From the NCBI GenBank assembly GCA_038852105.1, contig JAWCKK010000002.1, positions 42,621 to 106,620 of the forward strand: a stretch of 64,000 bases of DNA. Direction: 5' to 3'. The stretch comes from Thermoplasmata archaeon (GTDB lineage: Archaea; Thermoplasmatota; Thermoplasmata; UBA10834; DTMW01). Positions 1-64,000 of the stretch are shown here, piece by piece (position 1 is the first letter of the stretch; each line of letters starts with the position of its first letter). The position numbers were made by a program, and so were the translations under genes. A model generated the notes under the pieces. It did no database searches and was not told where the DNA came from. It saw only the letters and a list, made by a program, of their open reading frames with translations.

Positions 1-180
1 CTGATGAACGGCACCTGGCTTAACAATACGAGATATAATGACGTCAACGGTGATGGACAAGTCAGCCCGGCCGATTATTTCCAGCTCAAGAGAGGTACCG
101 GCTATTTCATCTCGGGCTGGGTCATCGAGATTTACCATATCAACAGCCAGTCATTGGCAGGCAGGGCTACCCTGCCATAA
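1..180 (+). CDS. 3' end of a probable archaeal type IV pilin (partial, runs off the window start)
   Basis: Open frame 1-180 ending TAA. Translation ...NDVNGDGQVSPADYFQL...WVIEIYH...GRATLP resembles the C-terminal part (YDSTTNDALDSGDYFTL...GSVTL) of the pilin immediately downstream. Confidence 0.55.
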   Translation: MMNGTWLNNTRYNDVNGDGQVSPADYFQLKRGTGYFISGWVIEIYHINSQSLAGRATLP

Positions 181-361
181 CTTCTCGTAATCAGAATTGC
201 AAGTCAGAATTGAGCGATATATTTCGAATAGCTATGTTTTCTTATTCGTCAATAGTCGAAATATGAATCGTCAATATATGGCGCCCATTTGGAAAGGGTT
301 ATTAAGTGATACATCGGGTATTTAAGGCGCCAAGCGAAAAGCTTGGAGGAGGACAGAATAA

Positions 362-823
362 ATGAAAAAGATATGGGCCATGAAGAAAGAGACCGAGGCG
401 GTATCGCCTGTCATTGCAACCATTCTAATGGTGGCAATTACAGTCGTTCTCGCCGCAGTTCTCTACGTGATGGTGCTCGGTATCGGCGGAGGCGGCAATG
501 TCGCGCCGGCGGTAGGTCTGAGTTCCTCCGTATCCGGTGACGGCACGAAATGGATAGTCTCCGTCGTGAGCGTGCAGGGTACGGCTGCGGAGACCGATCT
601 GTATGTTAAGATAACGTACACGAACGGTACCCAGGCCATGTACAAGCAACTGAGCACTTTCACATCGGGAACAGCGGTCAGCGGTGTGACATACTACGAC
701 TCGACGACAAACGATGCCCTGGATTCGGGTGACTACTTCACCCTCGACAAGAGCACATACACTGCAGGCACGAAGTTCGAGTTGATACACACCAATGGTC
801 TGTCTGGTTCAGTGACGCTGTAA
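362..823 (+). CDS. Archaeal type IV pilin (DUF1628/Pilin_N family)
   Basis: Class III signal peptide MKKIWAMKKETEA|VSPVIATILMVAITVVLAAVLYVMV; GGAGG RBS upstream; Thr/Ser/Gly-rich globular domain. Confidence 0.9.
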   Translation: MKKIWAMKKETEAVSPVIATILMVAITVVLAAVLYVMVLGIGGGGNVAPAVGLSSSVSGDGTKWIVSVVSVQGTAAETDLYVKITYTNGTQAMYKQLSTFTSGTAVSGVTYYDSTTNDALDSGDYFTLDKSTYTAGTKFELIHTNGLSGSVTL

Positions 824-862
824 GCAAAGATCATCGTCATTGAACGCTATAAAAACCCCAAC

Positions 863-891
863 GATGAGCGGGCCGATACGGCCCCCTCATC
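863..891 (+). terminator. Stem-loop downstream of the pilin gene, possible terminator or mRNA-stabilising hairpin
   Basis: GATGAG-C-GGGCCG-ATA-CGGCCC-C-CTCATC: 12 bp stem with one C-C mismatch, followed by an AT/T-rich tract. Confidence 0.4.
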
Positions 892-974
892 AATTATCGA
901 ATTTTTCATTGGGTTATTCAATTACCATCGCTTGGGCCGAATGCTATTAATATCAACGGACAATCCTTCGTCCC

Positions 975-1193
975 GTGCCTAAAGTCTTATCGGAACCGGA
1001 AGCGGAGAAGTTCATAATCCAGCTGCTTTCCAGCAGAGGGAAGATGACGACGAGGGAGATCGAACTCATAGCACGAAAACAGGGGAAGCGGTGTCCCGAT
1101 GAGACCGTGCTATTCCTGACCAAACTGAGATCCAAAGGCAAGATAAAGGGGGAGCTGTCCCAGGAGAAGCGGGGATGGCTCTGGTGGGTCTAG
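975..1193 (+). CDS. Small winged-helix-like protein
   Basis: 72 aa, GTG start. Pattern FIIQLLSSRGKMTTREIE...CPDETVLFLTKLRSKGKIKG...GWLWWV fits a wHTH with a terminal beta-wing. Confidence 0.7.
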   Translation: MPKVLSEPEAEKFIIQLLSSRGKMTTREIELIARKQGKRCPDETVLFLTKLRSKGKIKGELSQEKRGWLWWV

Positions 1194-1627
1194 GGATTCC
1201 TCTCCGAGACGACCGTCGTCCTGGCAACCCTGTCCGAGTATTTCTGCCGCGCATCCGCTGTATCCACAACGAGACCAAGGAGCACATCTATAAGCAAAAA
1301 TGCCCCGAATATCTTCGTCAGGTTCCTCATCATCGCCTGGTAGGTCTGAATTCTCCCGTCCAGCGAGACGACCTTCAATCCGAATAGCTGTTTCCCGACG
1401 GTCGCGCCCTTTGTCTCTTCGAACACGGCGGAGTAGCACATCCAGAAGAACCCCATTATGACCCCGAACATGAACCAGTGCAATCCCTGCGTGAGGCTAA
1501 GAATCAACATTATGATGTATATCGGGACGAAAACGAGCACCACATCTATGAGCGCAGCGAACAGTCTGTAGACCCAGTGCATCTGCAGTTTCGGGTCCTG
1601 ACCTATCTGATCAAACCCGGTCGTCAT
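1190..1627 (-). CDS. RDD family membrane protein
   Basis: RLFAALID, GATVGKQLFGLKVV and terminal D-R-x-A-R-T-T-V-V motifs; hydrophobic segments. Start moved to MTTG (1627). Confidence 0.85.
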   Translation of the reverse strand: MTTGFDQIGQDPKLQMHWVYRLFAALIDVVLVFVPIYIIMLILSLTQGLHWFMFGVIMGFFWMCYSAVFEETKGATVGKQLFGLKVVSLDGRIQTYQAMMRNLTKIFGAFLLIDVLLGLVVDTADARQKYSDRVARTTVVSERNP

Positions 1628-1800
1628 GTCCTTACTCTCTCTTCGAATCCGATGCCGCCACTCAGATCGCCCGTCTATCATCACAGGTCAGCAACAAAGC
1701 TGTCATCATGGTGGCAAACCGATAACCGGAGCCATGGTTTATCATGTTTTCGTAGCCCGCGTCGATATGCTTTTCGAGGCGAGGCCCAATCACGCATCGA

Positions 1801-2325
1801 ATGGTATCCCTGTTCGCCATAATCGAGGGCGAGGACGATCCGAAGAAGTGCACCGCGAGAAAGCTCGTTCGGATGAAGCTAGCGAAGCTAATCGACGATC
1901 CCCGAAGACTTCCGGGAGAGGCGATAGTGTTGAACCCCATGGCCGAGAAGGCGCTATCTAGAGCGGACAGGAAGAGGGCGGAGGTTTCCGGCATTGTCGT
2001 GTTGGACTGTTCCTGGAAGCGCCTGGAGACTTTCCCAAAGATTAGGAAAGATTTGCGGCACCGCGCCCTCCCTTATCTCATCGCCGCGAACCCGGTTAAC
2101 TTCGGGCATCCGTGCACGTTGAGCAGCGCCGAGGCGTTGGCCGCCGCGCTCTGGATTATCGGTGAGAGAGAGCAGGCGACCCTCGTGATGTCGAAGTTCG
2201 GATGGGGACAGAGCTTCATCGCGCTCAACAGAGAACTGCTAGAGGCCTATGCTTCTGCTGCAGATAGCGCCGCTGTAATCGAAATTCAGAAACAGTACAT
2301 TCGGGAATCACGAGAGAAAGGGTAA
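1801..2325 (+). CDS. tsr3: rRNA aminocarboxypropyltransferase Tsr3 (DUF367)
   Basis: DDPKKCTARKL, VLDCSW, RALPYLIAANPVNFG, LSSAEALAAAL, FGWGQSF motifs. Confidence 0.92.
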   Translation: MVSLFAIIEGEDDPKKCTARKLVRMKLAKLIDDPRRLPGEAIVLNPMAEKALSRADRKRAEVSGIVVLDCSWKRLETFPKIRKDLRHRALPYLIAANPVNFGHPCTLSSAEALAAALWIIGEREQATLVMSKFGWGQSFIALNRELLEAYASAADSAAVIEIQKQYIRESREKG

Positions 2326-2415
2326 GGGAAGAAGCGCGATAATGAGATCAAGACAAAGTATTTACTCAGAATGTGATTTCCCTACCCCCTTCGACGGAAA
2401 TCGGGCGGATGCAGG

Positions 2416-4542
2416 ATGGAAGATAAGATAGACAGAAAGGATTTGGTCGCTCTCTGGCACGAGTTCTTCTCAGAGAAGGGCAGAAGAAACGAGCTCACCA
2501 CGATTGCCGATCTCTATCCCGACACGCGCTCCTACAACGTCGAGTTCTCCCAGGTGGAGCGTTTCAATCCCGACCTGGTTCAGTATCTTCTATCGAACCC
2601 GTCGGAATCCTTGGAGGCCGCGGAGGAAGCCATCCAGGAGATAATACCGCCTGAAAAGAAAGGGATCGCAAGGATTCATTTTCGCATATCGAAGCTGCCG
2701 AGGGACACGCGGGTCGAGATTCGAAAGATACGCGCGGAACATCTCGGGAAATTCATCTCGGTCGAAGGCCTCGTCAGGAAGGCGACGGAGGTCAGACCAA
2801 GGCTTGTCACGGCGAAATTCAAGTGCATGAGATGCGGCAAGGAGCTTTTCCTCGAGCAGGACGGGATGCAGTTCCGGGAACCTCTCGAGTGCGATCCCCA
2901 GCAAGGCGGATGCGGCAGGGGCGCGGGGTCGACCAGGTTCAAGCTGATCACGGAGGAATCCGTGTTCGTCGATACGCAGAAGATAGAGATCCAGGAGGCG
3001 CCCGAGGGGTTGCGGGGCGGTGCCGAGCCGCAGCGGCTGGTGGCGTTCGCCGAGGACGACATCACGGGACATATCTTCCCTGGGGACAGGGTGGTCCTGA
3101 ACGGCACGCTCAGGAGTGCGCAGAAGACAGGCGCTCAGACCAGAAGCACTCTGTTCGACATCAATCTGGAATTGAACTCGGCCGAATTCGAGGAGCACGA
3201 ATACGAAGAGATATCGATATCTCCTGAGGAAGAGCTCGCGATAAGAGAGATCGCATCGAGACCTGACGCTCTGAAACGAATTTCCGAGTCGATCTCCCCG
3301 ACCATCTACGGCTATTTCACCGAGAAGGAAGCTCTCGCGCTCCAGCTCTTCGGAGGCGTCCAGAAGGAGATGGACGACGGGACGCGCATCAGGGGCGACA
3401 TCCACATACTGCTCGTCGGAGACCCTGGTGTCGCGAAGACGATGATATTGAGATACATGGCCGATCTCGCCCCGAGAGGGATATACACCTCGGGGAAATC
3501 CAGCTCCGCGGCGGGCCTGACGGCCGCCGCGGTGAAGGACGAGTTCGGCGAAGGAAGATGGACGCTCGAGGCAGGCGCCTTGGTGTTGGCCGACAAGGGC
3601 ATTGCGTGCGTCGATGAGTTGGACAAGATGTCCCCTCAGGACAGATCCAGCATACACGAATCTCTCGAGCAGCAGACGGTCAGCGTCGCGAAGGCCGGAA
3701 TCACTGCAACACTGCAATCGAGATGCGCCGTCCTGGGTGCCGCGAATCCCAAGTACGGCAGGTTCGACGAGCATAAGACCATCGCGGACCAGATAGATCT
3801 CCCGCCGACATTGCTCAGCAGGTTCGACGTGATTTTCGCTATGACCGACAGGCCCAACGTGACGGAGGACACAAAGGTCGCCAAGCACATCCTCAGGGTT
3901 CACAGGCGCGGCGAGGTGCTGAAATACGATGATTTTAGCAAGATAGAGGGAGTCGACGCTTCCGAGGTAATGGCCGATGATGCCGACCTCGTCCCGAAAA
4001 TCCCGCCAGAGCTTCTGAGGAAGTACATCGCGTACAGCAAGAGGATAGCCCCGGTGCTGACGAACGAGGCCATGTCGGCTCTCGAGAACTACTACGTGAG
4101 GATTCGCAGCCAAGGAGAAGGAGAGGGGTCGTCCGTCCCGATCACCGCGAGGCAGCTGGAAGCGCTCGTCAGACTATCCGAGGCGAGCGCGAGAGCCAGG
4201 CTCTCTTCCATGGTGACCGAGGACGACGCGAAGCGAGCGATAGACATCGTCGAATACTTCTTGCAGAGGGTCGCGTCGGAAGGAGGCCGCCTGGACATCG
4301 ATATCATCGCGACGGGAATTCCCAGATCCCAGCTGGAGCATTTGCATATTCTCAAGAAGCTCATGAAGGATCTGGCGGATCCCGTCACCGGCGTGCCGGA
4401 GAACGAGCTGATCCAGCGTGCCGAATCGGAGGGCATATCCGCCGAGAAGGCGAAGGCGCTGATAAAGAAGCTTTCCGATCAGGGCGAGATATATCAGCCG
4501 CGCGCGGGATATTACAGGCTCGCCGCCGAGGAACGGTTATGA
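2416..4542 (+). CDS. mcm: Replicative helicase MCM
   Basis: Zn finger CMRC...CDPQQGGC, Walker A GDPGVAKT, Walker B DELDKM, AAANP-like GAANP, Arg finger SRFD, C-terminal winged helix. Confidence 0.97.
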   Translation: MEDKIDRKDLVALWHEFFSEKGRRNELTTIADLYPDTRSYNVEFSQVERFNPDLVQYLLSNPSESLEAAEEAIQEIIPPEKKGIARIHFRISKLPRDTRVEIRKIRAEHLGKFISVEGLVRKATEVRPRLVTAKFKCMRCGKELFLEQDGMQFREPLECDPQQGGCGRGAGSTRFKLITEESVFVDTQKIEIQEAPEGLRGGAEPQRLVAFAEDDITGHIFPGDRVVLNGTLRSAQKTGAQTRSTLFDINLELNSAEFEEHEYEEISISPEEELAIREIASRPDALKRISESISPTIYGYFTEKEALALQLFGGVQKEMDDGTRIRGDIHILLVGDPGVAKTMILRYMADLAPRGIYTSGKSSSAAGLTAAAVKDEFGEGRWTLEAGALVLADKGIACVDELDKMSPQDRSSIHESLEQQTVSVAKAGITATLQSRCAVLGAANPKYGRFDEHKTIADQIDLPPTLLSRFDVIFAMTDRPNVTEDTKVAKHILRVHRRGEVLKYDDFSKIEGVDASEVMADDADLVPKIPPELLRKYIAYSKRIAPVLTNEAMSALENYYVRIRSQGEGEGSSVPITARQLEALVRLSEASARARLSSMVTEDDAKRAIDIVEYFLQRVASEGGRLDIDIIATGIPRSQLEHLHILKKLMKDLADPVTGVPENELIQRAESEGISAEKAKALIKKLSDQGEIYQPRAGYYRLAAEERL

Positions 4543-4841
4543 TCCTGAAGGTTCACAGGCGCGGGAAGGATGTGGTGGTCGCGGCCTGTGACGAGGATCT
4601 CATCGACAAGACGTTCAGGTGCGGGGAGCTCAGGTTGCACGTCTCGAGCACCTTCTACGGGACCGAGAGTTGCGACGAGGATGAGTTCATAGCGGCCCTA
4701 AGGCTCTGCACGAGCGCCAACCTGGTCGGCGAGAGGACGATAGATATCGCCGTGAGGGCAGGGTTCATTCGCCGCGACGGCATCCTGAAAGTCGGAGACG
4801 TGCCGCACGCGCAGCTGTACAAGATCTCAGGAAGCGGATGA
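4539..4841 (+). CDS. DUF424 family protein
   Basis: VVAACDEDLI, FYG, SANLVG, VPHAQ motifs; ATGA overlap with mcm. Confidence 0.85.
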   Translation: MILKVHRRGKDVVVAACDEDLIDKTFRCGELRLHVSSTFYGTESCDEDEFIAALRLCTSANLVGERTIDIAVRAGFIRRDGILKVGDVPHAQLYKISGSG

Positions 4842-4892
4842 GCCCGGCTGACCACTATCTTGAAGAGCCAGAAGCATCATTCGTGAGGTCGC

Positions 4893-5918
4893 ATGTTCTG
4901 CGTCGAGTGCGGAAGAGAGGGGAAAACATACGAGGGGCTCTGCAGCGAATGCTATCTGAGGAAGAAGCAGCTCATACGTCTCCCGGAAATACTGGACGTC
5001 ATGATATGCGGCAAATGCTTCGCGGCGCATATTGGGAAGCACTGGGTGGATTCGCTTGACCTAGAAGATGCGATTCGACTCTCCATCGAGAATGCTGTCT
5101 CATCAGATAAGAACGTCAGCGATGTCGAGGTCGGTCTGACATTGAACGAGAGGGATCCGAGGAATTACTCTGCGCACGTTACGGTCTCTTTCCGCGCGGG
5201 AGAACTGACTGCGAGCAGGGCGTTCGACATCCAGGTCCGGCTCAAGAAGGATACGTGCCAGCGCTGCGGGAAGAAATCCGGGCATTACTACGAGGCGATT
5301 CTTCAGTTGAGGGGTTCGGGAGAATCGTTCGACAGGAACAGGCTCGAGAGAGCCCGCAGATACTTCCTCAAGAGGATGGAAAAGATATCTTCGGAGAGCC
5401 GGGACGCTTTCGTGTCCAAGGAAGAACCGATCCACGGCGGGTTCGACTTCTACGTGAGCTCATCATCTGTCGCCAAGGGGTTGGCCCGCGAGATGGGGAA
5501 GATGTTCGGAGCGCAAGTGAAGACGACGCATTCGATTGCGGGCAGAAAGGACGGCCACGAGCTGACGAGGATGACATATCTGGTTCGCCTGCCGGAATAC
5601 GATGCCGGAGACATATTGGAAATGGATGGCCGGTATTATCTGCTCAGGAGATTCGAAGGAAACAACCTCAATCTGGTGGACCTCAGAACTTGGCACGAGA
5701 GCAATGTCTCGCTCGGGAGGCTTGCAGCGGTCGAAGTCCTTCACAGGAAAACGCACGTATTCTCCGCCTCTGTGATATCTGAGAGCGACAGAGAGGTCTG
5801 CGTGCGCGACCCAGAGACGCAAGACGGGGTTAGAATCCAACGCCCTGAGGGATATCCTGGCGGACAGACAGCGATAGGCGTCGTCAGGACGAAAAAAGGC
5901 CTTCTTCTGGTGCCCTGA
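4893..5918 (+). CDS. nmd3: NMD3 family ribosome biogenesis protein
   Basis: MFCVECG...LCSEC, CGKC, CQRC Zn motifs; HYYEAILQLR; GFDFYV; GAGGT RBS. Confidence 0.9.
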   Translation: MFCVECGREGKTYEGLCSECYLRKKQLIRLPEILDVMICGKCFAAHIGKHWVDSLDLEDAIRLSIENAVSSDKNVSDVEVGLTLNERDPRNYSAHVTVSFRAGELTASRAFDIQVRLKKDTCQRCGKKSGHYYEAILQLRGSGESFDRNRLERARRYFLKRMEKISSESRDAFVSKEEPIHGGFDFYVSSSSVAKGLAREMGKMFGAQVKTTHSIAGRKDGHELTRMTYLVRLPEYDAGDILEMDGRYYLLRRFEGNNLNLVDLRTWHESNVSLGRLAAVEVLHRKTHVFSASVISESDREVCVRDPETQDGVRIQRPEGYPGGQTAIGVVRTKKGLLLVP

Positions 5919-6002
5919 CGACGAGAATCAATCAGAATATCGGCGCCATAATGAAGAAAAGCATTAATCCGTTGATTTCTTATGCCCGAAAGAGGGGATT
6001 CG

Positions 6003-6875
6003 GTGATCTCCGAAGAACAGATAAAGAAAGTCACTGTCGAGCTTCTAAAGAAGACCGTAACGGTCATGCCTGCCGATGTCGTGGACGAGCTCAAAGCGGC
6101 AATGAAGAAAGAGACGGACGAAGTCCCGAAGATGCAGCTGAAGGCCATTCTGGACAATCTCGAACTCGCGGAAAAGACCACGACCCCGCTCTGCCAGGAC
6201 ACAGGGGTCACGATTTTCTACGTGAGCCTCCCGAGATGTCTCGATGTCGATGTGGGCAAGGCGATAACGGAAGGCGTCAGAATCGCGACCAAGGAAGTCC
6301 CGCTGAGGCCGAACGCCGTCCATCCGCTCACCCGGAAGAACCCCGGAGACAATGTCGGGAAGGGCATGCCCTGGATCAACTACAAGATCTGGGACAAGGA
6401 TTTCGTCGAAATCACGGTCATGACCAAGGGTGCGGGGTCGGAGAATATGAGCCAGATGGCGATGCTCACGCCTTCTCAGGGGTTGAAGGGCGTGAAGGAG
6501 TTCGTCCTGAACGTCGTTCTGAAGGCCGGCAGCAATCCGTGCCCGCCGACAATACTCGGTGTGGGGATCGGGGGTTCCTCGGATATCTCGGCGAAGCTCG
6601 CCAAGGAGGCGCTGCTGAGACCGATCAACAAGCGGAACGAGGACCCGGAGATTGCGGCTCTCGAGAATGAACTCAAGGACGCGTTGAATGATCTCGGGAT
6701 AGGCGTCATGGGCCTCGGAGGAAAGACCACCGTTCTGGGAGTGAACATCGAGTACGCGTACTGTCACACCGCGAGCCTGCCGGTCGCGGTGAACGTGCAA
6801 TGCTGGGCTGCAAGACGGGGCACAGCTCAGATATACGCGGATGGAAAGGTGAGGTACCCCACTCACGAGAGGTGA
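6003..6875 (+). CDS. Class I fumarate hydratase / tartrate dehydratase alpha subunit
   Basis: PLCQDTG, KGAGSEN, NPCPP, GIGVMGLGG, HTASLPVAVNVQCWAAR motifs. Start set at GTG 6003 behind GAGGGG. Confidence 0.9.
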   Translation: MISEEQIKKVTVELLKKTVTVMPADVVDELKAAMKKETDEVPKMQLKAILDNLELAEKTTTPLCQDTGVTIFYVSLPRCLDVDVGKAITEGVRIATKEVPLRPNAVHPLTRKNPGDNVGKGMPWINYKIWDKDFVEITVMTKGAGSENMSQMAMLTPSQGLKGVKEFVLNVVLKAGSNPCPPTILGVGIGGSSDISAKLAKEALLRPINKRNEDPEIAALENELKDALNDLGIGVMGLGGKTTVLGVNIEYAYCHTASLPVAVNVQCWAARRGTAQIYADGKVRYPTHER

Positions 6876-6880
6876 TGATG

Positions 6881-7483
6881 ATGGCACAGGTCAGGTTGAA
6901 GACGCCGATAAAGGAAGAGGATGTCAGGAAGCTCAAGGCGGGCGATATAGTCTATCTCGACGGCATAATCTACACGGGCAGGGACGAAGTTCACATTCAC
7001 GCGCTTGAGAAGGCGGAGCACGGCGAAAAGCCCCCGGTGGACTTCAAGGGGTGCGCGCTGTATCATTGCGGGCCTATCATGAAGAAGGTAGGTAACGAGT
7101 GGCAGCTGGTCGCCGCGGGACCAACGACTTCTTCCAGGATGAATTCGCTCGAACCGAAATTCATAGAGACGTTCAGACCGTCCGCCATCATCGGGAAGGG
7201 AGGCATGTCCCAGCCTACGATAGACGCGATGGCGAAGTTCGGAGCCGTTTACCTTGCGATAACCGGAGGCGCGGCGGTGCTCGCGGCGAAAGGAGTCAAG
7301 AAGGTCCATGGGGTCGAATGGTTCGAGTTCGGGATGCCGGAAGCCATCTGGATTCTCGAAGCGGAGAACTTCGGGCCGTTGATTGTCGCAATCGACACGC
7401 ACGGAAAGAGCCTCTATCAGGATGTCGAAGCGAAAATCAAGAAGAACATCGAGGTCGCCAAGAAGAAGCTCAAACTCGCATGA
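6881..7483 (+). CDS. Class I fumarate hydratase / tartrate dehydratase beta subunit
   Basis: TGRDEVH, YHCGP, AGPTTSSRM, IGKGGM, GMPEAIW, FGPLIVAID motifs; GAGGTGA RBS. Start could also be 6875 or 6878. Confidence 0.9.
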   Translation: MAQVRLKTPIKEEDVRKLKAGDIVYLDGIIYTGRDEVHIHALEKAEHGEKPPVDFKGCALYHCGPIMKKVGNEWQLVAAGPTTSSRMNSLEPKFIETFRPSAIIGKGGMSQPTIDAMAKFGAVYLAITGGAAVLAAKGVKKVHGVEWFEFGMPEAIWILEAENFGPLIVAIDTHGKSLYQDVEAKIKKNIEVAKKKLKLA

Positions 7484-7510
7484 GCGAGGATAAATGCTTC
7501 TTCGGCATCC

Positions 7511-9094
7511 TCATCTCTCTTCTTCCCTTTTCTCTTCGGCGGCTTCGGCAGCGATCTCCTCTTCGAGGTCTTTCTTCGCCTTGGCCGGGTTCTGAAACGC
7601 CCTCAATCTCAGATAGATTGCCAAGCCGAGTATGATTATCATTATGATGAACGCCAATACCATGAACGAGTGGGGCAAGTCCATCCCGAAAATGAAGCCA
7701 CCCAGGGCCTCCTTTGCCAGCAGAAGATAGACATCATATTGAGTGACGCCGTCGGCCGTCACGACGATGCCAGTGGCGAGGAAGGGAGAATACTTGCTAC
7801 CGTGGGCCGAGCCCTTCACCGTGATCGAATAGTTTCCCGGCATGAGCCCGGCGAAGACGTATCTGCCATCTTCTCCGGTCTTTGTCTCTCTCTGCTCCGG
7901 GCCGCTCACAATCACGGTATATCCCGAGACCGGCTCTGAGGTGACCTTGTCTCTCACTATCCCGATCAATTGCCCTGGCTTCGCGATCAGGACTATATCG
8001 AGCCTGACCGTCTTTCCGCGCTCAAAGGCGATGCCGCTCGTAATATTGTCCTCGTATCCAGGAGCCGATGTCCTGACCGCGAAAACCCCTATCGGGACGT
8101 CCGTGATCAAATAGGTTCCCTGGGTGGTAGTGTTCGCGCTCAGACCTGTCGTCAGTATCTCGACCTTCGCATTGAACACGAGAACGGTGCCGATGCTAAT
8201 CGAGGCGGTCACGACGCCCATGAGGCTGGATGGGAGGCTTGAGAGGTCGAAATTGACATGCGTCACATTCCCGTTCTCGACGATAACGTCCGAGACAGTC
8301 TGCGAGGAATATCCTTCCTTAGACGCAGTTACAGAATAATTCCCCTCCGGAACGTTCGGCAGGACATAGTATCCGGTATTATCGCTCTCGGCGACGTATC
8401 TTATCTTGTTTATCGTGATCGTCACATTCGCTCCATGAATCGGCGTCGAGCCTTCCATCACGTATCCGTCGATCGATCCGTACATCTTGGCCAGCTTGAA
8501 AGTCTGGAGCACGAAGGACCCGGCGGCAATCGAGACTATGAAAGTGGTCGGGGAATACAACTGGGCGAAAGCGCTCACCGCATAGCTGCCCGTCGGTATT
8601 CCTCTTATGGTGTAATTTCCGTCCCACGATGATAGCGTCGAGAATTGCGGATAGCCCGCGATCTGAATAGTGGCGTTGACTATCGGGCTGTTCGATTCTG
8701 TGAGCACCACTCCGTATAGCGTCCCGCCAGTAATCGCGAGATTGACGAACTTCGTGACGTTTTCCTCGATTACGATTAGAGCGGAAGCAGGAAGATACCC
8801 TTGTTTGTCCGCATTGACGGTTCTCGGCGTCGTCCCGGCGCTGATATTCTCTATTCGAACGCTCCCGTCAGAGCCCGTCTGCCAAGTGGTCGCATTCCCA
8901 GAAATGGTCACGTTAGCCCCGGCGATGGGTCTCCCGACCTCATCCGAGACGTTCACCACGAGTGCGCCCACGGCTCCCGCAGATATTCTCAGGAGCGATT
9001 CTTCCTGTGGAACCGGAGCGACATACCAGGCATGGGAGAGCACCAGCGCTGATATCAATATCGCAGCAAATCTCGCGATGTCAATGCGTTTCAT
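7511..9094 (-). CDS. Membrane-anchored surface protein with ~5 carboxypeptidase regulatory-like (CnaB-type) repeats
   Basis: N-terminal hydrophobic signal; repeated G-x-V...PI-x-GA-x-V-x-I...T...G-x-Y-x-I-x-x-(I/V)P-x-G-x-Y-x-V-x-A units; C-terminal TM helix and charged tail. Start set at MKRIDI. Confidence 0.8.
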   Translation of the reverse strand: MKRIDIARFAAILISALVLSHAWYVAPVPQEESLLRISAGAVGALVVNVSDEVGRPIAGANVTISGNATTWQTGSDGSVRIENISAGTTPRTVNADKQGYLPASALIVIEENVTKFVNLAITGGTLYGVVLTESNSPIVNATIQIAGYPQFSTLSSWDGNYTIRGIPTGSYAVSAFAQLYSPTTFIVSIAAGSFVLQTFKLAKMYGSIDGYVMEGSTPIHGANVTITINKIRYVAESDNTGYYVLPNVPEGNYSVTASKEGYSSQTVSDVIVENGNVTHVNFDLSSLPSSLMGVVTASISIGTVLVFNAKVEILTTGLSANTTTQGTYLITDVPIGVFAVRTSAPGYEDNITSGIAFERGKTVRLDIVLIAKPGQLIGIVRDKVTSEPVSGYTVIVSGPEQRETKTGEDGRYVFAGLMPGNYSITVKGSAHGSKYSPFLATGIVVTADGVTQYDVYLLLAKEALGGFIFGMDLPHSFMVLAFIIMIIILGLAIYLRLRAFQNPAKAKKDLEEEIAAEAAEEKREEER

Positions 9095-9225
9095 CTGATT
9101 CCGTCTTCTAACTGATACTGGTGATAAAAAATTTTTGATTGGTCGGCGACAGGAAAAGCAGTGGCACTTTCCAAATCTTTTAATAATCACAACAGATAGG
9201 GCAATGAATTACACGGTTGAATCGA

Positions 9226-12200
9226 ATGATTGACAGGGCTGTAGAAAGGAAGTCAAAGGCGGAGATACTGTCGGCGTTGGACCCGCTAGTGGCGGAATGG
9301 TTCGGCAACCGCTTCGCCGATATCACGGAGCCCCAGGCCCTCGCGATCCCGCTCATAGAAGCCAGAAAGAACGTCTTGGTGTCCTCTCCGACCGGCTCCG
9401 GAAAGACATTGACCGCGTTCCTCTCAATCTTGGACAGGCTCTACAAGCTTCAGAAGGCCGGGGCTCTCGAGGATAGGATCTACGCCGTATACGTTTCTCC
9501 ATTGAAGGCGCTCGCGAACGACATAAACAAGAATCTTCTGGCACCTATCGAGGAGATGAACGCGCTCGCGCGTTCCCTCGGCGCAGAGGAGCTTCAGATA
9601 CGTGTCGCCGTCCGCACTGGCGATACGAGTTCCAGCGAGAGACAACGCCAGGCGGTGAAGTCCCCGCACATATTCATAACGACCCCGGAATCGCTGGCTC
9701 TCGTTCTTTCAACCCCAAAGTTTCGCAGGAAGTTCAGCAAGGTCGAATACGTCATCGTGGACGAGATTCACGAGATTTGCGATTCGAAAAGAGGGGTCAT
9801 GCTTTCTCTGAGCCTGGAACGGCTTCAGGAAGAAAACCCGAACGAGATAGCGCGCATAGGCCTCTCCGCAACCCAGGCGCCGATCGAAGAGATAGGCAAG
9901 TTCCTCGTGGGGCATAACGGGAATGATTGGCGCGACCTGAAGATAGCCGAGGTGCAGGGCCAGAAAGAGCTCGATCTGAAGGTGTTGTGCCAGGCGGAAG
10001 ACATCACCTCCCTCCCGTTCGAGATTGTAAACTCGAAGATGTACGATCTGCTCGTGGATCTCATCAACAAGCACAGGACGACCCTCGTCTTCACAAATAC
10101 CAGGAGCGGCACGGAGCACGTCGTCTTCAAGCTGAAGGAAAGGGGGATCACAGATATCGAGGCTCACCACGGCAGCATGAGCAAGGAGAGCAGGATATCC
10201 GTGGAGGACATGCTCAAGGAGGGGAAGCTCAAGGCTGTCGTGTCATCGACCTCGCTCGAACTGGGCATTGATATCGGATACATCGACCTCGTTTGTCAGA
10301 TCGGGTCCCCGAAATCCGTCGCCAAGGCGTTGCAGAGGATCGGTCGGTCAGGGCACGATGTCGGCAAGGCGTCCCAAGGGCGGTTGATAGCCTTCGACAA
10401 TGATGACTTGGTCGAATGCGCCGTCCTCTGTCGCGCGGCGCACCGGAAGCACATCGATAGGGTCACAATCCCGAAGAATAGTCTTGACGTTCTCGCGCAG
10501 ACGCTCGTCGGCATGTCCTTGGAGAAGAAATGGAAAATCGACGACGCCTACGCCCTGGTAACGAGGTCGTATTGCTACAGGGATATCGACCGCGAGAGCT
10601 TCGAGTCCGTCTTGAGATATCTCTCCGCGAGGGACGGTTTCGAAGGGGTGTATTCTAAGATATGGCTCGACGAGAAGGAGCGCGTGTTCGGGATGAAGCG
10701 CAGCTCTCGCCTGATATACTACCTCAACCAGGGCACGATACCCGAGGAGAGCTCGTACAAGGTTTTCTCGGAGAAAGGCGCGCCGATCGGCGACCTATCC
10801 GAGAAATTCGTGGAAAGGCTGTCGAGAGGGGACATCTTCGTCCTCGGCGGAAAATCGTTCGAGTTCATCAAGACGCACGGGATGAAAGTCTTCGTGAAGC
10901 ACGCGATGGGCCGGAAGCCGACGGTGCCTTCTTGGACGGGCGAGATGCTCCCGAGGAGCTTCGACCTGTCCGTCGAGATAGGCAGGTTCAGGAAGGAGCT
11001 CGAATCTCGGCTTGACACAAGCAGCGACCAGGAGATTCTGGACTGGCTCCAGAAGGATTTCGATATAGACGAGGGCGCGGCAAGGAGCATCCTGAACTAT
11101 TTCAAGGAGCAGAAGGCCGTCATCGGGATACCGACGGACAGCAGGCTTCTGATAGAGGGCTACGAGGACGAGGAGGGGAAATCGAACATAATCTTCCACT
11201 TCCCGTTCGGCCGGAGGGTGAACGACGCCCTCAGCCGCGCTTACGCCTTCAAGATATCCAACAAGTTCGGGTTCAACACGACCGTCTCGATAACCGACGA
11301 TTGCTTCATGATCGTCACGCCGAACAGGGTTCCGCTCGACGAGATTCCGCGCCTCGTCACCAGCGACGAGATAGAGTCCCTTCTCAGGGCGTCCTTGAGC
11401 GGCACGGAACTCCTCGGACAGCGATTCAGGCACTGCGCCTCGCGCAGCCTTATGATATTGAAGAACTACAGAGGGAAAGAGCTCTCCCTGTCTCGGCAGC
11501 AGATGCGCTCCCAGAAGTTGCTCGAGCTGCTCAAGGATGCTGACAGGTTCCCGGTGCTTATCGAGTCCTATAACGAGATATTGAACGAGGTATTCGACCT
11601 CGAGAATGCCGTGTCCGTGCTGAGGAGCATCGAGTCGAAGGAGCGGGAAGTTCTGGTTCAGGGATACGCCGACGCCCCTTCGCCGTTCTCGCATAACGTG
11701 CTGCTCGCCGGGATATCCGATGTCGTCCTGATGGAGGACAGGAGCTCGTTGCTCAGGCAGCTTCACAGGAAGGTGCTGGCCAAGGTGCTCGGGACGGAAG
11801 CGCTCTCGGAGTACAAGTTCGAGGAGGAGAAGGTCAGGCAGTATTTCGCCCGAAAGCTCGGCAAGGTATCGGACGAGCTCGAATTGCTCGGGCTGCTGCG
11901 AAAGACGGGGCCGCTCCAGCTGTTCAAGGAGAAGGGGTTCAGCGCCTCGGAGCTCTTGGGCATCCCGATCGAGAAGACAAGAGAGATGGCGGAGAGACTC
12001 CTCAAGCGCGGGATGATCAGATCCGTCTGGCTTTCGGACTCCTGCTGGGTCGCGTCAGAAGACAGGGATGAAATCTCGATAGCCCTCGAATCGGGCGGGG
12101 AGCTGCCGGACAACGCGAAGAAGCTCCTCGCGTATCTCGAGACGCCGAGGTCAGTGGCCGAGGTCGCCGCCAACCTGCAGCTGTCCAATGACGACGCGAC

Positions 12201-14616
12201 AGAACTGCTGTATATGCTCGAGCGCAAGTTCCTTGCAGAGCGCGTATACGGCTCGAGAAACGCCTTCAAGTGGAAGTCGTGCTCGCCCGCCTACGGCGAT
12301 AGGGAGCACGCGCGCGCCAATTTGATCGAACGACATCTTCGGATGTTCGCGCCTCTGACAGTCGAGGAAATCGCGTATCATTTCAGGCTCTCGGAGGGAG
12401 ACGTCAAGGCGGCTCTCTCTCAGCTGGAGTACGAAGGCAAGGTCGTTTCGGGGAAGTTCGTCATCGGGGAGGAGATCCAGTACATGCTCACGAACGATTA
12501 CGTCTCGCTCAGCTCGGAGGGGCAGGAAGCGTTCGATGAGGAGCACATACGCAGGTACCAGCTATGGAAGCAATTCAAGGATATCGAGTCCATCGACGAT
12601 TATTTCGAACGGTTCGGCGAGGCGGGCATGCTGTACGACATCTACCAGAGATTCCCCGATATGAATATCGAAGATTGGGTATCGATGCGCTCGTCGGGAA
12701 AGATACTCAGCGGGAGGTTCCTCCGGGGTCGGGTAAGATACGTTAGACAGAAGGATGCCGCATGCTTCGTGAAGCTGTATCGGTACCAGGATCCGTCCGA
12801 CTTCGACAACAGGGTGCTCAGGAAGATAGACGAGCTCGGCGGGGCTTCGATATTCGAGCTCGAGAAGGAGCTGGGGGAAGACCGCGAGACCATACGCGGT
12901 TCCCTCGAAGTCCTGGACCAGAACATGTACGTCGTGAGAGAATACACCGACGGAGAGGACTGGAGCGGTCTCAACATCTACAGGACGTTCACGGCAGGAG
13001 AGCCGGATGTGGACCCCGCGGAATGGCTGGTGGAGAAATTCCTCAGGAGTCACGGGCCGGTATCGATCGCCGCCATTCGGAGCTACACCGGGTTCGAAGT
13101 CGATCAGATCGTCGATATCCTCAAGCGCCTCGGAGCTTCGAAGGTGATCACGGGCCTGTCGAGACAGGAGCTCTTCGTGCTCGAAGATGATATTGAGCGC
13201 CTGAGAGAATTCAAGCCCGCACCCGACCCTATGCGGATACTCTCCCTGTACGATCCCCTGCTGGAGACCCGTTGGGCAGAGCTGACGAGCAGGTTCGGCG
13301 AAGGCTGGTACTTCCCGGTCGTCAAGGACGGCGTCATCATCGGCATGACGGAGATATGGCCGCTAAGCAGCTGCGTCGAGGTGCGCGAGGTGTCGCTCGA
13401 CAGGCAGACGAAGGAAGCCCTGTCGGAATTCCTTTCGGCGCTCGAGAAATTCGGGAAGTTCTTCGAATCCTACGGTATCGATGTCATCAGGATAAGGTCG
13501 GTCTTCGGAACCGATGTGAACTCGTTGGACGATGGGTTGGCTGCCGTTCTGAAGAGAGCAGGATACAGACTGCTGAACGGGATGATGGTCCGAGGCAAGG
13601 TGGTCGATAAGTGCTTCTCCGACTCGCAGCTTCTGACATATGTCTTCTCCAAACAGCACATCGCGAAATCGAGACAGTACGCAAGCGTCTCTGCTGCGTT
13701 CAGGGCGCTCGGAGGTCTGAGGAGCGAGGTGGAGGGGATCATCAGATCCAAGACGGACTCGACGGCAAAATCGCTCCATAAAAACGAGGAGACCTTTAGG
13801 GGCATCGGCGCGCCGCCGTTCCTCATGCTCATGCCGATGGCCAGCGCAAGACTGTACCGCACCGCGAAGGATCCGCAACTCGACGAGCAGATGAGCTCCC
13901 TGCTCGAGGTCATCTCGAAAAACGTCCCGATGACGAAGGACCAGATATTCGAACTTTCCCCGCTCGGGCCGTCTGAGGCCGCGCAGGCTTTCAGGAAACT
14001 GTACCAGAAGACCCTTATAGTCACGGACCACAGCGGCAAGTATCGCGCCGTCGAACCGGCGGAAATGACGGTCTCCGAGGCGAGGAAGGCGCTTGTCAGA
14101 AAGGCGTTCGAGATGTTCGGAGTGTTCTCCGCCGAAGGGCTGTCTCAATATCTCCATCACATCTTCGGGATGCGCGAATTGCGGAGGGCGTTGAGGGAGC
14201 TCGAGTCCGAAGGGTTCCTTTCCAAAGGATATCTCAGGGAGAAAAGCGACACCCTCTATTGGGTGATACGATCGGATCTGGGACGGATCGAGAAATCGAG
14301 GTTCTCGGAAGGATTCGTTCTCGCGCCGCAAGATAGATTGCTGGTCTATCTGAGGGATGCATGGGGGCTTAAATTGGGGGAAGCGGGGCAGTATCTGATA
14401 TTCGACGGAATAGAGCCCATCGGGAAATTCCGGGCGAAGATAGACAGGCACGAGATCTCGATTTGGGACTCAGAAGTGAGCGACAGGGCGAACGAGATAC
14501 TGAAGGAGTTCCTCGCGAAGATCGGCAGAAGCATGCAAAAGGATCAAGAGAAACGCTTGAGCGAATGGGAGATAACCGATTTCTTCGAGAAGACGAACCT
14601 GTTCGCGAAAGAGTAG
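9226..14616 (+). CDS. lhr: Long Lhr-family DEAD/H helicase (~1796 aa) with an extended winged-helix / AlkZ-like C-terminal region
   Basis: SPTGSGKT, SPLKALAND, TTPESL, DEIH, GLSAT, HHGSM, SLELGID, QRIGRSGH; about 900 aa of extra C-terminal sequence. Confidence 0.92.
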   Translation: MIDRAVERKSKAEILSALDPLVAEWFGNRFADITEPQALAIPLIEARKNVLVSSPTGSGKTLTAFLSILDRLYKLQKAGALEDRIYAVYVSPLKALANDINKNLLAPIEEMNALARSLGAEELQIRVAVRTGDTSSSERQRQAVKSPHIFITTPESLALVLSTPKFRRKFSKVEYVIVDEIHEICDSKRGVMLSLSLERLQEENPNEIARIGLSATQAPIEEIGKFLVGHNGNDWRDLKIAEVQGQKELDLKVLCQAEDITSLPFEIVNSKMYDLLVDLINKHRTTLVFTNTRSGTEHVVFKLKERGITDIEAHHGSMSKESRISVEDMLKEGKLKAVVSSTSLELGIDIGYIDLVCQIGSPKSVAKALQRIGRSGHDVGKASQGRLIAFDNDDLVECAVLCRAAHRKHIDRVTIPKNSLDVLAQTLVGMSLEKKWKIDDAYALVTRSYCYRDIDRESFESVLRYLSARDGFEGVYSKIWLDEKERVFGMKRSSRLIYYLNQGTIPEESSYKVFSEKGAPIGDLSEKFVERLSRGDIFVLGGKSFEFIKTHGMKVFVKHAMGRKPTVPSWTGEMLPRSFDLSVEIGRFRKELESRLDTSSDQEILDWLQKDFDIDEGAARSILNYFKEQKAVIGIPTDSRLLIEGYEDEEGKSNIIFHFPFGRRVNDALSRAYAFKISNKFGFNTTVSITDDCFMIVTPNRVPLDEIPRLVTSDEIESLLRASLSGTELLGQRFRHCASRSLMILKNYRGKELSLSRQQMRSQKLLELLKDADRFPVLIESYNEILNEVFDLENAVSVLRSIESKEREVLVQGYADAPSPFSHNVLLAGISDVVLMEDRSSLLRQLHRKVLAKVLGTEALSEYKFEEEKVRQYFARKLGKVSDELELLGLLRKTGPLQLFKEKGFSASELLGIPIEKTREMAERLLKRGMIRSVWLSDSCWVASEDRDEISIALESGGELPDNAKKLLAYLETPRSVAEVAANLQLSNDDATELLYMLERKFLAERVYGSRNAFKWKSCSPAYGDREHARANLIERHLRMFAPLTVEEIAYHFRLSEGDVKAALSQLEYEGKVVSGKFVIGEEIQYMLTNDYVSLSSEGQEAFDEEHIRRYQLWKQFKDIESIDDYFERFGEAGMLYDIYQRFPDMNIEDWVSMRSSGKILSGRFLRGRVRYVRQKDAACFVKLYRYQDPSDFDNRVLRKIDELGGASIFELEKELGEDRETIRGSLEVLDQNMYVVREYTDGEDWSGLNIYRTFTAGEPDVDPAEWLVEKFLRSHGPVSIAAIRSYTGFEVDQIVDILKRLGASKVITGLSRQELFVLEDDIERLREFKPAPDPMRILSLYDPLLETRWAELTSRFGEGWYFPVVKDGVIIGMTEIWPLSSCVEVREVSLDRQTKEALSEFLSALEKFGKFFESYGIDVIRIRSVFGTDVNSLDDGLAAVLKRAGYRLLNGMMVRGKVVDKCFSDSQLLTYVFSKQHIAKSRQYASVSAAFRALGGLRSEVEGIIRSKTDSTAKSLHKNEETFRGIGAPPFLMLMPMASARLYRTAKDPQLDEQMSSLLEVISKNVPMTKDQIFELSPLGPSEAAQAFRKLYQKTLIVTDHSGKYRAVEPAEMTVSEARKALVRKAFEMFGVFSAEGLSQYLHHIFGMRELRRALRELESEGFLSKGYLREKSDTLYWVIRSDLGRIEKSRFSEGFVLAPQDRLLVYLRDAWGLKLGEAGQYLIFDGIEPIGKFRAKIDRHEISIWDSEVSDRANEILKEFLAKIGRSMQKDQEKRLSEWEITDFFEKTNLFAKE

Positions 14617-14620
14617 CGCG

Positions 14621-15103
14621 TCACCTCTTGTATCCTATCTTCACCAGGAAGTCTTTTCGCCAGGCTTTATCGGCTTCCTTCTCGACGCCGAGCGGTCTTT
14701 CGCCGTCGAGCACGCCGAGTATACCTCTCTGTTCTCCAGCCGATGCAACCACGACCTGCAGCTTGTTCGCGGTCGCGCAGAATATCCTGCAGACCTCGGG
14801 CACGCTCTTTATGGCGTTCAGGACGTTGATCGGGTAGCAATTACCCAAAACGACCACGAAGCTATGCCCGGCGCCTATCTCCATGGCGATGTTCTTGGCT
14901 TTTTCCACGAGCTGCTCGTCGGTACCGTCGAACCTGAGCAACCGAGCACCGCTCGCCTCGCAGAACGCAAGGCCGAACTTCGCTCCTGGGACCGCTCCGA
15001 CTACGGCCTCGTAGATATCCTCGACCGTCTTGATGAAATGCGACTGGCCGATTATGACGTTGCAATCCTCAGGGATTTGGACCGGAACCAGTTGTATGTC
15101 CAT
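14621..15103 (-). CDS. Adenosine-specific kinase family (DUF355 / PAE2307-like)
   Basis: NVIIGQSHFIKTVED, FGLAFCEASG, AGHSF, PINVLN, CRIFCATAN, RGILGVLDG, IGYKR; GGGGTGA RBS. Confidence 0.85.
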   Translation of the reverse strand: MDIQLVPVQIPEDCNVIIGQSHFIKTVEDIYEAVVGAVPGAKFGLAFCEASGARLLRFDGTDEQLVEKAKNIAMEIGAGHSFVVVLGNCYPINVLNAIKSVPEVCRIFCATANKLQVVVASAGEQRGILGVLDGERPLGVEKEADKAWRKDFLVKIGYKR

Positions 15104-15108
15104 CCGCA

Positions 15109-15297
15109 TCACCCCTTTTCGTCAGCGCGATGATCTCTGATATATGTGTCGGTTTTCGGGGTATATCGCTTTCGCCTGAAGAACAACATGCTCGGGCCGT
15201 CGGGCTCGGGTTGGGGCTTTCTGAACACGTTCCCGCAGAAAATACAGGAATCCCAGGAGCTCGGGACGTCGCGGAGACAGGAGGGGCAGGATTTCAT
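15109..15297 (-). CDS. Small zinc-ribbon protein (62 aa)
   Basis: MKSCPSCLRDVPSSWDSCIFCG gives CxxC-x10-CxxC; the stop codon overlaps the RBS of the next gene. Confidence 0.6.
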   Translation of the reverse strand: MKSCPSCLRDVPSSWDSCIFCGNVFRKPQPEPDGPSMLFFRRKRYTPKTDTYIRDHRADEKG

Positions 15298-15522
15298 GAA
15301 GAAGGTCTCGTCCGGAATTATCTTCCCACCTATCTGTCAAGCCAAATGGCCGATTCGCGGCAACCGCCTAGATTACTTAAAACGTTCTCAGGATGACGCA
15401 TTTCATCGGTTGGTGACGAATTTCTCCTGGGACATCGTTCTCAATCCTGATACATGAGAGGGTTAATTATTTATCAGCGGTATATTGTAATGACCAGCAT
15501 CGGAAAGGCGGAGGCAGATTGA

Positions 15523-17160
15523 TTGCCTGGTGCAACGAGCGGCAGACTTTGCCCTATTTGCGATTCGCCGATAGAGGCCGGAGCAAAGAAATGCTCATTC
15601 TGTGGCACCGACCTCACCATGTTTGAGGAAGAAGCGAAGAGCGCGAAAAGGCAAGAAGGTAGGCTGATTAGAGAAGAATATCAACCTGCGGCCCAAGCGC
15701 CGGCAGCGGCTCCTCCTAAGGACTCGACCCCGCGGGTCGAGCCAGTAGCCGCTCCATCGGCCGCAGAGGAAGAGGCGATTTATCAATGTCCCGCCTGTGG
15801 CAAGAACGTCAAGGAAAGCGATAATGTCTGTCCTCATTGCGGAGCGATTTTCTCTGAGGAGGCTCAGTTCGAATGCCCTGCCTGCCATACGCTCGTGAAT
15901 GCCGACGCGACTAAATGTCCTGGCTGTGGGGCGATATTTGTCGAGGAAGAGGCCGCTGCACAGGCGGCGGCTCCGGCGGCGCCAGCAGTCGAACCGAAAA
16001 AGGCGGAGCCTGCGCAACCGCCGACTCCGACTTTGCCTGCGACGGCCAAGGTCGGAGAAGACGAGGAGATGAAGAAAATAATCTCCCGGATCAAGGAAAC
16101 GAGGGAAATGGAGAAAGAGGCTCCGAAGAAGAAACCTGCCAAGAAGGGATTCGGGGGTTTGTTCAAGTCAATTCTGCCGAGGGGAGAAGCAGCGGAGAAA
16201 AAGGAAGCGCCTGCAAAAGAGGCTCCGAAGCCTCCCGAAAAGGCCCCGACGCCGGCAGAGGCTGTTTCTGCAAAGAAACCCACCGCGCCCGCAGAGCCGA
16301 CCAAGGTCGAGCCCTCGGCTGCGCCTGGGGCGGCAACCGTCGCGCAGGAGCCGGTGCAGAAAAGGCAATGGCCGACCGACCCGAGAGAGCAAGGAAAGGA
16401 GCTGGCTCGTCTCGTGGCAGAGGTCAGGGCGTTGCTCAGCATCGCAATGGAGCACTCGATAATGATTGACGAGACGAAAGCGCTCCTCGATAGGGCGATA
16501 ACTGCAGGTCGCGAGAGGCAGTTCATATTGGCTCTCGACACGATAGCCGAGGGACAGGCGAAGCTAAACAACCAATTGAGGGAATACGTCGGCGCGAACA
16601 TGGCGTCGATCACGGAAGAGATCGCCGTCGCGAAGAAGCTCGGCGGGGACACGTCGAGGGCGGAGATATTCCTGAAGGAGGCTTCCAGGGTCGCCGAGAA
16701 GGCCGATTATCAGGCGTCGCTAGTGTTCATAGACAAGGTTCGGAACGAGCTTGCTCCGGTGACCGGTCAGTACAACGAGTTGAAGAATTCCCTCCGGAAG
16801 TTCGAAAGGCTCGTCAAGGATTCCCGCGTCATCGGGATAGACAACGAGCCTCTCAAGAAGGACTACGATACCGCGAAGGCGGCTTTCGATGCGCTCGATT
16901 TCGCAAAAGCTGAGGGGATTATCAAGAAAAAGACAGCAGAGATACTCGAACAGATACCTGAGAGGATGACGAAGGAAATCGAGAAGGCGAAGCAGCTCCT
17001 CATCGAGGCGAAGATGAAGACGGACGTAGGGATGGCCCCTCAGATATCGATTCTCAAGTCCGCAATTCGGAACCTGCAGGATAAGAAATACCTCGAAGCG
17101 TTGGCGGATCTCAAGACGTTCAAGAAGGAGATGAAGAAACTGCTCAGCCAGTCGGCTTGA
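15523..17160 (+). CDS. Triple zinc-ribbon protein with Pro/Ala/Lys-rich linker and four C-terminal helical repeats
   Basis: CPIC-x10-CSFC, CPAC-x10-CPHC, CPAC-x10-CPGC; TTG start behind GGAGG; no signal peptide or TM segment. Confidence 0.85.
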   Translation: MPGATSGRLCPICDSPIEAGAKKCSFCGTDLTMFEEEAKSAKRQEGRLIREEYQPAAQAPAAAPPKDSTPRVEPVAAPSAAEEEAIYQCPACGKNVKESDNVCPHCGAIFSEEAQFECPACHTLVNADATKCPGCGAIFVEEEAAAQAAAPAAPAVEPKKAEPAQPPTPTLPATAKVGEDEEMKKIISRIKETREMEKEAPKKKPAKKGFGGLFKSILPRGEAAEKKEAPAKEAPKPPEKAPTPAEAVSAKKPTAPAEPTKVEPSAAPGAATVAQEPVQKRQWPTDPREQGKELARLVAEVRALLSIAMEHSIMIDETKALLDRAITAGRERQFILALDTIAEGQAKLNNQLREYVGANMASITEEIAVAKKLGGDTSRAEIFLKEASRVAEKADYQASLVFIDKVRNELAPVTGQYNELKNSLRKFERLVKDSRVIGIDNEPLKKDYDTAKAAFDALDFAKAEGIIKKKTAEILEQIPERMTKEIEKAKQLLIEAKMKTDVGMAPQISILKSAIRNLQDKKYLEALADLKTFKKEMKKLLSQSA

Positions 17161-19321
17161 GCACCTCGAACTCCCTCTCGAGGATTGAAATCTCCTGCGG
17201 CTTCAACGTTCCCGGGCTGACGGAAATCATCATTATCGAGTCGCTCTCGGAGAATTCGTCTATCAACCGCCGCAGGAATCTCAGCACCCCGTCGAAGCTC
17301 GTGTTGCTTATCAGGTATTGGAGCCCATCTATCAGCAATATCCCTTTCTCCCCTTGACCCAAGAACTCCTCTATCGTATGGACTATCATCTCCAGGCTCG
17401 GCGGGATCGTCCTCTCGTTCTTGCTCTCTTTGTCCGTTAGCCAGATTATCTCCCCGCTGATGCCGTAATCGCTTCTCACCTTGCCGGGGTTCATCCTCGT
17501 TATCTCCAATCCGCGGTAGCCCTCTTTTATCATCCGAGCCAAGAGCAGGTTGCTGTGCGTCGGCCGATCTTCCTCGATCAGATAGCTATGCCCGGGTTTG
17601 ACCTCCAGCTCGTGAACTCCCTCCTTCTCGGGCGCACCCAGGGTCGGCGTCAAGACCTCTTTCGCAAGTTGCAGGTCGATATCGAGCTTCATGACCGTCG
17701 CAAAGGCTATCAGCCGATTCAACGCGGCCTCCAGCTCCCGGACGTTCGATTCTATCCTGTCAGAGATGAATTCGATCACTTGAGCCGGTATTTCCCTGCC
17801 TTTCTCCTTCGCCTTCCTTTTGAGTATCTCTACCCTCGTCTGCTTGTCAGGCGGCTGGATGTCCGCTATCATCCCGCCCTGTATCTTCGCTGCCAGATGC
17901 TCCGACAGCTTGGGTATTTCCTTCGGCAGGCGGTCGCTCGCGATGACTACTTGTCCGCCGTTGCGGAGAGTGTCTTCGATGAGGTACAAAAGTTCGACCT
18001 GTGCGGCCTCCTTGCCCGCTAAGAATTGGAAGTCGTCGATCATGAACAGCTTCTTGCGTCTCAACCTGTCTCTGAGGCCGTGAACATCGTTCCTTTTGAT
18101 AGCGAGGTCTAGTTCTTCAGCGAACTTCTCCGCCGGAAGAAGCACTATGCTATCCTTCGAACTCTTGGCCATTATCTGCCTTGCAATGGCATTGAGCAGA
18201 TGGGTCTTGCCAAGACCGGACTTTCCGTACAGGAAGAGCGGGTTGTAGGCCTTATCAGGCGCATGGGCGACGGCAACAGCCGCGGCATATGCGAACTTGT
18301 TGCTCTTGCCGACGACGAAAGACTGGAATCCCATGCCCTCCGTCAGCGCGAGCAAGGAACTCTCCTCGCCCTTGCACTTTGGACAAGATCCGTCTCCGTC
18401 AAGCACGGAGCCGCACTTCTCGCATGTCGGCACTTCCTGCTTCGGTATTTCGCCCCTCTGGTATTGGAGTATCAGATCGTACAGGTCTCCCGTCTTCGCA
18501 TCCCGTTGCTTCCTTTTCAGATCCTCTTCTATCTTCTTCTCGGCTATCTTGATCTCCTCTATATGCCGCCTTATTTTCTCCTTAAGGGACACGAAATCGG
18601 CCTTTATGTTGTCTATATCCGAGGGGTCGCTCAGGCGAAGCTTCAGTGCCTGAATCTCGTTCTCGAATCCTACCTGAGGCAGGCTATCCAGCTGTTTCTC
18701 CAGCTTCTTCAGGTCATCTATTTTTTCTTTATACTCCGCGAGCGCCTTCTTCGCTCCGGCTTTGCTCTGTCTGAACAGCTTCTCCAACTCATCGACGACG
18801 TATCCCTGACGTCTCAGCTCGAGAATCTCCCCGAGGACCGGGTCTGTCTCCTCGGATGGCGGGGGTTCGATTTCCTCGGGCCTCTCCTTTTCCTTTGTCT
18901 CGGCGACGCGCCGTTCTTCTGGCTGTATGAGGCTCTTCAAATCTATGCTGTCCATCTCGAGCAATTTTGCGTCCGGGAATCTGCGATCGAACTCCTCTTT
19001 CGGGACCCTGCTGTGGAGCTCTATTACCGCCTGCCTGTCCTGAGCATCCTCCAGAATGAACCTCATCGATTTGTCGCCCGCATAGATCCTCTTTATCTCT
19101 CTGGGCTCCTTCTTCTCGAATTGGTATATCGACATCGTCGGCATGCCCTGATCGACGACCAGATATCCTGTCGAACTCATCGACTCCTTCTTCAGGATGA
19201 CCTTGACGTATCCCGTGAAAGTGTACTGTTTCAAATCCGAAAGTATGCCGGCCAGAACGCCAGGCCCGCCTCTCGCAGTCCTGACGACTATCCCCTCGGG
19301 TATTCGAAGCTCGGCAGACAA
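17144..19321 (-). CDS. Multidomain protein: DUF2226-like N-terminus, coiled coil, zinc ribbon, DnaA-type AAA+ domain and DUF835 (KaiC-like)
   Basis: FQSFVVGKSNKFAYAAA, YNPLFLYGKSGLGKTHLLNAI, MIDDFQFLAGK, ASDRLPKEI, ADIQPPDKQTRVEIL, SNVRELEAALNRL are diagnostic of DnaA domain III. The C-terminus GHSYLIEE...ITRMNP...IIWLT...LLIDGLQYLI...F..VLRFL is DUF835-like. No DnaA domain IV HTH is present. Confidence 0.9.
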   Translation of the reverse strand: MSAELRIPEGIVVRTARGGPGVLAGILSDLKQYTFTGYVKVILKKESMSSTGYLVVDQGMPTMSIYQFEKKEPREIKRIYAGDKSMRFILEDAQDRQAVIELHSRVPKEEFDRRFPDAKLLEMDSIDLKSLIQPEERRVAETKEKERPEEIEPPPSEETDPVLGEILELRRQGYVVDELEKLFRQSKAGAKKALAEYKEKIDDLKKLEKQLDSLPQVGFENEIQALKLRLSDPSDIDNIKADFVSLKEKIRRHIEEIKIAEKKIEEDLKRKQRDAKTGDLYDLILQYQRGEIPKQEVPTCEKCGSVLDGDGSCPKCKGEESSLLALTEGMGFQSFVVGKSNKFAYAAAVAVAHAPDKAYNPLFLYGKSGLGKTHLLNAIARQIMAKSSKDSIVLLPAEKFAEELDLAIKRNDVHGLRDRLRRKKLFMIDDFQFLAGKEAAQVELLYLIEDTLRNGGQVVIASDRLPKEIPKLSEHLAAKIQGGMIADIQPPDKQTRVEILKRKAKEKGREIPAQVIEFISDRIESNVRELEAALNRLIAFATVMKLDIDLQLAKEVLTPTLGAPEKEGVHELEVKPGHSYLIEEDRPTHSNLLLARMIKEGYRGLEITRMNPGKVRSDYGISGEIIWLTDKESKNERTIPPSLEMIVHTIEEFLGQGEKGILLIDGLQYLISNTSFDGVLRFLRRLIDEFSESDSIMMISVSPGTLKPQEISILEREFEVLKPTG

Positions 19322-19461
19322 CTCGGAGGCCTCGTCTCACAATCACAGACGAACCATAAATCCTTTTTCAGATGAAACGCGATATCTGGAATATCCTGCC
19401 AAGACCGCTGCAGGTTCTTGAAAAAGTATAACTACTCATTTCAGGTTCAAAGTCTTGTCAT

Positions 19462-19560
19462 GCCACTGTAGCTCAGGGGTAGCGCGCTCCTCACGCGCAC
19501 CGAAAGAGCGGCGGTTTCGTAAACCGCAGGCCGGGGGTTCAAAACCCTCCAGTGGCTCCA
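19462..19560 (+). tRNA. tRNA-Thr(CGT) with encoded CCA and a ~22-24 nt intron in the D-loop
   Basis: Acceptor GCCACTG/CAGTGGC, discriminator T, CCA; anticodon arm GCGGT-TTCGTAA-ACCGC; T arm GGGGG-TTCAAAA-CCCTC; D stem GCTC/GAGC interrupted by an insertion at about 19482-19505. Confidence 0.9.
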
Positions 19561-19609
19561 TTCAATTCATCGCTACAGAAATCCGTTTTCCCGGTCGAAA
19601 TCTGCAGAA

Positions 19610-20134
19610 TCAATATCTTCCGATCGAGGAGTATCTTATTGAGCTCCGCATGACCGACCCCGAATGCACTCCGACGGTCGCCAGCTCTCTCTTCCTGAGC
19701 ATGCGCTTCTTCTTGATGATCATCTCGATCATCTTCTCGTCGATGAAACCCGTGCGCGTGTCGATTATTCCCTTGTCCTCGAGGACATGCACCCAGAAGC
19801 TGAACGCCCGGGGGCTCATCTTCTTGGCCTCGGCAATCCTTCCCGTGGCGATCAACTTCAAGACGTCCATGTCTATCGTACCGCCGAACTCGCGCTCACC
19901 GGTGGCAATGAGAACCATGTTGAGCAGCTTCTTCCTGCCCTTTCGCATGCTCTTTATATCCGTGTAGGAGTAAATCGAGCCGTCTTTCACCTTCTGCTCT
20001 ATCTCCCAAATCGGCAGATTATCAAGGGCTCTAACCCGTGCTATGAGAACACAATAATCCGTAGCCTTGCGGATCTTTAGCAGAGACGGATTTACGAGCG
20101 TATTCCTCGATCCCCTGGCGCTCCTATTCTTCAA
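19610..20134 (-). CDS. Hypothetical basic protein
   Basis: 174-aa ORF filling the gap between tRNA-Thr and thiC; protein-like composition, no recognised motif; start uncertain. Confidence 0.5.
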   Translation of the reverse strand: MKNRSARGSRNTLVNPSLLKIRKATDYCVLIARVRALDNLPIWEIEQKVKDGSIYSYTDIKSMRKGRKKLLNMVLIATGEREFGGTIDMDVLKLIATGRIAEAKKMSPRAFSFWVHVLEDKGIIDTRTGFIDEKMIEMIIKKKRMLRKRELATVGVHSGSVMRSSIRYSSIGRY

Positions 20135-20313
20135 TCTGCAAAAGCTTATGACGAATCTTTTGGATTAAAATTTTTCGGTTTGCCGCCTCCTGCTTACGAA
20201 TAACATCACTTTACACCGATTTTCTGCGCGAAAATATCTATTCCTTTTCAGGATGTTGGGAAGAATTGCACAATTCATCCACAATACATATGACTATCTT
20301 TTCTTTGCAGTCC

Positions 20314-21603
20314 TCACTTTCTCGTATTTTTATCCTGCTTTAGTGCCTCTTCGGACAATCGCATGGCGCAATATTCTCCGCACATTGTGCAGACCGTCGA
20401 ATCGGCCGAATCGAACCTGTTTCTTATCTCGGTCGCCTTCGTCTTGTCTATGCACAGGTCGAGCATCTGCTGCCAATCGAGAGCCTTTCTCGCGGCGGAC
20501 ATCCTGGCGTCCCAATCGGAGTCTATCCCCCTTGCGAGGTCAGCCGCGTGAGCCGCGATCTTCCCGGATATGACGCCTTCGCGGACATCGTCGACCGTGG
20601 GCAGCGAGAGGTGTTCGGAAGGGGTGACGCAGCAAAGGAAATCCGCACCGTAATATGCCGCGAGCGCACCACCAATAGCGCTCGTGATATGGTCGTAGCC
20701 AGGGGCGATGTCTGTCACGAGCGGCCCGAGGACGTAGAACGGCGCGCCGTCGCATATCGTCTTTTCCAGCCGGACGTTCGCCTCGATCTGGTTCAACGGG
20801 ACATGGCCAGGGCCTTCGACAATCGTCTGCACGCCCGCCTCTCTCGCCCTCCTGACGAGCTTGCCAAGTACCGCGAGCTCCGCGAGTTGGGCGGGATCCG
20901 TGGCGTCCGCGGTGCACCCGGGTCTGAGCCCGTCCCCGAGGCTCAAGGTGAGCTCGTATCTCCCGGCGAGTTCGAGAAGGTAATCGTAGCTCTCGAAGAG
21001 GGGGTTCTCATTTCCGGTATGCGCCATCCATCTGAGCAGTATAGCTCCGCCGCGGGACACTACATCGGTGATTCTCGGATGCTCTGCAAGCACCTGCGCG
21101 GTTTTCTTCGTCACGCCGCAATGCACGGTGATGAAATCGACTCCCTGCTTCGCGTGCTCTTCTATGACGGAAAAGATGTCGTCCTCCGTCATGTTGAGGA
21201 TACCGCCCCTTCCCCCCATCCTGCAGGCGACTTCGTATATCGGCACGGTGCCGAGCGGGATGCGCACCATCTTCAGAAGCATCGCCCGGATTGCCTTGAG
21301 GTCGCCACCGGTGCTCAGATCCATAATGGTGTCCGCGCCGTACTTAATCGCCACCTTCGCCTTCTCGAGCTCGAGGTCTCGGTCGATCATATCGGGCGAA
21401 GTCCCTATATTGGCATTTATCTTGACGCTGATCCCTTCGCCTATCGGCGCAGGCCTCGATATCGAATGCGCCGGGTTATGCGGCAGCACCGCTCTCCCTG
21501 CGGCTATCGCCCGCCGCAGCTTGTCGGGATCCATCCCCTCCCATTTGGCCGCACACTCTATCTCGGGCGTTATGCGAGATTCGGCCTCGCAGATAAGGCT
21601 CAT
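20314..21603 (-). CDS. thiC: Phosphomethylpyrimidine synthase ThiC
   Basis: KINANIGTS, TIMDLSTGG, GTVPIYE, SRGGA, SLGDGLRPG, EGPGHVP, YVLGPL, TPSEHL and the radical-SAM-type CTMCGEYC motif; AGGTG RBS before ATG 21603. Confidence 0.95.
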   Translation of the reverse strand: MSLICEAESRITPEIECAAKWEGMDPDKLRRAIAAGRAVLPHNPAHSISRPAPIGEGISVKINANIGTSPDMIDRDLELEKAKVAIKYGADTIMDLSTGGDLKAIRAMLLKMVRIPLGTVPIYEVACRMGGRGGILNMTEDDIFSVIEEHAKQGVDFITVHCGVTKKTAQVLAEHPRITDVVSRGGAILLRWMAHTGNENPLFESYDYLLELAGRYELTLSLGDGLRPGCTADATDPAQLAELAVLGKLVRRAREAGVQTIVEGPGHVPLNQIEANVRLEKTICDGAPFYVLGPLVTDIAPGYDHITSAIGGALAAYYGADFLCCVTPSEHLSLPTVDDVREGVISGKIAAHAADLARGIDSDWDARMSAARKALDWQQMLDLCIDKTKATEIRNRFDSADSTVCTMCGEYCAMRLSEEALKQDKNTRK

Positions 21604-21699
21604 TAGATACACCTATCGGGGTATTCGATATGTATATTTTCATGGTCCTCGAATGTGCTGTCGGAATCTGGCATCAATTGCCTTCGACAGGGAGGCTAA

Positions 21700-23799
<2,100 letters not shown>

Positions 23800-23809
23800 G
23801 TGATGACGG

Positions 23810-26368
<2,559 letters not shown>

Positions 26369-26498
26369 CCGCGTATTCTCAAAGCATCTGGCAACTCTTT
26401 ATTGATTTCGATAACGAACCAAAAACCTTTATTAGTGATTAGGTGTCTTGAACACGATAAGCGCGCCGACCAGTCCGCTTGACTGGAGGCCTGACCAA

Positions 26499-27218
26499 AT
26501 GTTCAAAGACTCCATCCCAGGCTTGGAAAAAGTGTTCAAGATTGACATCGAGCGCCCCAAGGTCATTCTCGTAACGGGGCCGCCGGGATCCATGAAGACG
26601 AGTTTCTGCTACACGCTGATGTCGAAGTACCTCGAGAAGAGGAACGAGTTCGGATTGTACTGCACGCTCGAGGAGACCGTCGACAGCCATCTGAAGAACA
26701 TGGAGAGCCTCGGCGTGAGGCTCACGACGAAGATGCAGATATCTGACCTGACCGACCTCAGGGAGATAGACGAGCTCGACGAGGTCATGGGGAAGAAGGA
26801 CGAGATCGACTATCTCCTGTTCATAGAGCGCATGATCCAGAAGTTCAAGGAGGAGCAGGGGGACAAGTTCTCGATATTCGTCCTCGACTCGCTCGGGGCA
26901 CTGTACTCGCTCATGGAGGACGTCGAGAACATGCGCAAGAAGATGTTCTACTTCTTCAAGATGCTCAGGGACAGCAATTTATTCTCGTTCGTCATAATGG
27001 AGAGATCGCTGTCGGGCGAATCGCAGCTGCTCGGGAACGAGGGGTTCCTGGCGGACGGCATCATGATGCTCGGGCTGGACAGACAGAGGGGCACGCTGAC
27101 TAGGTATCTGCAGGTGGAGAAGATGCGGGCCTCGGAGCACAGCATGGAAAGGCACGCGCTGGAGGTCGGCAAGGGAGGAATAACCGTTCTTGGACCGCTG
27201 CTCAGCGGCGGAGAATGA
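26499..27218 (+). CDS. KaiC/RAD55-like RecA-fold ATPase
   Basis: IPGLEKVF, Walker A variant GPPGSMKT, YCTLEE, Walker B VLDSL, ADGIMML, LQVEKMR. Start placed at ATG 26499 (GGAGG RBS; BRE-TATA-like AAAAACCTTTATTA at 26421-26434); TTG 26448 is an alternative. Confidence 0.85.
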   Translation: MFKDSIPGLEKVFKIDIERPKVILVTGPPGSMKTSFCYTLMSKYLEKRNEFGLYCTLEETVDSHLKNMESLGVRLTTKMQISDLTDLREIDELDEVMGKKDEIDYLLFIERMIQKFKEEQGDKFSIFVLDSLGALYSLMEDVENMRKKMFYFFKMLRDSNLFSFVIMERSLSGESQLLGNEGFLADGIMMLGLDRQRGTLTRYLQVEKMRASEHSMERHALEVGKGGITVLGPLLSGGE

Positions 27219-27241
27219 ACGCTGTTCGCTATTGAAAAGGG

Positions 27242-28384
27242 ATGGAAATGAACGAAGATAGCCAGACAATCTCGAAAGTCGTGGAGGATTTCGTCTCGAA
27301 GCTCAAGTCTCAGGAAGAGGAAATCCGGAGGAAGAACAAGGAGATCGAGCAGCAGAGGCTGGAGATCGAGAAGAAGAGCTCCGAGGTCGCGAGCCTCGAG
27401 AAGAGGCTCAAGGAGAGAGACGCGGAGCTGACTCAGCTCAGCAAGGTGCTCGACGAGAAGAAGGCCGAGCTCGAGAGAAAGGCGAAGGAGCTCGATGCCA
27501 AGGTGGTCGAGCTGAGCAGGGCCGAGGAGGGGCTGAAAGAGCGCTCGGAGACTCTGGACAGGTTGGAGTCCGAAGCCCGGGAAAAGATGGAAGCAATTAA
27601 GCTCGAAGAGGCCCGCGTGTCGGAGATGCGGGACAAGCTCGCCGAGCGCGAGAACGCCCTGGCCGAAGAGGAGGGCAAGCTGAAGAGACTCGTAGAGGAG
27701 ATGACCTCTCTTCGAGCGTCGATAGCGAAGCGCGACCAGGAGCTGAAGAGGGAGTACGAGGAACTCCAGGCGCAACGGGAGCGGCTGTCCGAAGAGAGCA
27801 TGAAGCTCACCGAGAAGCAGAAGCGCCTGATCGAGGCCGAGACCTCTCAGGAGCGGCGAGCCATAGAAGCGGCCGAGGAGGCAAAGGCCGAGGCGGAGAA
27901 GATGGCCGCGGAGAAGGAGCAGGTTCCGATAGCGGAAAAGCCGGGCGCGAAGGCCGAGGAGATATTCGCGGAGGCGGCGCAGGAAGTGAGGTCGGAGGAG
28001 GTGGCTCCTCAGCAAGAAGCCCCGGTCGAGGAGGGGGAGATGCCCTGCCCCAATTGCGGCACTATTATCAGCTCCGATGCGATAATGTGCTACGCGTGCG
28101 GCGCGACCCTGGGAGGCGAGGGCGCTGCGGCGGGAGAAGAGGAGCGCGAGGAAGGTGGCGAGCCTGAAAAATCAGAAGCGCCGAGCGAGGATGAGATGCC
28201 CTGCCCCAACTGTGGCACGATGATAAGCAAGGAAGCGACGGTCTGCTACGCCTGCGGAGAAGAGGTCACAGCTGGCTCAAAGGGGACAGAAAGTGCTCCT
28301 GCCAAGCAGGAAGCCGGAGAGCCCGTAATCATCAAGAAGCCCCCGGTGTTCGTCAAGAAAGTGATGAAAAAGAAGATAGGCTGA
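27242..28384 (+). CDS. Coiled-coil protein with two duplicated zinc ribbons and a basic C-terminal tail
   Basis: About 200 aa of E/K/R/L heptads; EMPCPNCGTIISSDAIMCYACG and EMPCPNCGTMISKEATVCYACG; ends KKVMKKKIG. Confidence 0.85.
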   Translation: MEMNEDSQTISKVVEDFVSKLKSQEEEIRRKNKEIEQQRLEIEKKSSEVASLEKRLKERDAELTQLSKVLDEKKAELERKAKELDAKVVELSRAEEGLKERSETLDRLESEAREKMEAIKLEEARVSEMRDKLAERENALAEEEGKLKRLVEEMTSLRASIAKRDQELKREYEELQAQRERLSEESMKLTEKQKRLIEAETSQERRAIEAAEEAKAEAEKMAAEKEQVPIAEKPGAKAEEIFAEAAQEVRSEEVAPQQEAPVEEGEMPCPNCGTIISSDAIMCYACGATLGGEGAAAGEEEREEGGEPEKSEAPSEDEMPCPNCGTMISKEATVCYACGEEVTAGSKGTESAPAKQEAGEPVIIKKPPVFVKKVMKKKIG

Positions 28385-28488
28385 AAGCCTTGCTTCCAGT
28401 TGTCTGGATTTCGATAAAAAGGAGCATAGTTTTTTATATACTCTAGACTTTAACTCTCACCTAGCCCGCCGTTGGGTCGGTGAATTGA

Positions 28489-31400
28489 ATGTTGAGTGGT
28501 ATTCATCGTTCTACCAGATTACTGAGCGTTGGCCTTGTTGCCGTGATGGTCCTGTCGAGCTTCGCGGGATTGATTCTCGTCGCGAAATCGGTCTCAGCGG
28601 TCACCGGGGATATGAATGTTACCGGACCTTTCACGATAGAAGATACCGTGTTTACGATCGATGGGACTTTGACTGTGGGTGCGACCGGCACACTGACGAT
28701 AAGGAACGCAGAGCTCAGGTTCGTCAGCGACGGTTCGAACCCTCATTCCTTGATCGTTAACGGAGGGAAGCTCATCCTGGACGGCGGAACTGTAACGACC
28801 TACCTTGACCAGGTATCGAGCCATCCATTCCTGACGATGTCAATCCAGAACGGCGCGAACGTGAGAGCATCTAACGATTCCGTTCTGAGGTTCCCGGGCA
28901 CCCTTGCAATCACCGGAGCGACCACCAAGGTGAACTTGAGCGATACCAACATCACGCACCTTGATCTCGCAATGGTCGATACATATTACAGCCCGATATT
29001 GACCGATGCCGATTACGGGCCAGCAATCACGATAACCGATGCGACCGTCGAGATGTACGATTCGCGGATAGATTCTCTGCCGGAGCTCGGCGGTGCAGAC
29101 AATAATCTCACCCTCGCGGGAAGCGCGCAGTTCACCGCCGTGAACTCGTACATCGATGTGGATTATCTTGATCTCACCTCAAGTGACCACAATAAAATCC
29201 TCTTGCAGAACAACGCCAGGGCGTATCTGTACGGTTGCAGATTCGATATGGCCGGTACCCCGCCTTATTCTTCGAGCGCAGTAATTTTCGGAGGTGCTAC
29301 ATGTGAGGCTTATCTCTACAGATGGGCAGATGTTACTCTAAATGACAAGTACGGGGTGCCGCTCCAGGGCGCAACGATATCCGCGAAATTCACTGGCTCG
29401 ACCTTCCTCGAAGGAAAGGACGCCTACTACTACGTGCCGCCTGCGGGAGCGACCCAGACCACGCCTCCTGGCATGATTCTGAATTACATGGGCAAGACCG
29501 CCGCAAATTACAGGACGGCAAACAGCGCGGGCAAGGTCCTCGTTCCGTATCTGACCGATATCATCAACTGGACTACGGCTCCGAACTCGCTCTACGTCGG
29601 CCTATACAAGCTCACGGGGACTTACACAACCTATTCCACCACGGTCGAATTCGGGCTAGACACGTATCCCCTGATGGGCGCATCTAATGCGATGTCGTCG
29701 ACCAGCATCGACATCGCCAACGCTGTCGCGCCGTCAAATCCGGACCCGACGAAATATCTCATCGTGCCGCCAAACATGGCTCTCTCCGGAGCATATGCCC
29801 ATACAGGTGATGTCATAATCAAGTCCGGAGGGACGCTCACGCTCAACGACTGCGACTTCTACATCTATAAGACGGACGGCGTTCCTGCCAGAATAATCAT
29901 CGACACCGGCGGCAAACTGGTGCTCAACAACCTTTCATCCATAAGCGGGAACGTGCCGTTGAGCATCGAAGTGAGGACGGGCTCATCGCTATCGAGCTAT
30001 GCATCAGACATTGCGGCTAATATTTCAATATATGGAACAGCACAGGTTCGCATGAGCGGCTCTCTGTCCGGTTCCTTCACCACCTCTGCGGATGCGTCCG
30101 CGAGCATCGTCTTTTCCGACATGAACCTCACCTCGGCACCGGTGATAGACGGGAGCTCCACGGTGAACGTCTGGAACACCTCGGCGCCGAAAATATCGTT
30201 GCAGGGCAATGCGAAGATGAACCTGTACAGATGGGCGACGGTGACGATACTGGATGGTACGAACTACGTCTTGCCAGGAGCATCGGTGAGGGCATATTGG
30301 CAACTGAACAGCACGCTGCACACTACCGCCATGGCAAGCTCGAACGGCATAGCTAAGGTAAAATTGCTGACCAATGAGCTGACGGCGACGAACGGAGTGG
30401 TATCATCCAAGTACCTTGGCAACTACAAGCTCGTTGCGGTTCATACTTACAACTCCGTCGATTACTCTTCTTCGCCGGGATATGTCGCGTTGGCTCCGTA
30501 CTCGGAACCATTAATTGCGGCGAACATAGCCGGCACGTTCAAGATAGAGAGCGCCCTTCCGAACATAGATCCGCCAGTGACTGTATACAGGAATCCTGCG
30601 GTCGCCAACGCACCGGCTACGGTCACGACCGTGATCAGCAACACTGGAGTAGTCGATGCGAGAGATGTGCTCGTCTACTTCTACGATTCCGATGACACGG
30701 TGCCGGCGATGTCCGAGAAGTTCGCCGAATATACCGTCGACCTTATACCCGCAGGCGGCCAAGCGACCGTGAATGTTACTTGGATGAACACGCATGCGCC
30801 GGGTGAGACGCGATACATAATCGTGCAGGTGGACCCGCTGGATACAATCCCCGAGATGAACGAGGACGACAACATCGGCTGGGAGATGGTGCCTGTAATC
30901 GGACTGCCCGATCTGGAGATAGGGCCTGGCGGAATATATTCCGCGCCAACCTTGCCGACTGAGGGCATCTCGTGCGACCTGTACGCCCAGATAATAAACG
31001 TGGGGGATGCGAGCGCTGGCACGTTCGGGGTCAGCTTCTATTACGACCAGGTCGATGGCGCTCATCTGATCGGTACTGCAACGATCGGACCGCTGGGCGT
31101 CGGAGCGGTCACTCTCGCTCACGTGACCTGGGCCAGCCCGGTAGCGGGTCTGAAGCCCATCATCGTGTCGATAAATCCCTCCCACGCGCTGGAGGAGAGG
31201 GACTATAGCAACAACAACGGGACGGGAGTGATAACCGTCCTGACGCAGCCGGACCTGTACATCAGCTCGATGTTCGCCGTCCATAAGGGAGTTCAGGTGT
31301 CATCGTCCGACAACCTCCCGGCGGGTGAGCAGGTATCTATATACGTGCTGGTTCACAACGCCGGCGGCACGGTCGTGACTGGTCCGACGATGGTTGCGCT

Positions 31401-33042
31401 GTACATGGGTTCGATTTCCCCGTCCAATATGGTCAAGTATGTGAACATAACCACGCCGATCTCGGTTTCCAACCCGTACACTCAAGTCGTGTTCGATATA
31501 GTGCTGCCCGAGCAGACGGTCCCGATAGCGGACTACACGTTCTTCGCTGTGGTCAACCCGACAGTGGGCCAGGGAGGGTTCTCACCCGTCTTCGAGAGCG
31601 ATTACACGAACAACGCGAACAATATCGCGCTGAGGGCGTTCGATTCGAGACCGGACCCGGCAATTTCGATGGACGACATACGTGTGCTTGTAGGTGGCGT
31701 CTCCCTGAGTTCGGTCGGGGGCAATGTGTCGTACGGAGATAATATCGAGGTGCTCCTGACAATCAGGAACGACGGCTATCTCCCGGTGCAGTCGCTCTCA
31801 GTCTCTCTAAACATAACAGGCAACGATAGCTACACGCAGAGCATAGACACGCCGATAAAGGTCGAGTATATCAACGTGAGCGGATACTCCGAGACGGAGA
31901 TTTCGATCACTTACAAGGTATCCGTGAAATACTCCGGTAACTACAGGTTCGCTGTCTGGCTTGACATTGAGCAGACCGTGAAAGATAAGGACAGGAGCAA
32001 CAACTTCGCATACGCGGACGTGAAGGTCCTGTACATCATGCCGACGATATCGATATTCGCGAACGGGAATGTGACCGCGGGTACGAGCTTGACGATCTCG
32101 GGATATGTGAAATACCCAGACGGCTCCGCCTGGGGCGGCATCGATGTCTGGATAGTCGTCAAGAACGCCGTTGACGCGAATGTCACGACTCCTGTCAAGG
32201 TTGTGACCAATACCGATGGCAGATACACCACGACCATAACTATTCCCGCATCGCTCTCCCCGTCCCCGCCGTTCTACAAAATTGACGTGTCCGTCGGCAA
32301 GGATCACGAGCAGAAACCGCTCGGGATACAGGCCGCGAGCGTCCTCGAGCTCTGGATGATCATACTGATAGCGGCAGCGGTAATAGCCGCACTGGTGATA
32401 TTCAGCATCTACATCTACAAGCGCGGCGTCGGCAAGCTCGTGGAGTGCGGCGAGTGCGGTGCTCTGATACCCGAGTCGGCTAGCAAGTGCCCGAAGTGCG
32501 GAGTCGAGTTCGAGAAAGACATGGTGAAATGCAGCGAATGCGGTGCTTGGATACCCGCATCCTCGGTCGAATGCCCGAACTGTCATGTCAGGTTCGGCAC
32601 GCCTCTCGAGGGCGAGAAGTCCTACGAGGACAAGATGAGGGACCAGTACGAGGAGAATGTCCTGTCTAAGTACAGGGACCTCGCGAAGGCGGAGCTCGGC
32701 AAGGACTACAACGAGGACACGTTCAAGGCGTGGTGGGAGACCAACCCGGCGTATATCAGCTTCGAGGACTGGCTGGCGAAGGAGGAGGAGCGCAGGAAGC
32801 AGGCGAACCTCGTCGCTTGCCCGGTCTGCGGCACGCCGAACGCGAAGGACGCGACCGTATGCCACGGCTGCGGGTCGCAGCTGACCCCTGTGCAGGTCGA
32901 GACGACGACGACTCCCGAAGGCGTCGTCATCGAGAAGCGCGTGATACGCAGGCCGATCGAGAAGAAAGTGGTCTCGAAGAAGGTCATCAAGAAACCTCTG
33001 GATCAGGAACAGCAACAGGGTGGCGGCCAGCAGCAGCAATAG
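28489..33042 (+). CDS. Large cell-surface protein (beta-helix-like repeats, CARDB/Ig domains, TM helix) with a cytoplasmic zinc-ribbon tail
   Basis: Signal peptide; CARDB-like units (V-x-N-x-G...A...V-x-F-Y...VDP-x-D-x-I-x-E-x-N-E-x-D-N; DLxI); many N-x-S/T sequons; TM LWMIILIAAAVIAALVIFSIYIY; three CxxC-x10-CxxC motifs after the TM. Confidence 0.88.
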   Translation: MLSGIHRSTRLLSVGLVAVMVLSSFAGLILVAKSVSAVTGDMNVTGPFTIEDTVFTIDGTLTVGATGTLTIRNAELRFVSDGSNPHSLIVNGGKLILDGGTVTTYLDQVSSHPFLTMSIQNGANVRASNDSVLRFPGTLAITGATTKVNLSDTNITHLDLAMVDTYYSPILTDADYGPAITITDATVEMYDSRIDSLPELGGADNNLTLAGSAQFTAVNSYIDVDYLDLTSSDHNKILLQNNARAYLYGCRFDMAGTPPYSSSAVIFGGATCEAYLYRWADVTLNDKYGVPLQGATISAKFTGSTFLEGKDAYYYVPPAGATQTTPPGMILNYMGKTAANYRTANSAGKVLVPYLTDIINWTTAPNSLYVGLYKLTGTYTTYSTTVEFGLDTYPLMGASNAMSSTSIDIANAVAPSNPDPTKYLIVPPNMALSGAYAHTGDVIIKSGGTLTLNDCDFYIYKTDGVPARIIIDTGGKLVLNNLSSISGNVPLSIEVRTGSSLSSYASDIAANISIYGTAQVRMSGSLSGSFTTSADASASIVFSDMNLTSAPVIDGSSTVNVWNTSAPKISLQGNAKMNLYRWATVTILDGTNYVLPGASVRAYWQLNSTLHTTAMASSNGIAKVKLLTNELTATNGVVSSKYLGNYKLVAVHTYNSVDYSSSPGYVALAPYSEPLIAANIAGTFKIESALPNIDPPVTVYRNPAVANAPATVTTVISNTGVVDARDVLVYFYDSDDTVPAMSEKFAEYTVDLIPAGGQATVNVTWMNTHAPGETRYIIVQVDPLDTIPEMNEDDNIGWEMVPVIGLPDLEIGPGGIYSAPTLPTEGISCDLYAQIINVGDASAGTFGVSFYYDQVDGAHLIGTATIGPLGVGAVTLAHVTWASPVAGLKPIIVSINPSHALEERDYSNNNGTGVITVLTQPDLYISSMFAVHKGVQVSSSDNLPAGEQVSIYVLVHNAGGTVVTGPTMVALYMGSISPSNMVKYVNITTPISVSNPYTQVVFDIVLPEQTVPIADYTFFAVVNPTVGQGGFSPVFESDYTNNANNIALRAFDSRPDPAISMDDIRVLVGGVSLSSVGGNVSYGDNIEVLLTIRNDGYLPVQSLSVSLNITGNDSYTQSIDTPIKVEYINVSGYSETEISITYKVSVKYSGNYRFAVWLDIEQTVKDKDRSNNFAYADVKVLYIMPTISIFANGNVTAGTSLTISGYVKYPDGSAWGGIDVWIVVKNAVDANVTTPVKVVTNTDGRYTTTITIPASLSPSPPFYKIDVSVGKDHEQKPLGIQAASVLELWMIILIAAAVIAALVIFSIYIYKRGVGKLVECGECGALIPESASKCPKCGVEFEKDMVKCSECGAWIPASSVECPNCHVRFGTPLEGEKSYEDKMRDQYEENVLSKYRDLAKAELGKDYNEDTFKAWWETNPAYISFEDWLAKEEERRKQANLVACPVCGTPNAKDATVCHGCGSQLTPVQVETTTTPEGVVIEKRVIRRPIEKKVVSKKVIKKPLDQEQQQGGGQQQQ

Positions 33043-33094
33043 AGCTGCTCGCAAAACCCTTTATTTCAATTTTCTTTCCGTTAATCTTTATGGC

Positions 33095-33136
33095 TAGCGA
33101 TATCTCCCGAGAAGCATCTTCGGATTATCATCGCTA
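33095..33136. terminator. Imperfect hairpin between convergent genes
   Basis: TAGCGAT...ATCGCTA outer stem with an inner GAAG-CAT-CTTC stem; preceded by a T-rich tract. Confidence 0.3.
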
Positions 33137-33188
33137 TCGAATTGATAGTTGCGGCTTGAGAAATATCAGTGAAAGCCGTGCTGAGGTT

Positions 33189-35003
33189 TCACTTCGACGC
33201 CGATGGTTGAGTCTCTATCCTGATGCTCTTGAGCGGCGGAGCAGGCGGCGGCGTCGGGCTTTCCGGCAGCTTCTCCGTCGCCGCCATCTTTGCCCGGATC
33301 TCCTCCATCAGCTTGTCTGGGTACTTGTAGTACGCCGATACCACCCTGGCGACCTCGCGGTAATTGACGTTCCCCATCTTCTTCAGGTACTCCAGGACCT
33401 CGACCCTGCGGCGTATCTCCCGTTCCATCTCCCTCGGGGTCCAGTTGCGCGCCATGCGTATCTTCTCGTAGACGTAGCTATGGCCGCTGTAGTTGAACGT
33501 GTCGTCCGCGGGGTTCCAGGTGAACACGGAGTTCGTGATGAGCTCGTTTGTCTCGGGGTCTATCCCGACTATTTCGGTCAAGCCCTTGACCCGCCTTGTC
33601 ATCTTCGTTCCGACCTTCACCTGCGCCTGCAATAACACAATATTGAGTGCCGTCACCAGTGCTCTCGGGAGATTGATCGGGTCGTTCTCCATCCTGTGCA
33701 CCATCGACTGAACATCTTCTGCATGGAAGGTAGAGTACGCGGTCTTCCCAGTGGCCATCGCCTGAAACACGACGTACGCTTCCTTGCCTCTTACCTCACC
33801 GACCATCAGATACTGTGGCCGCTGCCTCATCGCAGTGGTCAGAAGATCGAACATGTCTATCTCGCCGGGCGCCTTGCCGGTTATCGGGCTCTTGCCGCCG
33901 AATCCCTCTCTCGTCAGCGAGGGGATCCAGTTCTCGTGCGGCAGGTTGAGCTCGCGCGTGTCCTCGATGCTCACGATTTTCATCTGAGGAGGTATGAAAA
34001 GGAGAACCGCGTTGAGAGTGGTCGTCTTTCCGGACGCAGTGCCTCCGCAGACGAGCATCGATTGGCCGTGCTCGATTGCCGCCCAGAGGTATGCCATCAT
34101 GTCCGTGCTCATCGTCTTGAATCTCAAAAGGTCCAAGGGCGTGAACGGGTTTTCCTTGAACCGTCTCACCGTGAACGAGGACCCCTTCTTCGTGACGTGC
34201 TTCCCGAGCGTCGCCTGAAGCCTCGAGCCGTCGGGGATCGTGGCGTCGAGCATCGGCTTTGCAACGGATATGTGCTTGCCGCACTTCTGTGCCAGCCATA
34301 CGACGAATGCGTCAAGGTCCTCTTCTCTGTCGAACATCAGGTTGGATCGTATCGAGCCGTATTTCCTATGATATATGTAGAACGGTATCTTGCATCCGTC
34401 GCACGACAGGTCTTCCACGTTCGGATCGGTCATCATGATATCGATTTTCCCGTATCCGATGAAATCCCTTATGAGGTAGTACATGACGCGCTCCTTCGAT
34501 GTCGGGTGAAGGTCGATCCCCACTTCCTTCATGATCTGTCCGACCTTGGCTCTCAGGTACTTCTCTTTGTCTTCCGTTGACTCCCATTCTATCGTCTCGA
34601 TGCTGGCGATAAGGAGGCGCTTGAGGAGGTCCAAGACCTCGGATTCGTCCTTCGAAATCTTCGGCTCGATGACCTCGTACAGATACTCGTTGGCTATGTT
34701 GTCGTACTTGATCCTCACGTAAGAATAGCCCTCCTTGATGGTGACTATCTCCACCTCGTCCACCTTCGGATCGATTATCGGGGGTATCTCCGTCACCTTC
34801 GCGGTGGAGCCCATATCCAGATTCTTCGGGAGGGCGATCTTCATGGGCTTGTGCTTGAACTTCAGGAGGAATGATATGTAGCCCGCCATCAGCCTCGATT
34901 TCGCATCTATTTTCTCGGTCGGAGCCGGGGCTACGGGTTGGGTCTCGGTAACCGTCTCTTCGACCGCCGATGTCTGTTCCATGGTAGTTGCTTCTTCTGT
35001 CAT
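33189..35003 (-). CDS. Type IV pilus / type II-IV secretion ATPase (VirB11/FlaI-like), paralog 2
   Basis: EDLSCDG, LDATIPDGSRLQ, SFTVRRF, Walker A GGTASGKTT, SIEDTREL, RQRPQYLMVGEVRG, TFHA. Confidence 0.93.
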   Translation of the reverse strand: MTEEATTMEQTSAVEETVTETQPVAPAPTEKIDAKSRLMAGYISFLLKFKHKPMKIALPKNLDMGSTAKVTEIPPIIDPKVDEVEIVTIKEGYSYVRIKYDNIANEYLYEVIEPKISKDESEVLDLLKRLLIASIETIEWESTEDKEKYLRAKVGQIMKEVGIDLHPTSKERVMYYLIRDFIGYGKIDIMMTDPNVEDLSCDGCKIPFYIYHRKYGSIRSNLMFDREEDLDAFVVWLAQKCGKHISVAKPMLDATIPDGSRLQATLGKHVTKKGSSFTVRRFKENPFTPLDLLRFKTMSTDMMAYLWAAIEHGQSMLVCGGTASGKTTTLNAVLLFIPPQMKIVSIEDTRELNLPHENWIPSLTREGFGGKSPITGKAPGEIDMFDLLTTAMRQRPQYLMVGEVRGKEAYVVFQAMATGKTAYSTFHAEDVQSMVHRMENDPINLPRALVTALNIVLLQAQVKVGTKMTRRVKGLTEIVGIDPETNELITNSVFTWNPADDTFNYSGHSYVYEKIRMARNWTPREMEREIRRRVEVLEYLKKMGNVNYREVARVVSAYYKYPDKLMEEIRAKMAATEKLPESPTPPPAPPLKSIRIETQPSASK

Positions 35004-35014
35004 TCACTTTCACC

Positions 35015-35938
35015 TCAGGCGAACAGTAGCCTCAATATGAAGAAGGCGGCGAGCAGCATTATGAACGAATGCCTCAAGCCGATTGCCACGCTGCCTCTCT
35101 GAAGCACTCCGGCCATGACGCCGTCTCCCACAGCGTGCGCAAGCGTGGCGAGCAGGAACGCGAATTCCACCGACGGTATGACTGACACATCGATGCCCGA
35201 CATCGACCCCATCTGCGACGAGCCGATTTTCTCCGTCGCCTCCTGCAACTGCGAGCCTGCCAGCTGCATCTGAGGCAAGAAAGAAGCGGTCAAGATGACT
35301 ATCGTCGCGATGAACACGAAGAACGAGATGTAGATGACGGCGACGTACGTGCTCATCACGATCGCCTTCTCGGTCTCGGTGAGTATCGTCTCCCTGGCAT
35401 CGTGCGCCACCATCGTAAGGACGTCCGCGACATTCCCGCCCGCATCGCTCGCCTTCATGATAATCGATGTCATCCGCTGCACGAGAGGGGTCTTGACTCT
35501 CTCAGCGAATAGCCTGAGCGCCTCGTTCGCCGGGACTCCCCATTCTATCTGCGCGGCCATCTTCTTTATCTCCGGCGTGAGCGCCCCGTACCGCCCCGAA
35601 GACGCGACGACTATCGCCTCTGCGAGAGTCATGCCGAACCTTCCCGCTTCGGCCACATCTCTAAGGAAATCCGGTAGCCTGTTCTCGATCTGCTTAATCC
35701 TCTTCCATCTGGCAGACATGTAGAACCCGTAAGGTCCGACGAAGACCAACATGCCGATGATTATCCAGTCTATCCAGTCGAAGGGCAGATCCATGAATTT
35801 CATGTAGTCGAGCAGTGCCAGCAGTATGGTGAACACGAAAACGCCGAATGAAATACCGAGTATCTGCTTCGATCTATCGACCTTTTCCGATCCCGGTATT
35901 ATCAGCGCACCGCCTTTCTGCGCCTTTGTTTTCGGCAT
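35015..35938 (-). CDS. Type II secretion system F / TadC-like platform membrane protein
   Basis: LPDFLRDVAE..GMTL.EAI...YGAL..EI...I.WG...EAL..F; GG....VL; TM helices; G...G...GLRH motif. Confidence 0.9.
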   Translation of the reverse strand: MPKTKAQKGGALIIPGSEKVDRSKQILGISFGVFVFTILLALLDYMKFMDLPFDWIDWIIIGMLVFVGPYGFYMSARWKRIKQIENRLPDFLRDVAEAGRFGMTLAEAIVVASSGRYGALTPEIKKMAAQIEWGVPANEALRLFAERVKTPLVQRMTSIIMKASDAGGNVADVLTMVAHDARETILTETEKAIVMSTYVAVIYISFFVFIATIVILTASFLPQMQLAGSQLQEATEKIGSSQMGSMSGIDVSVIPSVEFAFLLATLAHAVGDGVMAGVLQRGSVAIGLRHSFIMLLAAFFILRLLFA

Positions 35939-36970
35939 CTAGACGGCACTCTCCTTTTCGCTGTTCCAGATGAGGAATATGAACCCGAACTGTGCGAGAG
36001 GAATCATTAGCAGGACGACGAGGTAGAGTATCATCATCGTGCCGCTGGCGTTCCCTCCCACGATTGCCATGATGGCGAGTATGACCACAAGGAAAAGCGG
36101 GAAGGCTACGACGACGGTCACGAACGACTCGGCGAGAAGCCCCAAGGTTTCCATTCTAGACTTCATCTCGAGCTTGGCGTCCTTCTCGTATTCCTCGGCC
36201 TTTATCAGGAAGTACGGCTTCAGCTGGCCTCCGGAGGTCGACGTGGTTATTACCCCCTGAAGGAAGTCCTGGAACTTCTTCGACGGGGTCCTCTGCGTGG
36301 CCTTCTTGATGGCTGTAAGGATGTCGATTCCCAGAAGCTCGGTGTCCCTCGTGATCCACTCCGCCTCCTCCTTGATACCTCCGTATATCGGCTGTCTCGC
36401 GAGCTCCTTGAATATGACGTCGATGTTCACATCGGCGGAGGCCATCGCCGAGATGAAGCTCATCGCCGAGGGCAGTCGTTTCTCGATGTCCCTCGAGATT
36501 CTCTTCGCCGTGGAAGCCGGCTTTCCTTTCTGGACCGCGTAGACCATGACAGGCGGGAAGACGGCTATCAGGACAGCGACGATTATCTGCAGGATGAGAT
36601 TGACCTTGAGCATCATTCCGAGCAGGACGAATCCGACGACAATGCCCGCGACTATACTGCCCATCGCCGTCAGAAGGGTCGACATCATGACGACCGCCAT
36701 GAACTCCTCCGGGCGCAACCTCATGTGAGCCTTTGTGAGGTTCTCCTCGAGGACGGCATCCTGCTTGCCCTTCGCGGTGATGCTCTTCCCGAAAACTCTC
36801 CAGGCCAGCTGCTCAAAGGGCTTCAATGCGATGTATTCGGGAGCGGCTCCTGCCGGGAGCTTTATGACGTGAGGAATCGCCTTTTCCTTCGCCTCTTCGG
36901 GCGTCTGAGTCTTGATGTAAAGCTTCTTCCTCGAATCCAACTTTTTGAACAGATCGGCTTCATCGGGCAT
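35939..36970 (-). CDS. Type II secretion system F / TadB-like platform membrane protein
   Basis: L.KAHMRLRPEEF, IEKRLP.A.SFISAMAS, YGGIKEEA..I.RD..LLG.D, TPS..F..FL.G, E.L..LAE.FV; TM helices. Confidence 0.9.
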   Translation of the reverse strand: MPDEADLFKKLDSRKKLYIKTQTPEEAKEKAIPHVIKLPAGAAPEYIALKPFEQLAWRVFGKSITAKGKQDAVLEENLTKAHMRLRPEEFMAVVMMSTLLTAMGSIVAGIVVGFVLLGMMLKVNLILQIIVAVLIAVFPPVMVYAVQKGKPASTAKRISRDIEKRLPSAMSFISAMASADVNIDVIFKELARQPIYGGIKEEAEWITRDTELLGIDILTAIKKATQRTPSKKFQDFLQGVITTSTSGGQLKPYFLIKAEEYEKDAKLEMKSRMETLGLLAESFVTVVVAFPLFLVVILAIMAIVGGNASGTMMILYLVVLLMIPLAQFGFIFLIWNSEKESAV

Positions 36971-38731
36971 TTACGTCGCCACCTGCTGTCCGCTCGCTGC
37001 CGCGGACTCGATCCCCATCGCCGCCAGTTCGGTCCTCACAATCGCCGCGGTCGCCTGAGGATCCCTGTAATACGACCTTATCAGCTTCCATATGTCGCGG
37101 TGGTCCTCGAGGTTCTTCGCGACCATGAACTTGATCACATCGACCCGCCTGTGGAACTCGTCCATCATGGCCTCGTGCGTCATATTCTTCATTTCCATTA
37201 TCTTGTCGAACAGGAAGCTGTGACCCTTAAAGATGAACTGGTCCTTGCCCTGGTCCCATTCGTAGACCGTGTTCGTGATGAGCTCGTTGGTCTCCGGTTC
37301 GAATCCGACGATCTCGATCAGCTGCCGTATCCGTCTTACCATGTCCATTCCGACTCTCGCGTGGATCTGGATTATCACGTTCCGCAGGGCCGTGAGAAGA
37401 ATTCTCGGGCAGTTGATCGGAGGATTCTCGAGCCTGTTAACCATGCCTTTTACGGAATCCGCGTGCATCGTCGAATACGTGGTGTGCCCAGTGGCCATTG
37501 CCTGGAACATCGTGTAGGTTTCTTTACCTCTGACTTCACCGACGATGATGTAGTTGGGCCGCTGTCGCAGCGCCGCCCTGACGAGATCATACATGTCGAT
37601 TTCCCCGGCCGCCTTCCCGTCTGCTCCTCTCTCGCCTACACCGGACCTCGTCGCGCCAGGTATCCAGTTCTCATGCGGCAAATTGATCTCACGGGTGTCC
37701 TCCATCGTGACTATCTTCGCGGTGGGCGGAATGAATAGCGAAATCGCGTTCAAGGTCGCGGTCTTTCCAGACGCGGTCCCGCCGGCGATTATTGCCGACT
37801 CGCCGTGCTCGACGGCCAGCCACATGTATGCGACCATCTCTTCGCTCGCGGTCTTGTGCTTTATGAGATCGACCGGCGTGAACGGTTTCTCCTTGAACCG
37901 CCTGATGGTGAATGTAGACCCTCTGGTCGTTACCTCCTTGGAATAGGTCGCCTGGACACGGTGGCCCTCGGGGGCCGTACCGTCGAGTATCGGGTTGGAG
38001 ACCGATATCTGCTTGCCGCATCTCTGGGACAGTCCGACGACGAACGAGTTCAGGCTTTCTTCGTCATTGAATATGAGGTTCGTCTTCAGGCTCTCGAATT
38101 TCGCGTGATAGACGAACAGCGGGATGTTTACGCCGTCGCAGGAAATATCTTCTATGTAGGTGTCGTTCATGAGCGCGTCAATGGGACCGTAGCCGATGAA
38201 GTCCCTGATGATGTAATACAGCACTTTCTCCTTGGATATCTTATCCAGCTTGATGTTTCTCGTCCTCAGGAACGACTCGACGCTCTTCTCCAGATATGAT
38301 TGCTTGTCGACGGTGGTCAGCTTGTCCCACTCGTACGACAGCGTCTTGTCCAGGGAGTCTTTGAGAGTCTTCAGAAGCTTCTCTTCCTTCGGGCTCAGCT
38401 GAGGCTCGATGACCTCCAGCAGGTATTCGTTCGTCGTCGTGTTCAATACGACCCTCACGAAGCTGAAGGGGCTCTTGACCGCGTAGAAGCCCACCTGCTG
38501 CAGGGCAGGGTCGGTGATCTTCGGCACCTTGGTGTATTCCGAGCCTTCCTCCGAGTATTCGCCGATCGGCCCCTTTGGTGGCATCTTCTTCGGGAGCTGG
38601 GTCTTCTTGATCTTCATCATGAATCTCAAGTATCGCGCCATGGCTCTTGTCCCGAATCCGACTTCCTTTTTCTCCTTCCCTTTCTTCTTCTCTTCCAAGG
38701 GCTCTACTGACGGGGCTACGGCTTCTGTCAT
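36971..38731 (-). CDS. Type IV pilus / type II-IV secretion ATPase (VirB11/FlaI-like), paralog 1
   Basis: IEDISCDG, LDGTAPEGHRVQ, TFTIRRF, Walker A GGTASGKTA, TMEDTREI, RQRPNYIIVGEVRG, TMHADS; GAGGTGA RBS. Confidence 0.93.
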   Translation of the reverse strand: MTEAVAPSVEPLEEKKKGKEKKEVGFGTRAMARYLRFMMKIKKTQLPKKMPPKGPIGEYSEEGSEYTKVPKITDPALQQVGFYAVKSPFSFVRVVLNTTTNEYLLEVIEPQLSPKEEKLLKTLKDSLDKTLSYEWDKLTTVDKQSYLEKSVESFLRTRNIKLDKISKEKVLYYIIRDFIGYGPIDALMNDTYIEDISCDGVNIPLFVYHAKFESLKTNLIFNDEESLNSFVVGLSQRCGKQISVSNPILDGTAPEGHRVQATYSKEVTTRGSTFTIRRFKEKPFTPVDLIKHKTASEEMVAYMWLAVEHGESAIIAGGTASGKTATLNAISLFIPPTAKIVTMEDTREINLPHENWIPGATRSGVGERGADGKAAGEIDMYDLVRAALRQRPNYIIVGEVRGKETYTMFQAMATGHTTYSTMHADSVKGMVNRLENPPINCPRILLTALRNVIIQIHARVGMDMVRRIRQLIEIVGFEPETNELITNTVYEWDQGKDQFIFKGHSFLFDKIMEMKNMTHEAMMDEFHRRVDVIKFMVAKNLEDHRDIWKLIRSYYRDPQATAAIVRTELAAMGIESAAASGQQVAT

Positions 38732-38739
38732 CTTTCACC

Positions 38740-39729
38740 TCAAACGCTTATCTCCGCCATCGTCATCGAAACTATCGCCTTCGTGTATTCCAGGGAGGTT
38801 ATCCCGTTTAGCGAGACGACAATTCTGTAATATGTTTGACCATCCGCCGTAAAAGAGGTTTTCGTTATACTCCAATCGGATTCTGAAATGCCCGCGGTAT
38901 TCGTGCTCCGCATATCCTTGAAGTATTTCTCCCAGGCGTTTCCGTACTTTGTGATCATAATAAACGATAACGTCGATCCGTCAGACTTGAGGAATTTTCC
39001 GTAATTGGCGTACTCGAGGACCGATGTCACGCTCTTCGTGCCGAATCCTCCGAGGGACTTGTTGATGCCTGTCAGCGATACCTGCGTGACCTTGACCATC
39101 AGATCCCCTCCGGATTTCACGACTCTTATCGACATCCCGCTGAGCACGATTTCTCCGTTCGTCTGGTTGAGAATTATCGCGCCGTTCTCGTAAGCCACGG
39201 TCTGCTTCACATAGAATCGGTTCATGCCGTCGAATTCGAGGCTCCCGCCGGTTTTCCCTCCGTTCGAGGCGTTGAGCTCATAATTTAGAGCACTTCCGAC
39301 GGTGTAATTGAACCTGATGGTGAACGACGGGTACCCGTAGGCGGAGTCGGTCGAGAGGGCCAGGAGACCGACGGTGGGGCTAGCAAAGACCGGTATGCCG
39401 TCGGCATGGAGCTTGAAAGGCGTGTATATCGGGGCGCTCGATACCTCCCCGCTCTCCATCGCTGTCAGTATCTGCAGGTCGATCCCTGCCTTGAGCATGC
39501 TGAATTGAGAGATCACGGTGTTCATGTGAGAGCTTTCGTTATCCTCCATCCAAATCGGCACGTATTGGTTGGTGAACATGCCGAGTCCGGTCAGGAAGAC
39601 CATCAGGGAAAGGATGGTTCCGACCGTCGCGGCGACGCCCTCGTCGTCCCAACTCTTCTTGCGCTTTATCTTGAATAAAAAGGACTTTTCGTAGACTGTC
39701 CTATCTGCCCGATTTGCGCGCTTCGACAA
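38740..39729 (-). CDS. Pilin-like protein with a class III signal peptide (large minor pilin)
   Basis: KRKKSWDDEG|VAATVGTILSLMVFL, followed by YVP.W...E..H...V...F; first gene of the pilus operon; TTG start behind GGTGGTGA. Confidence 0.75.
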   Translation of the reverse strand: MSKRANRADRTVYEKSFLFKIKRKKSWDDEGVAATVGTILSLMVFLTGLGMFTNQYVPIWMEDNESSHMNTVISQFSMLKAGIDLQILTAMESGEVSSAPIYTPFKLHADGIPVFASPTVGLLALSTDSAYGYPSFTIRFNYTVGSALNYELNASNGGKTGGSLEFDGMNRFYVKQTVAYENGAIILNQTNGEIVLSGMSIRVVKSGGDLMVKVTQVSLTGINKSLGGFGTKSVTSVLEYANYGKFLKSDGSTLSFIMITKYGNAWEKYFKDMRSTNTAGISESDWSITKTSFTADGQTYYRIVVSLNGITSLEYTKAIVSMTMAEISV

Positions 39730-39934
39730 TATAAGCTCACCACCAATACCGCTGGGAGAGATTTTCTTATCTGGAACAACTCAATAAACAACGGTGCCGT
39801 ATTTAACCCTGTCGTCACAGGTATCTCTCCTGCTAGTCGCGAAGAAACGCTCGTCCAAACGCTGCAATTTCCTTGCGATATAGGGACAATATTTTAAATC
39901 CGCCCTTGGCATTTATGCTGATACCTGCCGATAA

Positions 39935-40007
39935 GCCGTGGTAACTCAGTTGGGAGAGTGCAAGACTGAAGATCTTGAAGTCGCCGGTTCAAGTCCGGCC
40001 CACGGCA
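39935..40007 (+). tRNA. tRNA-Phe(GAA), CCA not encoded
   Basis: GCCGTGG/CCACGGC acceptor, ACTC/GAGT D stem, CAAGA-CTGAAGA-TCTTG anticodon arm, GCCGG-TTCAAGT-CCGGC T arm; TTTTAAAT TATA-like element upstream. Confidence 0.96.
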
Positions 40008-40088
40008 CTTCTTACAGTCTCTTAAGGTCTTCAGCATCATTTCTAGATGATTATGCTAAGAATGGAAGGGGTTTGAAACTCGGGAAGC

Positions 40089-40565
40089 TCAGAATCTGTC
40101 CCTGTCGTCTCTCTGAGGCCCTGAGCCGCCGCCGTAACTCCTTCTCCGTCCGCCTCCGCCGCGCCGCCTCGGTGGCCTGTCAGGCAGGTCGTGCTCGGCC
40201 GCGCTCAAATTGACCTCTTCGTTGACGCTCGAGACGCCTTCCGAGAGCTTCTCCAGCTTGCCGTACTTTCCGATATTCAGTCGGATGTGCCCCTTCCCGG
40301 GGTTCTCCTTGCTCTTGACGAACGAGACGTAGCCGTTTTCCATCTTTATTATGTCGTCCTTCGCCAGCTGGTTTATCTGGTCCTCCCAAAGTGACAGAAT
40401 GACGGTTCCGGTCTCGTCGCCGATGACCGCGTCCGCGACCTTTCGGCTCGGACCGAACCTCGATGGTATCTCTCTGGGTTCACCTATGCTCACAACTTTC
40501 GCCAATATGTTTATCTGCTTGCTCGAGGGTGTAATCTCCTCGATTTTCATCATGCCGTCGGTCAT
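40089..40565 (-). CDS. Single OB-fold single-stranded DNA-binding protein (SSB/RPA) with an Arg/Gly-rich tail
   Basis: KVVSIGEPR...VADAVIGDETGTVILSLW...I...NGYVSF....G.IRLNIGKYG; tail RPPRRRGGGGRRRSYGGG. Start MTDG or MMKI. Confidence 0.88.
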   Translation of the reverse strand: MTDGMMKIEEITPSSKQINILAKVVSIGEPREIPSRFGPSRKVADAVIGDETGTVILSLWEDQINQLAKDDIIKMENGYVSFVKSKENPGKGHIRLNIGKYGKLEKLSEGVSSVNEEVNLSAAEHDLPDRPPRRRGGGGRRRSYGGGSGPQRDDRDRF

Positions 40566-40749
40566 GCCAAACTCTTCCTGTTGTCTTTGATTCCCCAGAT
40601 ACGAATCCGGGTATCCCGAGAAAAACGATTGGCGATATATATACTGTGGCACGTGTCGGATTACTAGAATCGTCGAAAATATTGCAAATTGCGCGTTGTT
40701 TGATGAATGAATTAAAGAGGATGATTGATTATGTTAAGGTCGATAGGAA

Positions 40750-41187
40750 ATGCAGATCAAAGGTTTCGATGTAAGTTCGGTGGATGCGAAGCGGTTCACC
40801 AAACCTGGCGAAAAGGTGCAGAATCTCAGGATAGACAATAACAGCACGGTGACATCCATCACTCTGATGGGAGAATCCCAGGCGACAGTGGAATTCAGGT
40901 TCACGGCGAATTATGCAGGCGTGGGCATCATACGTCTCGAAGGCAGATTGCTGCTCGAGGGAGAGGCGAAGCAGCTCTACGAAATGTGGTCGAAGACGAA
41001 CAATATGCCTCCGGAAGTTGCGAACCTTGTGCACGGCGCGGTCATAACCAACTGTATGCCGATAGCCGTGGTGGTCTCTAAGGACATCGGCCTGCCTCCG
41101 CCTCTCCCGCCGATTCAGCCGTTGCAGGCGCCTCAGAAAAGGCCGGATGCGAAGGATTCGAGACGCAATTCTCCCGAGATAATCTGA
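40750..41187 (+). CDS. Conserved hypothetical protein, possibly SecB-like fold
   Basis: Alternating beta strands (VEFRFTANY, IIRLEGRLLL), then a helix (NLVHGAVITNC...VVSKDIG) and a poly-Pro LPPPLPP motif reminiscent of the SecB C-terminus. Confidence 0.55.
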   Translation: MQIKGFDVSSVDAKRFTKPGEKVQNLRIDNNSTVTSITLMGESQATVEFRFTANYAGVGIIRLEGRLLLEGEAKQLYEMWSKTNNMPPEVANLVHGAVITNCMPIAVVVSKDIGLPPPLPPIQPLQAPQKRPDAKDSRRNSPEII

Positions 41188-41227
41188 GAAGCGAGTATTC
41201 TGAGATTTTCTTCCGGTTCCGTCCGGT

Positions 41228-43510
41228 TCATCTTATATGATCGAGGGCGAATGAGCCGATGTTGACGCCGCTCTTCGATGAGGTGTATCTTATCCAGGCT
41301 CTCGATTGCACGTCTCCGATGCCCTTCACGGACAGGAACGTGTTCAGGTTTTCGACCTTGAACTCTATCATGCCGTCCATCAACGAACCCACCATCTGTA
41401 TCTCTTGTTCGCCGTGCATCCCCTTCTCGATAAGATACATGCTGACCGCCTTGTCCCGCTTTCTCCTGCCTGCTATCGGGTTCAGGAACCTAAAGGCGGT
41501 CGCGGGGTCTAGATAGGCTATCATGGTGGAAACGGATCTGAAGACGAACCTGTAGTACTTGTGCTTCTTCATCAGCTCCTTCGCGACAGCTTCGATGGCG
41601 TTCTGTATTCCTTGGAAATCGGTCGGTGACTCGATGTAGGTCACGTTGGGGTCGTTGGCCTGGTCTCCCATGCTCCGCGAGTACGAATCGATGAATCTCA
41701 CGAGCCCGAGCTTCTCGTACTCCTCGAACCCGCTTATGACGAAGTTCATCTCCTCCCTGATTTCCGACGGGGTCTTCTCGGTCGTGACCCAGATCACGGG
41801 CACGCCTTTGGAGATTCCCTCGGCGACGAAGCAGTCCACGAGGACCTCCTTGCCCATGAACGGCGGGCCGTATATCAGGACATTGGACCCGAACGGCAGG
41901 CCGCCCATCAGCAGATCGTCCAATCTCGCCGTGCCGGTCTTGACCTTCTCGATCTTGAACTCTAATGCCCTTTCCTCCTCCCTCTTCTCGATCTCCTTGC
42001 CGATGACTCCCTGCTCCCTCAGCTTCAGCTCCTCTTCCTTCGCCCTGATGAACTTCTCCTTCGCCTTGATTTCCTCTTCCTTTCTCGTGATTTCCGCCTG
42101 GAGCTGTTCAAGCCTCTTCTTGAGCTCGATCTCAGTTTGCGAACCCATCTCGGCCTTCTGCTGCTGGAGTCTCTTGATCTCCTCCTCGAGCAGCTTCTCC
42201 CTGTGCAAGAGGTCCTCTTCCCTTCGGAGCAGTTCGTCCTCCTTATATCTCATCGGCTCCTTCAGGGCGTTCATCTCGTCCTCTTTGGCCTGCAGCTTGT
42301 CCCTTAGCATGATCACTTCTTCGTTCCTGAGGGCGAGCTCGCGCTCAAGGCGTTGCATGTCCGCGAGCCGTTGCTTCAGAGCCTCGGTCAGCCCAGCTCC
42401 GCCAGATTTCTGCATCAATAGCTGGAGCTCGTCGTTCTTCTGTTTCAAGGAAAGCTCCAATTCCTTGTTCCTGAGGGTCAACCGCTCGACATCGCTTTTC
42501 AGGCTCGCTTCGCGCTTCTCGAATTCCGATATCCTGTCCTGCAGCTCCGCCGTGAACCTTTCTCTCATCTCGGTCCTCGTATCGGTCTCCTCGCAGGCCA
42601 GCTCTTTTTCCTTCTTTTCCAGGAACTTCTTCATCTCCTCCAGTGCGAGCTCCTTCTCTTCCAGCTCGACCTGCATCCTCTTCAGTTCCTGTTCGTCGGC
42701 GGGCAGGGTAAGCAGTCCCTTCTCGACCTTGTCCTTGTATATCTCCAGCGAGGATTTCAGTTGGAGATTCTCAATCTCGAGCTGCTCCCTCGCGGCCATC
42801 TCCTTGGAGAGCCTGTCCGCAATCTCTCCGGCCTCGATGTTCTCACTGCCATAGACAGATTTGAAATACTTCGCAATCGCCGTCGAGCTCTTTCTTACGC
42901 TTTCCAATTCCTCTTTCAGCCTACTGTTCTCGGACTTCAGCATCTCTACCGTAGACAATATCTCGTTCATCCTGTTGGCAACGATGTCTATCGGTAACTT
43001 TCCGGCCTTGAAATCATCGACGAGTGCCCTGAGATTCTCCTTCGCCTTCTCGAGCTCCTCGCGTTCTATCTCCGACGGGATCAATACCTCCTCGCCGGGG
43101 ATCGCTTCCGCTCCCGGTTCCGCCGTCAGCCAGGAAGCGATATCTACCACTTTTCCTTTCAGCCAATCTTCGATGACTCTCGAACTGTCGTCTGTTTCGT
43201 CCTGCGCTTCGGAACTCACCTCGGCGCCGGCAGTCGACTCCCTGCTCCAGGTAAAGTCCTTCGACTCCCCCATAAGCCATTTCGCAATGTCCTCTTGATC
43301 GTCATATTTTGCTTTCTCCCCGAGGAGCTCCTGAGCGATCGTCTCCGCCTTTTCGTCAGCGTCCATAGGTTGGCCTGCTTCTGCCTTCTCTCGAGCGCAG
43401 TGAGGGCATTCCTCCTTATCGGAGGAATATTTCTTCCCGCACTCCTTGCAGGTGACCATCTTCTTTTTCGCCGGGGGAGACAAGTCAGAATCACCATACT
43501 TCGAATTCAC
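41228..43510 (-). CDS. Zinc ribbon + acidic region + long coiled coil + C-terminal degenerate KaiC/RAD55-like ATPase domain
   Basis: CKEC-x10-CPHC; about 330 aa of heptads; KTGTARLDDLLMGGLP, Walker A variant GPPFMGKE, FIDSYS, MDGMIEF, SFALDHIR. Confidence 0.88.
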   Translation of the reverse strand: MNSKYGDSDLSPPAKKKMVTCKECGKKYSSDKEECPHCAREKAEAGQPMDADEKAETIAQELLGEKAKYDDQEDIAKWLMGESKDFTWSRESTAGAEVSSEAQDETDDSSRVIEDWLKGKVVDIASWLTAEPGAEAIPGEEVLIPSEIEREELEKAKENLRALVDDFKAGKLPIDIVANRMNEILSTVEMLKSENSRLKEELESVRKSSTAIAKYFKSVYGSENIEAGEIADRLSKEMAAREQLEIENLQLKSSLEIYKDKVEKGLLTLPADEQELKRMQVELEEKELALEEMKKFLEKKEKELACEETDTRTEMRERFTAELQDRISEFEKREASLKSDVERLTLRNKELELSLKQKNDELQLLMQKSGGAGLTEALKQRLADMQRLERELALRNEEVIMLRDKLQAKEDEMNALKEPMRYKEDELLRREEDLLHREKLLEEEIKRLQQQKAEMGSQTEIELKKRLEQLQAEITRKEEEIKAKEKFIRAKEEELKLREQGVIGKEIEKREEERALEFKIEKVKTGTARLDDLLMGGLPFGSNVLIYGPPFMGKEVLVDCFVAEGISKGVPVIWVTTEKTPSEIREEMNFVISGFEEYEKLGLVRFIDSYSRSMGDQANDPNVTYIESPTDFQGIQNAIEAVAKELMKKHKYYRFVFRSVSTMIAYLDPATAFRFLNPIAGRRKRDKAVSMYLIEKGMHGEQEIQMVGSLMDGMIEFKVENLNTFLSVKGIGDVQSRAWIRYTSSKSGVNIGSFALDHIR

Positions 43511-43775
43511 GATTGTTTAGCACACCCGTTGATTGCCTCGCTTCTCGTGTCATCAGTTCGATGCGCCTGGTTGTAACGGGTACTTAATTATCTTTCGCTC
43601 TTATATTTGGTTTTATCCTCCTCGTCATCGGCGAGATTCCCACACAAAAAACGGTCCAAGACAGGTACACTGGCATGCTCGATTGACGCCCGAAACGTAC
43701 GCGAAATCCGGGCAATAACATTCAAGTATGTAGTGTCCCAATAACAAATCACGGGACTGGCACGGGAGTAAGGTC

Positions 43776-43955
43776 ATGCAGAAGAAGATTCATATTGTCC
43801 TCGATAAGACGACCGATATGAGTCTGTCGGAGGTTCTGGAGAAGATCAGGAAACTGCAGGAGCAGAATCCCGACCTTGATGTCTTCTTTGACGGGGACGA
43901 ATATGCGATATGCAGCCGTCCGAGGAAACATCGCTCAGAAAAGAAATCCTCATGA
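43776..43955 (+). CDS. Small hypothetical protein (59 aa, below the ORF-track cutoff)
   Basis: MQKKIHIVLDKTTDMSLSEVLEKIRKLQEQNPDLDVFFDGDEYAICSRPRKHRSEKKSS; GGAG/AGGT RBS upstream; beta-alpha-beta-like pattern. Confidence 0.75.
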   Translation: MQKKIHIVLDKTTDMSLSEVLEKIRKLQEQNPDLDVFFDGDEYAICSRPRKHRSEKKSS

Positions 43956-44208
43956 ATCCTACATCCTTTTGAAAATCGTGCACAATTAATTGCAAACTGC
44001 ATTCCTTTTTTCTCCTCAGGAGGAGTGAAATCGATTCGATTGTCTGCGATGCCAGGATAGTAATGCTTATAATCTTGCAGCCCATAATATTAGAAAGACA
44101 GTCTCAGAAAATGGTAGAGAGGACGGGCACGGAGTTTGCACCTTCGGGATGAAAGTCTTCAATGCCTATCGACTGAGATGGAAATAATAGAAATGTAGAG
44201 GAATAAGA

Positions 44209-44430
44209 ATGGTAAACCTGGATAAATACTATACAGAAACGACGCCGAGCAGCGTGACTGTCTGGGTAGGTACCGTGGAAGAAGGGCACGAGCTCGTGAA
44301 GCAATTCAAGAAGGAATGGGGACATATCTTCTGGGAAATAGTTCAAAGAGAGAACTCCGAGGGAGAAAAGGAGACTACTCTGTACGTTCTGAAGCTGTCC
44401 GATCTCAGCCGCGCGGCGGTCGGTAGCTAA
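44209..44430 (+). CDS. Small hypothetical protein (73 aa)
   Basis: GAGGA RBS upstream; protein-like alpha/beta pattern; followed by a hairpin. Confidence 0.6.
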   Translation: MVNLDKYYTETTPSSVTVWVGTVEEGHELVKQFKKEWGHIFWEIVQRENSEGEKETTLYVLKLSDLSRAAVGS

Positions 44431-44470
44431 GGAATGCATCCTTGATTGCATAGTCAGCATCAGAAACCCC

Positions 44471-44495
44471 GACGGCAGAGCCCAAGTCTGCCGTC
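44471..44495 (+). terminator. Perfect 9-bp hairpin after the 73-aa ORF
   Basis: GACGGCAGA-GCCCAAG-TCTGCCGTC. Confidence 0.4.
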
Positions 44496-44580
44496 CGATT
44501 CTAATCCATCATTTTTCCAGAGCAGGCAATGAAAGAAACCCGCCAAATCGTTAATACTCCGAAATTTATTCGTAAGACGG

Positions 44581-45576
44581 ATGAGAACGGCTTCTCGTGT
44601 CGTTGGCCAGAAAAGCGATGATTTCGCGGAAGATTCCGAGGCGAAAAGACGCTATCCGTTGCGCGCAACGATGTTCGTTGCTGCTATGATCATGCTGTCG
44701 TTTTTCAGCTATTGGAATGTCTTCGTGCTTCCGATGGGATCGTGCAGCGTTTCCTCACTTCTCGACGATTCTTCATCTCTCTATGGCCTCAGATTGCATG
44801 TCTACGGCGTGATGGGCAATGCGAGCGCGTCCGGGTTCGAAATCACGGACATCGACACCAGGGAGCGCATGTACGTCGTTTGGGTTCAGGGTGGCGACAT
44901 CCCTTATGCTGGCACCGAAATCAAGGTCTTTGGTCAGCTTGTCCAGAGCTCCATCGGGCCGGCATTTCTTGCGGACAGCATTTCGGTGAGGAGCGCACAG
45001 GATCAAGTCCTCACAAGCGCATGGTCCATTTCCGTATTTCGCCTCTTTATAATATTTTTCATCTGTTTCATTGTCATGATCGCCCTTTCCTGTCTATCTG
45101 TCCTCGTGGCCAGAGTCGGCAAAGGATTTGAGAGGATGAGCGTTTCGCGCGCCTTGAGCGAAAGCTCCTCGATTACAGGACTTGTATCTCTGTTCCTCTT
45201 TGTCCTTCTGGCATTTTCGGAGCAACTCGCCCTTGGGATTTCTTCGATATTTCTCCTTTTATCGCCGATAATCATGTTGTCTTCAGTCACTGTGAGGAGG
45301 ACAAGAAATAGCAGGTTATCGCTGTTCTCCGATGCGATGCCTCTGATAGCCGGCGTTTCTATTATCATATGGATGTTGACAAGCGTAATCCAGGCGAAGA
45401 TGCTCGTATTCGATTCCGTATCATCATTGATCGGGGATATCGTGTCAGTTTCAACCGATTCTATCATTTTCGGAGTGATAGGTCTTATTGCCTTGAGCCT
45501 TTTTATGGCATTTATAAGAGTTGACATCGAGAATGTTGCGAACCTTATTAGAAGAATAGAACCAGGGGTGAAATGA
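44581..45576 (+). CDS. Membrane protein with an extracytoplasmic OB-fold-like domain and ~5 further TM helices
   Basis: N-terminal TM, beta-rich segment (LHVYGV...FEITD...YVVW...GTEIKVFGQL...FLADSI), then several hydrophobic helices. Confidence 0.65.
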   Translation: MRTASRVVGQKSDDFAEDSEAKRRYPLRATMFVAAMIMLSFFSYWNVFVLPMGSCSVSSLLDDSSSLYGLRLHVYGVMGNASASGFEITDIDTRERMYVVWVQGGDIPYAGTEIKVFGQLVQSSIGPAFLADSISVRSAQDQVLTSAWSISVFRLFIIFFICFIVMIALSCLSVLVARVGKGFERMSVSRALSESSSITGLVSLFLFVLLAFSEQLALGISSIFLLLSPIIMLSSVTVRRTRNSRLSLFSDAMPLIAGVSIIIWMLTSVIQAKMLVFDSVSSLIGDIVSVSTDSIIFGVIGLIALSLFMAFIRVDIENVANLIRRIEPGVK

Positions 45577-45745
45577 GGTGGGGATCGAACTATTATTCAT
45601 CGCGATGCTTTTGATTTGGGGAACGATCATGCTCTATCTGATTTATCTGCATGTTCGTCAGCGGAGACTGATCAGGGAGATCTCGCGATTATCACGTCTC
45701 ATCGAGTCTGCAAAGAAGAATCGTTAGGTCGAGCATTAGGCGTTC

Positions 45746-47638
45746 CTAATGCCGTTCTCTCTTTCGGCCTAAACGGAGCAATTCTATCAATGCGAAAGCC
45801 AGCAGAAATGCCATGGATATCGCGGTCAGGAACATAATCATCGGAGAGAGGCTTGGCTCGGCAAAGAGGTGCACTTCCGCGGTGGCTCCGTCGAGCACAA
45901 GAAGACCGCTCGCTATCACCGTCGAGTTCCTGCAGAGTTCTACAAGGAGCCTGTCACCGATTATGTTGGGATCCGGCACGGCGAGTTTCATGGCGACATC
46001 ATGCTGTTCCACCTGATGCAATGTTGTCTCTCCGGTTCTCAAGTTCATTACTTTCAGCTGAGTCCCGAGTATGTCTACGGTCGCCGGGATGCGAATCACT
46101 ATCGACATCAGTCTCGCGACTATCCTTTCCTCGAAGCCTTCCCATATCAGATATCTGCTGCTGACGTCCCTGCCGTAGGCGAATATGTCGTAAAATCCCG
46201 CTTCGAGGATGTCGATAACGACCCTCTCGTCAGAGTCATTCACAGTCAGCTCCATGCTCGGTTTGACCGCTCCCGAAGGATATATCTCAAATTCCCAGTC
46301 CAAGATTTCCGCAGTATCGTTCCAATCGAACTCGAAGGAATCGTTCAGGCCGTCTTCGTATCTGAGATCTCTGGAGACTAGATGCATATCCGATGCCGGG
46401 GATTGGTCCGAACTCGCGGACATTACGACCGCGAGGAAGTCGCTCCAACATTCCGCCGCGATGCCCGTTTCTCTATAAGCGGTTAGAGATACTGGCACGC
46501 TGGGGTAATATATCGTAAGGCCTCTCAAAGATCCCGAGCTTATCAACCCCGTATCGGCGGTCGAGATGTACACTCTGTTCCGTTGCACGGAATCAGACAA
46601 TACGTCTCTCATCGCAGCCGCATACCTCGCCAATTTCGGCGGGGTATCGTCGCTCTCAACGATTCTTGACAGATAATCTATGGCATCGATAGAGCCTGTC
46701 GCAGCATCCCTCGCGCTAGCATCCCTCGTCTCGTTGAAAAGATCTCTGCATATCGGGTCGAATAATCGAGCGATTTCTGAGAATTCCCTCGTCGTTTCAA
46801 GAGAAGCCCCTAGCTTTCCGAGGTCAATTACCGCTGCCTGAGAGGTCGTATCGGTCATCAAGCTCCCGACCTTGACGTATTCGTCGGCGAAGGAGAACGC
46901 GATATCGGAAACGCTCATCGGCAAGTTCGAAGAGATCCTCTCGAATATCTCATCGTAAGGGAAGCCGCTGCCAGGGACTGCGATTTCCGAGGTCACAGCC
47001 AAGGTAGCCAAGCCCGAGAGCTCCGATAGGAATTCGATGGATCCCATGCTGCAGGAATCGAAAACTATCAAGTCGAGCGGGACTCCGAGCTCTTCGTCTA
47101 TTTCTCGTAGCGCCTGGGACAACTCAGAGCAGCTGAGGTAATCCGATTTGTCGATTGCAACGCCTGCCCAGCCCGCGCCGTGCCCCCAAATCACGAGCCC
47201 TATCATTCCTCCCTGATAATGATGCTCTATGCAGTAGCGCGCGAAATCAGAAAGCGTTGCGGGATTCCCCATGTTAGCTTCTCGGTCAGGGGTCAGGAAA
47301 GGCGGATCCTGTATCTCCGTCGAGACGATCTGATCGGAATTCGACCTGTCCTCCTTGACCAGATAGAGTCTTGTGTCTCCATTTCCCTCTGCATCTATTA
47401 GAGCGAGTATCGTCAGATTATTGTTAATCAATCCCTTCTCCATCTCGTTCAAGTCGTCTGACCAGTTGAGCGGAGCGCCCGGGACATCGGCGCTCATATA
47501 CATCATCAATAATAGATTGTCTTCGTTCGATGAGCGTATCGCCGAGAGGCTTTCGGCATTCGCAGATAACGCGGCCTGAGGGATGAGCGCGACCGAGACT
47601 AGCGCGGCGATAACAATCGCTTTCAGCTGTGTTAACAT
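45746..47638 (-). CDS. Clostripain-family (C11) cysteine peptidase, secreted and C-terminally membrane-anchored
   Basis: Signal peptide; MYMSAD, DLNEME, EANMGNPATL..F, LVIWGHGAGW (catalytic His), IVFDSCSMG (catalytic Cys), SE..VPG.GFPYD; C-terminal TM plus basic tail. Confidence 0.85.
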   Translation of the reverse strand: MLTQLKAIVIAALVSVALIPQAALSANAESLSAIRSSNEDNLLLMMYMSADVPGAPLNWSDDLNEMEKGLINNNLTILALIDAEGNGDTRLYLVKEDRSNSDQIVSTEIQDPPFLTPDREANMGNPATLSDFARYCIEHHYQGGMIGLVIWGHGAGWAGVAIDKSDYLSCSELSQALREIDEELGVPLDLIVFDSCSMGSIEFLSELSGLATLAVTSEIAVPGSGFPYDEIFERISSNLPMSVSDIAFSFADEYVKVGSLMTDTTSQAAVIDLGKLGASLETTREFSEIARLFDPICRDLFNETRDASARDAATGSIDAIDYLSRIVESDDTPPKLARYAAAMRDVLSDSVQRNRVYISTADTGLISSGSLRGLTIYYPSVPVSLTAYRETGIAAECWSDFLAVVMSASSDQSPASDMHLVSRDLRYEDGLNDSFEFDWNDTAEILDWEFEIYPSGAVKPSMELTVNDSDERVVIDILEAGFYDIFAYGRDVSSRYLIWEGFEERIVARLMSIVIRIPATVDILGTQLKVMNLRTGETTLHQVEQHDVAMKLAVPDPNIIGDRLLVELCRNSTVIASGLLVLDGATAEVHLFAEPSLSPMIMFLTAISMAFLLAFALIELLRLGRKRERH

Positions 47639-47651
47639 GTTATCAGCATCG

Positions 47652-49547
47652 TCACGCTGAGCTTCCCTTTGTCAGGAAGTGATTTTTCCTCAATCTTATA
47701 CCAAAGGATTGCCTTTCCTCGGGATGATCCTTATCTATCGGCAGCAGTCTGATTTCGTTGTTAACGGACTGGAATCTCGCCCTTCCTGTCAGAGCGAGGA
47801 TCGCGACAGAATATCTCAATTGATCGATCTTCATGCCGGATTTCGCCTTCAGCTCATCGACTTTGACCCCCTCGCTGCCGATGCTCCTCAGCAATCTATG
47901 AATGGATTTTGCGGATTCGGACCTATCCCCGTTGTAGGCCTTATGATGCAGCTCTGAGATTATTCCTTTCAAGAATTTCGAGTAATGGTCATCAAATCTG
48001 CTGTGTTTCTCGACTATCGCCTTGACGAGCTTCGAGACATCAAGTCCGAGAATCTTCCATCCCGCAGCCTGCTGGAAATATCCGAGCAGAAGAGCGGTCC
48101 GCTCGTGCGCTTTCTTATATGCCTCATCGTCCGGATATTTTGCAATCAACTCATCGAATTGCCTCATCGCCGATGCGGGCTTGCCGAGCCTTAGGAGCAT
48201 CATGCCAAGGTTGTATCTAGCAGTCGCGAACTGAGGATCTATCTCGATGGCCTTTCTGAAAGCTCTGGCAGCGTCGCCATATCTTTTCGAAGACAGGTGC
48301 GCCACCCCGAGGTTGTTCCAAACCTTCGCATCATCAGGCCTTATCTCTGCGGCGCGAGCGAACGCCGCGAGGGCCTGCTCGAAATATCCTTTCAGAAGGT
48401 ACATGTTCCCGAGGTTGGACCATGTCTCGTAATCGAACGGGTCTATCTGGAGAGCGATATCGTACAGGGTTCTTGCCCTATTGAACTTCCCAATCCTATA
48501 GAATACGTCTCCGTAGATGCTCCATGGCAAACTCACCTTGTTAGAAAAGCCGGATTCCGATAATATCTCCATGGCCCTTTCCCCGTTCTTCAAGGCCTTA
48601 TCGTAATTCTTCGCATCCAGGGCTCGTTTGGCGTTAACGATATGAGCCCACAGCTTTGCGCTTCGATACTCGCTTATGAAATACAGCGACAGAGGTATCA
48701 GCGAGTATACCGCGCCCTCCAATGCCAATGCCTGGTCGTAAATCTCAAAGGAGCCCGACGGAGTTATTCCCACGAGCTCATGGAACGATATCAGAGCTAT
48801 CAGGGTCGCCCCGACGAGCCAGGCCGCCAAGTATCCAGTTCTGTTCTTGACGGCGTTCAGCGCTATCAGGGACATCGTCACGCCGATGACAATCAACATG
48901 CCGTCGAAGACCGTGAATTGGAAAGTCCCTCTGATCCCGCCCCAAATGCCAAACGCCTGATGGACGGGCACCAAGGCGACGATGACGGCACCGGCGCCGT
49001 AGAAGGCGAAGGGAGCTACGTCATCCCTGTCCATATTCCTCGCCGATGCGATTGCCGCTATGACAGACGCGACGATTAGGATCGAGAACAGGATTGCGAG
49101 CTCGGGCGAAGAGGGACCCATGAGTAACAGGAAAAACATCGAGATCGCAGCGGTGCTAGCAGCGCCTACGAATAAGGGGAAATTGGCTATCAATTGTCTC
49201 GATTTCGGGTCACGGGCGCTTCTTCTGAAGATAAGATACAGGCCTGCCAGGACGCACCCGGTAGAAAGGAAGAACACGTACGAGCTGTAAAGATTGAAGC
49301 CGAAATACCAGAGATGTTTGTATGTGAAGAATTCCAGCATAATGCCTGGCAAAGTCAGCAGGTATGCTAGTAGCAGGATGATTGCGGGATTGCCGAGCTC
49401 CATCATCTGTCGTCTGTCGTCTATCTGTTCGTGTCTAAACCCTCCGAACATCGATATCAATCGGACATGCCCATCTTCATGCAATTCGAGATCGAAGGTG
49501 TCGTCTCCAGACATGTGCTTTTTCATGCGATCTTCAGCGTCCGCCAT
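47652..49547 (-). CDS. Multi-pass membrane protein (~8 TM) with cytoplasmic TPR repeats and a C-terminal wHTH-like segment
   Basis: Hydrophobic N-terminal half; TPR consensus WSIYGDVFY...A...Y..AL.IDP, WSNLGN.Y....A...F..A..I.P, WNNLG......A...F.KAI.IDP, YNLG..L. Confidence 0.85.
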   Translation of the reverse strand: MADAEDRMKKHMSGDDTFDLELHEDGHVRLISMFGGFRHEQIDDRRQMMELGNPAIILLLAYLLTLPGIMLEFFTYKHLWYFGFNLYSSYVFFLSTGCVLAGLYLIFRRSARDPKSRQLIANFPLFVGAASTAAISMFFLLLMGPSSPELAILFSILIVASVIAAIASARNMDRDDVAPFAFYGAGAVIVALVPVHQAFGIWGGIRGTFQFTVFDGMLIVIGVTMSLIALNAVKNRTGYLAAWLVGATLIALISFHELVGITPSGSFEIYDQALALEGAVYSLIPLSLYFISEYRSAKLWAHIVNAKRALDAKNYDKALKNGERAMEILSESGFSNKVSLPWSIYGDVFYRIGKFNRARTLYDIALQIDPFDYETWSNLGNMYLLKGYFEQALAAFARAAEIRPDDAKVWNNLGVAHLSSKRYGDAARAFRKAIEIDPQFATARYNLGMMLLRLGKPASAMRQFDELIAKYPDDEAYKKAHERTALLLGYFQQAAGWKILGLDVSKLVKAIVEKHSRFDDHYSKFLKGIISELHHKAYNGDRSESAKSIHRLLRSIGSEGVKVDELKAKSGMKIDQLRYSVAILALTGRARFQSVNNEIRLLPIDKDHPEERQSFGIRLRKNHFLTKGSSA

Positions 49548-52011
49548 TGCTCCCCTTCCGCTTCTTCATCCTGCCGAGCACGAAGAACGCGCCGACGGCT
49601 AGTATCGGGATTATTATGTTTGAAAATTCCGGTATCGCTATCTGGCCAGGGTTCAGATCTCCCGGGGTCGGATTGGCCCATTTCCATTTATCGTACGGCG
49701 GGCTGCCCGTCCTGGCCCAGGATTTCGGTTGATTCATCTCTGGCACTTTTACGCTGTCCTGCAGATTTCCCTGGCTATCGTATAGCGACAGCGTCACTAT
49801 CTTGTTGAAGTTCAAACCTGTTATGACGTAGAAATCTCCCGGTTGCAGGACAATGTCGGGCAATACTGCGATCAGCCGACTGCCGTCATATAGCCTCCAT
49901 CCGCTCAGGGAGATCGGCGTCGTACCGGTATTATAGAGTTCGACCCAGTCGGCCTGATTCTTCACGTTGTATACTTCGTTGATGATTATGCCGCCGAAGG
50001 CCCTGCTGTACATATCGGATTGCCATTTTGCCAGCGGCAGTATGCTGTCCGAAATGTCCATTCCCTCTTTCCAATCGGTCATGAAGAAGGCGACTGTAGC
50101 TACATCGAGTTCCCCCAGCCCAATCAAAGACATGTTGAACGCGAATTCCAGTCTTCTCGCGTCTATCGCGAACTGAACGGCGCCTGCCACGACCCATTCG
50201 CCACTGTCCTGGGCGCCTTCCCATCTGTAGATGTCCGAATTGAGTATCTTGCCTTTCTTGCCTGCTATGAAGACCAAATAGTCCGCTCCCATGAGATTGG
50301 TGGCATTTGCGCCAGTAGAGATGTTCATGTCCGTGTCTAGGATTACGCCTGCGATGTCTGCTCCGATGAGTTCGGGAGATTCGGTCGGCGGCAAGCCCTG
50401 AGACGGTATCGGCAATGCGATATCCTTGGGCAGATATGTGCCGTTCGCAATGTTGTCAACCACTGCAACATACATCGCGACATGCGTTCCGTTCGAGTAC
50501 ATGCCGTATTCCGTGATGTCTATCGCTGGATCCTTGCCTATCGTCGAATTTATGAACCTCACGTCTCCGACGGGATCCTCTGTCACATAACCGTTCTTCC
50601 AGTCGGCGAATGCGCCATCGATTACAATTCTGTCCGGTATCCCTGCAATATACGACACCTTTGAGCCAGTTTGCCTTTCCTCGACAACCACCGAGGCGCC
50701 GTTTCTTGTCATGTTGTTGGCAACTAGTGAGAGGCCAAACGACGAGGTATTCTGTCCTTCACCGACGATTGCGAACACATGCAGGGTCTTGGCATATCCT
50801 TCTATGAGTGGCACGGAGGGTTCTATGCGAATGGTGTCCGTGACCGATTGGCCTATTAGCTCATCCCCATCATAGACAAGCAACCTGTAATCGGTCGCGT
50901 TTCCTAGCTGTTTGAATTTCAGCTCGGCGAGCTGAGCATTCCCCTTCTTCGATACTATCGAGATGTCCATCACTTTCTCCCGCAATTCGGGCAGTATGAC
51001 GCTCGGCATTTCCAGCTGGGCGACTGCTCTGACGGCGGGCTTGTTGTACTTGATCGCGAATTGTGAAATATCCTGACAACCGTGACAGCTCTTGGAGAAG
51101 AATCTGATTATCGGATCCGAACCGGTGTTCTCTACGAACGAGAACTCCATTTTGTTCACGGAACTGGCGATATCTGCCATACCATCCGGCATGAACGAAT
51201 TGAAATCGCTGCTGTTCCCGGTCTCAGAGAAGATATACACCTGTGCCGATTGAGCCGTCCCATTCCATCCGAGGATCTCTATCATCCTGTCCGCGCCGAT
51301 GTCCCCGACGGAATAGCCCGTGCTACGATTGTTGTCGAGGTCTATCATCGCGTAGAATCCGACGGGAGTCGAGTTCCCCTGGGAGAAGGTCTTTCCCGTA
51401 GTAGCGATGTAGCAGTATACGACATCGTTCCATCGGACCATCGAGTATTGTCTGATGTCTATCATCGCATCGGCGGTCGGATAATCTTCAATGATATATC
51501 CCGCCCTGTCCCAATCGAAGAAATACCCGTCTATCTTGATTGCGGAAGTAGGCATCGAGAATATCAGAAGGAAAGGCACGATTATCACAATGGCCGATAA
51601 AGCGAGTGAGGCCGCAATTCTCACCCCTGGCTTCCTGCGCCGCAGCGGCAGCTTCCTGGGGAGAGACGAGAGCCTGAAACCGTTGATGAAACCGTTCCCG
51701 TTAATTAGGCCAGTTTTCCGCTCGAGCCCGTTCACAAGCCCATTGTAGAGTCCGATTCTGGCATTCCGGATGCCATTGGTCAGGCCGTTCGTCAGTCCGT
51801 TTATCCTGCCGTTGCGAGAAAATCCGTTTACGAAGCCGTTGGTCTTGCGGCCATTGCCAATATCGATGGACCGATCTTTCTGCTCGGGCCTCCCGAGTGT
51901 CGATGCTGTCCGCTCGTCAGATGCTCGTTTCCTGCGCATCCTGTCGAGTTCGACATCCCGGTTCCTGTATCCGTCCATCGTATTGGCCCTCGCTTGTGAA
52001 GCTCGGGCCAT
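49534..52011 (-). CDS. Surface protein with N-terminal NG repeats, a TM helix, a lamin-tail-like domain and a PEF-CTERM-like sorting signal
   Basis: 12 Asn-Gly dipeptides near the N-terminus; TM IAASLALSAIVIIVPFLLIF; IIINEVY...DWVELYN.G...I.LSGW.L.D (lamin-tail-like); C-terminus IPEFSNIIIPILAVGAFFVLGRMKKRK. Start could be 51978. Confidence 0.82.
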   Translation of the reverse strand: MARASQARANTMDGYRNRDVELDRMRRKRASDERTASTLGRPEQKDRSIDIGNGRKTNGFVNGFSRNGRINGLTNGLTNGIRNARIGLYNGLVNGLERKTGLINGNGFINGFRLSSLPRKLPLRRRKPGVRIAASLALSAIVIIVPFLLIFSMPTSAIKIDGYFFDWDRAGYIIEDYPTADAMIDIRQYSMVRWNDVVYCYIATTGKTFSQGNSTPVGFYAMIDLDNNRSTGYSVGDIGADRMIEILGWNGTAQSAQVYIFSETGNSSDFNSFMPDGMADIASSVNKMEFSFVENTGSDPIIRFFSKSCHGCQDISQFAIKYNKPAVRAVAQLEMPSVILPELREKVMDISIVSKKGNAQLAELKFKQLGNATDYRLLVYDGDELIGQSVTDTIRIEPSVPLIEGYAKTLHVFAIVGEGQNTSSFGLSLVANNMTRNGASVVVEERQTGSKVSYIAGIPDRIVIDGAFADWKNGYVTEDPVGDVRFINSTIGKDPAIDITEYGMYSNGTHVAMYVAVVDNIANGTYLPKDIALPIPSQGLPPTESPELIGADIAGVILDTDMNISTGANATNLMGADYLVFIAGKKGKILNSDIYRWEGAQDSGEWVVAGAVQFAIDARRLEFAFNMSLIGLGELDVATVAFFMTDWKEGMDISDSILPLAKWQSDMYSRAFGGIIINEVYNVKNQADWVELYNTGTTPISLSGWRLYDGSRLIAVLPDIVLQPGDFYVITGLNFNKIVTLSLYDSQGNLQDSVKVPEMNQPKSWARTGSPPYDKWKWANPTPGDLNPGQIAIPEFSNIIIPILAVGAFFVLGRMKKRKGSNGGR

Positions 52012-52236
52012 ACATAGCTCGGACCATGTGTGTTGCAGAACCCGGCAAGAGCATACGCTCTAGCCAACATTAGGACTGCATGGCCCGAGCTTCGAATTTA
52101 CTGGGTAAAACCGAGTATTTAAATCGTCAAGGCGTGGTTACGATTTTTGATAGAACTGTATTTAAGCAAATGCCGATGCAATCTGGCAGCCCGAAATGGA
52201 AAAAATGTTGTAACCAAAAATGCATAATCGCCGGAA

Positions 52237-52815
52237 GTGAAACCAACGTCTCGAAATCACCTGGGCAGATTGACAATAGGGCTCTATAATTCTTACAACT
52301 TATTGCAATTCCGCGAGGCGCATAGGCGCATTATCGCACGCGCGGCACCTTTGGCGGAGGCGTTCGATTGGAATCTCGCCGTTTTCGGATTCCCCTTCCC
52401 TAAAGAGCTCGACACATCTGAAAAGGTCGCGAAATGGATCTCTGGCACGACGTCAATAGGCGACGAGGGAAAATACACGGTCGAGCTGTCCGAGCTCGGC
52501 AGGTTGCTTGTATTCGATCTTCCCGAGAGAGGATTCCCGCCACAGCTGGGAACACTCGTGATAACCACTAGGAAACCCTGGGAGGAGAGAACCGTGTCAG
52601 TTGATGAGATAGCCAATAGGGTGGTGTCTGGCGAGTCTTTCCTTTTCCTATTCGGCCTCGGGCCGAAGGGTCTTCCTAGAGAGCTGTTCGAACTCGGAAA
52701 AATGCATTTCGACGTGACCGGGCGGGGCAAATCGCTCGAGACGTGCACGGCATTGGGTTCCGTCGTCGGATCAGTCAGCACGGCCGTGCGCAAGAGGCTT
52801 TCAGCCAAGAACTAA
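52237..52815 (+). CDS. DUF531 family protein (SPOUT-like putative methyltransferase)
   Basis: LTIGLYNSY, EAHRRIIARAAPL..AF..NLA.FGFPF, TTSIG..G.Y, FPPQLG, GLGPKGLP, HFDVTG.G.SLETCTALG. Confidence 0.85.
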   Translation: MKPTSRNHLGRLTIGLYNSYNLLQFREAHRRIIARAAPLAEAFDWNLAVFGFPFPKELDTSEKVAKWISGTTSIGDEGKYTVELSELGRLLVFDLPERGFPPQLGTLVITTRKPWEERTVSVDEIANRVVSGESFLFLFGLGPKGLPRELFELGKMHFDVTGRGKSLETCTALGSVVGSVSTAVRKRLSAKN

Positions 52816-52817
52816 TC

Positions 52818-53849
52818 TCAATACTTGGAATACTCTAAGCCTTTCGAGGGCACTGTGACCTTTCCCGAGTCGTCAACATTGCCCACGATTTTCGCTCCTT
52901 TTCCAATCCGATTTGCCACCGTCTTGGCGATTTTCTTGGGAACTATCATCGCGAACCCCATACCCATATTGAATGTCTGATACATCTCCCTATCATCGAC
53001 CGAACCGAGTTCTTGGAGCAGGCCGAATATCTTGTTCGGCCTCATCGGGCTATCGATCCTGAACCCTATGCCATGCTTCAATCTCACAAAGTTCCTCAGG
53101 CCGCCACCAGTGATGTTTACAAGGCCGTGCACCTCGAACTCTCTGATTATTCTAAGTACCTGTTTCACGTAGATTGTCGTCGGAGTCAGTAATTCCTCGC
53201 CAACGGTCTTCCCAAGAGACGGGATGTATTTTCTGTAACCGTAGCCGGCCTCTTCGACGATTTTCCTCGCCAACGTGAGCCCATTCGAATGGATTCCCGA
53301 GCTCGGCAGACCGATAATGACGTCTCCGGGAGCGCATTTCTGTCCTGTTATTATCCTGCTTTTCTCGACGACGCCCAGGCAGGTGCCGCTCAAATCCAGC
53401 CCGTTCACGAGCTCGGGCATGACTGCAACCTCGCCGCCGACAATCACGGCATTCGCCTGCTCGACGCCGCGTTGAAGCCCCGCACCAATCGCACTCATCA
53501 CATCTGGTCTAGGTTTATCGACGGCGATATAATCGACGAACGCCACGGGCTCCGCGCCGACGCATATCGTATCATTGACGTTCATCGCGACGCAATCTAT
53601 CCCCACCGTGTCCCACACGCCGAGCTCCTCGGCAATCATCAGCTTCGTCCCAACGCCGTCGGTGCACAGCGTCAACGCCAGATCGCCGAAATCCACCAGG
53701 CCAGTGAAATGGCCAGGGATGTCCAGTAGTTTCCACCTTCCCCGCCTCCTGTCCTTCAGTCTGTCGACGAGGGCGGATATGCATTTCGATTTCAGGTCGA
53801 TATCCACACCGGCCCGAGCGTAGGTCATCTTTTTCTTGTTCCCAGCCAT
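52818..53849 (-). CDS. purM: Phosphoribosylformylglycinamidine cyclo-ligase (AIR synthetase)
   Basis: YARAGVDI, TDGVGTK, GIDCVAMNVND, GGEVA, GLPSSGIHSNG, LLTPT.IY, ITGGG, MYQTFNMGMG. Confidence 0.95.
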   Translation of the reverse strand: MAGNKKKMTYARAGVDIDLKSKCISALVDRLKDRRRGRWKLLDIPGHFTGLVDFGDLALTLCTDGVGTKLMIAEELGVWDTVGIDCVAMNVNDTICVGAEPVAFVDYIAVDKPRPDVMSAIGAGLQRGVEQANAVIVGGEVAVMPELVNGLDLSGTCLGVVEKSRIITGQKCAPGDVIIGLPSSGIHSNGLTLARKIVEEAGYGYRKYIPSLGKTVGEELLTPTTIYVKQVLRIIREFEVHGLVNITGGGLRNFVRLKHGIGFRIDSPMRPNKIFGLLQELGSVDDREMYQTFNMGMGFAMIVPKKIAKTVANRIGKGAKIVGNVDDSGKVTVPSKGLEYSKY

Positions 53850-53908
53850 CCTAACACGCTCTCAGCAATGCGCTTTTCGAGAATAAACCTTGCCTGTGCC
53901 CCGACTAC

Positions 53909-55189
53909 TCAGAAGAAGAGCAACAATACAAGAAGGTTTATCACGACCAGCGCGACGATCGATGCAGGGATAGCGACCTTGCAATACTCCTTCCACGAAT
54001 AGCTCAGGTTGTTCTTCTCCGCCACGGCCAGGGCTACTATGTTCGTCGACGCTCCGATGGGCGTGGCGTTCCCTCCGACGTCCCATCCCAGGGTGGCGGT
54101 ATATGCCAGCTTGCTCGCCGATATGCCAGTGCTGGCAGAGATCGACTCGAAGACAGGGACCATCGCGGCCGCCAAGGGTATGTTGTCGAACAGCGCAGCC
54201 ATAAGCGCGACCATCCAAAGTAGCGTTGTCGCGAGCAGGTGCGCGTCTCCGCCGGAAAAGTTCGTCAAGACGCCCGCGAAGCCCGAAAGCACGCCACTGC
54301 TTTCGAGTCCTCCGACCATGACGAAGAGCCCCGCCAGGAACACGATTGTGTGCCAATCTATCTTCTGTATCAGGTCGTCCATCTTTCGCCTTCCGAGCAA
54401 GATTACCAAGGCGGCTCCCAATATGGCCACGTACGCGACCAGCATATCGAGCACGTTGTGAAGTATCAGGAGCGTGACCGTGAAGGCGAACACCATAAGC
54501 GCCATCCTCATCTGCCTGATGTCCTTCACCGCGCTGAATGGATCGAGGTGTTTGTTCTCCTCGATTATCTTGGCCACATCGACGTTCTTCCTTTCGAACA
54601 TCTTTCTATAGAAAACTCCGAAGAAAAGGAGTATGACGGCGAAAGCCACCATCGCTATGGGTGCGGTATGGGTCGCGAAGTCGACGAACGTCAGGTTCAG
54701 TTCAGTTCCGATAATCACATTCGGCGGATCTCCAACCATCGTTGCGCTGCCCCCGATGTTCGAGGAACATATCTCTGCGAATATGATAGGCAGAGGAGGA
54801 GCCTTCAAAATCCTGCAGACCTCGACGGTCAGCGAGGCCATGAAGACCATGACCGTGATACAATCCATGAATGCTGAAAGGAAGGCAGCGAGTCCGCAGA
54901 ACACGATAAATACTTTGAGAAGGTCGAACTTGGTCGCCCGAAGCGCCTGCAGGCCTATCCATCGGAAAAACCCGCTTTCGCTCAGTGCCGCGACAAGAAC
55001 GAACATTCCGAAGATTAGGCCGATGGCCTCCCAATGGATTGCTGAGATAGCCTGTGATTCGGTCAAAACGCCCAGGCCGACCATCAGGAGCGCCCCGAAA
55101 ATGACGGCGACGGTCCTATCTGCGAGGTCGAGCACAATTACGGCGTACACTGCGGCGAAGATGATGAGTGCTAGTAGAGAGCCGTCCAA
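53909..55189 (-). CDS. ArsB/NhaD-superfamily (SLC13/P-protein-like) ion or anion permease
   Basis: 11-12 TM; LSAFMDCITV, SNIGGSATMVGDPPNVII, IDWHTIVF..GLFVMVGGL, DNIPL, GGNAT.IGASTN. Confidence 0.88.
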   Translation of the reverse strand: MDGSLLALIIFAAVYAVIVLDLADRTVAVIFGALLMVGLGVLTESQAISAIHWEAIGLIFGMFVLVAALSESGFFRWIGLQALRATKFDLLKVFIVFCGLAAFLSAFMDCITVMVFMASLTVEVCRILKAPPLPIIFAEICSSNIGGSATMVGDPPNVIIGTELNLTFVDFATHTAPIAMVAFAVILLFFGVFYRKMFERKNVDVAKIIEENKHLDPFSAVKDIRQMRMALMVFAFTVTLLILHNVLDMLVAYVAILGAALVILLGRRKMDDLIQKIDWHTIVFLAGLFVMVGGLESSGVLSGFAGVLTNFSGGDAHLLATTLLWMVALMAALFDNIPLAAAMVPVFESISASTGISASKLAYTATLGWDVGGNATPIGASTNIVALAVAEKNNLSYSWKEYCKVAIPASIVALVVINLLVLLLFF

Positions 55190-55292
55190 GAGCGCATCCC
55201 GGGTGGTGAAATATGGAACGCTGTTAAATTACTTTCTACTATGACAGAAAAGCCAGGACAATCGCTGATGATTCATGTTGAATCATCACCGT

Positions 55293-56399
55293 CTATTTCT
55301 CTTTCCAGGACATGTATTTGCTCGCGAGCAAGAAGAATATCATCCCGCACGCAAACACAATCGCGAGGTTGACAAGCGCGCTTGCATCGTTGAAATACAA
55401 CATCGTGTCTCTAAGACCATTGTTAAGATAAGTGAGAGGGATCACCGAGGCGACGGCCTGAAGGTAATCGGGCATGATTTCTAGAGGGATGAAGCTGCCG
55501 GAAAGGAACATCATCGGGAATCCAATCGCGTTCGCGATGGCGGTCGCACCTTCTGGATCCTTGACGAGAATCCCGACGAACATTCCGATGGCGGTGAACG
55601 TGAATGCGCCCGCAGCTATGAGTACAAATGCCATCGGCGTCAGAATTGACTGCATGTCGAATGCCATCCTGCCGACAAGATATGTCAATACGAGCGCGAA
55701 TGAGAGCAGAACGGCATAGAAAATGAATTTCGAAACGAGCCATTCCCATTTCTTGATATTGGTCGTCGCCAAGAGCTTGAAGTAGCTCCTCTGCTTGTAT
55801 TCGGCGCAGGTGCCGGTCATCACATAAAGAGTGTTGACCATCACGGTGATTCCGATGATCCCTGGCAGGTAGAAGTCCATGTAGTTGAACTTCTGTGCAG
55901 GCGTGATTGATTTGCCGCTTGCTCCTATCACGGGCTGCGTCCCGGTCAGCGCGAAGTTCATGCCTTCGGCCACGGCGCTAACGGCGCCGAGCACCATGTT
56001 GTATGTCGTCTTCGAGGGGTCCCCATAGACCGTTACGTTGACGTATCCTTCGATTCCGAGCGCGACCCTCATGCCGATGTCGTACGTGAAATTTTTCGGT
56101 ATCTGCACGGCCACGGTTAGCGAGTTATTGGTAATGAACCTCTCAATGCTCTCGTTGTCAGGTATGTTTCTTATCTCGAACAATCCGGTCCTGTTCATTG
56201 AATCGACGAACTGGTCTCCCATGGATCCGTTATCCTGATTCTGGACGTAGAGGACTATTTTCGATGATCCTCCTCCCATGAATATCGCTCCGAAGACGAG
56301 TATCAATAGTATCGGGAAAGCGATTGCGAAGAACATCCCCATTTTCATACGCACGTACTGTTTTCCGAAATTGACAGTGTCTGATAGGATATGACTCAT
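55293..56399 (-). CDS. ABC-2 type exporter permease
   Basis: FFAIAFPILL, extracytoplasmic domain, YMDFYLPGIIG, PMMFLSGSF.P...MP.YLQ....PLTY. Confidence 0.9.
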   Translation of the reverse strand: MSHILSDTVNFGKQYVRMKMGMFFAIAFPILLILVFGAIFMGGGSSKIVLYVQNQDNGSMGDQFVDSMNRTGLFEIRNIPDNESIERFITNNSLTVAVQIPKNFTYDIGMRVALGIEGYVNVTVYGDPSKTTYNMVLGAVSAVAEGMNFALTGTQPVIGASGKSITPAQKFNYMDFYLPGIIGITVMVNTLYVMTGTCAEYKQRSYFKLLATTNIKKWEWLVSKFIFYAVLLSFALVLTYLVGRMAFDMQSILTPMAFVLIAAGAFTFTAIGMFVGILVKDPEGATAIANAIGFPMMFLSGSFIPLEIMPDYLQAVASVIPLTYLNNGLRDTMLYFNDASALVNLAIVFACGMIFFLLASKYMSWKEK

Positions 56400-57343
56400 T
56401 GCCTGAGCACCCCGTCCTCCATCTTGCTACCGACGAGGCTCAAGAAGACGTCCTCCAGGCTCTCGCGCATTGTCCATATGTCCGTGACCGATATATCGGA
56501 GGATGCCAGCCTTGCCATTATGCTCTTCATCTCAGAATGTCTTCTCATCGCGACGACGACGTTATTCGAGTTAATGCGATCGAGTTCCGCATCTATCCCC
56601 ATCGCTCTGAGAATCTTCAGTCCCGTCTGGCCAGCGTTTTCCAGGACTATTGATGTGCCCTTCCCGTATTTCTCGATGAGTCCTCCTGGCGTCCCCTTTG
56701 CGATTATCTTTCCCCTATGCATTATTGCGACATCGTCAGCGAGCTTCTCCGCCTCGTCGAGATAGTGCGTCGTGAGCAAAATCGTCGTGCCCTTATCTCT
56801 TATGTGATCTATCAACTCCCAGACGTCTCTCCTTGCCTTCGGGTCTAGTCCGGTCGTCGGTTCGTCCAAGAACAGCAGCTCAGGGTCATTGACGATTGAC
56901 AATGCGATCCCGAGCTTCCTTCGCTCGCCTCCCGATAGCTTCTTGGAGTGCAGGTTTCTCCTGTCCGAAAGGCTCACGCTTTCTAGAAGTTCGTTGATTT
57001 CTCTCTTGGTGATTCTTCTGTCGTATAAATTCGCCCAGTATTGTATGGCCTCCCAAGGCTTCAGCATGTCAAAGGGCTCGAAATTCTGCGGCAGAATTCC
57101 GACCCTGCTTCTGATTCTTGAATAATCTCTTAGAATATCTTCCCCCATCACTGTTACTTTGCCTTCGGTGGGGGTTCGCAAACCCTCCAATATCTCCACT
57201 GTCGTAGTCTTCCCCGCACCGTTTGGGCCGAGCATCGAGAGGATCTTGCCCTTCTCGATTTCGAACGATATGTCATCGACCGCTCTGATGTCGGGCGGGT
57301 AATGCTTCGAGAGGTTCTCGACCTCTACGATTGTCTCTCTCAC
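56396..57343 (-). CDS. ABC exporter ATP-binding protein
   Basis: Walker A GPNGAGKTT, signature LSGGE, Walker B LFLDEPTTGLD, TTHY. Confidence 0.93.
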   Translation of the reverse strand: MRETIVEVENLSKHYPPDIRAVDDISFEIEKGKILSMLGPNGAGKTTTVEILEGLRTPTEGKVTVMGEDILRDYSRIRSRVGILPQNFEPFDMLKPWEAIQYWANLYDRRITKREINELLESVSLSDRRNLHSKKLSGGERRKLGIALSIVNDPELLFLDEPTTGLDPKARRDVWELIDHIRDKGTTILLTTHYLDEAEKLADDVAIMHRGKIIAKGTPGGLIEKYGKGTSIVLENAGQTGLKILRAMGIDAELDRINSNNVVVAMRRHSEMKSIMARLASSDISVTDIWTMRESLEDVFLSLVGSKMEDGVLRQ

Positions 57344-57474
57344 TTGGGCATCATCCTTCTGTGACGGGCCGATTACTTTACATCATATAATTCTTGCACC
57401 CGAATCGCTACGCAAAGCAATTCTATCGGACTATGTCAAAAAGACTATGACCAATCAATGTGTTAATAAGAATC

Positions 57475-58098
57475 GTGACGCGAAGGTGGCAGGCGGAGAG
57501 GAAAAGAGAGTTCTACTATCGCATGGCCAAGAGGGAAAAATACCGCAGCAGGGCCGCATACAAGCTCATGCAGCTGAACGAGAAGTTCAAGATAATCAAT
57601 CCTGGCGACAGGGTGGTCGATCTTGGCTGCTCTCCTGGTGGCTGGTCACAGGTCGCGGCCGATATCGTCGGCGCAACCGGCAAGGTCGTCGGGATAGATA
57701 TCAAGCGGATGCGCCCCATCGAGGGCGTCGATTTCGTCTTGGGGGATATACGTGATAAGAGGACTGTCGCAACGGCAGTCGAGAAACTCGGAGGACCAGT
57801 CGATGTCGTGATTTCCGATATGGCGCCGAACATAAGCGGGAACTATTCGACTGACCATGCGCGCTCGATAGAGCTCTGCGAGCACGCCTTGGGGTTCGCA
57901 AGGAACGCTCTCAGGGAAGGCGGGAATTTCGTCGTCAAGGTGTTCGAAGGCGATCTGTATCGCGATTATCTCGAGAGCGTGAAAAGTCATTTCAGAAGCG
58001 TGAAGGCGCACAATCCGAAGGCCTCAAGGCCGTCGAGTTCGGAGATATACATTGTCGCGAAGGGGTTCGTGGCCAGGCAGCCGCCGACGTTCATTTAG
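57475..58098 (+). CDS. rlmE: 23S rRNA (uridine-2'-O)-methyltransferase RlmE/FtsJ
   Basis: YRSRAAYKL, VVDLGCSPGGWSQ, VISDMAPNISG, FVVKVF, ASRPSSSEIY. Start set at GTG 57475. Confidence 0.93.
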   Translation: MTRRWQAERKREFYYRMAKREKYRSRAAYKLMQLNEKFKIINPGDRVVDLGCSPGGWSQVAADIVGATGKVVGIDIKRMRPIEGVDFVLGDIRDKRTVATAVEKLGGPVDVVISDMAPNISGNYSTDHARSIELCEHALGFARNALREGGNFVVKVFEGDLYRDYLESVKSHFRSVKAHNPKASRPSSSEIYIVAKGFVARQPPTFI

Positions 58099-60848
58099 TC
58101 CCAGAATCGCTTGGTTCTCGCGTATTGTATTTCGGCCGCGAGGACGTCTCTGAGAAAATCCTCTTCGGTGAGCTGAGGCCGCTGCAGGATTCTTGCGGCG
58201 GTATCAGGGCCCACCCCTCTCGCGACCAATGCGAGGACCGCCTTCTTCCCGTTCGCCATCACGAGGCTCGCGGACTTGTACAATCGCTTTATGGCCGCTT
58301 CTTCCTGTGCACCTCTCCTGCCTTTCTTCAGGGATGCGAGATCGTCCTTTGCGTACGGCCTCACGACAGCCAGCATCACGCCCCCGCAGTTATGACAGGA
58401 TATCCCTTTCTCGGGCAGAGCTCTCACGGCGGTTCTCCTCTCGGCACCGCATTTCAGACAGTGCAGTATCACCTTCTCCTCCAATAGTCTGTTCTTCAAC
58501 GCCATGAGTATCGACCTGTCCGCCGTCCTGGGCATCATGAGTTCCCTTTGCTCCTGCATCAGCTCCGTGCCGAGCGGGGACACATTGCCGGAAGATATCG
58601 CGATCTTGTTGGCCTGAATATTGGCCAATACATCCTTGGTCGTATCGATGTCCAGCTCCTCGAACAACGTCCTGTTCAACGCTTCTTCGAAAACTATGGT
58701 GCCTTCGAATATCTCCATTATCTTCCCAAGATTCACGGTCTTGTAATCCGCCCCCTTCTCTATCACCCCGAATTTCTTGGCGACGTGCAAGAAATGCCAT
58801 TTGAATATCCCAGAGGATTTCACCGTGAGCCTCAATAAGGGCTCCAACGCTTCAGGCTTAGTATCCCTCAGGATCTTCTCTACATCCTTCGCCCCAATAT
58901 TCACGGGCAACCTGAGTATCACAGAGTAGGCGTTGCTCTCAATCCCGATGCTCTCCCCCAGCCTTGCGGAAATCAAGCTTCCGACGAGTTTCGCGATTGT
59001 CGCATTCACCTTTGTTCCAAAGCACGCGTGCATTATCACGAGTCTATCGCCGGTCTCGATTCTTATCTCCCTGTCGTTCGGTATGGGAAATCCCTTTTTC
59101 TTGTGTCGCTGGGAGAACTGCTCGCACTCGGCGATGGCGTTCTTGTCCATCGGATATCTTTTGAATTCCTCAGACGCCCTCAGCGCGCCGACCTCTTGTG
59201 CGATTGAGAACGGTATAGGAATTTCCTCTCCTATCCAAGAAGGCGGTGCGGCGATCTCCTTGATTTCTTCCACAAGTATCTCGTCCTCCTTGACTTCGAC
59301 AACCTGCCAGGCCCTTCCTCTCGCCACAAATGTAGAATACGGTTCTAGCGAAGTCGCGACGAAGCTTTCGTCGAGCGTCCCTATGATTCCCCTCGATGAT
59401 ATCTCCCTTATCCTGAAGGTCTTCTCGTCGGGAATCATCGATATGTTGTCGAAGAAATAGCTCATAGTCTTCCGAGTCTTCCTGACCTTGTCCTCCTGTT
59501 GCGATATCATCCCGATTCTCTTCATGGCCTCGATGACGTCGTCGAATCGCCCTCTCTCGAGGCTCCTGAACGGGTATGCTCTCCTGATTGTTCTGTAGGC
59601 GATGCCCGGTTCGAAGGAGCCCGAGGTCATCGCCATTGCCGCGATCTGGTTCGACAGCACCGCCAGCGGTTCGCTACGTATCCTGAACCGCTCCAGCTCG
59701 CCGTTCATTGCCTTCCTGCAGATTACCGCGCTCTCAAGGATGTCTACATAATCGGTCGCGATTACCCGCCCGACGGATTTTTCGCCGATCCTATGGCCAG
59801 ACCTTCCGACCCTCTGAGTGATTCTGGTAACCTGTCTCGGAGAATTGAACTGAATGGTGAAGTCCGCAGAGCCGATGTCAATGCCCAACTCGAGGGACGA
59901 CGTGCATATGAGTGCTCTCAGCCGTTCCTTCTTGAAATCGTCCTCCATCTGCATCCTGACGTCCTTCGACAACGAGCCATGGTGCACCCCGATCGGAAAC
60001 CTCTCGTCCCAGATGCGATACCTTACTCCCAGGGCTTCTGCGGTATCCCTCGTGTTCACGAAGAAGAGCGTGGACCGATGTTGCTCGATTAGTTCCCTCG
60101 CCCTTTTCATGCACGCGACGTGTTTCGCGTCTGTATGAAGCGCGCTTGCCAGATTCTCATCGGCATCCGTAGGGATCGGGCTCTCAACCTCGAGCTCTAT
60201 TTCCTTTATCGGCGATACCTTGACGATCCTGACATTCCTGCCGGCTCCTACGAGGAACGCTCCTATGGTTTCCGGGTCGCCGACAGTCGCGGAAATGCCG
60301 ATCCTCTGGAATTCCCCGGCGATGTCAGCGAGCCTCTCAAGCCCGACTGCCAGCTGCGCGCCCCGCTCGTCCTCTGCCAGCTCATGTATTTCGTCAATCA
60401 CTACCCACTTCACATTCTTCAGATGCGATCTCAGGCGCTGTCCGAGGAAGAGTATCTGGAATGTCTCGGGTGTTGTGATCAGAATCTGGGGTGGCGTTCT
60501 CGACTGCTTCTGCCTTTCGGCCTGCGCGGTGTCCCCGTGACGCACGCCGATGGTTATCCCCAATCTATTGCCGAATTCCGTGAGCCGACGCATCATGTCG
60601 CGGTTCAAAGCCCGAAGAGGTGTCACGTACAGGCACGCGATTCCCTTCGGTTTCTCGACGGCTATCCTCTCTAATATCGGAATCATCGCGGCCTCGGTTT
60701 TTCCTATGCCGGTCGGCGCGATTAGCAGGACGTGCTTCCCGCTCAGGATCTCGGGTATCGCGGCTTCCTGAATCTCCGTCGGTCTTTCGATTCCTAGCTC
60801 GCCGAGTATCTTCAGCAGCTCTTCGTGCTTCACATGGAATCTTGACAC
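58095..60848 (-). CDS. lhr: Lhr-family helicase with a C-terminal Cys4 zinc finger (archaeal Lhr type)
   Basis: APTGIGKT, TPLRALNRD, TTPETFQ, DEIHE, HHGSL, SLELGID, QRVGRSGH; CLKC...CHNC; RGVGPDTAARIL. Confidence 0.92.
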   Translation of the reverse strand: MSRFHVKHEELLKILGELGIERPTEIQEAAIPEILSGKHVLLIAPTGIGKTEAAMIPILERIAVEKPKGIACLYVTPLRALNRDMMRRLTEFGNRLGITIGVRHGDTAQAERQKQSRTPPQILITTPETFQILFLGQRLRSHLKNVKWVVIDEIHELAEDERGAQLAVGLERLADIAGEFQRIGISATVGDPETIGAFLVGAGRNVRIVKVSPIKEIELEVESPIPTDADENLASALHTDAKHVACMKRARELIEQHRSTLFFVNTRDTAEALGVRYRIWDERFPIGVHHGSLSKDVRMQMEDDFKKERLRALICTSSLELGIDIGSADFTIQFNSPRQVTRITQRVGRSGHRIGEKSVGRVIATDYVDILESAVICRKAMNGELERFRIRSEPLAVLSNQIAAMAMTSGSFEPGIAYRTIRRAYPFRSLERGRFDDVIEAMKRIGMISQQEDKVRKTRKTMSYFFDNISMIPDEKTFRIREISSRGIIGTLDESFVATSLEPYSTFVARGRAWQVVEVKEDEILVEEIKEIAAPPSWIGEEIPIPFSIAQEVGALRASEEFKRYPMDKNAIAECEQFSQRHKKKGFPIPNDREIRIETGDRLVIMHACFGTKVNATIAKLVGSLISARLGESIGIESNAYSVILRLPVNIGAKDVEKILRDTKPEALEPLLRLTVKSSGIFKWHFLHVAKKFGVIEKGADYKTVNLGKIMEIFEGTIVFEEALNRTLFEELDIDTTKDVLANIQANKIAISSGNVSPLGTELMQEQRELMMPRTADRSILMALKNRLLEEKVILHCLKCGAERRTAVRALPEKGISCHNCGGVMLAVVRPYAKDDLASLKKGRRGAQEEAAIKRLYKSASLVMANGKKAVLALVARGVGPDTAARILQRPQLTEEDFLRDVLAAEIQYARTKRFWD

Positions 60849-60967
60849 GATTGGGGCTAGCTCGTATTAGCGATAAAAAGACAATTGTCAAGCGAGCAAT
60901 TCACTGTCGAGGGAAAAGATCGAAAATAATAAGGGGTTTGACGAGGCCGCAACCGAAGGCATCTGGC

Positions 60968-62218
60968 CTACGGGAATATTCCCCTGAGCTTGATTGCCTC
61001 TGCGACCCTGTTGACAGCCAGGCAGTATGCAGCCTTTCTGTTGTTGACCTTGTACTTCTTGGCCTGCTCCATCACCTGGTAGAAGGCGTTGACCATTATG
61101 TTGTTCAGCTGCTTGTTGACGTCTTCCTCGGACCAGAAGTAGTTCTGGAGTCCCTGCACCCACTCGAAGTACGAGACAGTCACTCCGCCGGCATTTGCCA
61201 GGACGTCAGGGCAGACGAACACGCCATTGTTGTAAAGAATCTCGTCAGCTTCGGGCGTTGTCGGGCCGTTCGCTCCCTCTGAGGTAATCTTTGCCTTTAT
61301 CTTGTCCGCGTTCTTCTTCGTAATCGCGTTCTCCAGGCCACTCGGCGATAGCACGTCGACCTCGAGCTCGAGTATCTCCTCGTTCGTTATGTTCTCGGCG
61401 CCCTTGAAGTCCTTGACAGCTCCAGTCTCTTCTTTCCACTTCATAACGGCGGGTATATCGAGCCCCTTAGGGTTGTATATGCCTCCCTTGGAGTCGCTGA
61501 CGGCGACGACCTTCATGCCCTGATCCTGCATCAGCTTCGCCCCGATTCCGCCGACGTTTCCGAATCCCTGGACCGCGGCCGTTGCGCCCTTGATCGGCAT
61601 CTTCTTGTACTTCAGTGCCTCGCAGGCGATAATCTGCACTCCTCGGCCTGTTGCTTCAGTTCTGCCCTTCGAGCCTCCAAGCGAGAGCGGTTTTCCGGTA
61701 ACAACTCCGAGGGTCGTATAGCCCCTGACCATGCTGTAGGTGTCCATTATCCAGGCCATCGTCTGCGGGTTCGTATAGACGTCGGGGGCGGGTATGTCGC
61801 TCTCAGGACCGATAATCGGGGATATCGCGAAGGCGTATCTCCGCGTCATCCTCTCGAGTTCTCCCGGGGACATCTTTTTCGGATCGCAGGTTATGCCGCC
61901 CTTTCCGCCTCCGAGGGGGATTCCTACGACTGCGCACTTCCAGGTCATCCACATGGACAAAGCCTTGACTTCATCCAGCGTGACGCCCGGGTGGTATCTG
62001 ATGCCTCCCTTCCAGGGGCCGAGCGCGTTGCAGTGCTGCGACCTATATCCCTGAAAGACCTTTATCGATCCATCGTCCATTCTCACCGGCACTTGGACCG
62101 TAAGCACTCTCTGCGGTATTTTCAGCATCTCGAAAATGCCCTTGTCAAGATTGATTATCTTGGCGACATTCTCGAGCTGCTCAACTGCGATTTGATATGG
62201 GTTCAGTGTTTCTGCCAT
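60968..62218 (-). CDS. gdhA: Glutamate dehydrogenase (Glu/Leu/Phe/Val dehydrogenase family)
   Basis: GPWKGGIRYHP, MTWKCA, GGGKGG, DIPAPDVYT, VTGKP..LGGS.GR..ATG.G, GFGNVG, EGANGPTT, NAGGV.VSYFEWVQ. Confidence 0.93.
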   Translation of the reverse strand: MAETLNPYQIAVEQLENVAKIINLDKGIFEMLKIPQRVLTVQVPVRMDDGSIKVFQGYRSQHCNALGPWKGGIRYHPGVTLDEVKALSMWMTWKCAVVGIPLGGGKGGITCDPKKMSPGELERMTRRYAFAISPIIGPESDIPAPDVYTNPQTMAWIMDTYSMVRGYTTLGVVTGKPLSLGGSKGRTEATGRGVQIIACEALKYKKMPIKGATAAVQGFGNVGGIGAKLMQDQGMKVVAVSDSKGGIYNPKGLDIPAVMKWKEETGAVKDFKGAENITNEEILELEVDVLSPSGLENAITKKNADKIKAKITSEGANGPTTPEADEILYNNGVFVCPDVLANAGGVTVSYFEWVQGLQNYFWSEEDVNKQLNNIMVNAFYQVMEQAKKYKVNNRKAAYCLAVNRVAEAIKLRGIFP

Positions 62219-62417
62219 TCAAAATCACCTTTTTGGGCGATTTGCAAAGTGCGCATGCAACGATTCGTTATAACTCTTTCCATGAATCCACAGCCTTGTT
62301 TGGGAAGAATTCCTATATATAAGCCACAATATCCAATAATTACAAGATTCCGATGAAATCAATTCAGCCTTGAAATAAAATATTTTTCAATATGTATTAA
62401 ATGAGGATTGCGATTGA

Positions 62418-62441
62418 TTGCGAAAAATCTTGCGAAAAATC
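62418..62441. repeat. Tandem 12-bp direct repeat in the AT-rich gdhA-aminotransferase spacer
   Basis: TTGCGAAAAATC twice head-to-tail; a related inverted copy AATTTTCGCA lies at about 62458-62467. Confidence 0.6.
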
Positions 62442-62547
62442 ATCATCTCTTTCAACAATTTTCGCAGAAATGCATTTCATTGCTAAAAGGGTCAGGCGAA
62501 TCTATCGTTTCTTCGTATTGCCGTCGATTTCGTATTCAGTATTCCGT

Positions 62548-63933
62548 TCATTTTTTCGCAAGCACTCTGAAGCATTCTTCTGCGATTTGCAGTGCAATGT
62601 CGACATCTTCTTTCGTGTGCGCGGCGGATAGGAACAGTTTCTCTCCTTTCGGATGTCCGAACAGTACTCCGCGCTTCACGCCCTCCATGGCCCATTTGAA
62701 GACGAGATCCCAGTTCGCAGTGTGCGTATCTCTCACATCGACGACCTTTGTGTCTTTGAAGTAGATGAACCCCATTGATCCGATGTGGCTGACCTGCGAC
62801 TTGAAGCCGAGGTCGGCAGTAATCTCTGCGAGCCCTTTGAAGAGCTCATCAGAAAGGCGATTCATCCGCGAGTAGAACCTTCCCTGCTTGTAAATTTTGA
62901 GAGCCGCAATCGATGCTGCCATCCCCGCGGGATGTGCGTTGTAAGTGCCGCCGTGGAACGTGCTCCAGGGCCATTTCCCGTAGTTCGGAACCACGCTTTC
63001 CATGATATCCCTTCGGCCTCCGAACGCGGCGACGGGCATTCCTCCGCCGAGCGCCTTTCCGAGGCATGTCATGTCCGGCTTCAGACCGTAGATCTGCTGC
63101 GCGCCTCCCGGGGCCAGCCTGAAGCCGGTCACGACCTCATCAAGTATGAATAGGATATCGTTCTCCTTGCATATCTTGGCGGTCTCCTGAAGATAATTGT
63201 CTCTGGGCAGGAGACAGCCGGCGTTCCCCATCACCGGTTCCATTATGAGTGCCGCGAGGTCCTTCGCGTTCTTCCTGAGTATCTCCTCCGTTCCTTCGAG
63301 ATCGTTGTAGATGATCGGAACGAGCAGGTCCGCGTACGCTTTTGGGATTCCTTTCGAGAACGAACAAGGCTTCGGGTTCTTCTTGCTGCCCAACAGCTCA
63401 TCCGGCCCCCAGATGCTCCAGAGAACTTGATCGTGGACCCCGTGATATCCGCCCTCGGACTTCGCTATCTTGTCCTTCCCTGTGAATCCGCGCGCGACCC
63501 TTATCGCGTGCATCGTCGCCTCCGTCCCGCTGTTTGCGAACCTCAGCATCTGCATGCTCGGGAAGAGCTCGTTGACGAGCCGTGCGGCCTCAACGACCCT
63601 CTCGGTCGGCAGCGCGAAAGTCATCCCTTTTTCTATCTGCTCCGCGACGGCCCTTCTGATCGCGGGATGGTTGTGGCCCAATAGAATGACTCCCTGGCTG
63701 AGCAAGAAATCGAGGTATTCGTTGCCGTCGATATCCCAGACCCTTGAGCCCTCTCCTCTCGAAATGTAGAAAGGATATGGGTCGACGACCCTGAAATTGC
63801 TCTCCACTCCTCGCGGGAGCAGCCTGCTCGCTTCCTCGTACAATTTCTTGGACTTCTTCGTCGCGTCCTCATATTCTCGGAGCTGGCCGATTTTATAGCC
63901 CGAGCGCTTGATGCCTCTCTTCCTGTTTGCCAT
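62548..63933 (-). CDS. Class III PLP-dependent aminotransferase (glutamate-1-semialdehyde aminomutase-like)
   Basis: GSRVWDIDGNEYLD, LLGHNHP, RFANSGTEAT, GGYHG, MEPVMGN, DEVVTGFR, GKALGGGMP (PLP Lys), GTYNAHP. Substrate not assignable from the sequence. Confidence 0.88.
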   Translation of the reverse strand: MANRKRGIKRSGYKIGQLREYEDATKKSKKLYEEASRLLPRGVESNFRVVDPYPFYISRGEGSRVWDIDGNEYLDFLLSQGVILLGHNHPAIRRAVAEQIEKGMTFALPTERVVEAARLVNELFPSMQMLRFANSGTEATMHAIRVARGFTGKDKIAKSEGGYHGVHDQVLWSIWGPDELLGSKKNPKPCSFSKGIPKAYADLLVPIIYNDLEGTEEILRKNAKDLAALIMEPVMGNAGCLLPRDNYLQETAKICKENDILFILDEVVTGFRLAPGGAQQIYGLKPDMTCLGKALGGGMPVAAFGGRRDIMESVVPNYGKWPWSTFHGGTYNAHPAGMAASIAALKIYKQGRFYSRMNRLSDELFKGLAEITADLGFKSQVSHIGSMGFIYFKDTKVVDVRDTHTANWDLVFKWAMEGVKRGVLFGHPKGEKLFLSAAHTKEDVDIALQIAEECFRVLAKK

Positions 63934-64000
63934 TGCTTGCCCAGCATCCCCTGAATCTGTTGCCTATCGAAAAACCTTCTGCAGGAAGATAGAAAAAGCT

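Follow-up and report, generated by a model that had tools for sequence, protein, structure and literature searches.

Within ~28 kb (15109-43510) of the window, the whole 64-kb stretch of DNA that we analysed, six proteins carry zinc-ribbon motifs. Regular-expression searches of the translated ORFs bore out all 11 copies that a first-pass annotation had placed here, namely ten non-overlapping CxxC-x10-CxxC motifs in five proteins and one CxxC-x9-CxxC motif in a DnaA-like protein. Additional overlapping matches at aa 103 and 1334 arise because tandem ribbons are read out of register. Pfam searches also agreed with the identities given to the carriers and their neighbours (KaiC-like, Bac_DnaA with DUF835, a CARDB surface protein, coiled coils, gyrB/gyrA and a pilus operon).

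The first carrier is a 62-aa micro-protein (15109..15297, minus strand) with a single ribbon (CPSC-x10-CIFC at aa 4, nt 15235-15288), which scored 23.5 bits against Pfam UPF0547, under the cut-off of 29. Orthologues with 42-56% identity occupy the same position in two MAGs of the same family (L023 and L024), and no equivalent small ribbon ORF was found in other families; the protein is specific to this lineage, and it is doubtful that it belongs to the system. It is followed by ZR3cc (15523..17160, plus strand; Pfam Zn_ribbon_3 57 bits, DZR 43 bits), in which three ribbons (aa 10, 89 and 118; nt 15550-15603, 15787-15840 and 15874-15927) precede a P/A/K-rich linker and C-terminal helical repeats. 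Nine orthologues from seven families have exactly three ribbons each, with 12 of 12 cysteines invariant. Always convergent with ZR3cc and abutting it is the gene for a DnaA-AAA+/DUF835 fusion (17144..19321, minus strand; Bac_DnaA 165 bits and DUF835 97 bits in Pfam); the DUF835 domain is regarded as an inactivated form of KaiC (PMC5847659). The x9 ribbon of this protein (aa 300, nt 18374-18424) sits directly before the AAA+ domain. It is retained in families f1, f2, f3 and f7, takes an x8 form in f6 and is missing in genomes G067 (f19) and G060 (f13).

Beyond ThiC (20314-21612, minus strand), gyrB (21808-23799, plus strand) and gyrA (23810-26368, plus strand), which are not part of the system, lies a single-domain KaiC-like ATPase without a ribbon (26448..27218, plus strand; Pfam KaiC 112.6 bits). 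At 50-79% identity across families this is the most conserved protein of the gene set, and its gene stands directly upstream of ccZR2 in every case. The NCBIfam ArlH score of this ATPase was only 21.5 bits against a cut-off of 215. ccZR2 (27242..28384, plus strand; Pfam Zn_ribbon_3 53 bits, DZR 43 bits) comprises a coiled coil of ~230 aa, acidic linkers, two ribbons (aa 269 and 321; nt 28046-28099 and 28202-28255) and a basic KKV-KK tail. An alignment of six orthologues has hardly any invariant columns besides the eight cysteines and an S..A..CY.CG signature, and in comparison with sister-family orthologues the ribbon part shows 40-57% identity and the coiled coil about 29-34%.

Next comes a 1517-aa CARDB surface protein (28489..33042, plus strand; CARDB 106 bits, with DZR and Zn_Ribbon_1), which has a signal/transmembrane segment at aa 14-32, an ectodomain, a transmembrane helix at aa 1291-1309 and a cytoplasmic tail. 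All three of its motifs (aa 1320, 1348 and 1444) lie C-terminal of that helix and form a DZR pair (nt 32446-32499 and 32530-32583) and, beyond a helical WW..P..F..W insert, a third ribbon (nt 32818-32871) ahead of a basic KKVVKKP end. Mean column identity of the tail across five families is 53%, with 12 of 12 cysteines invariant, and both tail and protein architecture recur in at least 433 clusters in public data. An AF2 model of the tail (pTM 0.34) predicts the transmembrane helix, two ribbons, a helical bundle (pLDDT ~90), the third ribbon and a disordered end. A fold search with this model returned no significant whole-domain match. Taken singly, its ribbons look like both archaeal zinc ribbons associated with the ribosome or RNA and protein-binding ones, and one of the top structural hits for an individual ribbon was 8s05_C, an ArnA chain, which superposed on 25 columns with an rmsd of 1.2 Å and a TM-target of 0.73, a match that is not significant overall.

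A type IV pilus operon of Tad/archaeal clade-2-like type (33189..39729, minus strand; two T2SSE, two T2SSF and a weak DUF7289 match) encodes a pilin-like protein (38740-39729), a pilus ATPase (36971-38731), TadC-like (35939-36970) and TadB-like (35015-35938) proteins and a second pilus ATPase (33189-35003), all on the minus strand. Its top NCBIfam match was a FlaI-type ATPase, under the cut-off. The last carrier, ZRccKaiC (41228..43510, minus strand; Pfam KaiC 68 bits, DUF7504 48 bits), consists of an N-terminal ribbon (aa 21, nt 43397-43450), a WL-repeat region, a coiled coil of ~350 aa and a C-terminal KaiC-like domain. The protein is present in 50 of 61 genomes of the class and keeps its N-terminal x10 ribbon in nine sister-family or same-genus orthologues. 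In other families its gene usually lies elsewhere in the genome, and its tie to the core cluster is therefore weaker. The Walker A motif of ZRccKaiC reads GPPFMGKE. Its divergent partner encodes a conserved hypothetical protein of 145 aa (40750..41187, plus strand) with no match in Pfam or NCBIfam; an orthologue adjoins the ZRccKaiC orthologue in five genomes (G006, G009, G018, G031 and G063), and an ORF of the same size stands at this position in L034 and L035.

Spread of the ribbon through the genome

The eleven motifs are genuine copies of a generic two-knuckle zinc ribbon of RanBP2-like fold. At the domain level nothing sets them apart from the Pfam zinc ribbons PF13248 (Zn_ribbon_3), PF13240 (Zn_Ribbon_1) and PF12773 (DZR), which have the same CxxC-x10-CxxC pattern, the same tandem double-ribbon pairs and the same placement at termini and beside transmembrane segments, and the module is thus already known. 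Matches exceeded the Pfam gathering cut-off in three carriers only (those at 15523, 27242 and 28489), while the ribbons of the proteins at 41228 and 17144 were too divergent for a Pfam call. Genome-wide we observed 44 non-overlapping x10 motifs against a mean of 0.19 (maximum 2) in 200 within-protein residue shuffles over 1,397 crude gene calls.

This lineage uses the ribbon on dozens of unrelated proteins, and the proposal that it is a special module shared by the local carriers did not hold. By HMM support the 1.53-Mb genome has 34 copies in 20 genes, and by regular expression 44 in 29 genes, scattered over more than 15 contigs, and carriers elsewhere include an SPFH protein and many membrane proteins. 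Local enrichment, on which the first-pass annotation had made its proposal depend, is present but modest (scan-statistic P 0.003-0.02). The CG(A/V)xF linker follows three of the ten local x10 copies, or four if the CGNVF of the 62-aa ORF is loosely included, and it is equally common after ribbons elsewhere in the genome. The local ribbons are not a distinct set, being no closer to one another than to ribbons outside the locus (P = 0.17), and outside the locus ribbon carriers show no association with KaiC-family genes (2 of 15 compared with ~1 expected, P about 0.26). The ccZR2 ribbons and the third CARDB ribbon are reciprocal best matches, with CGT[ML][IN]S..A.[VI]C[YH].CG common to them across families.

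Conservation of the neighbourhood across the class Thermoplasmata

Synteny, proposed earlier as a check on the locus, was uninformative at the level of the order because the entire window is collinear with sister-family genomes, but at class level gene pairs proved to be conserved. Of 16 genomes examined from other families, an identical set of 11 had the DnaA-like and the KaiC orthologue, and ccZR2 was present in ten of these 11. KaiC and ccZR2 were adjacent in 10 of 10 genomes having both, and ZR3cc adjoined the DnaA-like gene in seven of the eight genomes with ZR3cc (detection threshold E ≤ 1e-15; G074 added by tblastn). Conservation of these two pairs across families of the class indicates that the carriers are not a random collection. 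In five families, represented by G035, G067, G060, G031 and G074, the genes for KaiC, ccZR2, ZR3cc and the DnaA-like protein are contiguous over ~5.5 kb, with gyrase and ThiC absent between the DnaA-like gene and KaiC. The interleaving with gyrase and ThiC is thus incidental, and both are bystanders inserted in the window's own order.

The arrangement of pilus operon, CARDB-tail protein, ccZR2 and KaiC recurs in seven genomes (G067, G060, G074, G063, G006, G009 and G018) and in three named public genomes. The pilus operon adjoins the CARDB gene in families f1, f2, f6, f13, f19 and f21 and in the same public genomes, and in four more families outside the window's own order ccZR2 has both the ribbon-tailed CARDB protein and the operon at its side. 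Ribbon number, position and cysteines are retained in orthologues, and the ribbons are their most constrained parts, except for the DnaA-like ribbon in some families. The two gene pairs are far apart in G056 and G071 (630 kb, or on separate contigs). In G035 a different giant pilin-like protein with no ribbon tail adjoins ccZR2, and G031 has no giant surface protein beside this gene.

These data bear on the possibility that the ribbons have no common function, in which case they would be independent structural staples and their co-location an inherited order in slowly rearranging small genomes. The conserved neighbourhood is indeed partly genomic inertia: collinearity extends over the whole window within the order, ThiC, gyrB and gyrA, clearly unrelated genes, are likewise kept within this block, and even in f13 ThiC still adjoins the DnaA-like gene. 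The ribbon is moreover promiscuous, and its enrichment reached only the P values given above in a region chosen after inspection. However, the two gene pairs outlast rearrangements that move all else, including an inversion and the presence or absence of gyrase between the pairs, the presence and absence of the DnaA-like and KaiC genes are identical in 16 genomes, and the CARDB tail and ccZR2 show sequence conservation well above that of their other domains. We regard an absence of any common function as unlikely.

A candidate apparatus tied to the type IV pilus

Five ribbon carriers and KaiC, in their class-conserved neighbourhood, probably constitute a regulatory or scaffolding apparatus tied to the type IV pilus; ribbons are concentrated at the locus because most carriers belong to this neighbourhood around the pilus operon. 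Its core comprises the giant CARDB protein, in which a single C-terminal transmembrane helix leads to a highly conserved tail of double ribbon, helical bundle, third ribbon and basic end; the operon in which the single-domain KaiC-like ATPase is encoded together with ccZR2, whose coiled coil is followed by two ribbons and a basic tail; and the convergently oriented genes for ZR3cc, with its three ribbons and helical repeats, and for the DnaA-AAA+ protein fused to an inactivated KaiC domain. ZRccKaiC is a looser associate. Since the gene pairs and the CARDB/pilus neighbourhood are conserved, a link from a KaiC-type switch to the surface or pilus apparatus is plausible. In such an apparatus, the KaiC-type ATPases would act as nucleotide- or phosphorylation-dependent switches, and the ribbon proteins with coiled coils or helical repeats would serve as scaffolds or adaptors on the cytoplasmic side of the membrane. 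With their basic tails, the ribbons may be the short elements by which this cytoplasmic layer docks onto the surface-protein tail and/or the pilus motor, and such docking would control pilus or adhesin assembly.

A broader reading treats all eleven ribbons as a single module dedicated to docking and their six carriers as one interaction network, in which ribbons bind each other or a common hub and so connect the cell surface with the ATPases of the KaiC, DnaA-like and pilus types. Although carriers are truly concentrated here, the neighbourhood is maintained across the class, the ccZR2 and CARDB ribbons match reciprocally and ArnA-ArnB provides a precedent for CxxC-x10-CxxC docking, this seems quite improbable: the generic ribbon occurs on 15-24 other genes in unrelated contexts, the local copies show no excess mutual similarity and do not track KaiC genes outside the locus, the DnaA-like ribbon has been lost in two families, the 62-aa ribbon protein occurs in a single family, and ZRccKaiC is mostly unlinked. 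We consider it very improbable that the ribbons and KKVVKKP-like tails bind nucleic acid and that the DnaA-type AAA+ domain, the HhH of ZRccKaiC orthologues, the long coiled coil and the membrane anchor make up a chromosome-membrane tethering or segregation device instead of a pilus regulator, since the AAA+ domain, the HHH_5 segment of those orthologues, the Lys-rich tails after the last ribbon in ccZR2 and CARDB, the RNA-associated (but also protein-binding) structural matches and the gyrase, SSB-like, MCM and Lhr genes of the window are set against the absence of DNA-metabolism neighbours from the cluster in five families, of the DnaA-box-binding domain IV (Pfam shows the ATPase and lid domains only) and of the HhH segment from the window's own ZRccKaiC, and the neighbours that stay constant are the pilus operon and a surface protein.

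The pilus-tied apparatus that we favour has counterparts in known systems. Type IV pilus loci of archaea repeatedly include KaiC-family ATPases, S-layer-like or adhesin proteins, and cytoplasmic proteins with Zn ribbons and coiled coils (Makarova, Koonin and Albers 2016, PMC4858521). Here, likewise, genes for a KaiC-like ATPase, for a large surface protein and for cytoplasmic Zn-ribbon and coiled-coil proteins flank a clade-2-like operon with two ATPases and two TadC genes, and the DUF835 (iKaiC) domain is also encoded at the locus. 'Thermoplasma' has no occurrence in the main text of that 2016 census. The literature searched yielded no earlier description of a CARDB transmembrane protein with a three-ribbon tail, of an operon for KaiC and a coiled-coil double-ribbon protein, or of a DnaA-AAA+/DUF835 fusion paired with a triple-ribbon protein. 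KaiC-like ATPases are said to be archaeal signalling hubs, a view reportedly advanced by Makarova et al. in 2017 (cited in PMC5847659).

ArlH (FlaH) with ArlX or ArlCDE forms the cytoplasmic scaffold of the archaellum motor, and our locus similarly places a single-domain KaiC-like ATPase by a coiled-coil scaffold gene with a FlaI-type ATPase alongside. Unlike in the archaellum, the coiled-coil protein carries ribbons and a basic tail in place of a transmembrane anchor, and the machine here is a two-ATPase pilus. In archaellum regulation in Sulfolobus, ArnA binds ArnB through its zinc finger alone (C21, C24, C35, C38; CxxC-x10-CxxC, RanBP2 type; PMC12852372, PDB 8s05), which sets a ribbon of this type as a docking element in a machine related to type IV pili. 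By analogy, ribbon docking is plausible here; the FHA domain, vWA partner and Ser/Thr kinase context of that system were not found at the locus, and the likeness is one of mechanism, not homology of systems. Finally, HP0958 (FlgZ) of Helicobacter pylori, a coiled-coil hairpin with a Zn ribbon that is needed for flagellum formation, has been named as an analogue of archaeal pilus-linked coiled-coil proteins (Makarova 2016, PMC4858521). Although ccZR2 differs from it in its two ribbons and far longer coiled coil, and sequence similarity between them was not detected, both proteins combine a coiled coil with a C-terminal zinc ribbon and a link to a surface filament.

Ribbon motif and its spread through the genome

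The first-pass annotation had counted eleven zinc-ribbon copies in six proteins of the window, and a regular-expression search of the translated ORFs reproduced these numbers exactly. CxxC-x10-CxxC occurs once in a 62-aa ORF at 15109-15297 (- strand, aa 4), three times in the protein ZR3cc at 15523-17160 (+ strand, aa 10, 89 and 118), twice in the coiled-coil protein ccZR2 at 27242-28384 (+ strand, aa 269 and 321), three times in the CARDB surface protein at 28489-33042 (+ strand, aa 1320, 1348 and 1444) and once in the KaiC-like protein ZRccKaiC at 41228-43510 (- strand, aa 21), and the DnaA-like/DUF835 protein at 17144-19321 (- strand) carries one CxxC-x9-CxxC copy at aa 300. All 11 copies fit a pattern of four cysteines in two CxxC knuckles 9-12 residues apart (ten with x10, one with x9). 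The motif is not a chance pattern, since crude gene calls for the 1.53-Mb, 28-contig genome (1,397 genes, 455,593 aa, 1.3% Cys) contain 44 x10 motifs that do not overlap, whereas within-protein shuffles yield 0.19 on average. Pfam matches exceeded the gathering cut-off for the proteins encoded at 15523 (57 bits versus 27), 27242 (53 versus 27) and 28489 (35.6 versus 25); the 15109 ribbon reached 23.5 bits against UPF0547, under the cut-off of 29, the ribbons of 41228 and 17144 received no Pfam call, and NCBIfam named no ribbon carrier above cut-off. By these profile matches the module is an ordinary Pfam zinc ribbon (Zn_ribbon_3, Zn_Ribbon_1, DZR), a domain already known, and the invariant cysteines of the orthologues are consistent with the predicted binding of one Zn2+ per ribbon.

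An HMM built from ten local copies found 34 domains in 20 genes genome-wide; with the regular expression, 29 genes distributed over more than 15 contigs held 44 copies. Carriers elsewhere in the genome include an SPFH/Band-7 protein, several multi-pass membrane proteins, and proteins that combine a ribbon with a coiled coil or with low-complexity sequence, and Pfam calls the same ribbon families in the carriers outside the region. Five carrier genes lie within 28.5 kb in the window, and this enrichment over even dispersal is real but modest (scan-statistic P=0.003 for the HMM set and P=0.02 for the regular-expression set, by permutation over the whole gene set for a region picked after the fact). 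We rejected the idea that the local ribbons form a subfamily of their own: BLOSUM similarity at non-Cys positions gave a permutation P=0.17 when local pairs from different proteins were compared with local-outside pairs, and the nearest neighbours of most local ribbons fall outside the region. The exception concerns 27242, both ribbons of which are reciprocal best matches with ribbon 3 of the adjoining 28489 (45% identity over 33 aa). The CGAxF follow-on, which the first-pass annotation had noted in several copies, is equally frequent outside the region and inside it. The proposal of a dedicated shared module is not supported, the ribbon being generic and without a local subfamily. Nor do ribbons track KaiC/iKaiC genes genome-wide: two of the 15 outside carriers are near one, against about one expected (P ~0.26), and two of the 21 KaiC-family genes in the genome are near ribbon carriers outside this locus. 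With no such excess elsewhere, the ribbon is not a general 'KaiC connector'.

Gene order within the order and across families

In a sister family of the same order, orthologues of 15523, 17144, 27242, 28489 and 41228 keep their order and spacing, and a tblastn map showed three genomes (G006, G009 and G018) to be gene-for-gene identical from Lhr to 41228, including ThiC (20314-21612), gyrB (21808-23799) and gyrA (23810-26368). We discarded this synteny as support and give it little weight, because markers beyond the region are equally collinear, namely an MCM-like gene 11 kb upstream (2416-4542) and a helicase gene 15 kb downstream (58095-60848). The synteny that the first-pass annotation had suggested as a check is thus uninformative at order level, but gene pairs and a core cluster are kept across other families. 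ZRccKaiC was found in 50 of 61 sampled genomes of the class.

For the comparison with other families we used 16 genomes from 15 other genera of the class. Orthologues of the DnaA-like/DUF835 protein and of the ribbon-less KaiC-like ATPase encoded at 26448-27218 are both present in the same 11 genomes and both missing from the same five, and ccZR2 was detected in 10 of the 11. The KaiC-like gene lies immediately upstream of ccZR2 wherever both occur (10/10). ZR3cc, detected at E<=1e-15 in eight genomes, is convergent with the DnaA-like gene and abuts its 3' end in seven of them (G071, G056, G035, G060, G067, G031 and G039), the exception being G070, where it is on a different contig; G074 has an extra adjacency of the two, with a weaker tblastn match. 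Five genomes from five families (G035, G067, G060, G031 and G074) hold all four core genes contiguously in ~5.5 kb, with ccZR2 and KaiC in one direction followed by ZR3cc and the DnaA-like gene facing each other; translated ORFs confirmed this layout in G035, and ORF maps with tblastn did so in the other four. Neither gyrase nor ThiC lies in between, and the interleaving with gyrase in the window is incidental. The gene downstream of ccZR2 in G067, G060 and G074 encodes a CARDB protein of 1,640-2,040 aa and, like its counterpart in the window, is convergent with a TadC/TadB/ATPase operon. In G063 and G070 (family f6) gyrB and gyrA stand between the pairs, as they do in the window, and G056 and G071 have the two pairs widely separated. 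The neighbour of ccZR2 in G035 is a different, pilin-like protein of 2,473 aa without ribbons, and in G031 no giant protein lies beside it.

Three named public assemblies were located through the CARDB-tail family. GCA_014361295.1 and JGI 3300014656 have the full string ThiC-gyrB-gyrA-KaiC-(ccZR2)-CARDB/DZR-pilus operon-145-aa ORF-coiled-coil KaiC (the 145-aa ORF is at 40750-41187 in the window). GCA_041320395.1 agrees through the CARDB gene, after which its pilus operon is truncated and rearranged, and neither the 145-aa ORF nor the coiled-coil KaiC protein was found after the CARDB/pilus region. At this locus (14683-21598) the pilus operon is down to one truncated ATPase, and a ThiC fragment, Yip1, DnaA-like/DUF835 and ZR3cc come after the CARDB gene, a layout that reflects either rearrangement or deletion, or an assembly artefact. 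At 3393-7235 of the GCA_014361295.1 locus, GyrA is 1,280 aa long and carries an intein (Intein_splicing and Hint_2 between the DNA_topoisoIV halves). A contig search with the DnaA-like protein returned only two close MAGs, and the closest named relatives of the genome are Thermoplasmata archaeon MAGs.

It is most likely that a conserved, uncharacterised neighbourhood surrounds a type IV pilus operon that encodes two ATPases and two TadC-like proteins, and that its members are a CARDB surface protein that spans the membrane and ends in a ribbon tail, a KaiC-like ATPase paired with the double-ribbon coiled-coil protein, and a triple-ribbon helical protein paired with a DnaA-AAA+/DUF835 fusion. 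Pure genomic inertia as the cause of this co-location is a serious rival, because the unrelated ThiC and gyrase genes are conserved in the same block. It leaves unexplained, however, that the two gene pairs outlast rearrangements, that their presence and absence coincide, and that the tail and ribbon segments are strongly conserved.

Conserved segments and the associated ATPases

Within each family of orthologues, the number and position of ribbons are constant. Every ZR3cc orthologue examined has three, as does every CARDB-tail protein; the six ccZR2 orthologues above the score threshold each have two, and nine ZRccKaiC orthologues have one N-terminal ribbon; the DnaA-like protein has one x9 ribbon in most genomes, an x8 ribbon in family f6 and none in G067 and G060. 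Alignments covering five to seven families showed that hardly any column of ccZR2 is invariant apart from the eight cysteines and an S..A..CY.CG signature, and that 12 of 12 cysteines are invariant in ZR3cc. When PDB sequences were searched with the ZR3cc orthologue profile, the only matches were weak ones to the ribbons (best E 0.0037, to rubrerythrin), with none to the helical repeats. The ZR3cc linker contains an amphipathic segment, KKGFGGLFKSIL, at 16141-16176, and a near twin, KKGLFGGLGKMFS, occurs in another ribbon-linker-ribbon protein of the same genome (contig C4, 8266-9240). The segment may be a membrane-targeting helix, and its KG[LF] motif is partly kept among ZR3cc orthologues. 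The 62-aa ribbon ORF has a 4-nt overlap with the stop region of an adenosine-kinase gene; it is kept only in the window's own family (two loci, L023 and L024), and eight loci of other families showed no equivalent next to ZR3cc.

In the 1517-aa CARDB protein a hydrophobic helix (aa 1291-1309) precedes all three ribbons, which places them in a C-terminal tail. The tail has a mean column identity of 53%, with 12 cysteines and a helical WW..P...F..W motif invariant, and the ectodomain is far less conserved (24-33% identical). An AF2 model of the tail runs from the transmembrane helix through two ribbons, a three-helix segment (pLDDT ~90) and the third ribbon to a disordered Lys-rich end, with good local confidence but a pTM of just 0.34. 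Foldseek found nothing in the PDB at E<=0.001; the single-ribbon look-alikes, none of them significant, were RanBP2/NZF fingers, ribosomal zinc ribbons and the ArnA zinc finger. At E<=1e-5 the tail family comprises at least 433 database clusters, all CARDB+DZR, from MAGs of Thermoplasmata, Methanomassiliicoccales and Thermoplasmatota. Members are annotated as 'hypothetical', as 'CARDB domain-containing' or, in error, as 'ribosomal protein L40E'. Many (P0018, P0035, P0050 and others) bear the JGI names 'ribosomal protein L40E' or 'subtilase family serine protease/ribosomal protein L40E', and the L40E naming looks like ribbon-driven misannotation.

The KaiC domain (PF06745, cut-off 26.6) scored 112.6 bits in 26448-27218 and 68.2 bits in the C-terminus of 41228-43510. 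Relative to the canonical GxxxxGK[ST], the Walker A motif of 26448 (GPPGSMKT) has Met at the expected second Gly, and that of 41228 (GPPFMGKE) has Glu in place of Ser/Thr. Both NCBIfam equivalog models fell short of their cut-offs (KaiC PRK09302, 83.5 versus 408; ArlH, 21.5 versus 215), and we therefore term the proteins KaiC-like rather than KaiC or ArlH. In three loci of the sister family (L007, L009 and L035), ZRccKaiC orthologues have an HHH_5 segment after the ribbon that is absent from the protein of the window. The DnaA-like protein combines a Bac_DnaA ATPase with a weak Hda_lid match; Pfam found no DnaA-box-binding domain IV, the place of which is occupied by DUF835, and the replication-initiator model TIGR00362 scored 274, short of its cut-off of 344. 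As DUF835 is classed as an inactivated form of KaiC (PMC5847659), three KaiC-family domains are involved, with a fourth in 41228. A second ribbon/iKaiC pair lies outside the window on contig C4 (58850-65545), where the gene for a 456-aa double-ribbon protein, which also has a Pro-rich linker and a coiled coil (64175-65545, - strand), is 40 bp upstream of that for a 1,761-aa DUF835-containing protein (58850-64135, - strand).

The DnaA-AAA+ gene is near ThiC-gyrB-gyrA in families f1, f2 and f6 (17144-26368 in the window; loci L031, L033 and L035), a proximity that recalls the bacterial dnaA…gyrB order at origin regions, and is not beside gyrase in five other families. The DnaA AAA+ domain, the HhH segment of ZRccKaiC orthologues and the basic tails suggest a role in nucleic-acid binding or chromosome tethering; against it, DNA-metabolism neighbours are missing from the cluster in five families and the recurrent neighbours are pilus and surface genes. 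The first-pass reading of all carriers as a single ribbon-mediated network is weakened, since the ribbon is generic, forms no local subfamily and has some copies that are lost or lineage-restricted; what stands of it is the conserved, pilus-linked neighbourhood with KaiC-type ATPases.

The pilus operon, a possible mechanism and known systems

The operon at 33189-39729 contains two T2SSE and two T2SSF genes, and was scored as having the VirB11/FlaI-type ATPase, TadC/FlaJ-like protein and class III-signal pilin of a pilus locus, with the pilin-like protein (38740-39729) giving only a weak DUF7289 match. Its domain content points to a type IV pilus operon that is Tad-like and resembles euryarchaeal clade 2. 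At the other end of the window, an ORF at 362-823 (+ strand) starts with a typical archaeal type IV pilin signal (…EAVSPVIATILMVAITVVLAAVLY), and two more KaiC-like genes lie upstream of it just before the window (contig C2, 40154-42215), forming another pilin/KaiC association on the same contig.

If the members of the neighbourhood work together, switching would fall to the KaiC-like ATPases and scaffolding at the inner membrane face to the coiled-coil and helical ribbon proteins, and the ribbons, with the Lys-rich tails after the last ribbon of ccZR2 and the CARDB protein, would serve as short docking elements. A bolder and, in our judgement, rather unlikely form of this model is an as yet undescribed, class-wide 'inside-out' coupling in Thermoplasmata, in which the three-ribbon CARDB tail would be physically connected through ribbon-carrying adaptors (coiled-coil or helical), the KaiC-like ATPase and the DnaA-AAA+/iKaiC switch to the two-ATPase pilus motor. 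The nucleotide state of the cytoplasm would in that case gate surface adhesion or the activity of the pilus, or vice versa.

The ribbon is ordinary, and it is the neighbourhood marked by ribbons that stands out, with a giant CARDB ribbon-tail family, an invariably adjacent KaiC-like/double-ribbon coiled-coil operon and an unusual DnaA-AAA+/iKaiC fusion, all beside a pilus operon of uncultured Thermoplasmata. Cooperation among these proteins would provide a concrete, testable case for the signalling-hub function that has been proposed for KaiC-like ATPases in archaea and would show a route from an archaeal surface protein to the cytoplasm; at minimum, annotation is corrected and the ribbon count is not over-read as a dedicated network. 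The searchable literature holds no description of the CARDB ribbon tail, of KaiC with ccZR2 or of DnaA/DUF835 with ZR3cc, and no match for DUF835, DnaA and archaea combined, with overlap possible with a 2017 mBio paper in which Makarova et al. reportedly treat KaiC hubs.

Among known systems, the best precedent for ribbon docking, which in this cluster would operate by analogy, is ArnA, the N-terminal RanBP2-type finger of which (C21, C24, C35, C38) alone suffices for ArnB binding in the regulation of the Sulfolobus archaellum (PMC12852372). This finger is a CxxC-x10-CxxC with the same spacing as the window ribbons, and among the single-ribbon matches to the CARDB-tail model, none of them significant, the ArnA chain of PDB 8s05 ranks with the closest. 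Pfam found neither an FHA nor a vWA domain among the cluster genes, which thus include no ZnF+FHA/vWA pair, and ArnA-ArnB serves only as a mechanistic analogy. Type IV pilus loci of archaea repeatedly contain KaiC-family ATPases, Zn-ribbon proteins, coiled-coil proteins and S-layer-like or adhesin proteins, which have been proposed as regulators (PMC4858521), and Aciduliprofundum, a genus that we place in this class, has two ATPases within one pilus locus (PMC4858521). The neighbourhood in the window agrees in kind with these loci.

Follow-up and report, generated by a model that had tools for sequence, protein, structure and literature searches.

A DnaA-type domain III fused to DUF835 in Thermoplasmata, with conserved KaiC-like and zinc-ribbon partners

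The middle of a 725-residue protein encoded in the window (the whole stretch of thermoplasmatal DNA analysed, 64,000 nucleotides) is a genuine DnaA-type domain III, and the gene for this DnaA-DUF835 fusion is a core gene of much of its archaeal class. This domain is a hallmark of replication initiation in bacteria, and to our knowledge archaea are taught to lack it. We propose, at a probability of roughly 55%, that the fusion is not an initiator and instead binds ATP as the assembly or switch subunit within a conserved module, which would comprise the fusion itself, a dedicated KaiC-like ATPase, zinc-ribbon adaptors (the convergent neighbour among them) and a giant surface protein whose zinc-ribbon tail is cytoplasmic. 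The conserved partners of the fusion are the most informative evidence, and the best-supported context of the module is cell-surface or pilus-related signalling or assembly.

The open reading frame is intact, has no internal stops and begins at a TTG codon that agrees with the N-termini of orthologues (M/L-S/V-T-E/D-LRIPEG). Its product carries, in order, an N-terminal domain, a helical rod, a zinc ribbon, DnaA domain III and DUF835 (Table 1). All motifs quoted in a preliminary description of this DNA were found in the sequence: FQSFVVGKSN, GKSGLGKT, LFMIDD, ASDR, NVRELEAAL and CEKC-x9-CPKC. An AF2 model of the whole protein has a mean pLDDT of 88.6; its pTM is only 0.50, so the model fixes no arrangement of the domains.

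Table 1 Features of the DnaA-DUF835 gene and of its candidate partners, in window coordinates.
Feature	Position	Strand	Basis
DnaA-DUF835 gene, 725 aa	17144..19321	-	ORF call, co-linear full-length orthologues, AF2 model
N-terminal alpha/beta domain, aa 1-125	18947..19321	-	AF2, pLDDT 87 when modelled alone
Helical rod unit, aa 160-295, long helix 233-288	18437..18844	-	Predicted secondary structure
Zinc ribbon CEKC-x9-CPKC, aa 300-316	18368..18430	-	Sequence
DnaA domain IIIa, AAA+ core, aa 328-486	17864..18340	-	Pfam, BLASTP, Foldseek, sequence
Walker A, GKSGLGKT	18203-18226	-	Sequence
Walker B, LFMIDD	18032-18049	-	Sequence
Lys479 at arginine-finger position, box VII EHLAAKI	17885-17887	-	Sequence and orthologue alignment
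DnaA domain IIIb, lid, aa 487-566, sensor II NVRELEA (Arg528)	17624..17863	-	Pfam, BLASTP, sequence
DUF835, aa 577-722, alpha/beta, Asp665-Gly666 conserved	17156..17593	-	Pfam, conserved columns
Convergent partner gene, 545 aa	15523..17160	+	Pfam; adjacency; orthologue architecture
KaiC-like single-domain ATPase, 256 aa, Walker A GPPGSMKT intact	26448..27218	+	Pfam KaiC, E=2.4e-32
Coiled-coil protein, two zinc ribbons, basic C-terminal tail, 380 aa	27242..28384	+	Inferred module member
CARDB surface protein, C-terminal zinc ribbons, 1517 aa	28489..33042	+	Inferred module member

Several independent comparisons identify the AAA+ core as DnaA-type, as the preliminary description had claimed. In Pfam, Bac_DnaA (PF00308) matched residues 328–486 at E=1.8e-48 and 165.2 bits, above the gathering cut-off of 23 bits and over the whole AAA+ core (model positions 3–161 of 162), and Hda_lid gave a weak match at residues 495–537. 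The TIGR00362 DnaA model scored 274.2 bits over residues 279–566, which cover only its positions 99–343 of 437, and the equivalog cut-off of 343.9 bits was missed. With BLASTP, residues 332–566 aligned to E. coli DnaA 138–372 at 42% identity over 235 residues with no gaps (E=5e-56), so that the gapless match drawn by eye from Walker A to Walker B extends over all of domain III; identity to bacterial DnaA domain III sequences is 42–47%. Foldseek superposed the model on B. subtilis DnaA domain III (8bv3_A) over 232 columns with a TMt of 0.95 and an rmsd of 1.4 Å, and the superposition and gapless alignment together mark a DnaA-type fold, initiator-specific insertion and lid included. By the same measures the related ATPases fell away: identity to E. 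coli Hda is 24%, with 98 bits for TIGR03420 against a cut-off of 194.8; E. coli DnaC gave no meaningful BLASTP match and nothing significant beyond the P-loop; and IstB gave weak, P-loop-centred matches of 21–41 bits against the 274 of TIGR00362. DnaC and IstB belong to the same AAA+ initiator/loader clade as the archaeal module, but DnaA is far closer.

The module shares all nucleotide-binding motifs and the lid with the known structures of bacterial DnaA domain III (8BV3, 8BTG, 2Z4R, 2HCB/3R8F). Unlike DnaA, the archaeal protein has no domain I (the site of DnaB and oligomerisation contacts), no domain II linker and no domain IV (the DnaA-box HTH), and its AAA+ module sits instead amid the N-terminal domain, rod, ribbon and DUF835. 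The loss of domains I and IV, noted earlier by eye, was borne out by Pfam, in which neither DnaA_N (PF11638) nor Bac_DnaA_C (PF08299) matched the protein, and for domain IV by a jackhmmer search seeded with the E. coli domain, which found 115 bacterial sequences and no archaeal fusions. A parallel in this respect is Hda/HdaA, a domain III-only DnaA paralogue that works as a protein-protein regulator and not as an initiator. Like the archaeal module, Hda has a DnaA-type AAA+ core without a DNA-binding domain, and its structures 3bos and 5x06 are second-tier fold matches to the archaeal model (E about 1e-11). Hda has none of the extra domains, however, and the archaeon, with a single PF00308 match in its whole genome, has no bacterial DnaA to act on.

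Conservation of the ATPase motifs was counted over 103 orthologues. Walker A and Walker B are invariant, and sensor I (Asp463) and sensor II (Arg528) are each kept in 101 of the 103. Most family members have an intact arginine finger (E. coli R285) and box VII, whereas in the clade of the window's protein position 479 is lysine in 27 of 27 sequences, as against arginine in 74 of the 76 others; the position of box VII R281 of E. coli is His475 in the window's protein. The residues that contact single-stranded DNA in E. coli DnaA, V211 and R245, are replaced by Asp405 and Ala439. Throughout the clade these positions hold D/E/G and A/M/L, respectively, while among distant members the first is hydrophobic in 13 of 21 and the second is arginine in 10 of 21. 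The conserved ATP motifs and the replaced contact residues fit the earlier suggestion that the module may have become a nucleotide-dependent switch or oligomerisation unit.

Outside the AAA+ module, the N-terminal domain found no fold match in the PDB (best E 8e-3, TM 0.22). It had been called DUF2226-like, a label of which a sub-threshold resemblance to the first ~80 model positions survives and a family assignment does not: PF09987 had no match to the window's domain at E<=1, matched only 11 of 25 orthologous N-terminal domains, and those weakly (best E 0.0039), and in one orthologue reached 16.6 bits against a gathering cut-off of 22 over model positions 3–79 of 252. The region previously described as a coiled coil is a helical unit by AF2 prediction, with one helix spanning 56 residues; custom HMM slices recover this ~100-residue rod unit up to eight times in related giant proteins. 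The zinc-ribbon cysteines are at least 90% conserved among close relatives and missing from many distant orthologues. The C-terminal DUF835 claimed from the sequence is secure in Pfam (PF05763, residues 588–718, E=8e-28, 97.4 bits, gathering cut-off 33.1).

DUF835 carries no P-loop, with GHSYLIEEDRPTHS at the expected Walker A position and no GxxGxGK[ST]. Its predicted alpha/beta order is compatible with a KaiC/RecA-like fold; hhalign against the neighbouring KaiC-like family, on thin alignments, detected no similarity (probability 0.2), and no PDB sequence matched. The inactive KaiC-like assignment is based on the label 'DUF835 (iKaiC)' (PMC5847659). The same paper describes REC-DUF835 response regulators in archaeal signalling, in taxa that include Thermoplasmata (Galperin et al. 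2018, PMC5847659). In those regulators, as in the fusion, an input or switch module precedes DUF835; it is a receiver domain there and a DnaA-type AAA+ ATPase here. Elsewhere in the same genome DUF835 is found as a fusion to IleRS and in about eight small proteins; its attachment to such unrelated proteins suggests a general docking domain.

The host is archaeal, as had been supposed: the contig also carries Orc1/Cdc6 (461 bits), MCM and further archaeal genes, and the named relatives are Thermoplasmata. The gene might be suspected of being spurious (chimerically assembled, or brought into the bin by bacterial contamination), a pseudogene, or part of a mobile or defence element, given that the source genome is a fragmented MAG of 28 contigs and 88% completeness and that several closed-genome lineages of the class are without the gene. 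Any of these has a negligible probability in view of these archaeal neighbours, the unbroken frame with its invariant catalytic motifs, the stable synteny and the lack of any meaningful PADLOC match. Furthermore, each of the 41 genomes of the same order that were searched has a single copy of the gene, including three closed (single-contig) genomes, and the same co-linear architecture recurs in more than 100 independent assemblies. Across the class it occurs in 115 of 201 genomes, and databases automatically name it 'DnaA/Hda family protein', 'DUF835 domain-containing protein' or 'chromosomal replication initiator protein DnaA', so the architecture is neither rare nor unannotated. No characterisation of it was found in the searchable literature, in keeping with the preliminary description; the lineages with the gene seem not to have been cultured, a probable reason for the lack of study. 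The description had also proposed that the module was acquired from bacteria. This is the parsimonious reading of the distribution, but the direction of transfer is not shown by the AAA+ tree, in which the AU test does not reject one split that parts bacterial from archaeal-type modules (p-AU 0.85) and no donor lineage emerges.

Genes that accompany the fusion were then compared across genomes. The convergent partner, whose 3' end overlaps the fusion gene by 17 nt, encodes three zinc ribbons, a disordered linker bearing a basic amphipathic motif, KKGFGGLFKSIL, and four helical repeats. By coordinates, with adjacency counted by hand, it adjoins the fusion in most of the class, including every genome of the window's order and at least 29 beyond it; it remains adjacent in a family that has lost the AAA+ module (f4), and is not adjacent in families f8 and f16. 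The KaiC-like ATPase has an orthologue in 108 genomes that also carry the fusion, with seven genomes having only the fusion, six only the KaiC-like gene and 80 neither, a nearly perfect co-occurrence that, within one class, is inflated by shared ancestry. The two genes are unlinked in f13, f16, f18, f22, f28 and f29. The 380-residue zinc-ribbon coiled-coil gene adjoins the KaiC-like gene in compact clusters, in which the genes for surface protein, ZnR380, KaiC-like ATPase, ZnCC and fusion lie together (L103, L105, L108, L111 and L114, from distant families). In the window's surface protein, Pfam finds three CARDB domains, a DZR at residues 1320–1365 and a zinc ribbon at 1444–1465, and these ribbons match those of the convergent partner at 32–44% identity.

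These partners bear on whether the fusion still works on DNA, as a DnaA-derived ATP filament that zinc ribbons, in place of domain IV, would aim at a chromosome transaction such as origin control with Orc1/Cdc6 and MCM, repair or segregation. The fusion gene lies between Lhr and GyrB/GyrA, MCM is within 15 kb (window positions 2416–4542), and in the window's order the main orc1/cdc6 is 36–46 kb away. Nucleic-acid binding is common among zinc ribbons, most family members keep the arginine finger with box VII, and part of the distant members keep the hydrophobic or arginine residues at the DNA-contact positions counted above. However, the proximity to orc1 reflects one shared synteny block that is lost outside the order (455 kb in G070), and the partners that outlast such breaks are the KaiC-like ATPase, zinc-ribbon proteins and surface protein, with no replication genes among them. 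The missing domains I and IV, the acidic or small residues at the contact positions throughout the window's order, and a fusion of the module to a pilus ATPase elsewhere also argue against a DNA role, which we consider quite unlikely. A role in replication itself is further countered by the presence of Orc1/Cdc6, with which the archaeal host, unlike DnaA-bearing bacteria, initiates replication, and of MCM, alongside that lone PF00308 protein.

Other arrangements of the module occur in the phylum. In other classes a DnaA-AAA gene is directly followed by a separate DUF835 gene (L115, L125), and in another class the module is fused to a T2SSE pilus ATPase within a pilin/DUF7289/T2SSF operon (L119). 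An MshEN-DnaA x2 protein (P0150) was also found, and the module also sits behind 7–8 helical rod repeats. These forms raise a narrower version of our proposal, namely that the fusion is specifically a regulator, either of a type IV pilus-like machine or of how the giant surface protein is displayed, with DUF835 acting on a PilB/ArlI-type ATPase much as the KaiC-like ArlH does on ArlI. The T2SSE fusion and the MshEN protein point this way, as do the surface protein in the compact clusters and, in the window, a T4P operon with two T2SSE ATPases (33189–39729) directly after the block of KaiC-like, zinc-ribbon and surface genes. On the other hand, the T2SSE fusion comes from one genome only, pilus genes do not adjoin the DnaA-DUF835 gene at the loci examined, the KaiC-like neighbour scores far too low to be ArlH (21.5 bits, cut-off 215), and DUF835 also occurs on proteins as unrelated as IleRS. 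We consider this narrower version rather unlikely.

Counting against the broader assembly or switch role that we favour are the families in which the KaiC-like gene is unlinked or the convergent partner not adjacent, the lack of similarity between DUF835 and the KaiC-like family in hhalign, and, in the window's order, the DNA-metabolism neighbours of the fusion gene and its distance of 36–46 kb from orc1. In this role, ATP binding would favour head-to-tail self-association, as in DnaA, a step suggested by the conserved nucleotide motifs. The arginine finger of most members would permit hydrolysis in trans; with lysine at this position in the window's clade, ATP is probably hydrolysed slowly or not at all, which would make the ATP state long-lived. 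The helical rod and N-terminal domain may provide a spacer and a docking part, while the inactive KaiC-like DUF835 would have its docking site on either the KaiC-like ATPase or another DUF835 protein, as suggested by co-occurrence, gene clustering and the split-gene forms. The zinc-ribbon partners, finally, could connect this assembly with both the membrane and the surface-protein tail, given the shared ribbon modules and the basic amphipathic motif.

A more far-reaching version, which we put forward tentatively and regard as possible but not probable, is that Thermoplasmatota took up, or kept, the oligomerisation engine of DnaA and built from it a family of ATP-gated scaffold proteins. The engine would have been spaced by 0 to 8 spectrin-length helical repeats, duplicated in tandem, joined to an inactive KaiC domain or separated from it, or linked in one chain with a pilus ATPase. 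The window's protein would then form an ATP-dependent open spiral or filament under the membrane, coupling the giant surface protein and zinc-ribbon adaptors to the KaiC-type ATPase. If true, a replication-initiator fold would here underlie a new type of cytoskeletal or signalling system in archaea.

Taken together, these data place a close relative of DnaA domain III among the core genes of much of an archaeal class, and correct the widespread mis-annotation of such proteins in archaeal MAGs as 'chromosomal replication initiator protein DnaA'. The family offers a natural test of the ATP-dependent oligomerisation engine of DnaA away from the origin, and a first lead to the function of DUF835 and of the abundant zinc-ribbon proteins of Thermoplasmata.

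The DnaA-DUF835 fusion is encoded by an unbroken 725-codon open reading frame with a TTG start, at a start site common to its orthologues. All the sequence motifs quoted in the preliminary description were found in the protein, and its assignment of the AAA+ domain to DnaA held: the NCBIfam DnaA profile TIGR00362, although below its own cut-off of 343.9 bits, outscored the Hda and IstB profiles (see table). By BLASTP, E. coli DnaA 138-372 aligned with residues 332-566 at 42% identity with 0 gaps (E=5e-56), compared with 24% identity for E. coli Hda and no meaningful match for DnaC. The centre of an AlphaFold2 model built with 103 orthologues as input (mean pLDDT 88.6) matched B. subtilis DnaA domain III (8bv3_A) with a TM of 0.95 and an rmsd of 1.4 A over 232 columns, and Hda structures ranked far below 8bv3_A as fold matches. 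DnaA domains I and IV, described earlier as absent, were not detectable in the fusion.

Coordinates of the fusion, its domains, its neighbours and related loci (C4 and C5, contigs of the source genome; L-numbers, locus labels)
Location	Position	Strand	Length	Feature
Window	17144-19321	-	725 aa	DnaA-DUF835 fusion
Fusion	residues 328-486			Pfam Bac_DnaA PF00308, E=1.8e-48, 165 bits
Fusion	residues 495-537			Pfam Hda_lid, weak
Fusion	residues 588-718			Pfam DUF835 PF05763, E=8e-28
Fusion	residues 279-566			NCBIfam TIGR00362 DnaA, 274 bits
Fusion	residues 326-557			NCBIfam Hda, 98 bits
Fusion	residues 361-463			NCBIfam IstB, 41 bits
Window	15523-17160	+	545 aa	Convergent Zn-ribbon/helical-repeat partner
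Window	17144-17160		17 nt	Overlap of fusion and partner 3' ends
Window	9217-14616	+	1799 aa	Lhr helicase
Window	19462-19560	+	99 nt	tRNA
Window	26448-27218			KaiC-like ATPase, Walker A intact
Window	27242-28384			Coiled-coil two-ribbon protein
Window	28489-33042		1517 aa	CARDB surface protein, C-terminal ribbons
Window	41228-43510	-	760 aa	Second KaiC-like protein; KaiC domain at residues 522-720
C4 (L127)	46294-50415	-	1374 aa	Isoleucyl-tRNA synthetase, C-terminal DUF835 (121 bits)
C5 (L129)	13729-18288	-	1520 aa	Multiple helical-repeat domains
L115	2065-3480; 3565-4494	+		Split form
L125	2353-3954; 455-1669	-		Split form
L116	2021-6292	+		Giant relative
L120	3862-7893	-		Giant relative
L120	827-3841	-	1005 aa	Neighbouring copy without AAA+ module
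L119	3856-6297	+	813 aa	DnaA domain III (234 bits) + T2SSE/PilB-type ATPase

The contig carrying the fusion is archaeal, encoding both Orc1/Cdc6 (461 bits) and MCM, and the named relatives are Thermoplasmata, 'Euryarchaeota' or Ca. Sysuiplasma. Each of the order's 41 genomes, of which three are single-contig, had the same co-linear architecture at one copy, and so did 115 of the 201 genomes searched in the class. Given this recurrence and the archaeal contig, a chimeric assembly, contamination and a pseudogene are excluded. An exhaustive representative search gave 21,634 hits at E<=0.001, of which bacterial DnaA presumably makes up the majority; the DnaA module and DUF835 occurred together in ~175 of the 270 proteins examined, at identities down to 30%. 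Automatic names for the protein are 'DnaA/Hda family protein', 'DUF835 domain-containing protein' and 'chromosomal replication initiator protein DnaA'. A reading as a defence system was rejected, PADLOC having given only P-loop noise, and a sigma-70 promoter and terminator scan was uninformative, the host being an archaeon.

The N-terminal domain had been called DUF2226-like, the least secure point of the preliminary description. The window's own domain had no Pfam match, PF09987 matched 11 of 25 orthologous N-terminal domains weakly (best E 0.0039), and in the genomes of 31 relatives it hit a single sequence, the N-terminal domain of an orthologue, which scored 16.6 bits (cut-off 22); with scores below threshold only, membership was rejected. 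The domain has a confidently predicted fold (pLDDT 87), but neither a fold search of the PDB nor a profile search of its sequences produced a match. At the other end of the protein, hhalign with thin alignments, the one direct comparison of DUF835 with the neighbouring KaiC-like family, gave no signal, and a single DUF835 sequence had no PDB match. The source genome holds one copy each of the N-terminal domain, rod and DnaA module. Because it also holds ten DUF835 ORFs, one of them fused to IleRS, DUF835 is suggested to be a general docking or regulatory domain. The IleRS fusion additionally carries tRNA-synt_1, Anticodon_1, DUF5915 and a weak HhH, and almost every genome of the order has a DUF835-ending ORF of 1330-1450 aa.

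A motif census was conducted on the 103 DnaA-DUF835 orthologues, 27 from the window's own clade and 76 from outside it. Walker A Lys372/Thr373 and Walker B Asp429/Asp430 were invariant. Asp463 of sensor I and Arg528 of sensor II were each conserved in 101/103, and outside the window's clade the box VII arginines corresponding to E. coli R281 and R285 were kept in 72/76 and 74/76, respectively. Because these residues are conserved, the module is predicted to be built for ATP binding and, in most lineages, hydrolysis. Within the window's clade, position 285 is lysine in 27/27 (Lys479 in the window's protein) and position 281 is S, Q or H; this lineage has thereby also lost the canonical trans-acting arginine. 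At the ssDNA contacts, V211 is replaced by D, E or G and R245 by A, M or L in the window's order, with partial retention in the most distant family members only, and judged by its residues the module has drifted from DnaA's ssDNA-binding surface. A residual DNA-related role is improbable. In seven of the order's genomes (the source genome, G006, G017, G018, G011, G012 and G014), the distance between the fusion and orc1 is 36-46 kb; this was rejected as conserved evidence of a replication link, orc1 being 455 kb away in the genome G070.

Elsewhere in the window, a long AlkZ-like and winged-helix region extends the C-terminus of the Lhr helicase, whose gene is syntenic across the order. The tRNA was called tRNA-Cys(GCA) by ARAGORN and had been read from sequence as tRNA-Thr(CGT) with a D-loop intron; its length suggests an intron or insert.

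HMM slices of the fusion alignment revealed a modular family with several forms. The form in the window comprises the N-terminal domain, a rod, a Zn ribbon that is not always present, DnaA domain III and DUF835; shorter forms lack the rod, and family f4 retains the N-terminal domain, rod and DUF835 with the AAA+ module missing. A giant form (1250-1420 aa) combines the N-terminal domain with 7-8 repeats of a ~100-aa helical unit, DnaA domain III and Zn ribbons; two giant relatives (L116 and L120) measured 1344-1424 aa, and a Pfam scan, run on L116, showed C-terminal Zn ribbons there. A split form, found in other classes of the phylum, has a gene ending in DnaA domain III with a separate DUF835 gene immediately after it. 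Tandem forms, in which two DnaA domain III modules occur without a domain IV, are proteins of 500-700 aa that fall into ~35 clusters (e.g. P0144, P0162, P0168), and the 1990-aa protein P0150 joins MshEN to two such modules. The T2SSE fusion of L119, from another class of the phylum (genome G234), shares its operon with genes for an archaeal pilin and DUF7289 and with two T2SSF genes.

Of 401 genomes drawn from the whole phylum, 53 contained PF00308 at E<=1e-15, whereas the four model archaea that served as controls lacked it. A motif scan of genome contigs, swamped by the Walker A pattern, yielded 77 bacterial DnaA loci and only 3 archaeal ones, the bacterial loci being used for the domain III trees (FastTree and IQ-TREE quick searches, with Hda as a long-branch outgroup). 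These trees were poorly resolved, with 9-10 starred branches of ~90, and identified no donor lineage. A tree constrained to split bacteria from all archaeal-type modules was not rejected (p-AU 0.846) and outscored the unconstrained quick tree, two odd bacterial rows having been put on the bacterial side after the first tree was seen. The earlier proposal that the module was acquired from bacteria is therefore the parsimonious reading of its distribution, and the trees give neither the direction nor the date of such a transfer.

Genomic context is the main functional evidence for the fusion. The convergent partner, in which a disordered linker accompanies three Zn ribbons and four helical repeats, adjoins it in every genome of the order and in at least 29 genomes outside it (coordinates checked by hand), family f4 included; the gap is 0 to ~50 nt in other genomes. 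Within the linker is a short basic amphipathic motif, KKGFGGLFKSIL; genomes of the order have KKGLFGGLFKRKK-like versions of it, and more distant ones have (E)LSFAERMKAMKEG-like versions. The partner's helical-repeat domain also recurs several times in the source-genome protein of L129, together with CARDB and a C-terminal Prok-RING/Zn finger, and similar ORFs of ~1500 aa occur across the class.

In five loci from other families, a compact cluster runs Surface, ZnR380, KaiC, ZnCC, DnaA-DUF835; in the window's order, its halves are separated by ThiC-GyrB-GyrA and stand 7-8 kb apart. A single-copy orthologue of the KaiC-like gene, 50-89% identical, occurs in 114 of 201 class genomes. Both genes were present in 108 of the 201, the fusion only in 7, the KaiC-like gene only in 6 and neither in 80, these counts being phylogenetically non-independent, and the two genes are unlinked in several families. 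The second KaiC-like protein in the window also matches DUF7504/DUF7090.

Alongside the established DnaA identity of the module, its conserved motifs, its loss of DNA-related parts and its conserved partners, we favour, at a probability of roughly 0.55, a reading of the fusion as an ATP switch or assembly subunit with no part in replication, acting at the cell envelope together with a KaiC-like ATPase and zinc-ribbon adaptors. ATP would drive its self-association, DUF835 may dock on KaiC, and the assembly would be linked to the membrane. A narrower version, in which the fusion specifically regulates a pilus or surface protein, is unlikely. No description of the DnaA+DUF835 architecture was found in the literature searched; Makarova et al. 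2017 may mention it. Both central domains belong to known families and the proteins are already automatically annotated; what appears to be undescribed is that archaea use a genuine DnaA engine in a core gene that is not an initiator, and that this engine has radiated into many architectures.

Follow-up and report, generated by a model that had tools for sequence, protein, structure and literature searches.

A DnaA-type AAA+ module with a lysine at the arginine-finger position in a Thermoplasmata protein family

The window analyzed here, a stretch of 64,000 nucleotides from the genome of an uncultured Thermoplasmata archaeon (assembly GCA_038852105.1, contig JAWCKK010000002.1, positions 42,621 to 106,620), encodes a genuine DnaA domain III, of the AAA+ initiator clade, within a protein of non-initiator architecture. 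DnaA is the hallmark replication initiator of bacteria, and archaea are the textbook Orc1/Cdc6 organisms. The reading we favor, at a probability of roughly 0.6, is that this protein is a DnaA-derived switch or assembly module that would still bind ATP and in which the sensing of ATP between subunits has probably been lost or weakened.

Architecture and distribution of the DnaA-like protein

The DnaA-like gene lies at 17144–19321 on the minus strand, and its ORF and translation give a protein of 725 residues with a TTG start, a feature common to its closest relatives (L020 and L055). The region singled out by an earlier, sequence-only reading of this DNA (17650–18340, minus strand) corresponds to residues 328–557. 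From N- to C-terminus, the protein consists of a PATAN-like N-domain, a coiled coil, a zinc ribbon, DnaA domain III and a DUF835 domain. The AlphaFold model of the full protein had a mean pLDDT of 81 and clear domain boundaries; its pTM was 0.42, making the relative placing of the domains unreliable. More than 3000 homologs matched the protein in length, and the five-part architecture was unvarying across the class Thermoplasmata. The window protein shares with the other members of this unnamed Thermoplasmata family the domain order, the single copy and the convergent zinc-ribbon neighbor. A search of open-access papers and bioRxiv preprints found no description of a DnaA–DUF835 fusion, and the five-part family is apparently both widespread and undescribed.

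The protein lacks domains I and IV of DnaA, as Pfam and NCBIfam models gave no match to any part of DnaA outside residues 279–566, and domain IV was found in none of the relatives examined. Against TIGR00362 (DnaA), the whole protein scored 274.2 bits, below the equivalog cut-off of 343.9, and against TIGR03420 (Hda) it scored 98 bits, below the cut-off of 194.8. The genome encodes two Orc1/Cdc6 proteins. A role as an initiator is very unlikely because domains I and IV are absent and because of these two Orc1/Cdc6 genes. The proposal of the sequence-only reading that this is not an origin-melting initiator was thereby supported, and the DUF835 domain that follows the lid, the sub-threshold TIGR00362 score and the acidic residue at an ssDNA-contact position (see below) all point the same way.

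Of the 401 genomes of the class, 190 contained the DnaA-III module, representing 53 of 105 genera; in the organism's own order, 47 of 49 genomes had it. It was mostly single copy. With E. coli Hda as the root, phylogenetic analysis placed the archaeal domains together with the DnaA proteins of E. coli and B. subtilis, inside the branches of A. aeolicus and T. maritima DnaA (SH-aLRT 96 and 86). Thermoplasmata thus most likely acquired DnaA domain III from Bacteria, with the transfer and its direction weakly sampled by the four bacterial DnaA sequences in the tree.

The AAA+ core and its altered residues

The AAA+ core spans residues 328–490 (17852–18340, minus strand; Pfam Bac_DnaA at 328–486, E = 1.8e-48) and is followed by the lid at residues 491–560 (17642–17851, minus strand; Pfam Hda_lid at 495–537). 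In HMMER comparisons with solved DnaA structures, namely B. subtilis 8btg/8bv3 (E = 6e-62), T. maritima 2z4r and A. aeolicus 1l8q/3r8f, the alignment was gapless from before Walker A through sensor II, and a MAFFT alignment with E. coli K-12 DnaA gave a constant numbering offset of +194. Foldseek matched the predicted core to DnaA domain III of B. subtilis (8bv3) with a TM score of 0.95, an rmsd of 1.4 Å and 45% identity. The helical insert specific to the initiators is intact. The likeness to bacterial DnaA therefore lies in the fold, the gapless alignment, the insert and the residues for nucleotide binding, while the differences are the substitutions described below, the absence of domains I, II and IV, the presence of the PATAN-like, coiled-coil, zinc-ribbon and DUF835 segments instead, and a host archaeon that has Orc1/Cdc6.

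The residues retained in the window protein (E. coli numbering first) are K178 = K372, T179 = T373, E204 = E398, D235/D236 = D429/D430, K243 = K437, D269 = D463 (in ASDR) and R334 = R528 (in NVRE). Walker A (GLGKT; 18203–18217, minus strand) has its lysine, K372, in 121/121 homologs and 42/42 cluster representatives. Walker B, D429-D430 (18032–18037, minus strand), and sensor I, D463 (17933–17935, minus strand), are likewise invariant in all 121 homologs, and the sensor II arginine, R528 (17738–17740, minus strand), is retained in 120 of them. The altered positions are V211 = D405, R245 = A439, R281 = H475 and R285 = K479. D405, whose codon was checked (18107–18109, minus strand), stands in the hydrophobic ssDNA-binding “H” motif, and K437-E-A439 (18005–18013, minus strand) occupies the basic “B” motif, with the lysine at K243 retained and the arginine at R245 replaced by alanine. 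The window protein accordingly does not have the H/B ssDNA-binding motif of DnaA, though K437 is present. In box VII, H475-L-A-A-K479 (17885–17899, minus strand) takes the place of the segment with R281 and R285, and the finger region reads EHLAAKIQGG in the window and DRLKSRFGWG in E. coli.

Both the retained and the altered residues had been named by the sequence-only reading from an ungapped manual alignment, and the HMMER and MAFFT alignments and the codons agreed with it throughout; in the gapless alignment to four DnaA proteins, the lysine stayed at the finger position. The change at R245 is not diagnostic on its own because this position varies among bacterial DnaA proteins, being Gln in B. 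subtilis and Gly in T. maritima. The K479 codon is AAG (17885–17887); a sequencing error was ruled out, as the lysine is found in 35/35 members of the clade.

In E. coli DnaA, the R285A and V211A/R245A substitutions leave nucleotide binding intact. Published work on that species describes what R285 and V211/R245 do; such substitutions impair ATP-dependent head-to-tail assembly and binding of the ssDUE (PMC10325909). The window protein has natural changes at these same positions. It differs from the E. coli mutants in that its finger is lysine and not alanine, in that the changes were fixed by evolution within another architecture, and in that they are known here from sequence.

Residue history across the class

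The distribution of residue states over the tree indicates that the lysine finger arose late and locally, in a family that is otherwise intact. At the finger position, lysine was found in 35/35 sequences of one family-level clade versus arginine in 85/85 of its sister clade, and the lysine-bearing sequences formed a single clade (SH-aLRT 99). Across the wider family, the finger was arginine in 36 of 38 cluster representatives, and both box VII arginines were present in the sister clade and in nearly all other Thermoplasmata families. The substitutions are therefore not general to the archaeal homologs, as the sequence-only reading had left to be determined, and the lysine belongs to one clade. 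Arginine also gave way to lysine at the finger position, independently, in L099, a sequence of another family whose sensors I and II are degenerate as well (N and S, respectively).

The position of R281 was much less constrained in the lysine clade, where we counted Q9/S9/R8/H5/P3/L1, than in the sister clade, in which it was R in 84 of 85 sequences. This variability, set against near-fixation in the sister clade, argues that constraint on the inter-subunit ATP contact has been released. The V211 position was E or D in all 35 sequences of the lysine clade, and was hydrophobic in no sister-clade sequence. Across the wider family, 21 of 40 representatives had I, L or V there, and about half of the family retains the ssDNA-binding motif. 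The full K-[IVL]-DD-[KR]-R-D-R-R-R pattern of bacterial DnaA persists in several families; it was present in L069, L070, L074 and L080 and in several representatives.

Within the lysine clade, Walker A K/T, Walker B DD, sensor I D and sensor II R were invariant, and the mean pairwise identity of the AAA+ core was 0.67 versus 0.72 in the sister clade. The suggestion of the sequence-only reading that the domain is an ATP/ADP-binding switch is plausible in light of these invariant residues. Two weakly matching, Poseidoniales-like homologs from other classes of the phylum (L095 and L096) had Arg in place of the Walker A Lys and lacked the finger.

The flanking domains

No other part of the protein is as conserved as the N-terminal alpha/beta domain (residues 8–118; 18968–19300, minus strand), which has many invariant columns and, when modeled alone, gave a pLDDT of 91 and a pTM of 0.84. 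A Foldseek search of this model against PDB folds returned nothing better than E = 0.05, its profile had no match among PDB sequences, and the window's own N-domain matched no Pfam family. Nine of 29 family members weakly matched DUF2226 (best E = 0.015, far below cut-offs) and one alignment member weakly matched DUF4388 (E = 0.028). The N-domain profile matched a Theionarchaea DUF2226/DUF4388 protein (P0219) with E = 2.5e-12, a link that is transitive only. Based on these profile matches, we consider the N-domain to be PATAN-like, that is, a probable distant relative of DUF2226/DUF4388. PATAN response regulators of Synechocystis are reported to bind the type IV pilus ATPase (bioRxiv 10.1101/2021.06.11.447907). 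A parallel with those proteins is the fusion of a FlaI/PilB-type ATPase to one relative of the DnaA module; a difference is that the window N-domain corresponds to no Pfam model or solved structure.

The N-domain is followed by a disordered acidic linker (residues 119–160; 18842–18967, minus strand; AlphaFold pLDDT <50 at 131–158) and a helical/coiled-coil segment (residues 161–295; 18437–18841, minus strand), in which AlphaFold placed long helices at 161–288. The zinc ribbon, CxxC-x9-CxxC (18371–18427, minus strand), is formed by C300, C303, C313 and C316, whose codons were checked. These cysteines are at least 90% conserved in the family, and 39 of 61 family members weakly matched DZR.

The DUF835 domain (residues 576–722; 17156–17596, minus strand) was clearly identified by Pfam PF05763 (E = 8e-28, 97.4 bits against a cut-off of 33.1) and occupies the place where DnaA would have domain IV. 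Its alpha/beta pattern is visible in the AlphaFold model, and a sequence check of residues 576–722 found no P-loop motif of the form GxxGxGK[ST]. DUF835 is a RecA/KaiC-like fold without a P-loop, or “inactivated KaiC”, and was classed as iKaiC by Galperin et al. 2018 (PMC5847659). The REC-DUF835 response regulators in that work resemble the window protein in their C-terminal DUF835, and the window also has a KaiC-like ATPase in the neighborhood; the window protein, however, has a DnaA-type AAA+ domain as its input module in place of a receiver domain.

Gene neighborhood and candidate partners

Downstream of the DnaA-like gene, and convergent with it, is a gene (15523–17160, plus strand) whose 3' end overlaps that of the DnaA-like gene by 17 nt. 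It encodes a protein of 545 residues with a triple zinc ribbon (Pfam Zn_ribbon_3/DZR) and helical repeats. This tail-to-tail arrangement was found at all loci of the organism's own order whose contig extends beyond the 3' end, and, in other families of the class, at 18 of 20 loci. Also encoded on the plus strand of the window are a KaiC-like single-domain ATPase (26448–27218; Pfam KaiC, E = 2.4e-32, and NCBIfam KaiC-type models) and a coiled-coil/double-zinc-ribbon protein (27242–28384; Pfam DZR). In several other families, genes for these two proteins directly adjoin that of the zinc-ribbon partner (L072, L075, L077, L078, L079 and L085).

The DnaA-like gene is part of a conserved block with gyrB-gyrA. 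The order gyrBA-thiC-DnaA-like was seen in the organism's own order and in four other families and was absent in at least 11 other sampled families; in families without the gyrase linkage, KaiC-like and zinc-ribbon genes are the neighbors. A joint transfer of the module with gyrase is a tentative idea. The distance between the DnaA-like gene and the best Orc1/Cdc6 gene is 37–47 kb, both in this genome and in three complete chromosomes from the same order. Proximity to orc1 as a family-wide feature was ruled out by a separation of 455 kb in another family. The second orc1 paralog adjoins a stand-alone DUF835 gene, one of 10–11 DUF835 ORFs in the genome. No second gene of the DnaA family (PF00308) was found in the genome, which is 88% complete, so that absence is unproven. 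Apart from the fusion to the FlaI/PilB-type ATPase, relatives of the DnaA module are fused to zinc ribbons, and none to DNA-binding modules.

Possible role of the DnaA-derived module

Homology, architecture, residue states, phylogenetic distribution and gene neighborhood are the observations from which we propose the biochemical consequences and cellular role that follow. The ancestral archaeal protein would have had the full DnaA set, with the P-loop, Walker B and sensors as well as the two arginines of box VII and the H/B ssDNA motif. The hydrophobic residue of the H motif would have been lost within the order, the arginine finger would then have become lysine at the base of one family-level clade, and the second box VII arginine (R281) would subsequently have been free to vary. 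Throughout, the residues that bind and hydrolyze ATP within one subunit stayed invariant. Each protomer would thus bind ATP or ADP and shift its conformation, while the ATP of its neighbor would no longer be read, or only weakly, and the DnaA manner of gripping single-stranded DNA would be gone. If the ATP of the neighbor goes unread and there is no grip on ssDNA, the protein would be expected to be a switch or scaffold gated by nucleotide rather than a filament that opens strands. Oligomerization would probably involve the coiled coil and the DUF835 domain, and the output would probably be directed to the convergent zinc-ribbon partner and to KaiC-like ATPases.

In other P-loop NTPases, a lysine can take the part of the finger in catalysis or sensing, and R285K might thus be nearly neutral. 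K479 would then be a working finger on the gamma-phosphate of a neighbor, and the protein would form ATP-dependent, DnaA-like oligomers, which its arginine-bearing orthologs presumably form. Such a role fits with the retained positive charge, with a lysine that is fixed and not variable in its clade, with the continued constraint on the remainder of the AAA+ domain and with the independent Arg-to-Lys change in L099. However, the six different residues found at R281 in the lysine clade would be unexpected if the interface were unchanged, L099 is a compromised precedent in that both of its sensors are degenerate too, and arginine prevails in the family representatives and in all four of the bacterial DnaA proteins compared. 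We consider a working lysine finger unlikely. At the opposite extreme, the AAA+ domain might be decaying, such that nucleotide binding is irrelevant and the protein is purely a structural scaffold. The stepwise loss of functional residues in this lineage and the state of L095 and L096 are in keeping with decay, but the invariance of the Walker and sensor residues in the clade, and a conservation of the core about equal to that of the arginine-bearing sister clade, make it scarcely credible.

The conserved gyrB-gyrA block and the orc1 gene at 37–47 kb leave room for a chromosome-related role. The protein could be an accessory chromosome or replication factor that acts on DNA near the origin or in concert with gyrase or Orc1/Cdc6, perhaps as a marker of replication status, and the DUF835 gene beside the second orc1 paralog and the complete set of ssDNA-binding and filament residues in orthologs of other families would agree with this. 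Nonetheless, no DNA-binding domain was recognized in the protein, the H motif is acidic in the lysine clade, the gyrase linkage is absent in many families, orc1 is distant in another family, and the fusions of relatives are to a FlaI/PilB-type ATPase or zinc ribbons rather than to DNA-binding modules. We regard an accessory replication role as improbable. The sequence-only reading had also raised the idea of Hda-like logic, in which the protein would be an ATP-bound “acceptor” that depends on the arginine finger of a separate partner to trigger hydrolysis. The targets of Hda are full-length DnaA and the beta clamp. Hda (TIGR03420; 5x06) is, like the window module, a DnaA domain III homolog without a DNA-binding domain, and the window lid matches Hda_lid; moreover, an intact P-loop, Walker B and sensors without a finger of its own would formally define a finger-receiving subunit. 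The E. coli Hda pattern is the opposite, though, with a degenerate P-loop (GAGRS) and a retained arginine finger, and the Hda model score fell well under its cut-off. Furthermore, the DnaA-like gene is the sole PF00308 match in this 88% complete genome and its conserved neighbors are of zinc-ribbon and KaiC type, not AAA+. The idea found no support in these data and we judge it very improbable.

Returning to the DnaA-derived switch or assembly module, we offer a more speculative extension of this reading, which we think rather doubtful as a whole. The DnaA filament engine would have been captured by these archaea and would now form a natural series, from complete through lysine-fingered and blind to ssDNA to nearly dead. 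The clade of the window protein would represent a self-contained switch, signaling through its inactivated-KaiC and PATAN-like domains to ATPases of the KaiC or type IV pilus type.

Implications

The occurrence of a conserved DnaA domain III in a non-initiator architecture, in about half of the sampled Thermoplasmata genomes, indicates that the engine of an initiator can be captured and re-used. Labels of “chromosomal replication initiator protein DnaA” on these archaeal genes are misleading. The natural variants, which range from the full residue set through ssDNA-blind forms to those with a lysine finger and a released R281, could be used to probe the arginine finger in the assembly of AAA+ initiators and to ask how a cooperative filament-former evolves into a switch. 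If the protein is indeed a self-contained switch, it would represent a new class of archaeal signaling ATPase derived from a replication initiator.

Domain Organization of the DnaA-Like Protein

The interval 17650-18340 lies within one long minus-strand ORF (17144-19321, TTG start) that encodes a 725-residue DnaA-like protein, of which residues 328-557 correspond to the interval. Pfam assigned Bac_DnaA (PF00308, E 1.8e-48) to residues 328-486, Hda_lid to residues 495-537 and DUF835 (PF05763, E 8e-28) to residues 588-718, and identified neither the N-terminal nor the C-terminal domain of DnaA. The NCBIfam DnaA equivalog model matched residues 279-566 only and scored 274 bits, below its cut-off of 344, and the Hda model scored 98 bits (cut-off 195). 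An AlphaFold model with 61 homologues as input (mean pLDDT 81) showed, from the N-terminus, an alpha/beta domain (residues 11-114), an acidic linker without order (about 126-158), a stretch of long helices (161-288), a small zinc ribbon with C300, C303, C313 and C316, the core and lid of the AAA+ part (about 342-561) and a second, RecA-like alpha/beta domain (579-721). Superposition of the AAA+ part of the model on domain III of B. subtilis DnaA (8bv3) gave a TM score of 0.95 and an rmsd of 1.4 Å at 45% identity. The C-terminal DUF835 domain, when its sequence was read directly, had no P-loop; Galperin et al. 2018 (PMC5847659) regard DUF835 as an "inactivated KaiC" that serves archaeal response regulators as an output domain.

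When modelled alone, the N-terminal domain reached a pTM of 0.84 and a pLDDT of 91, and the PDB had no counterpart of it, either by fold or by sequence profile. Its profile matched 317 cluster representatives at E ≤ 0.001 in a search of 1.84 billion proteins, and also found proteins that join the N-domain to DUF835 without DnaA. Based on one match to a Theionarchaea protein assigned to DUF2226/DUF4388 by Pfam, and on weak Pfam matches to DUF2226 in 9 of 29 family members, the N-domain is probably a remote relative of PATAN/DUF2226.

Finger and ssDNA-Binding Residues

The alignment of the protein by phmmer to DnaA sequences of the PDB was gap-free from upstream of Walker A to sensor II (B. subtilis 8btg/8bv3, E 6e-62; T. 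maritima 2z4r, E 5e-45; A. aeolicus 1l8q/3r8f, E 2e-33). With E. coli K-12 DnaA (NC_000913.3) as the reference, the offset between the two numberings was +194 throughout. Conserved residues were K178 (K372), T179 (T373), E204 (E398), D235/D236 (D429/D430), K243 (K437), D269 (D463) and R334 (R528). Substitutions, verified at the codons, were V211 to Asp (D405), R245 to Ala (A439), R281 to His (H475) and R285 to Lys (K479), and every residue state named in the sequence-only reading was thus correct. R285 is the arginine finger that touches the ATP of the flanking protomer, and V211 and R245 belong to the H and B motifs for ssDNA (PMC10325909). Since the R245 position is Gln in B. subtilis DnaA and Gly in that of T. 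maritima, its loss is weak evidence when taken alone.

Of the 121 closest homologues, 85 had Arg at the R285 position and 36 had Lys, the latter including the database copy of the window's own protein. The Lys-finger sequences formed a single clade (SH-aLRT 99), the family-level group to which the window belongs, whose sister was the Arg-bearing remainder of the order, with Lys in 35/35 members of the former and Arg in 85/85 of the latter. The V211 position was hydrophobic in none of 120 sequences from the order. In the wider family, 42 representatives of 50%-identity clusters had the Walker A Lys (42/42), the DD of Walker B (40/41), the Asp of sensor I (35/39), the Arg of sensor II (35/37) and the finger Arg (36/38), with Arg at the R281 position in 30/38, I/L/V at the V211 position in 21/40 and Arg at the R245 position in 16/41. 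The full bacterial pattern was found at four loci (L069, L070, L074 and L080) and in several cluster representatives. By this distribution, the ancestral archaeal protein had the full DnaA equipment; the hydrophobic residue of the H motif was lost in the window's order, and the finger subsequently changed to Lys in the window's own family. The substitutions are not a trait of archaeal homologues at large, as the family otherwise keeps the DnaA filament residues.

The main rival explanation is that the Lys still functions as a finger, which we regard as unlikely based on the R281 position. It was Arg in 84/85 sequences of the sister clade and varied in the Lys clade (Gln 9, Ser 9, Arg 8, His 5, Pro 3, Leu 1), with Arg still present in the basal members L067/P0020 and P0029. 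Such variability marks a constraint that was relaxed following R285K, and argues that the inter-subunit ATP contact truly changed and was not preserved through Lys. The AAA+ core shows no decay: its mean pairwise identity was 0.67 in the Lys clade versus 0.72 in its sister, and the cis-acting nucleotide residues were all invariant in the Lys clade.

Independent finger losses occurred elsewhere in the class and phylum. A shorter coil-DnaA-III-DUF835 protein from another family of the class (489-aa ORF, L099:1460-2926 (+), genome G075) had its own Arg to Lys change, with Asn at sensor I and Ser at sensor II. In three genes that matched weakly and came from other classes within the phylum, the finger was Ala or Leu, and in two of these the Walker A Lys was Arg; these alignments are of low similarity and less certain.

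Initiator Role and Finger Donor

The proposal that the protein is not an origin-melting initiator was borne out by two Orc1/Cdc6 genes above the curated cut-off in its own genome (1.53 Mb, 88% complete), by the absence of DnaA domains I and IV and by the sub-threshold equivalog score. By contrast, the suggestion of a finger supplied by a partner, as in Hda, found no support. The DnaA-like gene was the only PF00308 match in this 88% complete genome, and the residue pattern was reversed: E. coli Hda has the P-loop GAGRS and keeps its finger, whereas the DnaA-like protein has an intact P-loop and a Lys finger. There is therefore no candidate donor among DnaA-family proteins; supply by another AAA+ protein, from outside that family, is possible.

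Distribution and Other Architectures

Homologues of equal length and domain content numbered more than 3000 in a word-indexed search, and those named were all from uncultured Thermoplasmata. They were labelled "DnaA/Hda family protein", "DUF835 domain-containing protein" or "chromosomal replication initiator protein DnaA", the last of which is misleading. With one genome per species and a threshold of E ≤ 1e-20, the AAA+ domain was present in 190/401 genomes and 53/105 genera of the class, and in 47/49 genomes of the order, mostly with one copy per genome, the ORFs being about 550-830 aa long. Elsewhere in the class, 20 loci in other families had the identical five-part architecture. As far as could be searched, the literature contains no account of a fusion of DnaA domain III (DnaA-III) with DUF835, and this interesting family is undescribed.

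At the phylum level the DnaA-III module was found in 56/251 genomes, in additional architectures, none of which includes DnaA domain IV. Variants of 1250-1420 aa matched by the N-domain profile (e.g., L094:1521-5792 (+) of G525; P0177, P0190, P0202 and P0208) began with the N-domain, continued with repeated helical coil units over about 850 aa, every unit having a "W..GY.V..LE" motif, and ended in DnaA-III followed by a double zinc ribbon at the C-terminus, without DUF835; these fusions mirror the separate zinc-ribbon gene at the window locus. ORFs of 430-480 aa (L090-L093; G442, G505, G525 and G561) had only a coiled coil and DnaA-III, without domain IV or DUF835, after a short basic/amphipathic N-terminus that resembles MGLLDWFK with added basic residues. 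Many of the larger genomes of this kind (2-5.5 Mb) had at least two DnaA-III genes, with up to nine in G534. An 821-aa ORF (L098:2332-4794 (+), G419, same phylum) fused a complete DnaA-III (Pfam 1.3e-69), with both box VII arginines (R281 and R285), to a FlaI/PilB-type secretion ATPase (T2SSE, 6.6e-36); here the same bacterial module was recruited in another way. Together with the PATAN-like domain, this fusion hints at a possible connection to type IV pilus-type ATPases.

Maximum-likelihood analysis of domain III, with E. coli Hda as the root, grouped the archaeal sequences with E. coli and B. subtilis DnaA, inside the branches to A. aeolicus and T. maritima (SH-aLRT 96 and 86). This placement, with the 45% identity to B. 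subtilis, favours acquisition of the module from Bacteria; the tree included only four bacterial DnaA sequences and so cannot name the donor.

Genomic Context

The strongest conserved neighbour was a convergent gene (15523-17160, +) for a 545-aa protein with three zinc ribbons by Pfam, whose 3' end overlaps that of the DnaA-like gene by 17 nt (17144-17160). A homologue of this zinc-ribbon partner was directly tail-to-tail with the DnaA-like gene at every locus of the order whose contig extends beyond the gene's 3' end and at 18/20 loci from other families; the arrangement is conserved across the class, often with overlap. At six other-family loci, genes for a single-domain KaiC-like ATPase and a coiled-coil/double-zinc-ribbon (DZR) protein, which lie at 26448-27218 and 27242-28384 in the window, directly adjoined the zinc-ribbon gene.

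Upstream of the DnaA-like gene were thiC and divergent gyrB-gyrA, in the order and in four other families. The block 20314-28384, from thiC and the gyrase genes to the KaiC-like ATPase and coiled-coil/DZR genes, was conserved gene for gene in all loci of the order and partly in four other families. Adjacency of the gyrase genes to the DnaA-like gene resembles the bacterial dnaA-gyrB region but does not extend to the whole class. The 174-aa ORF that separates thiC from the DnaA-like gene (19610-20134, -) had no Pfam or NCBIfam match; its homologues were confined to the two closest relatives, L020/L067 and L055/L066, and its place is taken by a Yip1-like or other gene in the sister clade.

The distance from the DnaA-like gene to the best Orc1/Cdc6 gene was 37 kb in its own genome, 45-47 kb in three complete chromosomes from the order and 455 kb in another family; origin proximity was therefore rejected as a family trait and is local synteny. 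Outside the window, on contig C14 of the same genome (C14:33977-34360 and C14:34625-35704), the second Orc1/Cdc6 gene has as its neighbour a DUF835 ORF that stands alone (about 220 aa). In all, this genome has 10-11 DUF835 ORFs, two of them within giant ORFs (1374 and 1771 aa).

Proposed Function

The fold is that of a genuine DnaA-III, the residues for nucleotide binding and cis hydrolysis are intact, and no DnaA DNA-binding parts are present; in the Lys clade the arginine finger and H motif are absent as well. The intact cis residues make the earlier idea of an ATP/ADP-binding switch plausible. We propose, with a probability of roughly 0.6 for the reading as a whole, that the protomer would still bind ATP/ADP and switch conformation, and that both ATP-dependent head-to-tail assembly and DnaA-style ssDNA capture would be lost or much weakened. 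Self-association would instead occur via the coiled coil and the KaiC-like DUF835 domain, and output may pass to the zinc-ribbon partner and KaiC-type ATPases. Of the overall interpretation offered by the sequence-only reading, a non-initiator that is plausibly a nucleotide switch is retained, without the Hda-like donor. The Lys finger is a lineage-level variant, and the substitutions arose as a derived trait within a single shallow clade, not in the DnaA-like family as a whole.
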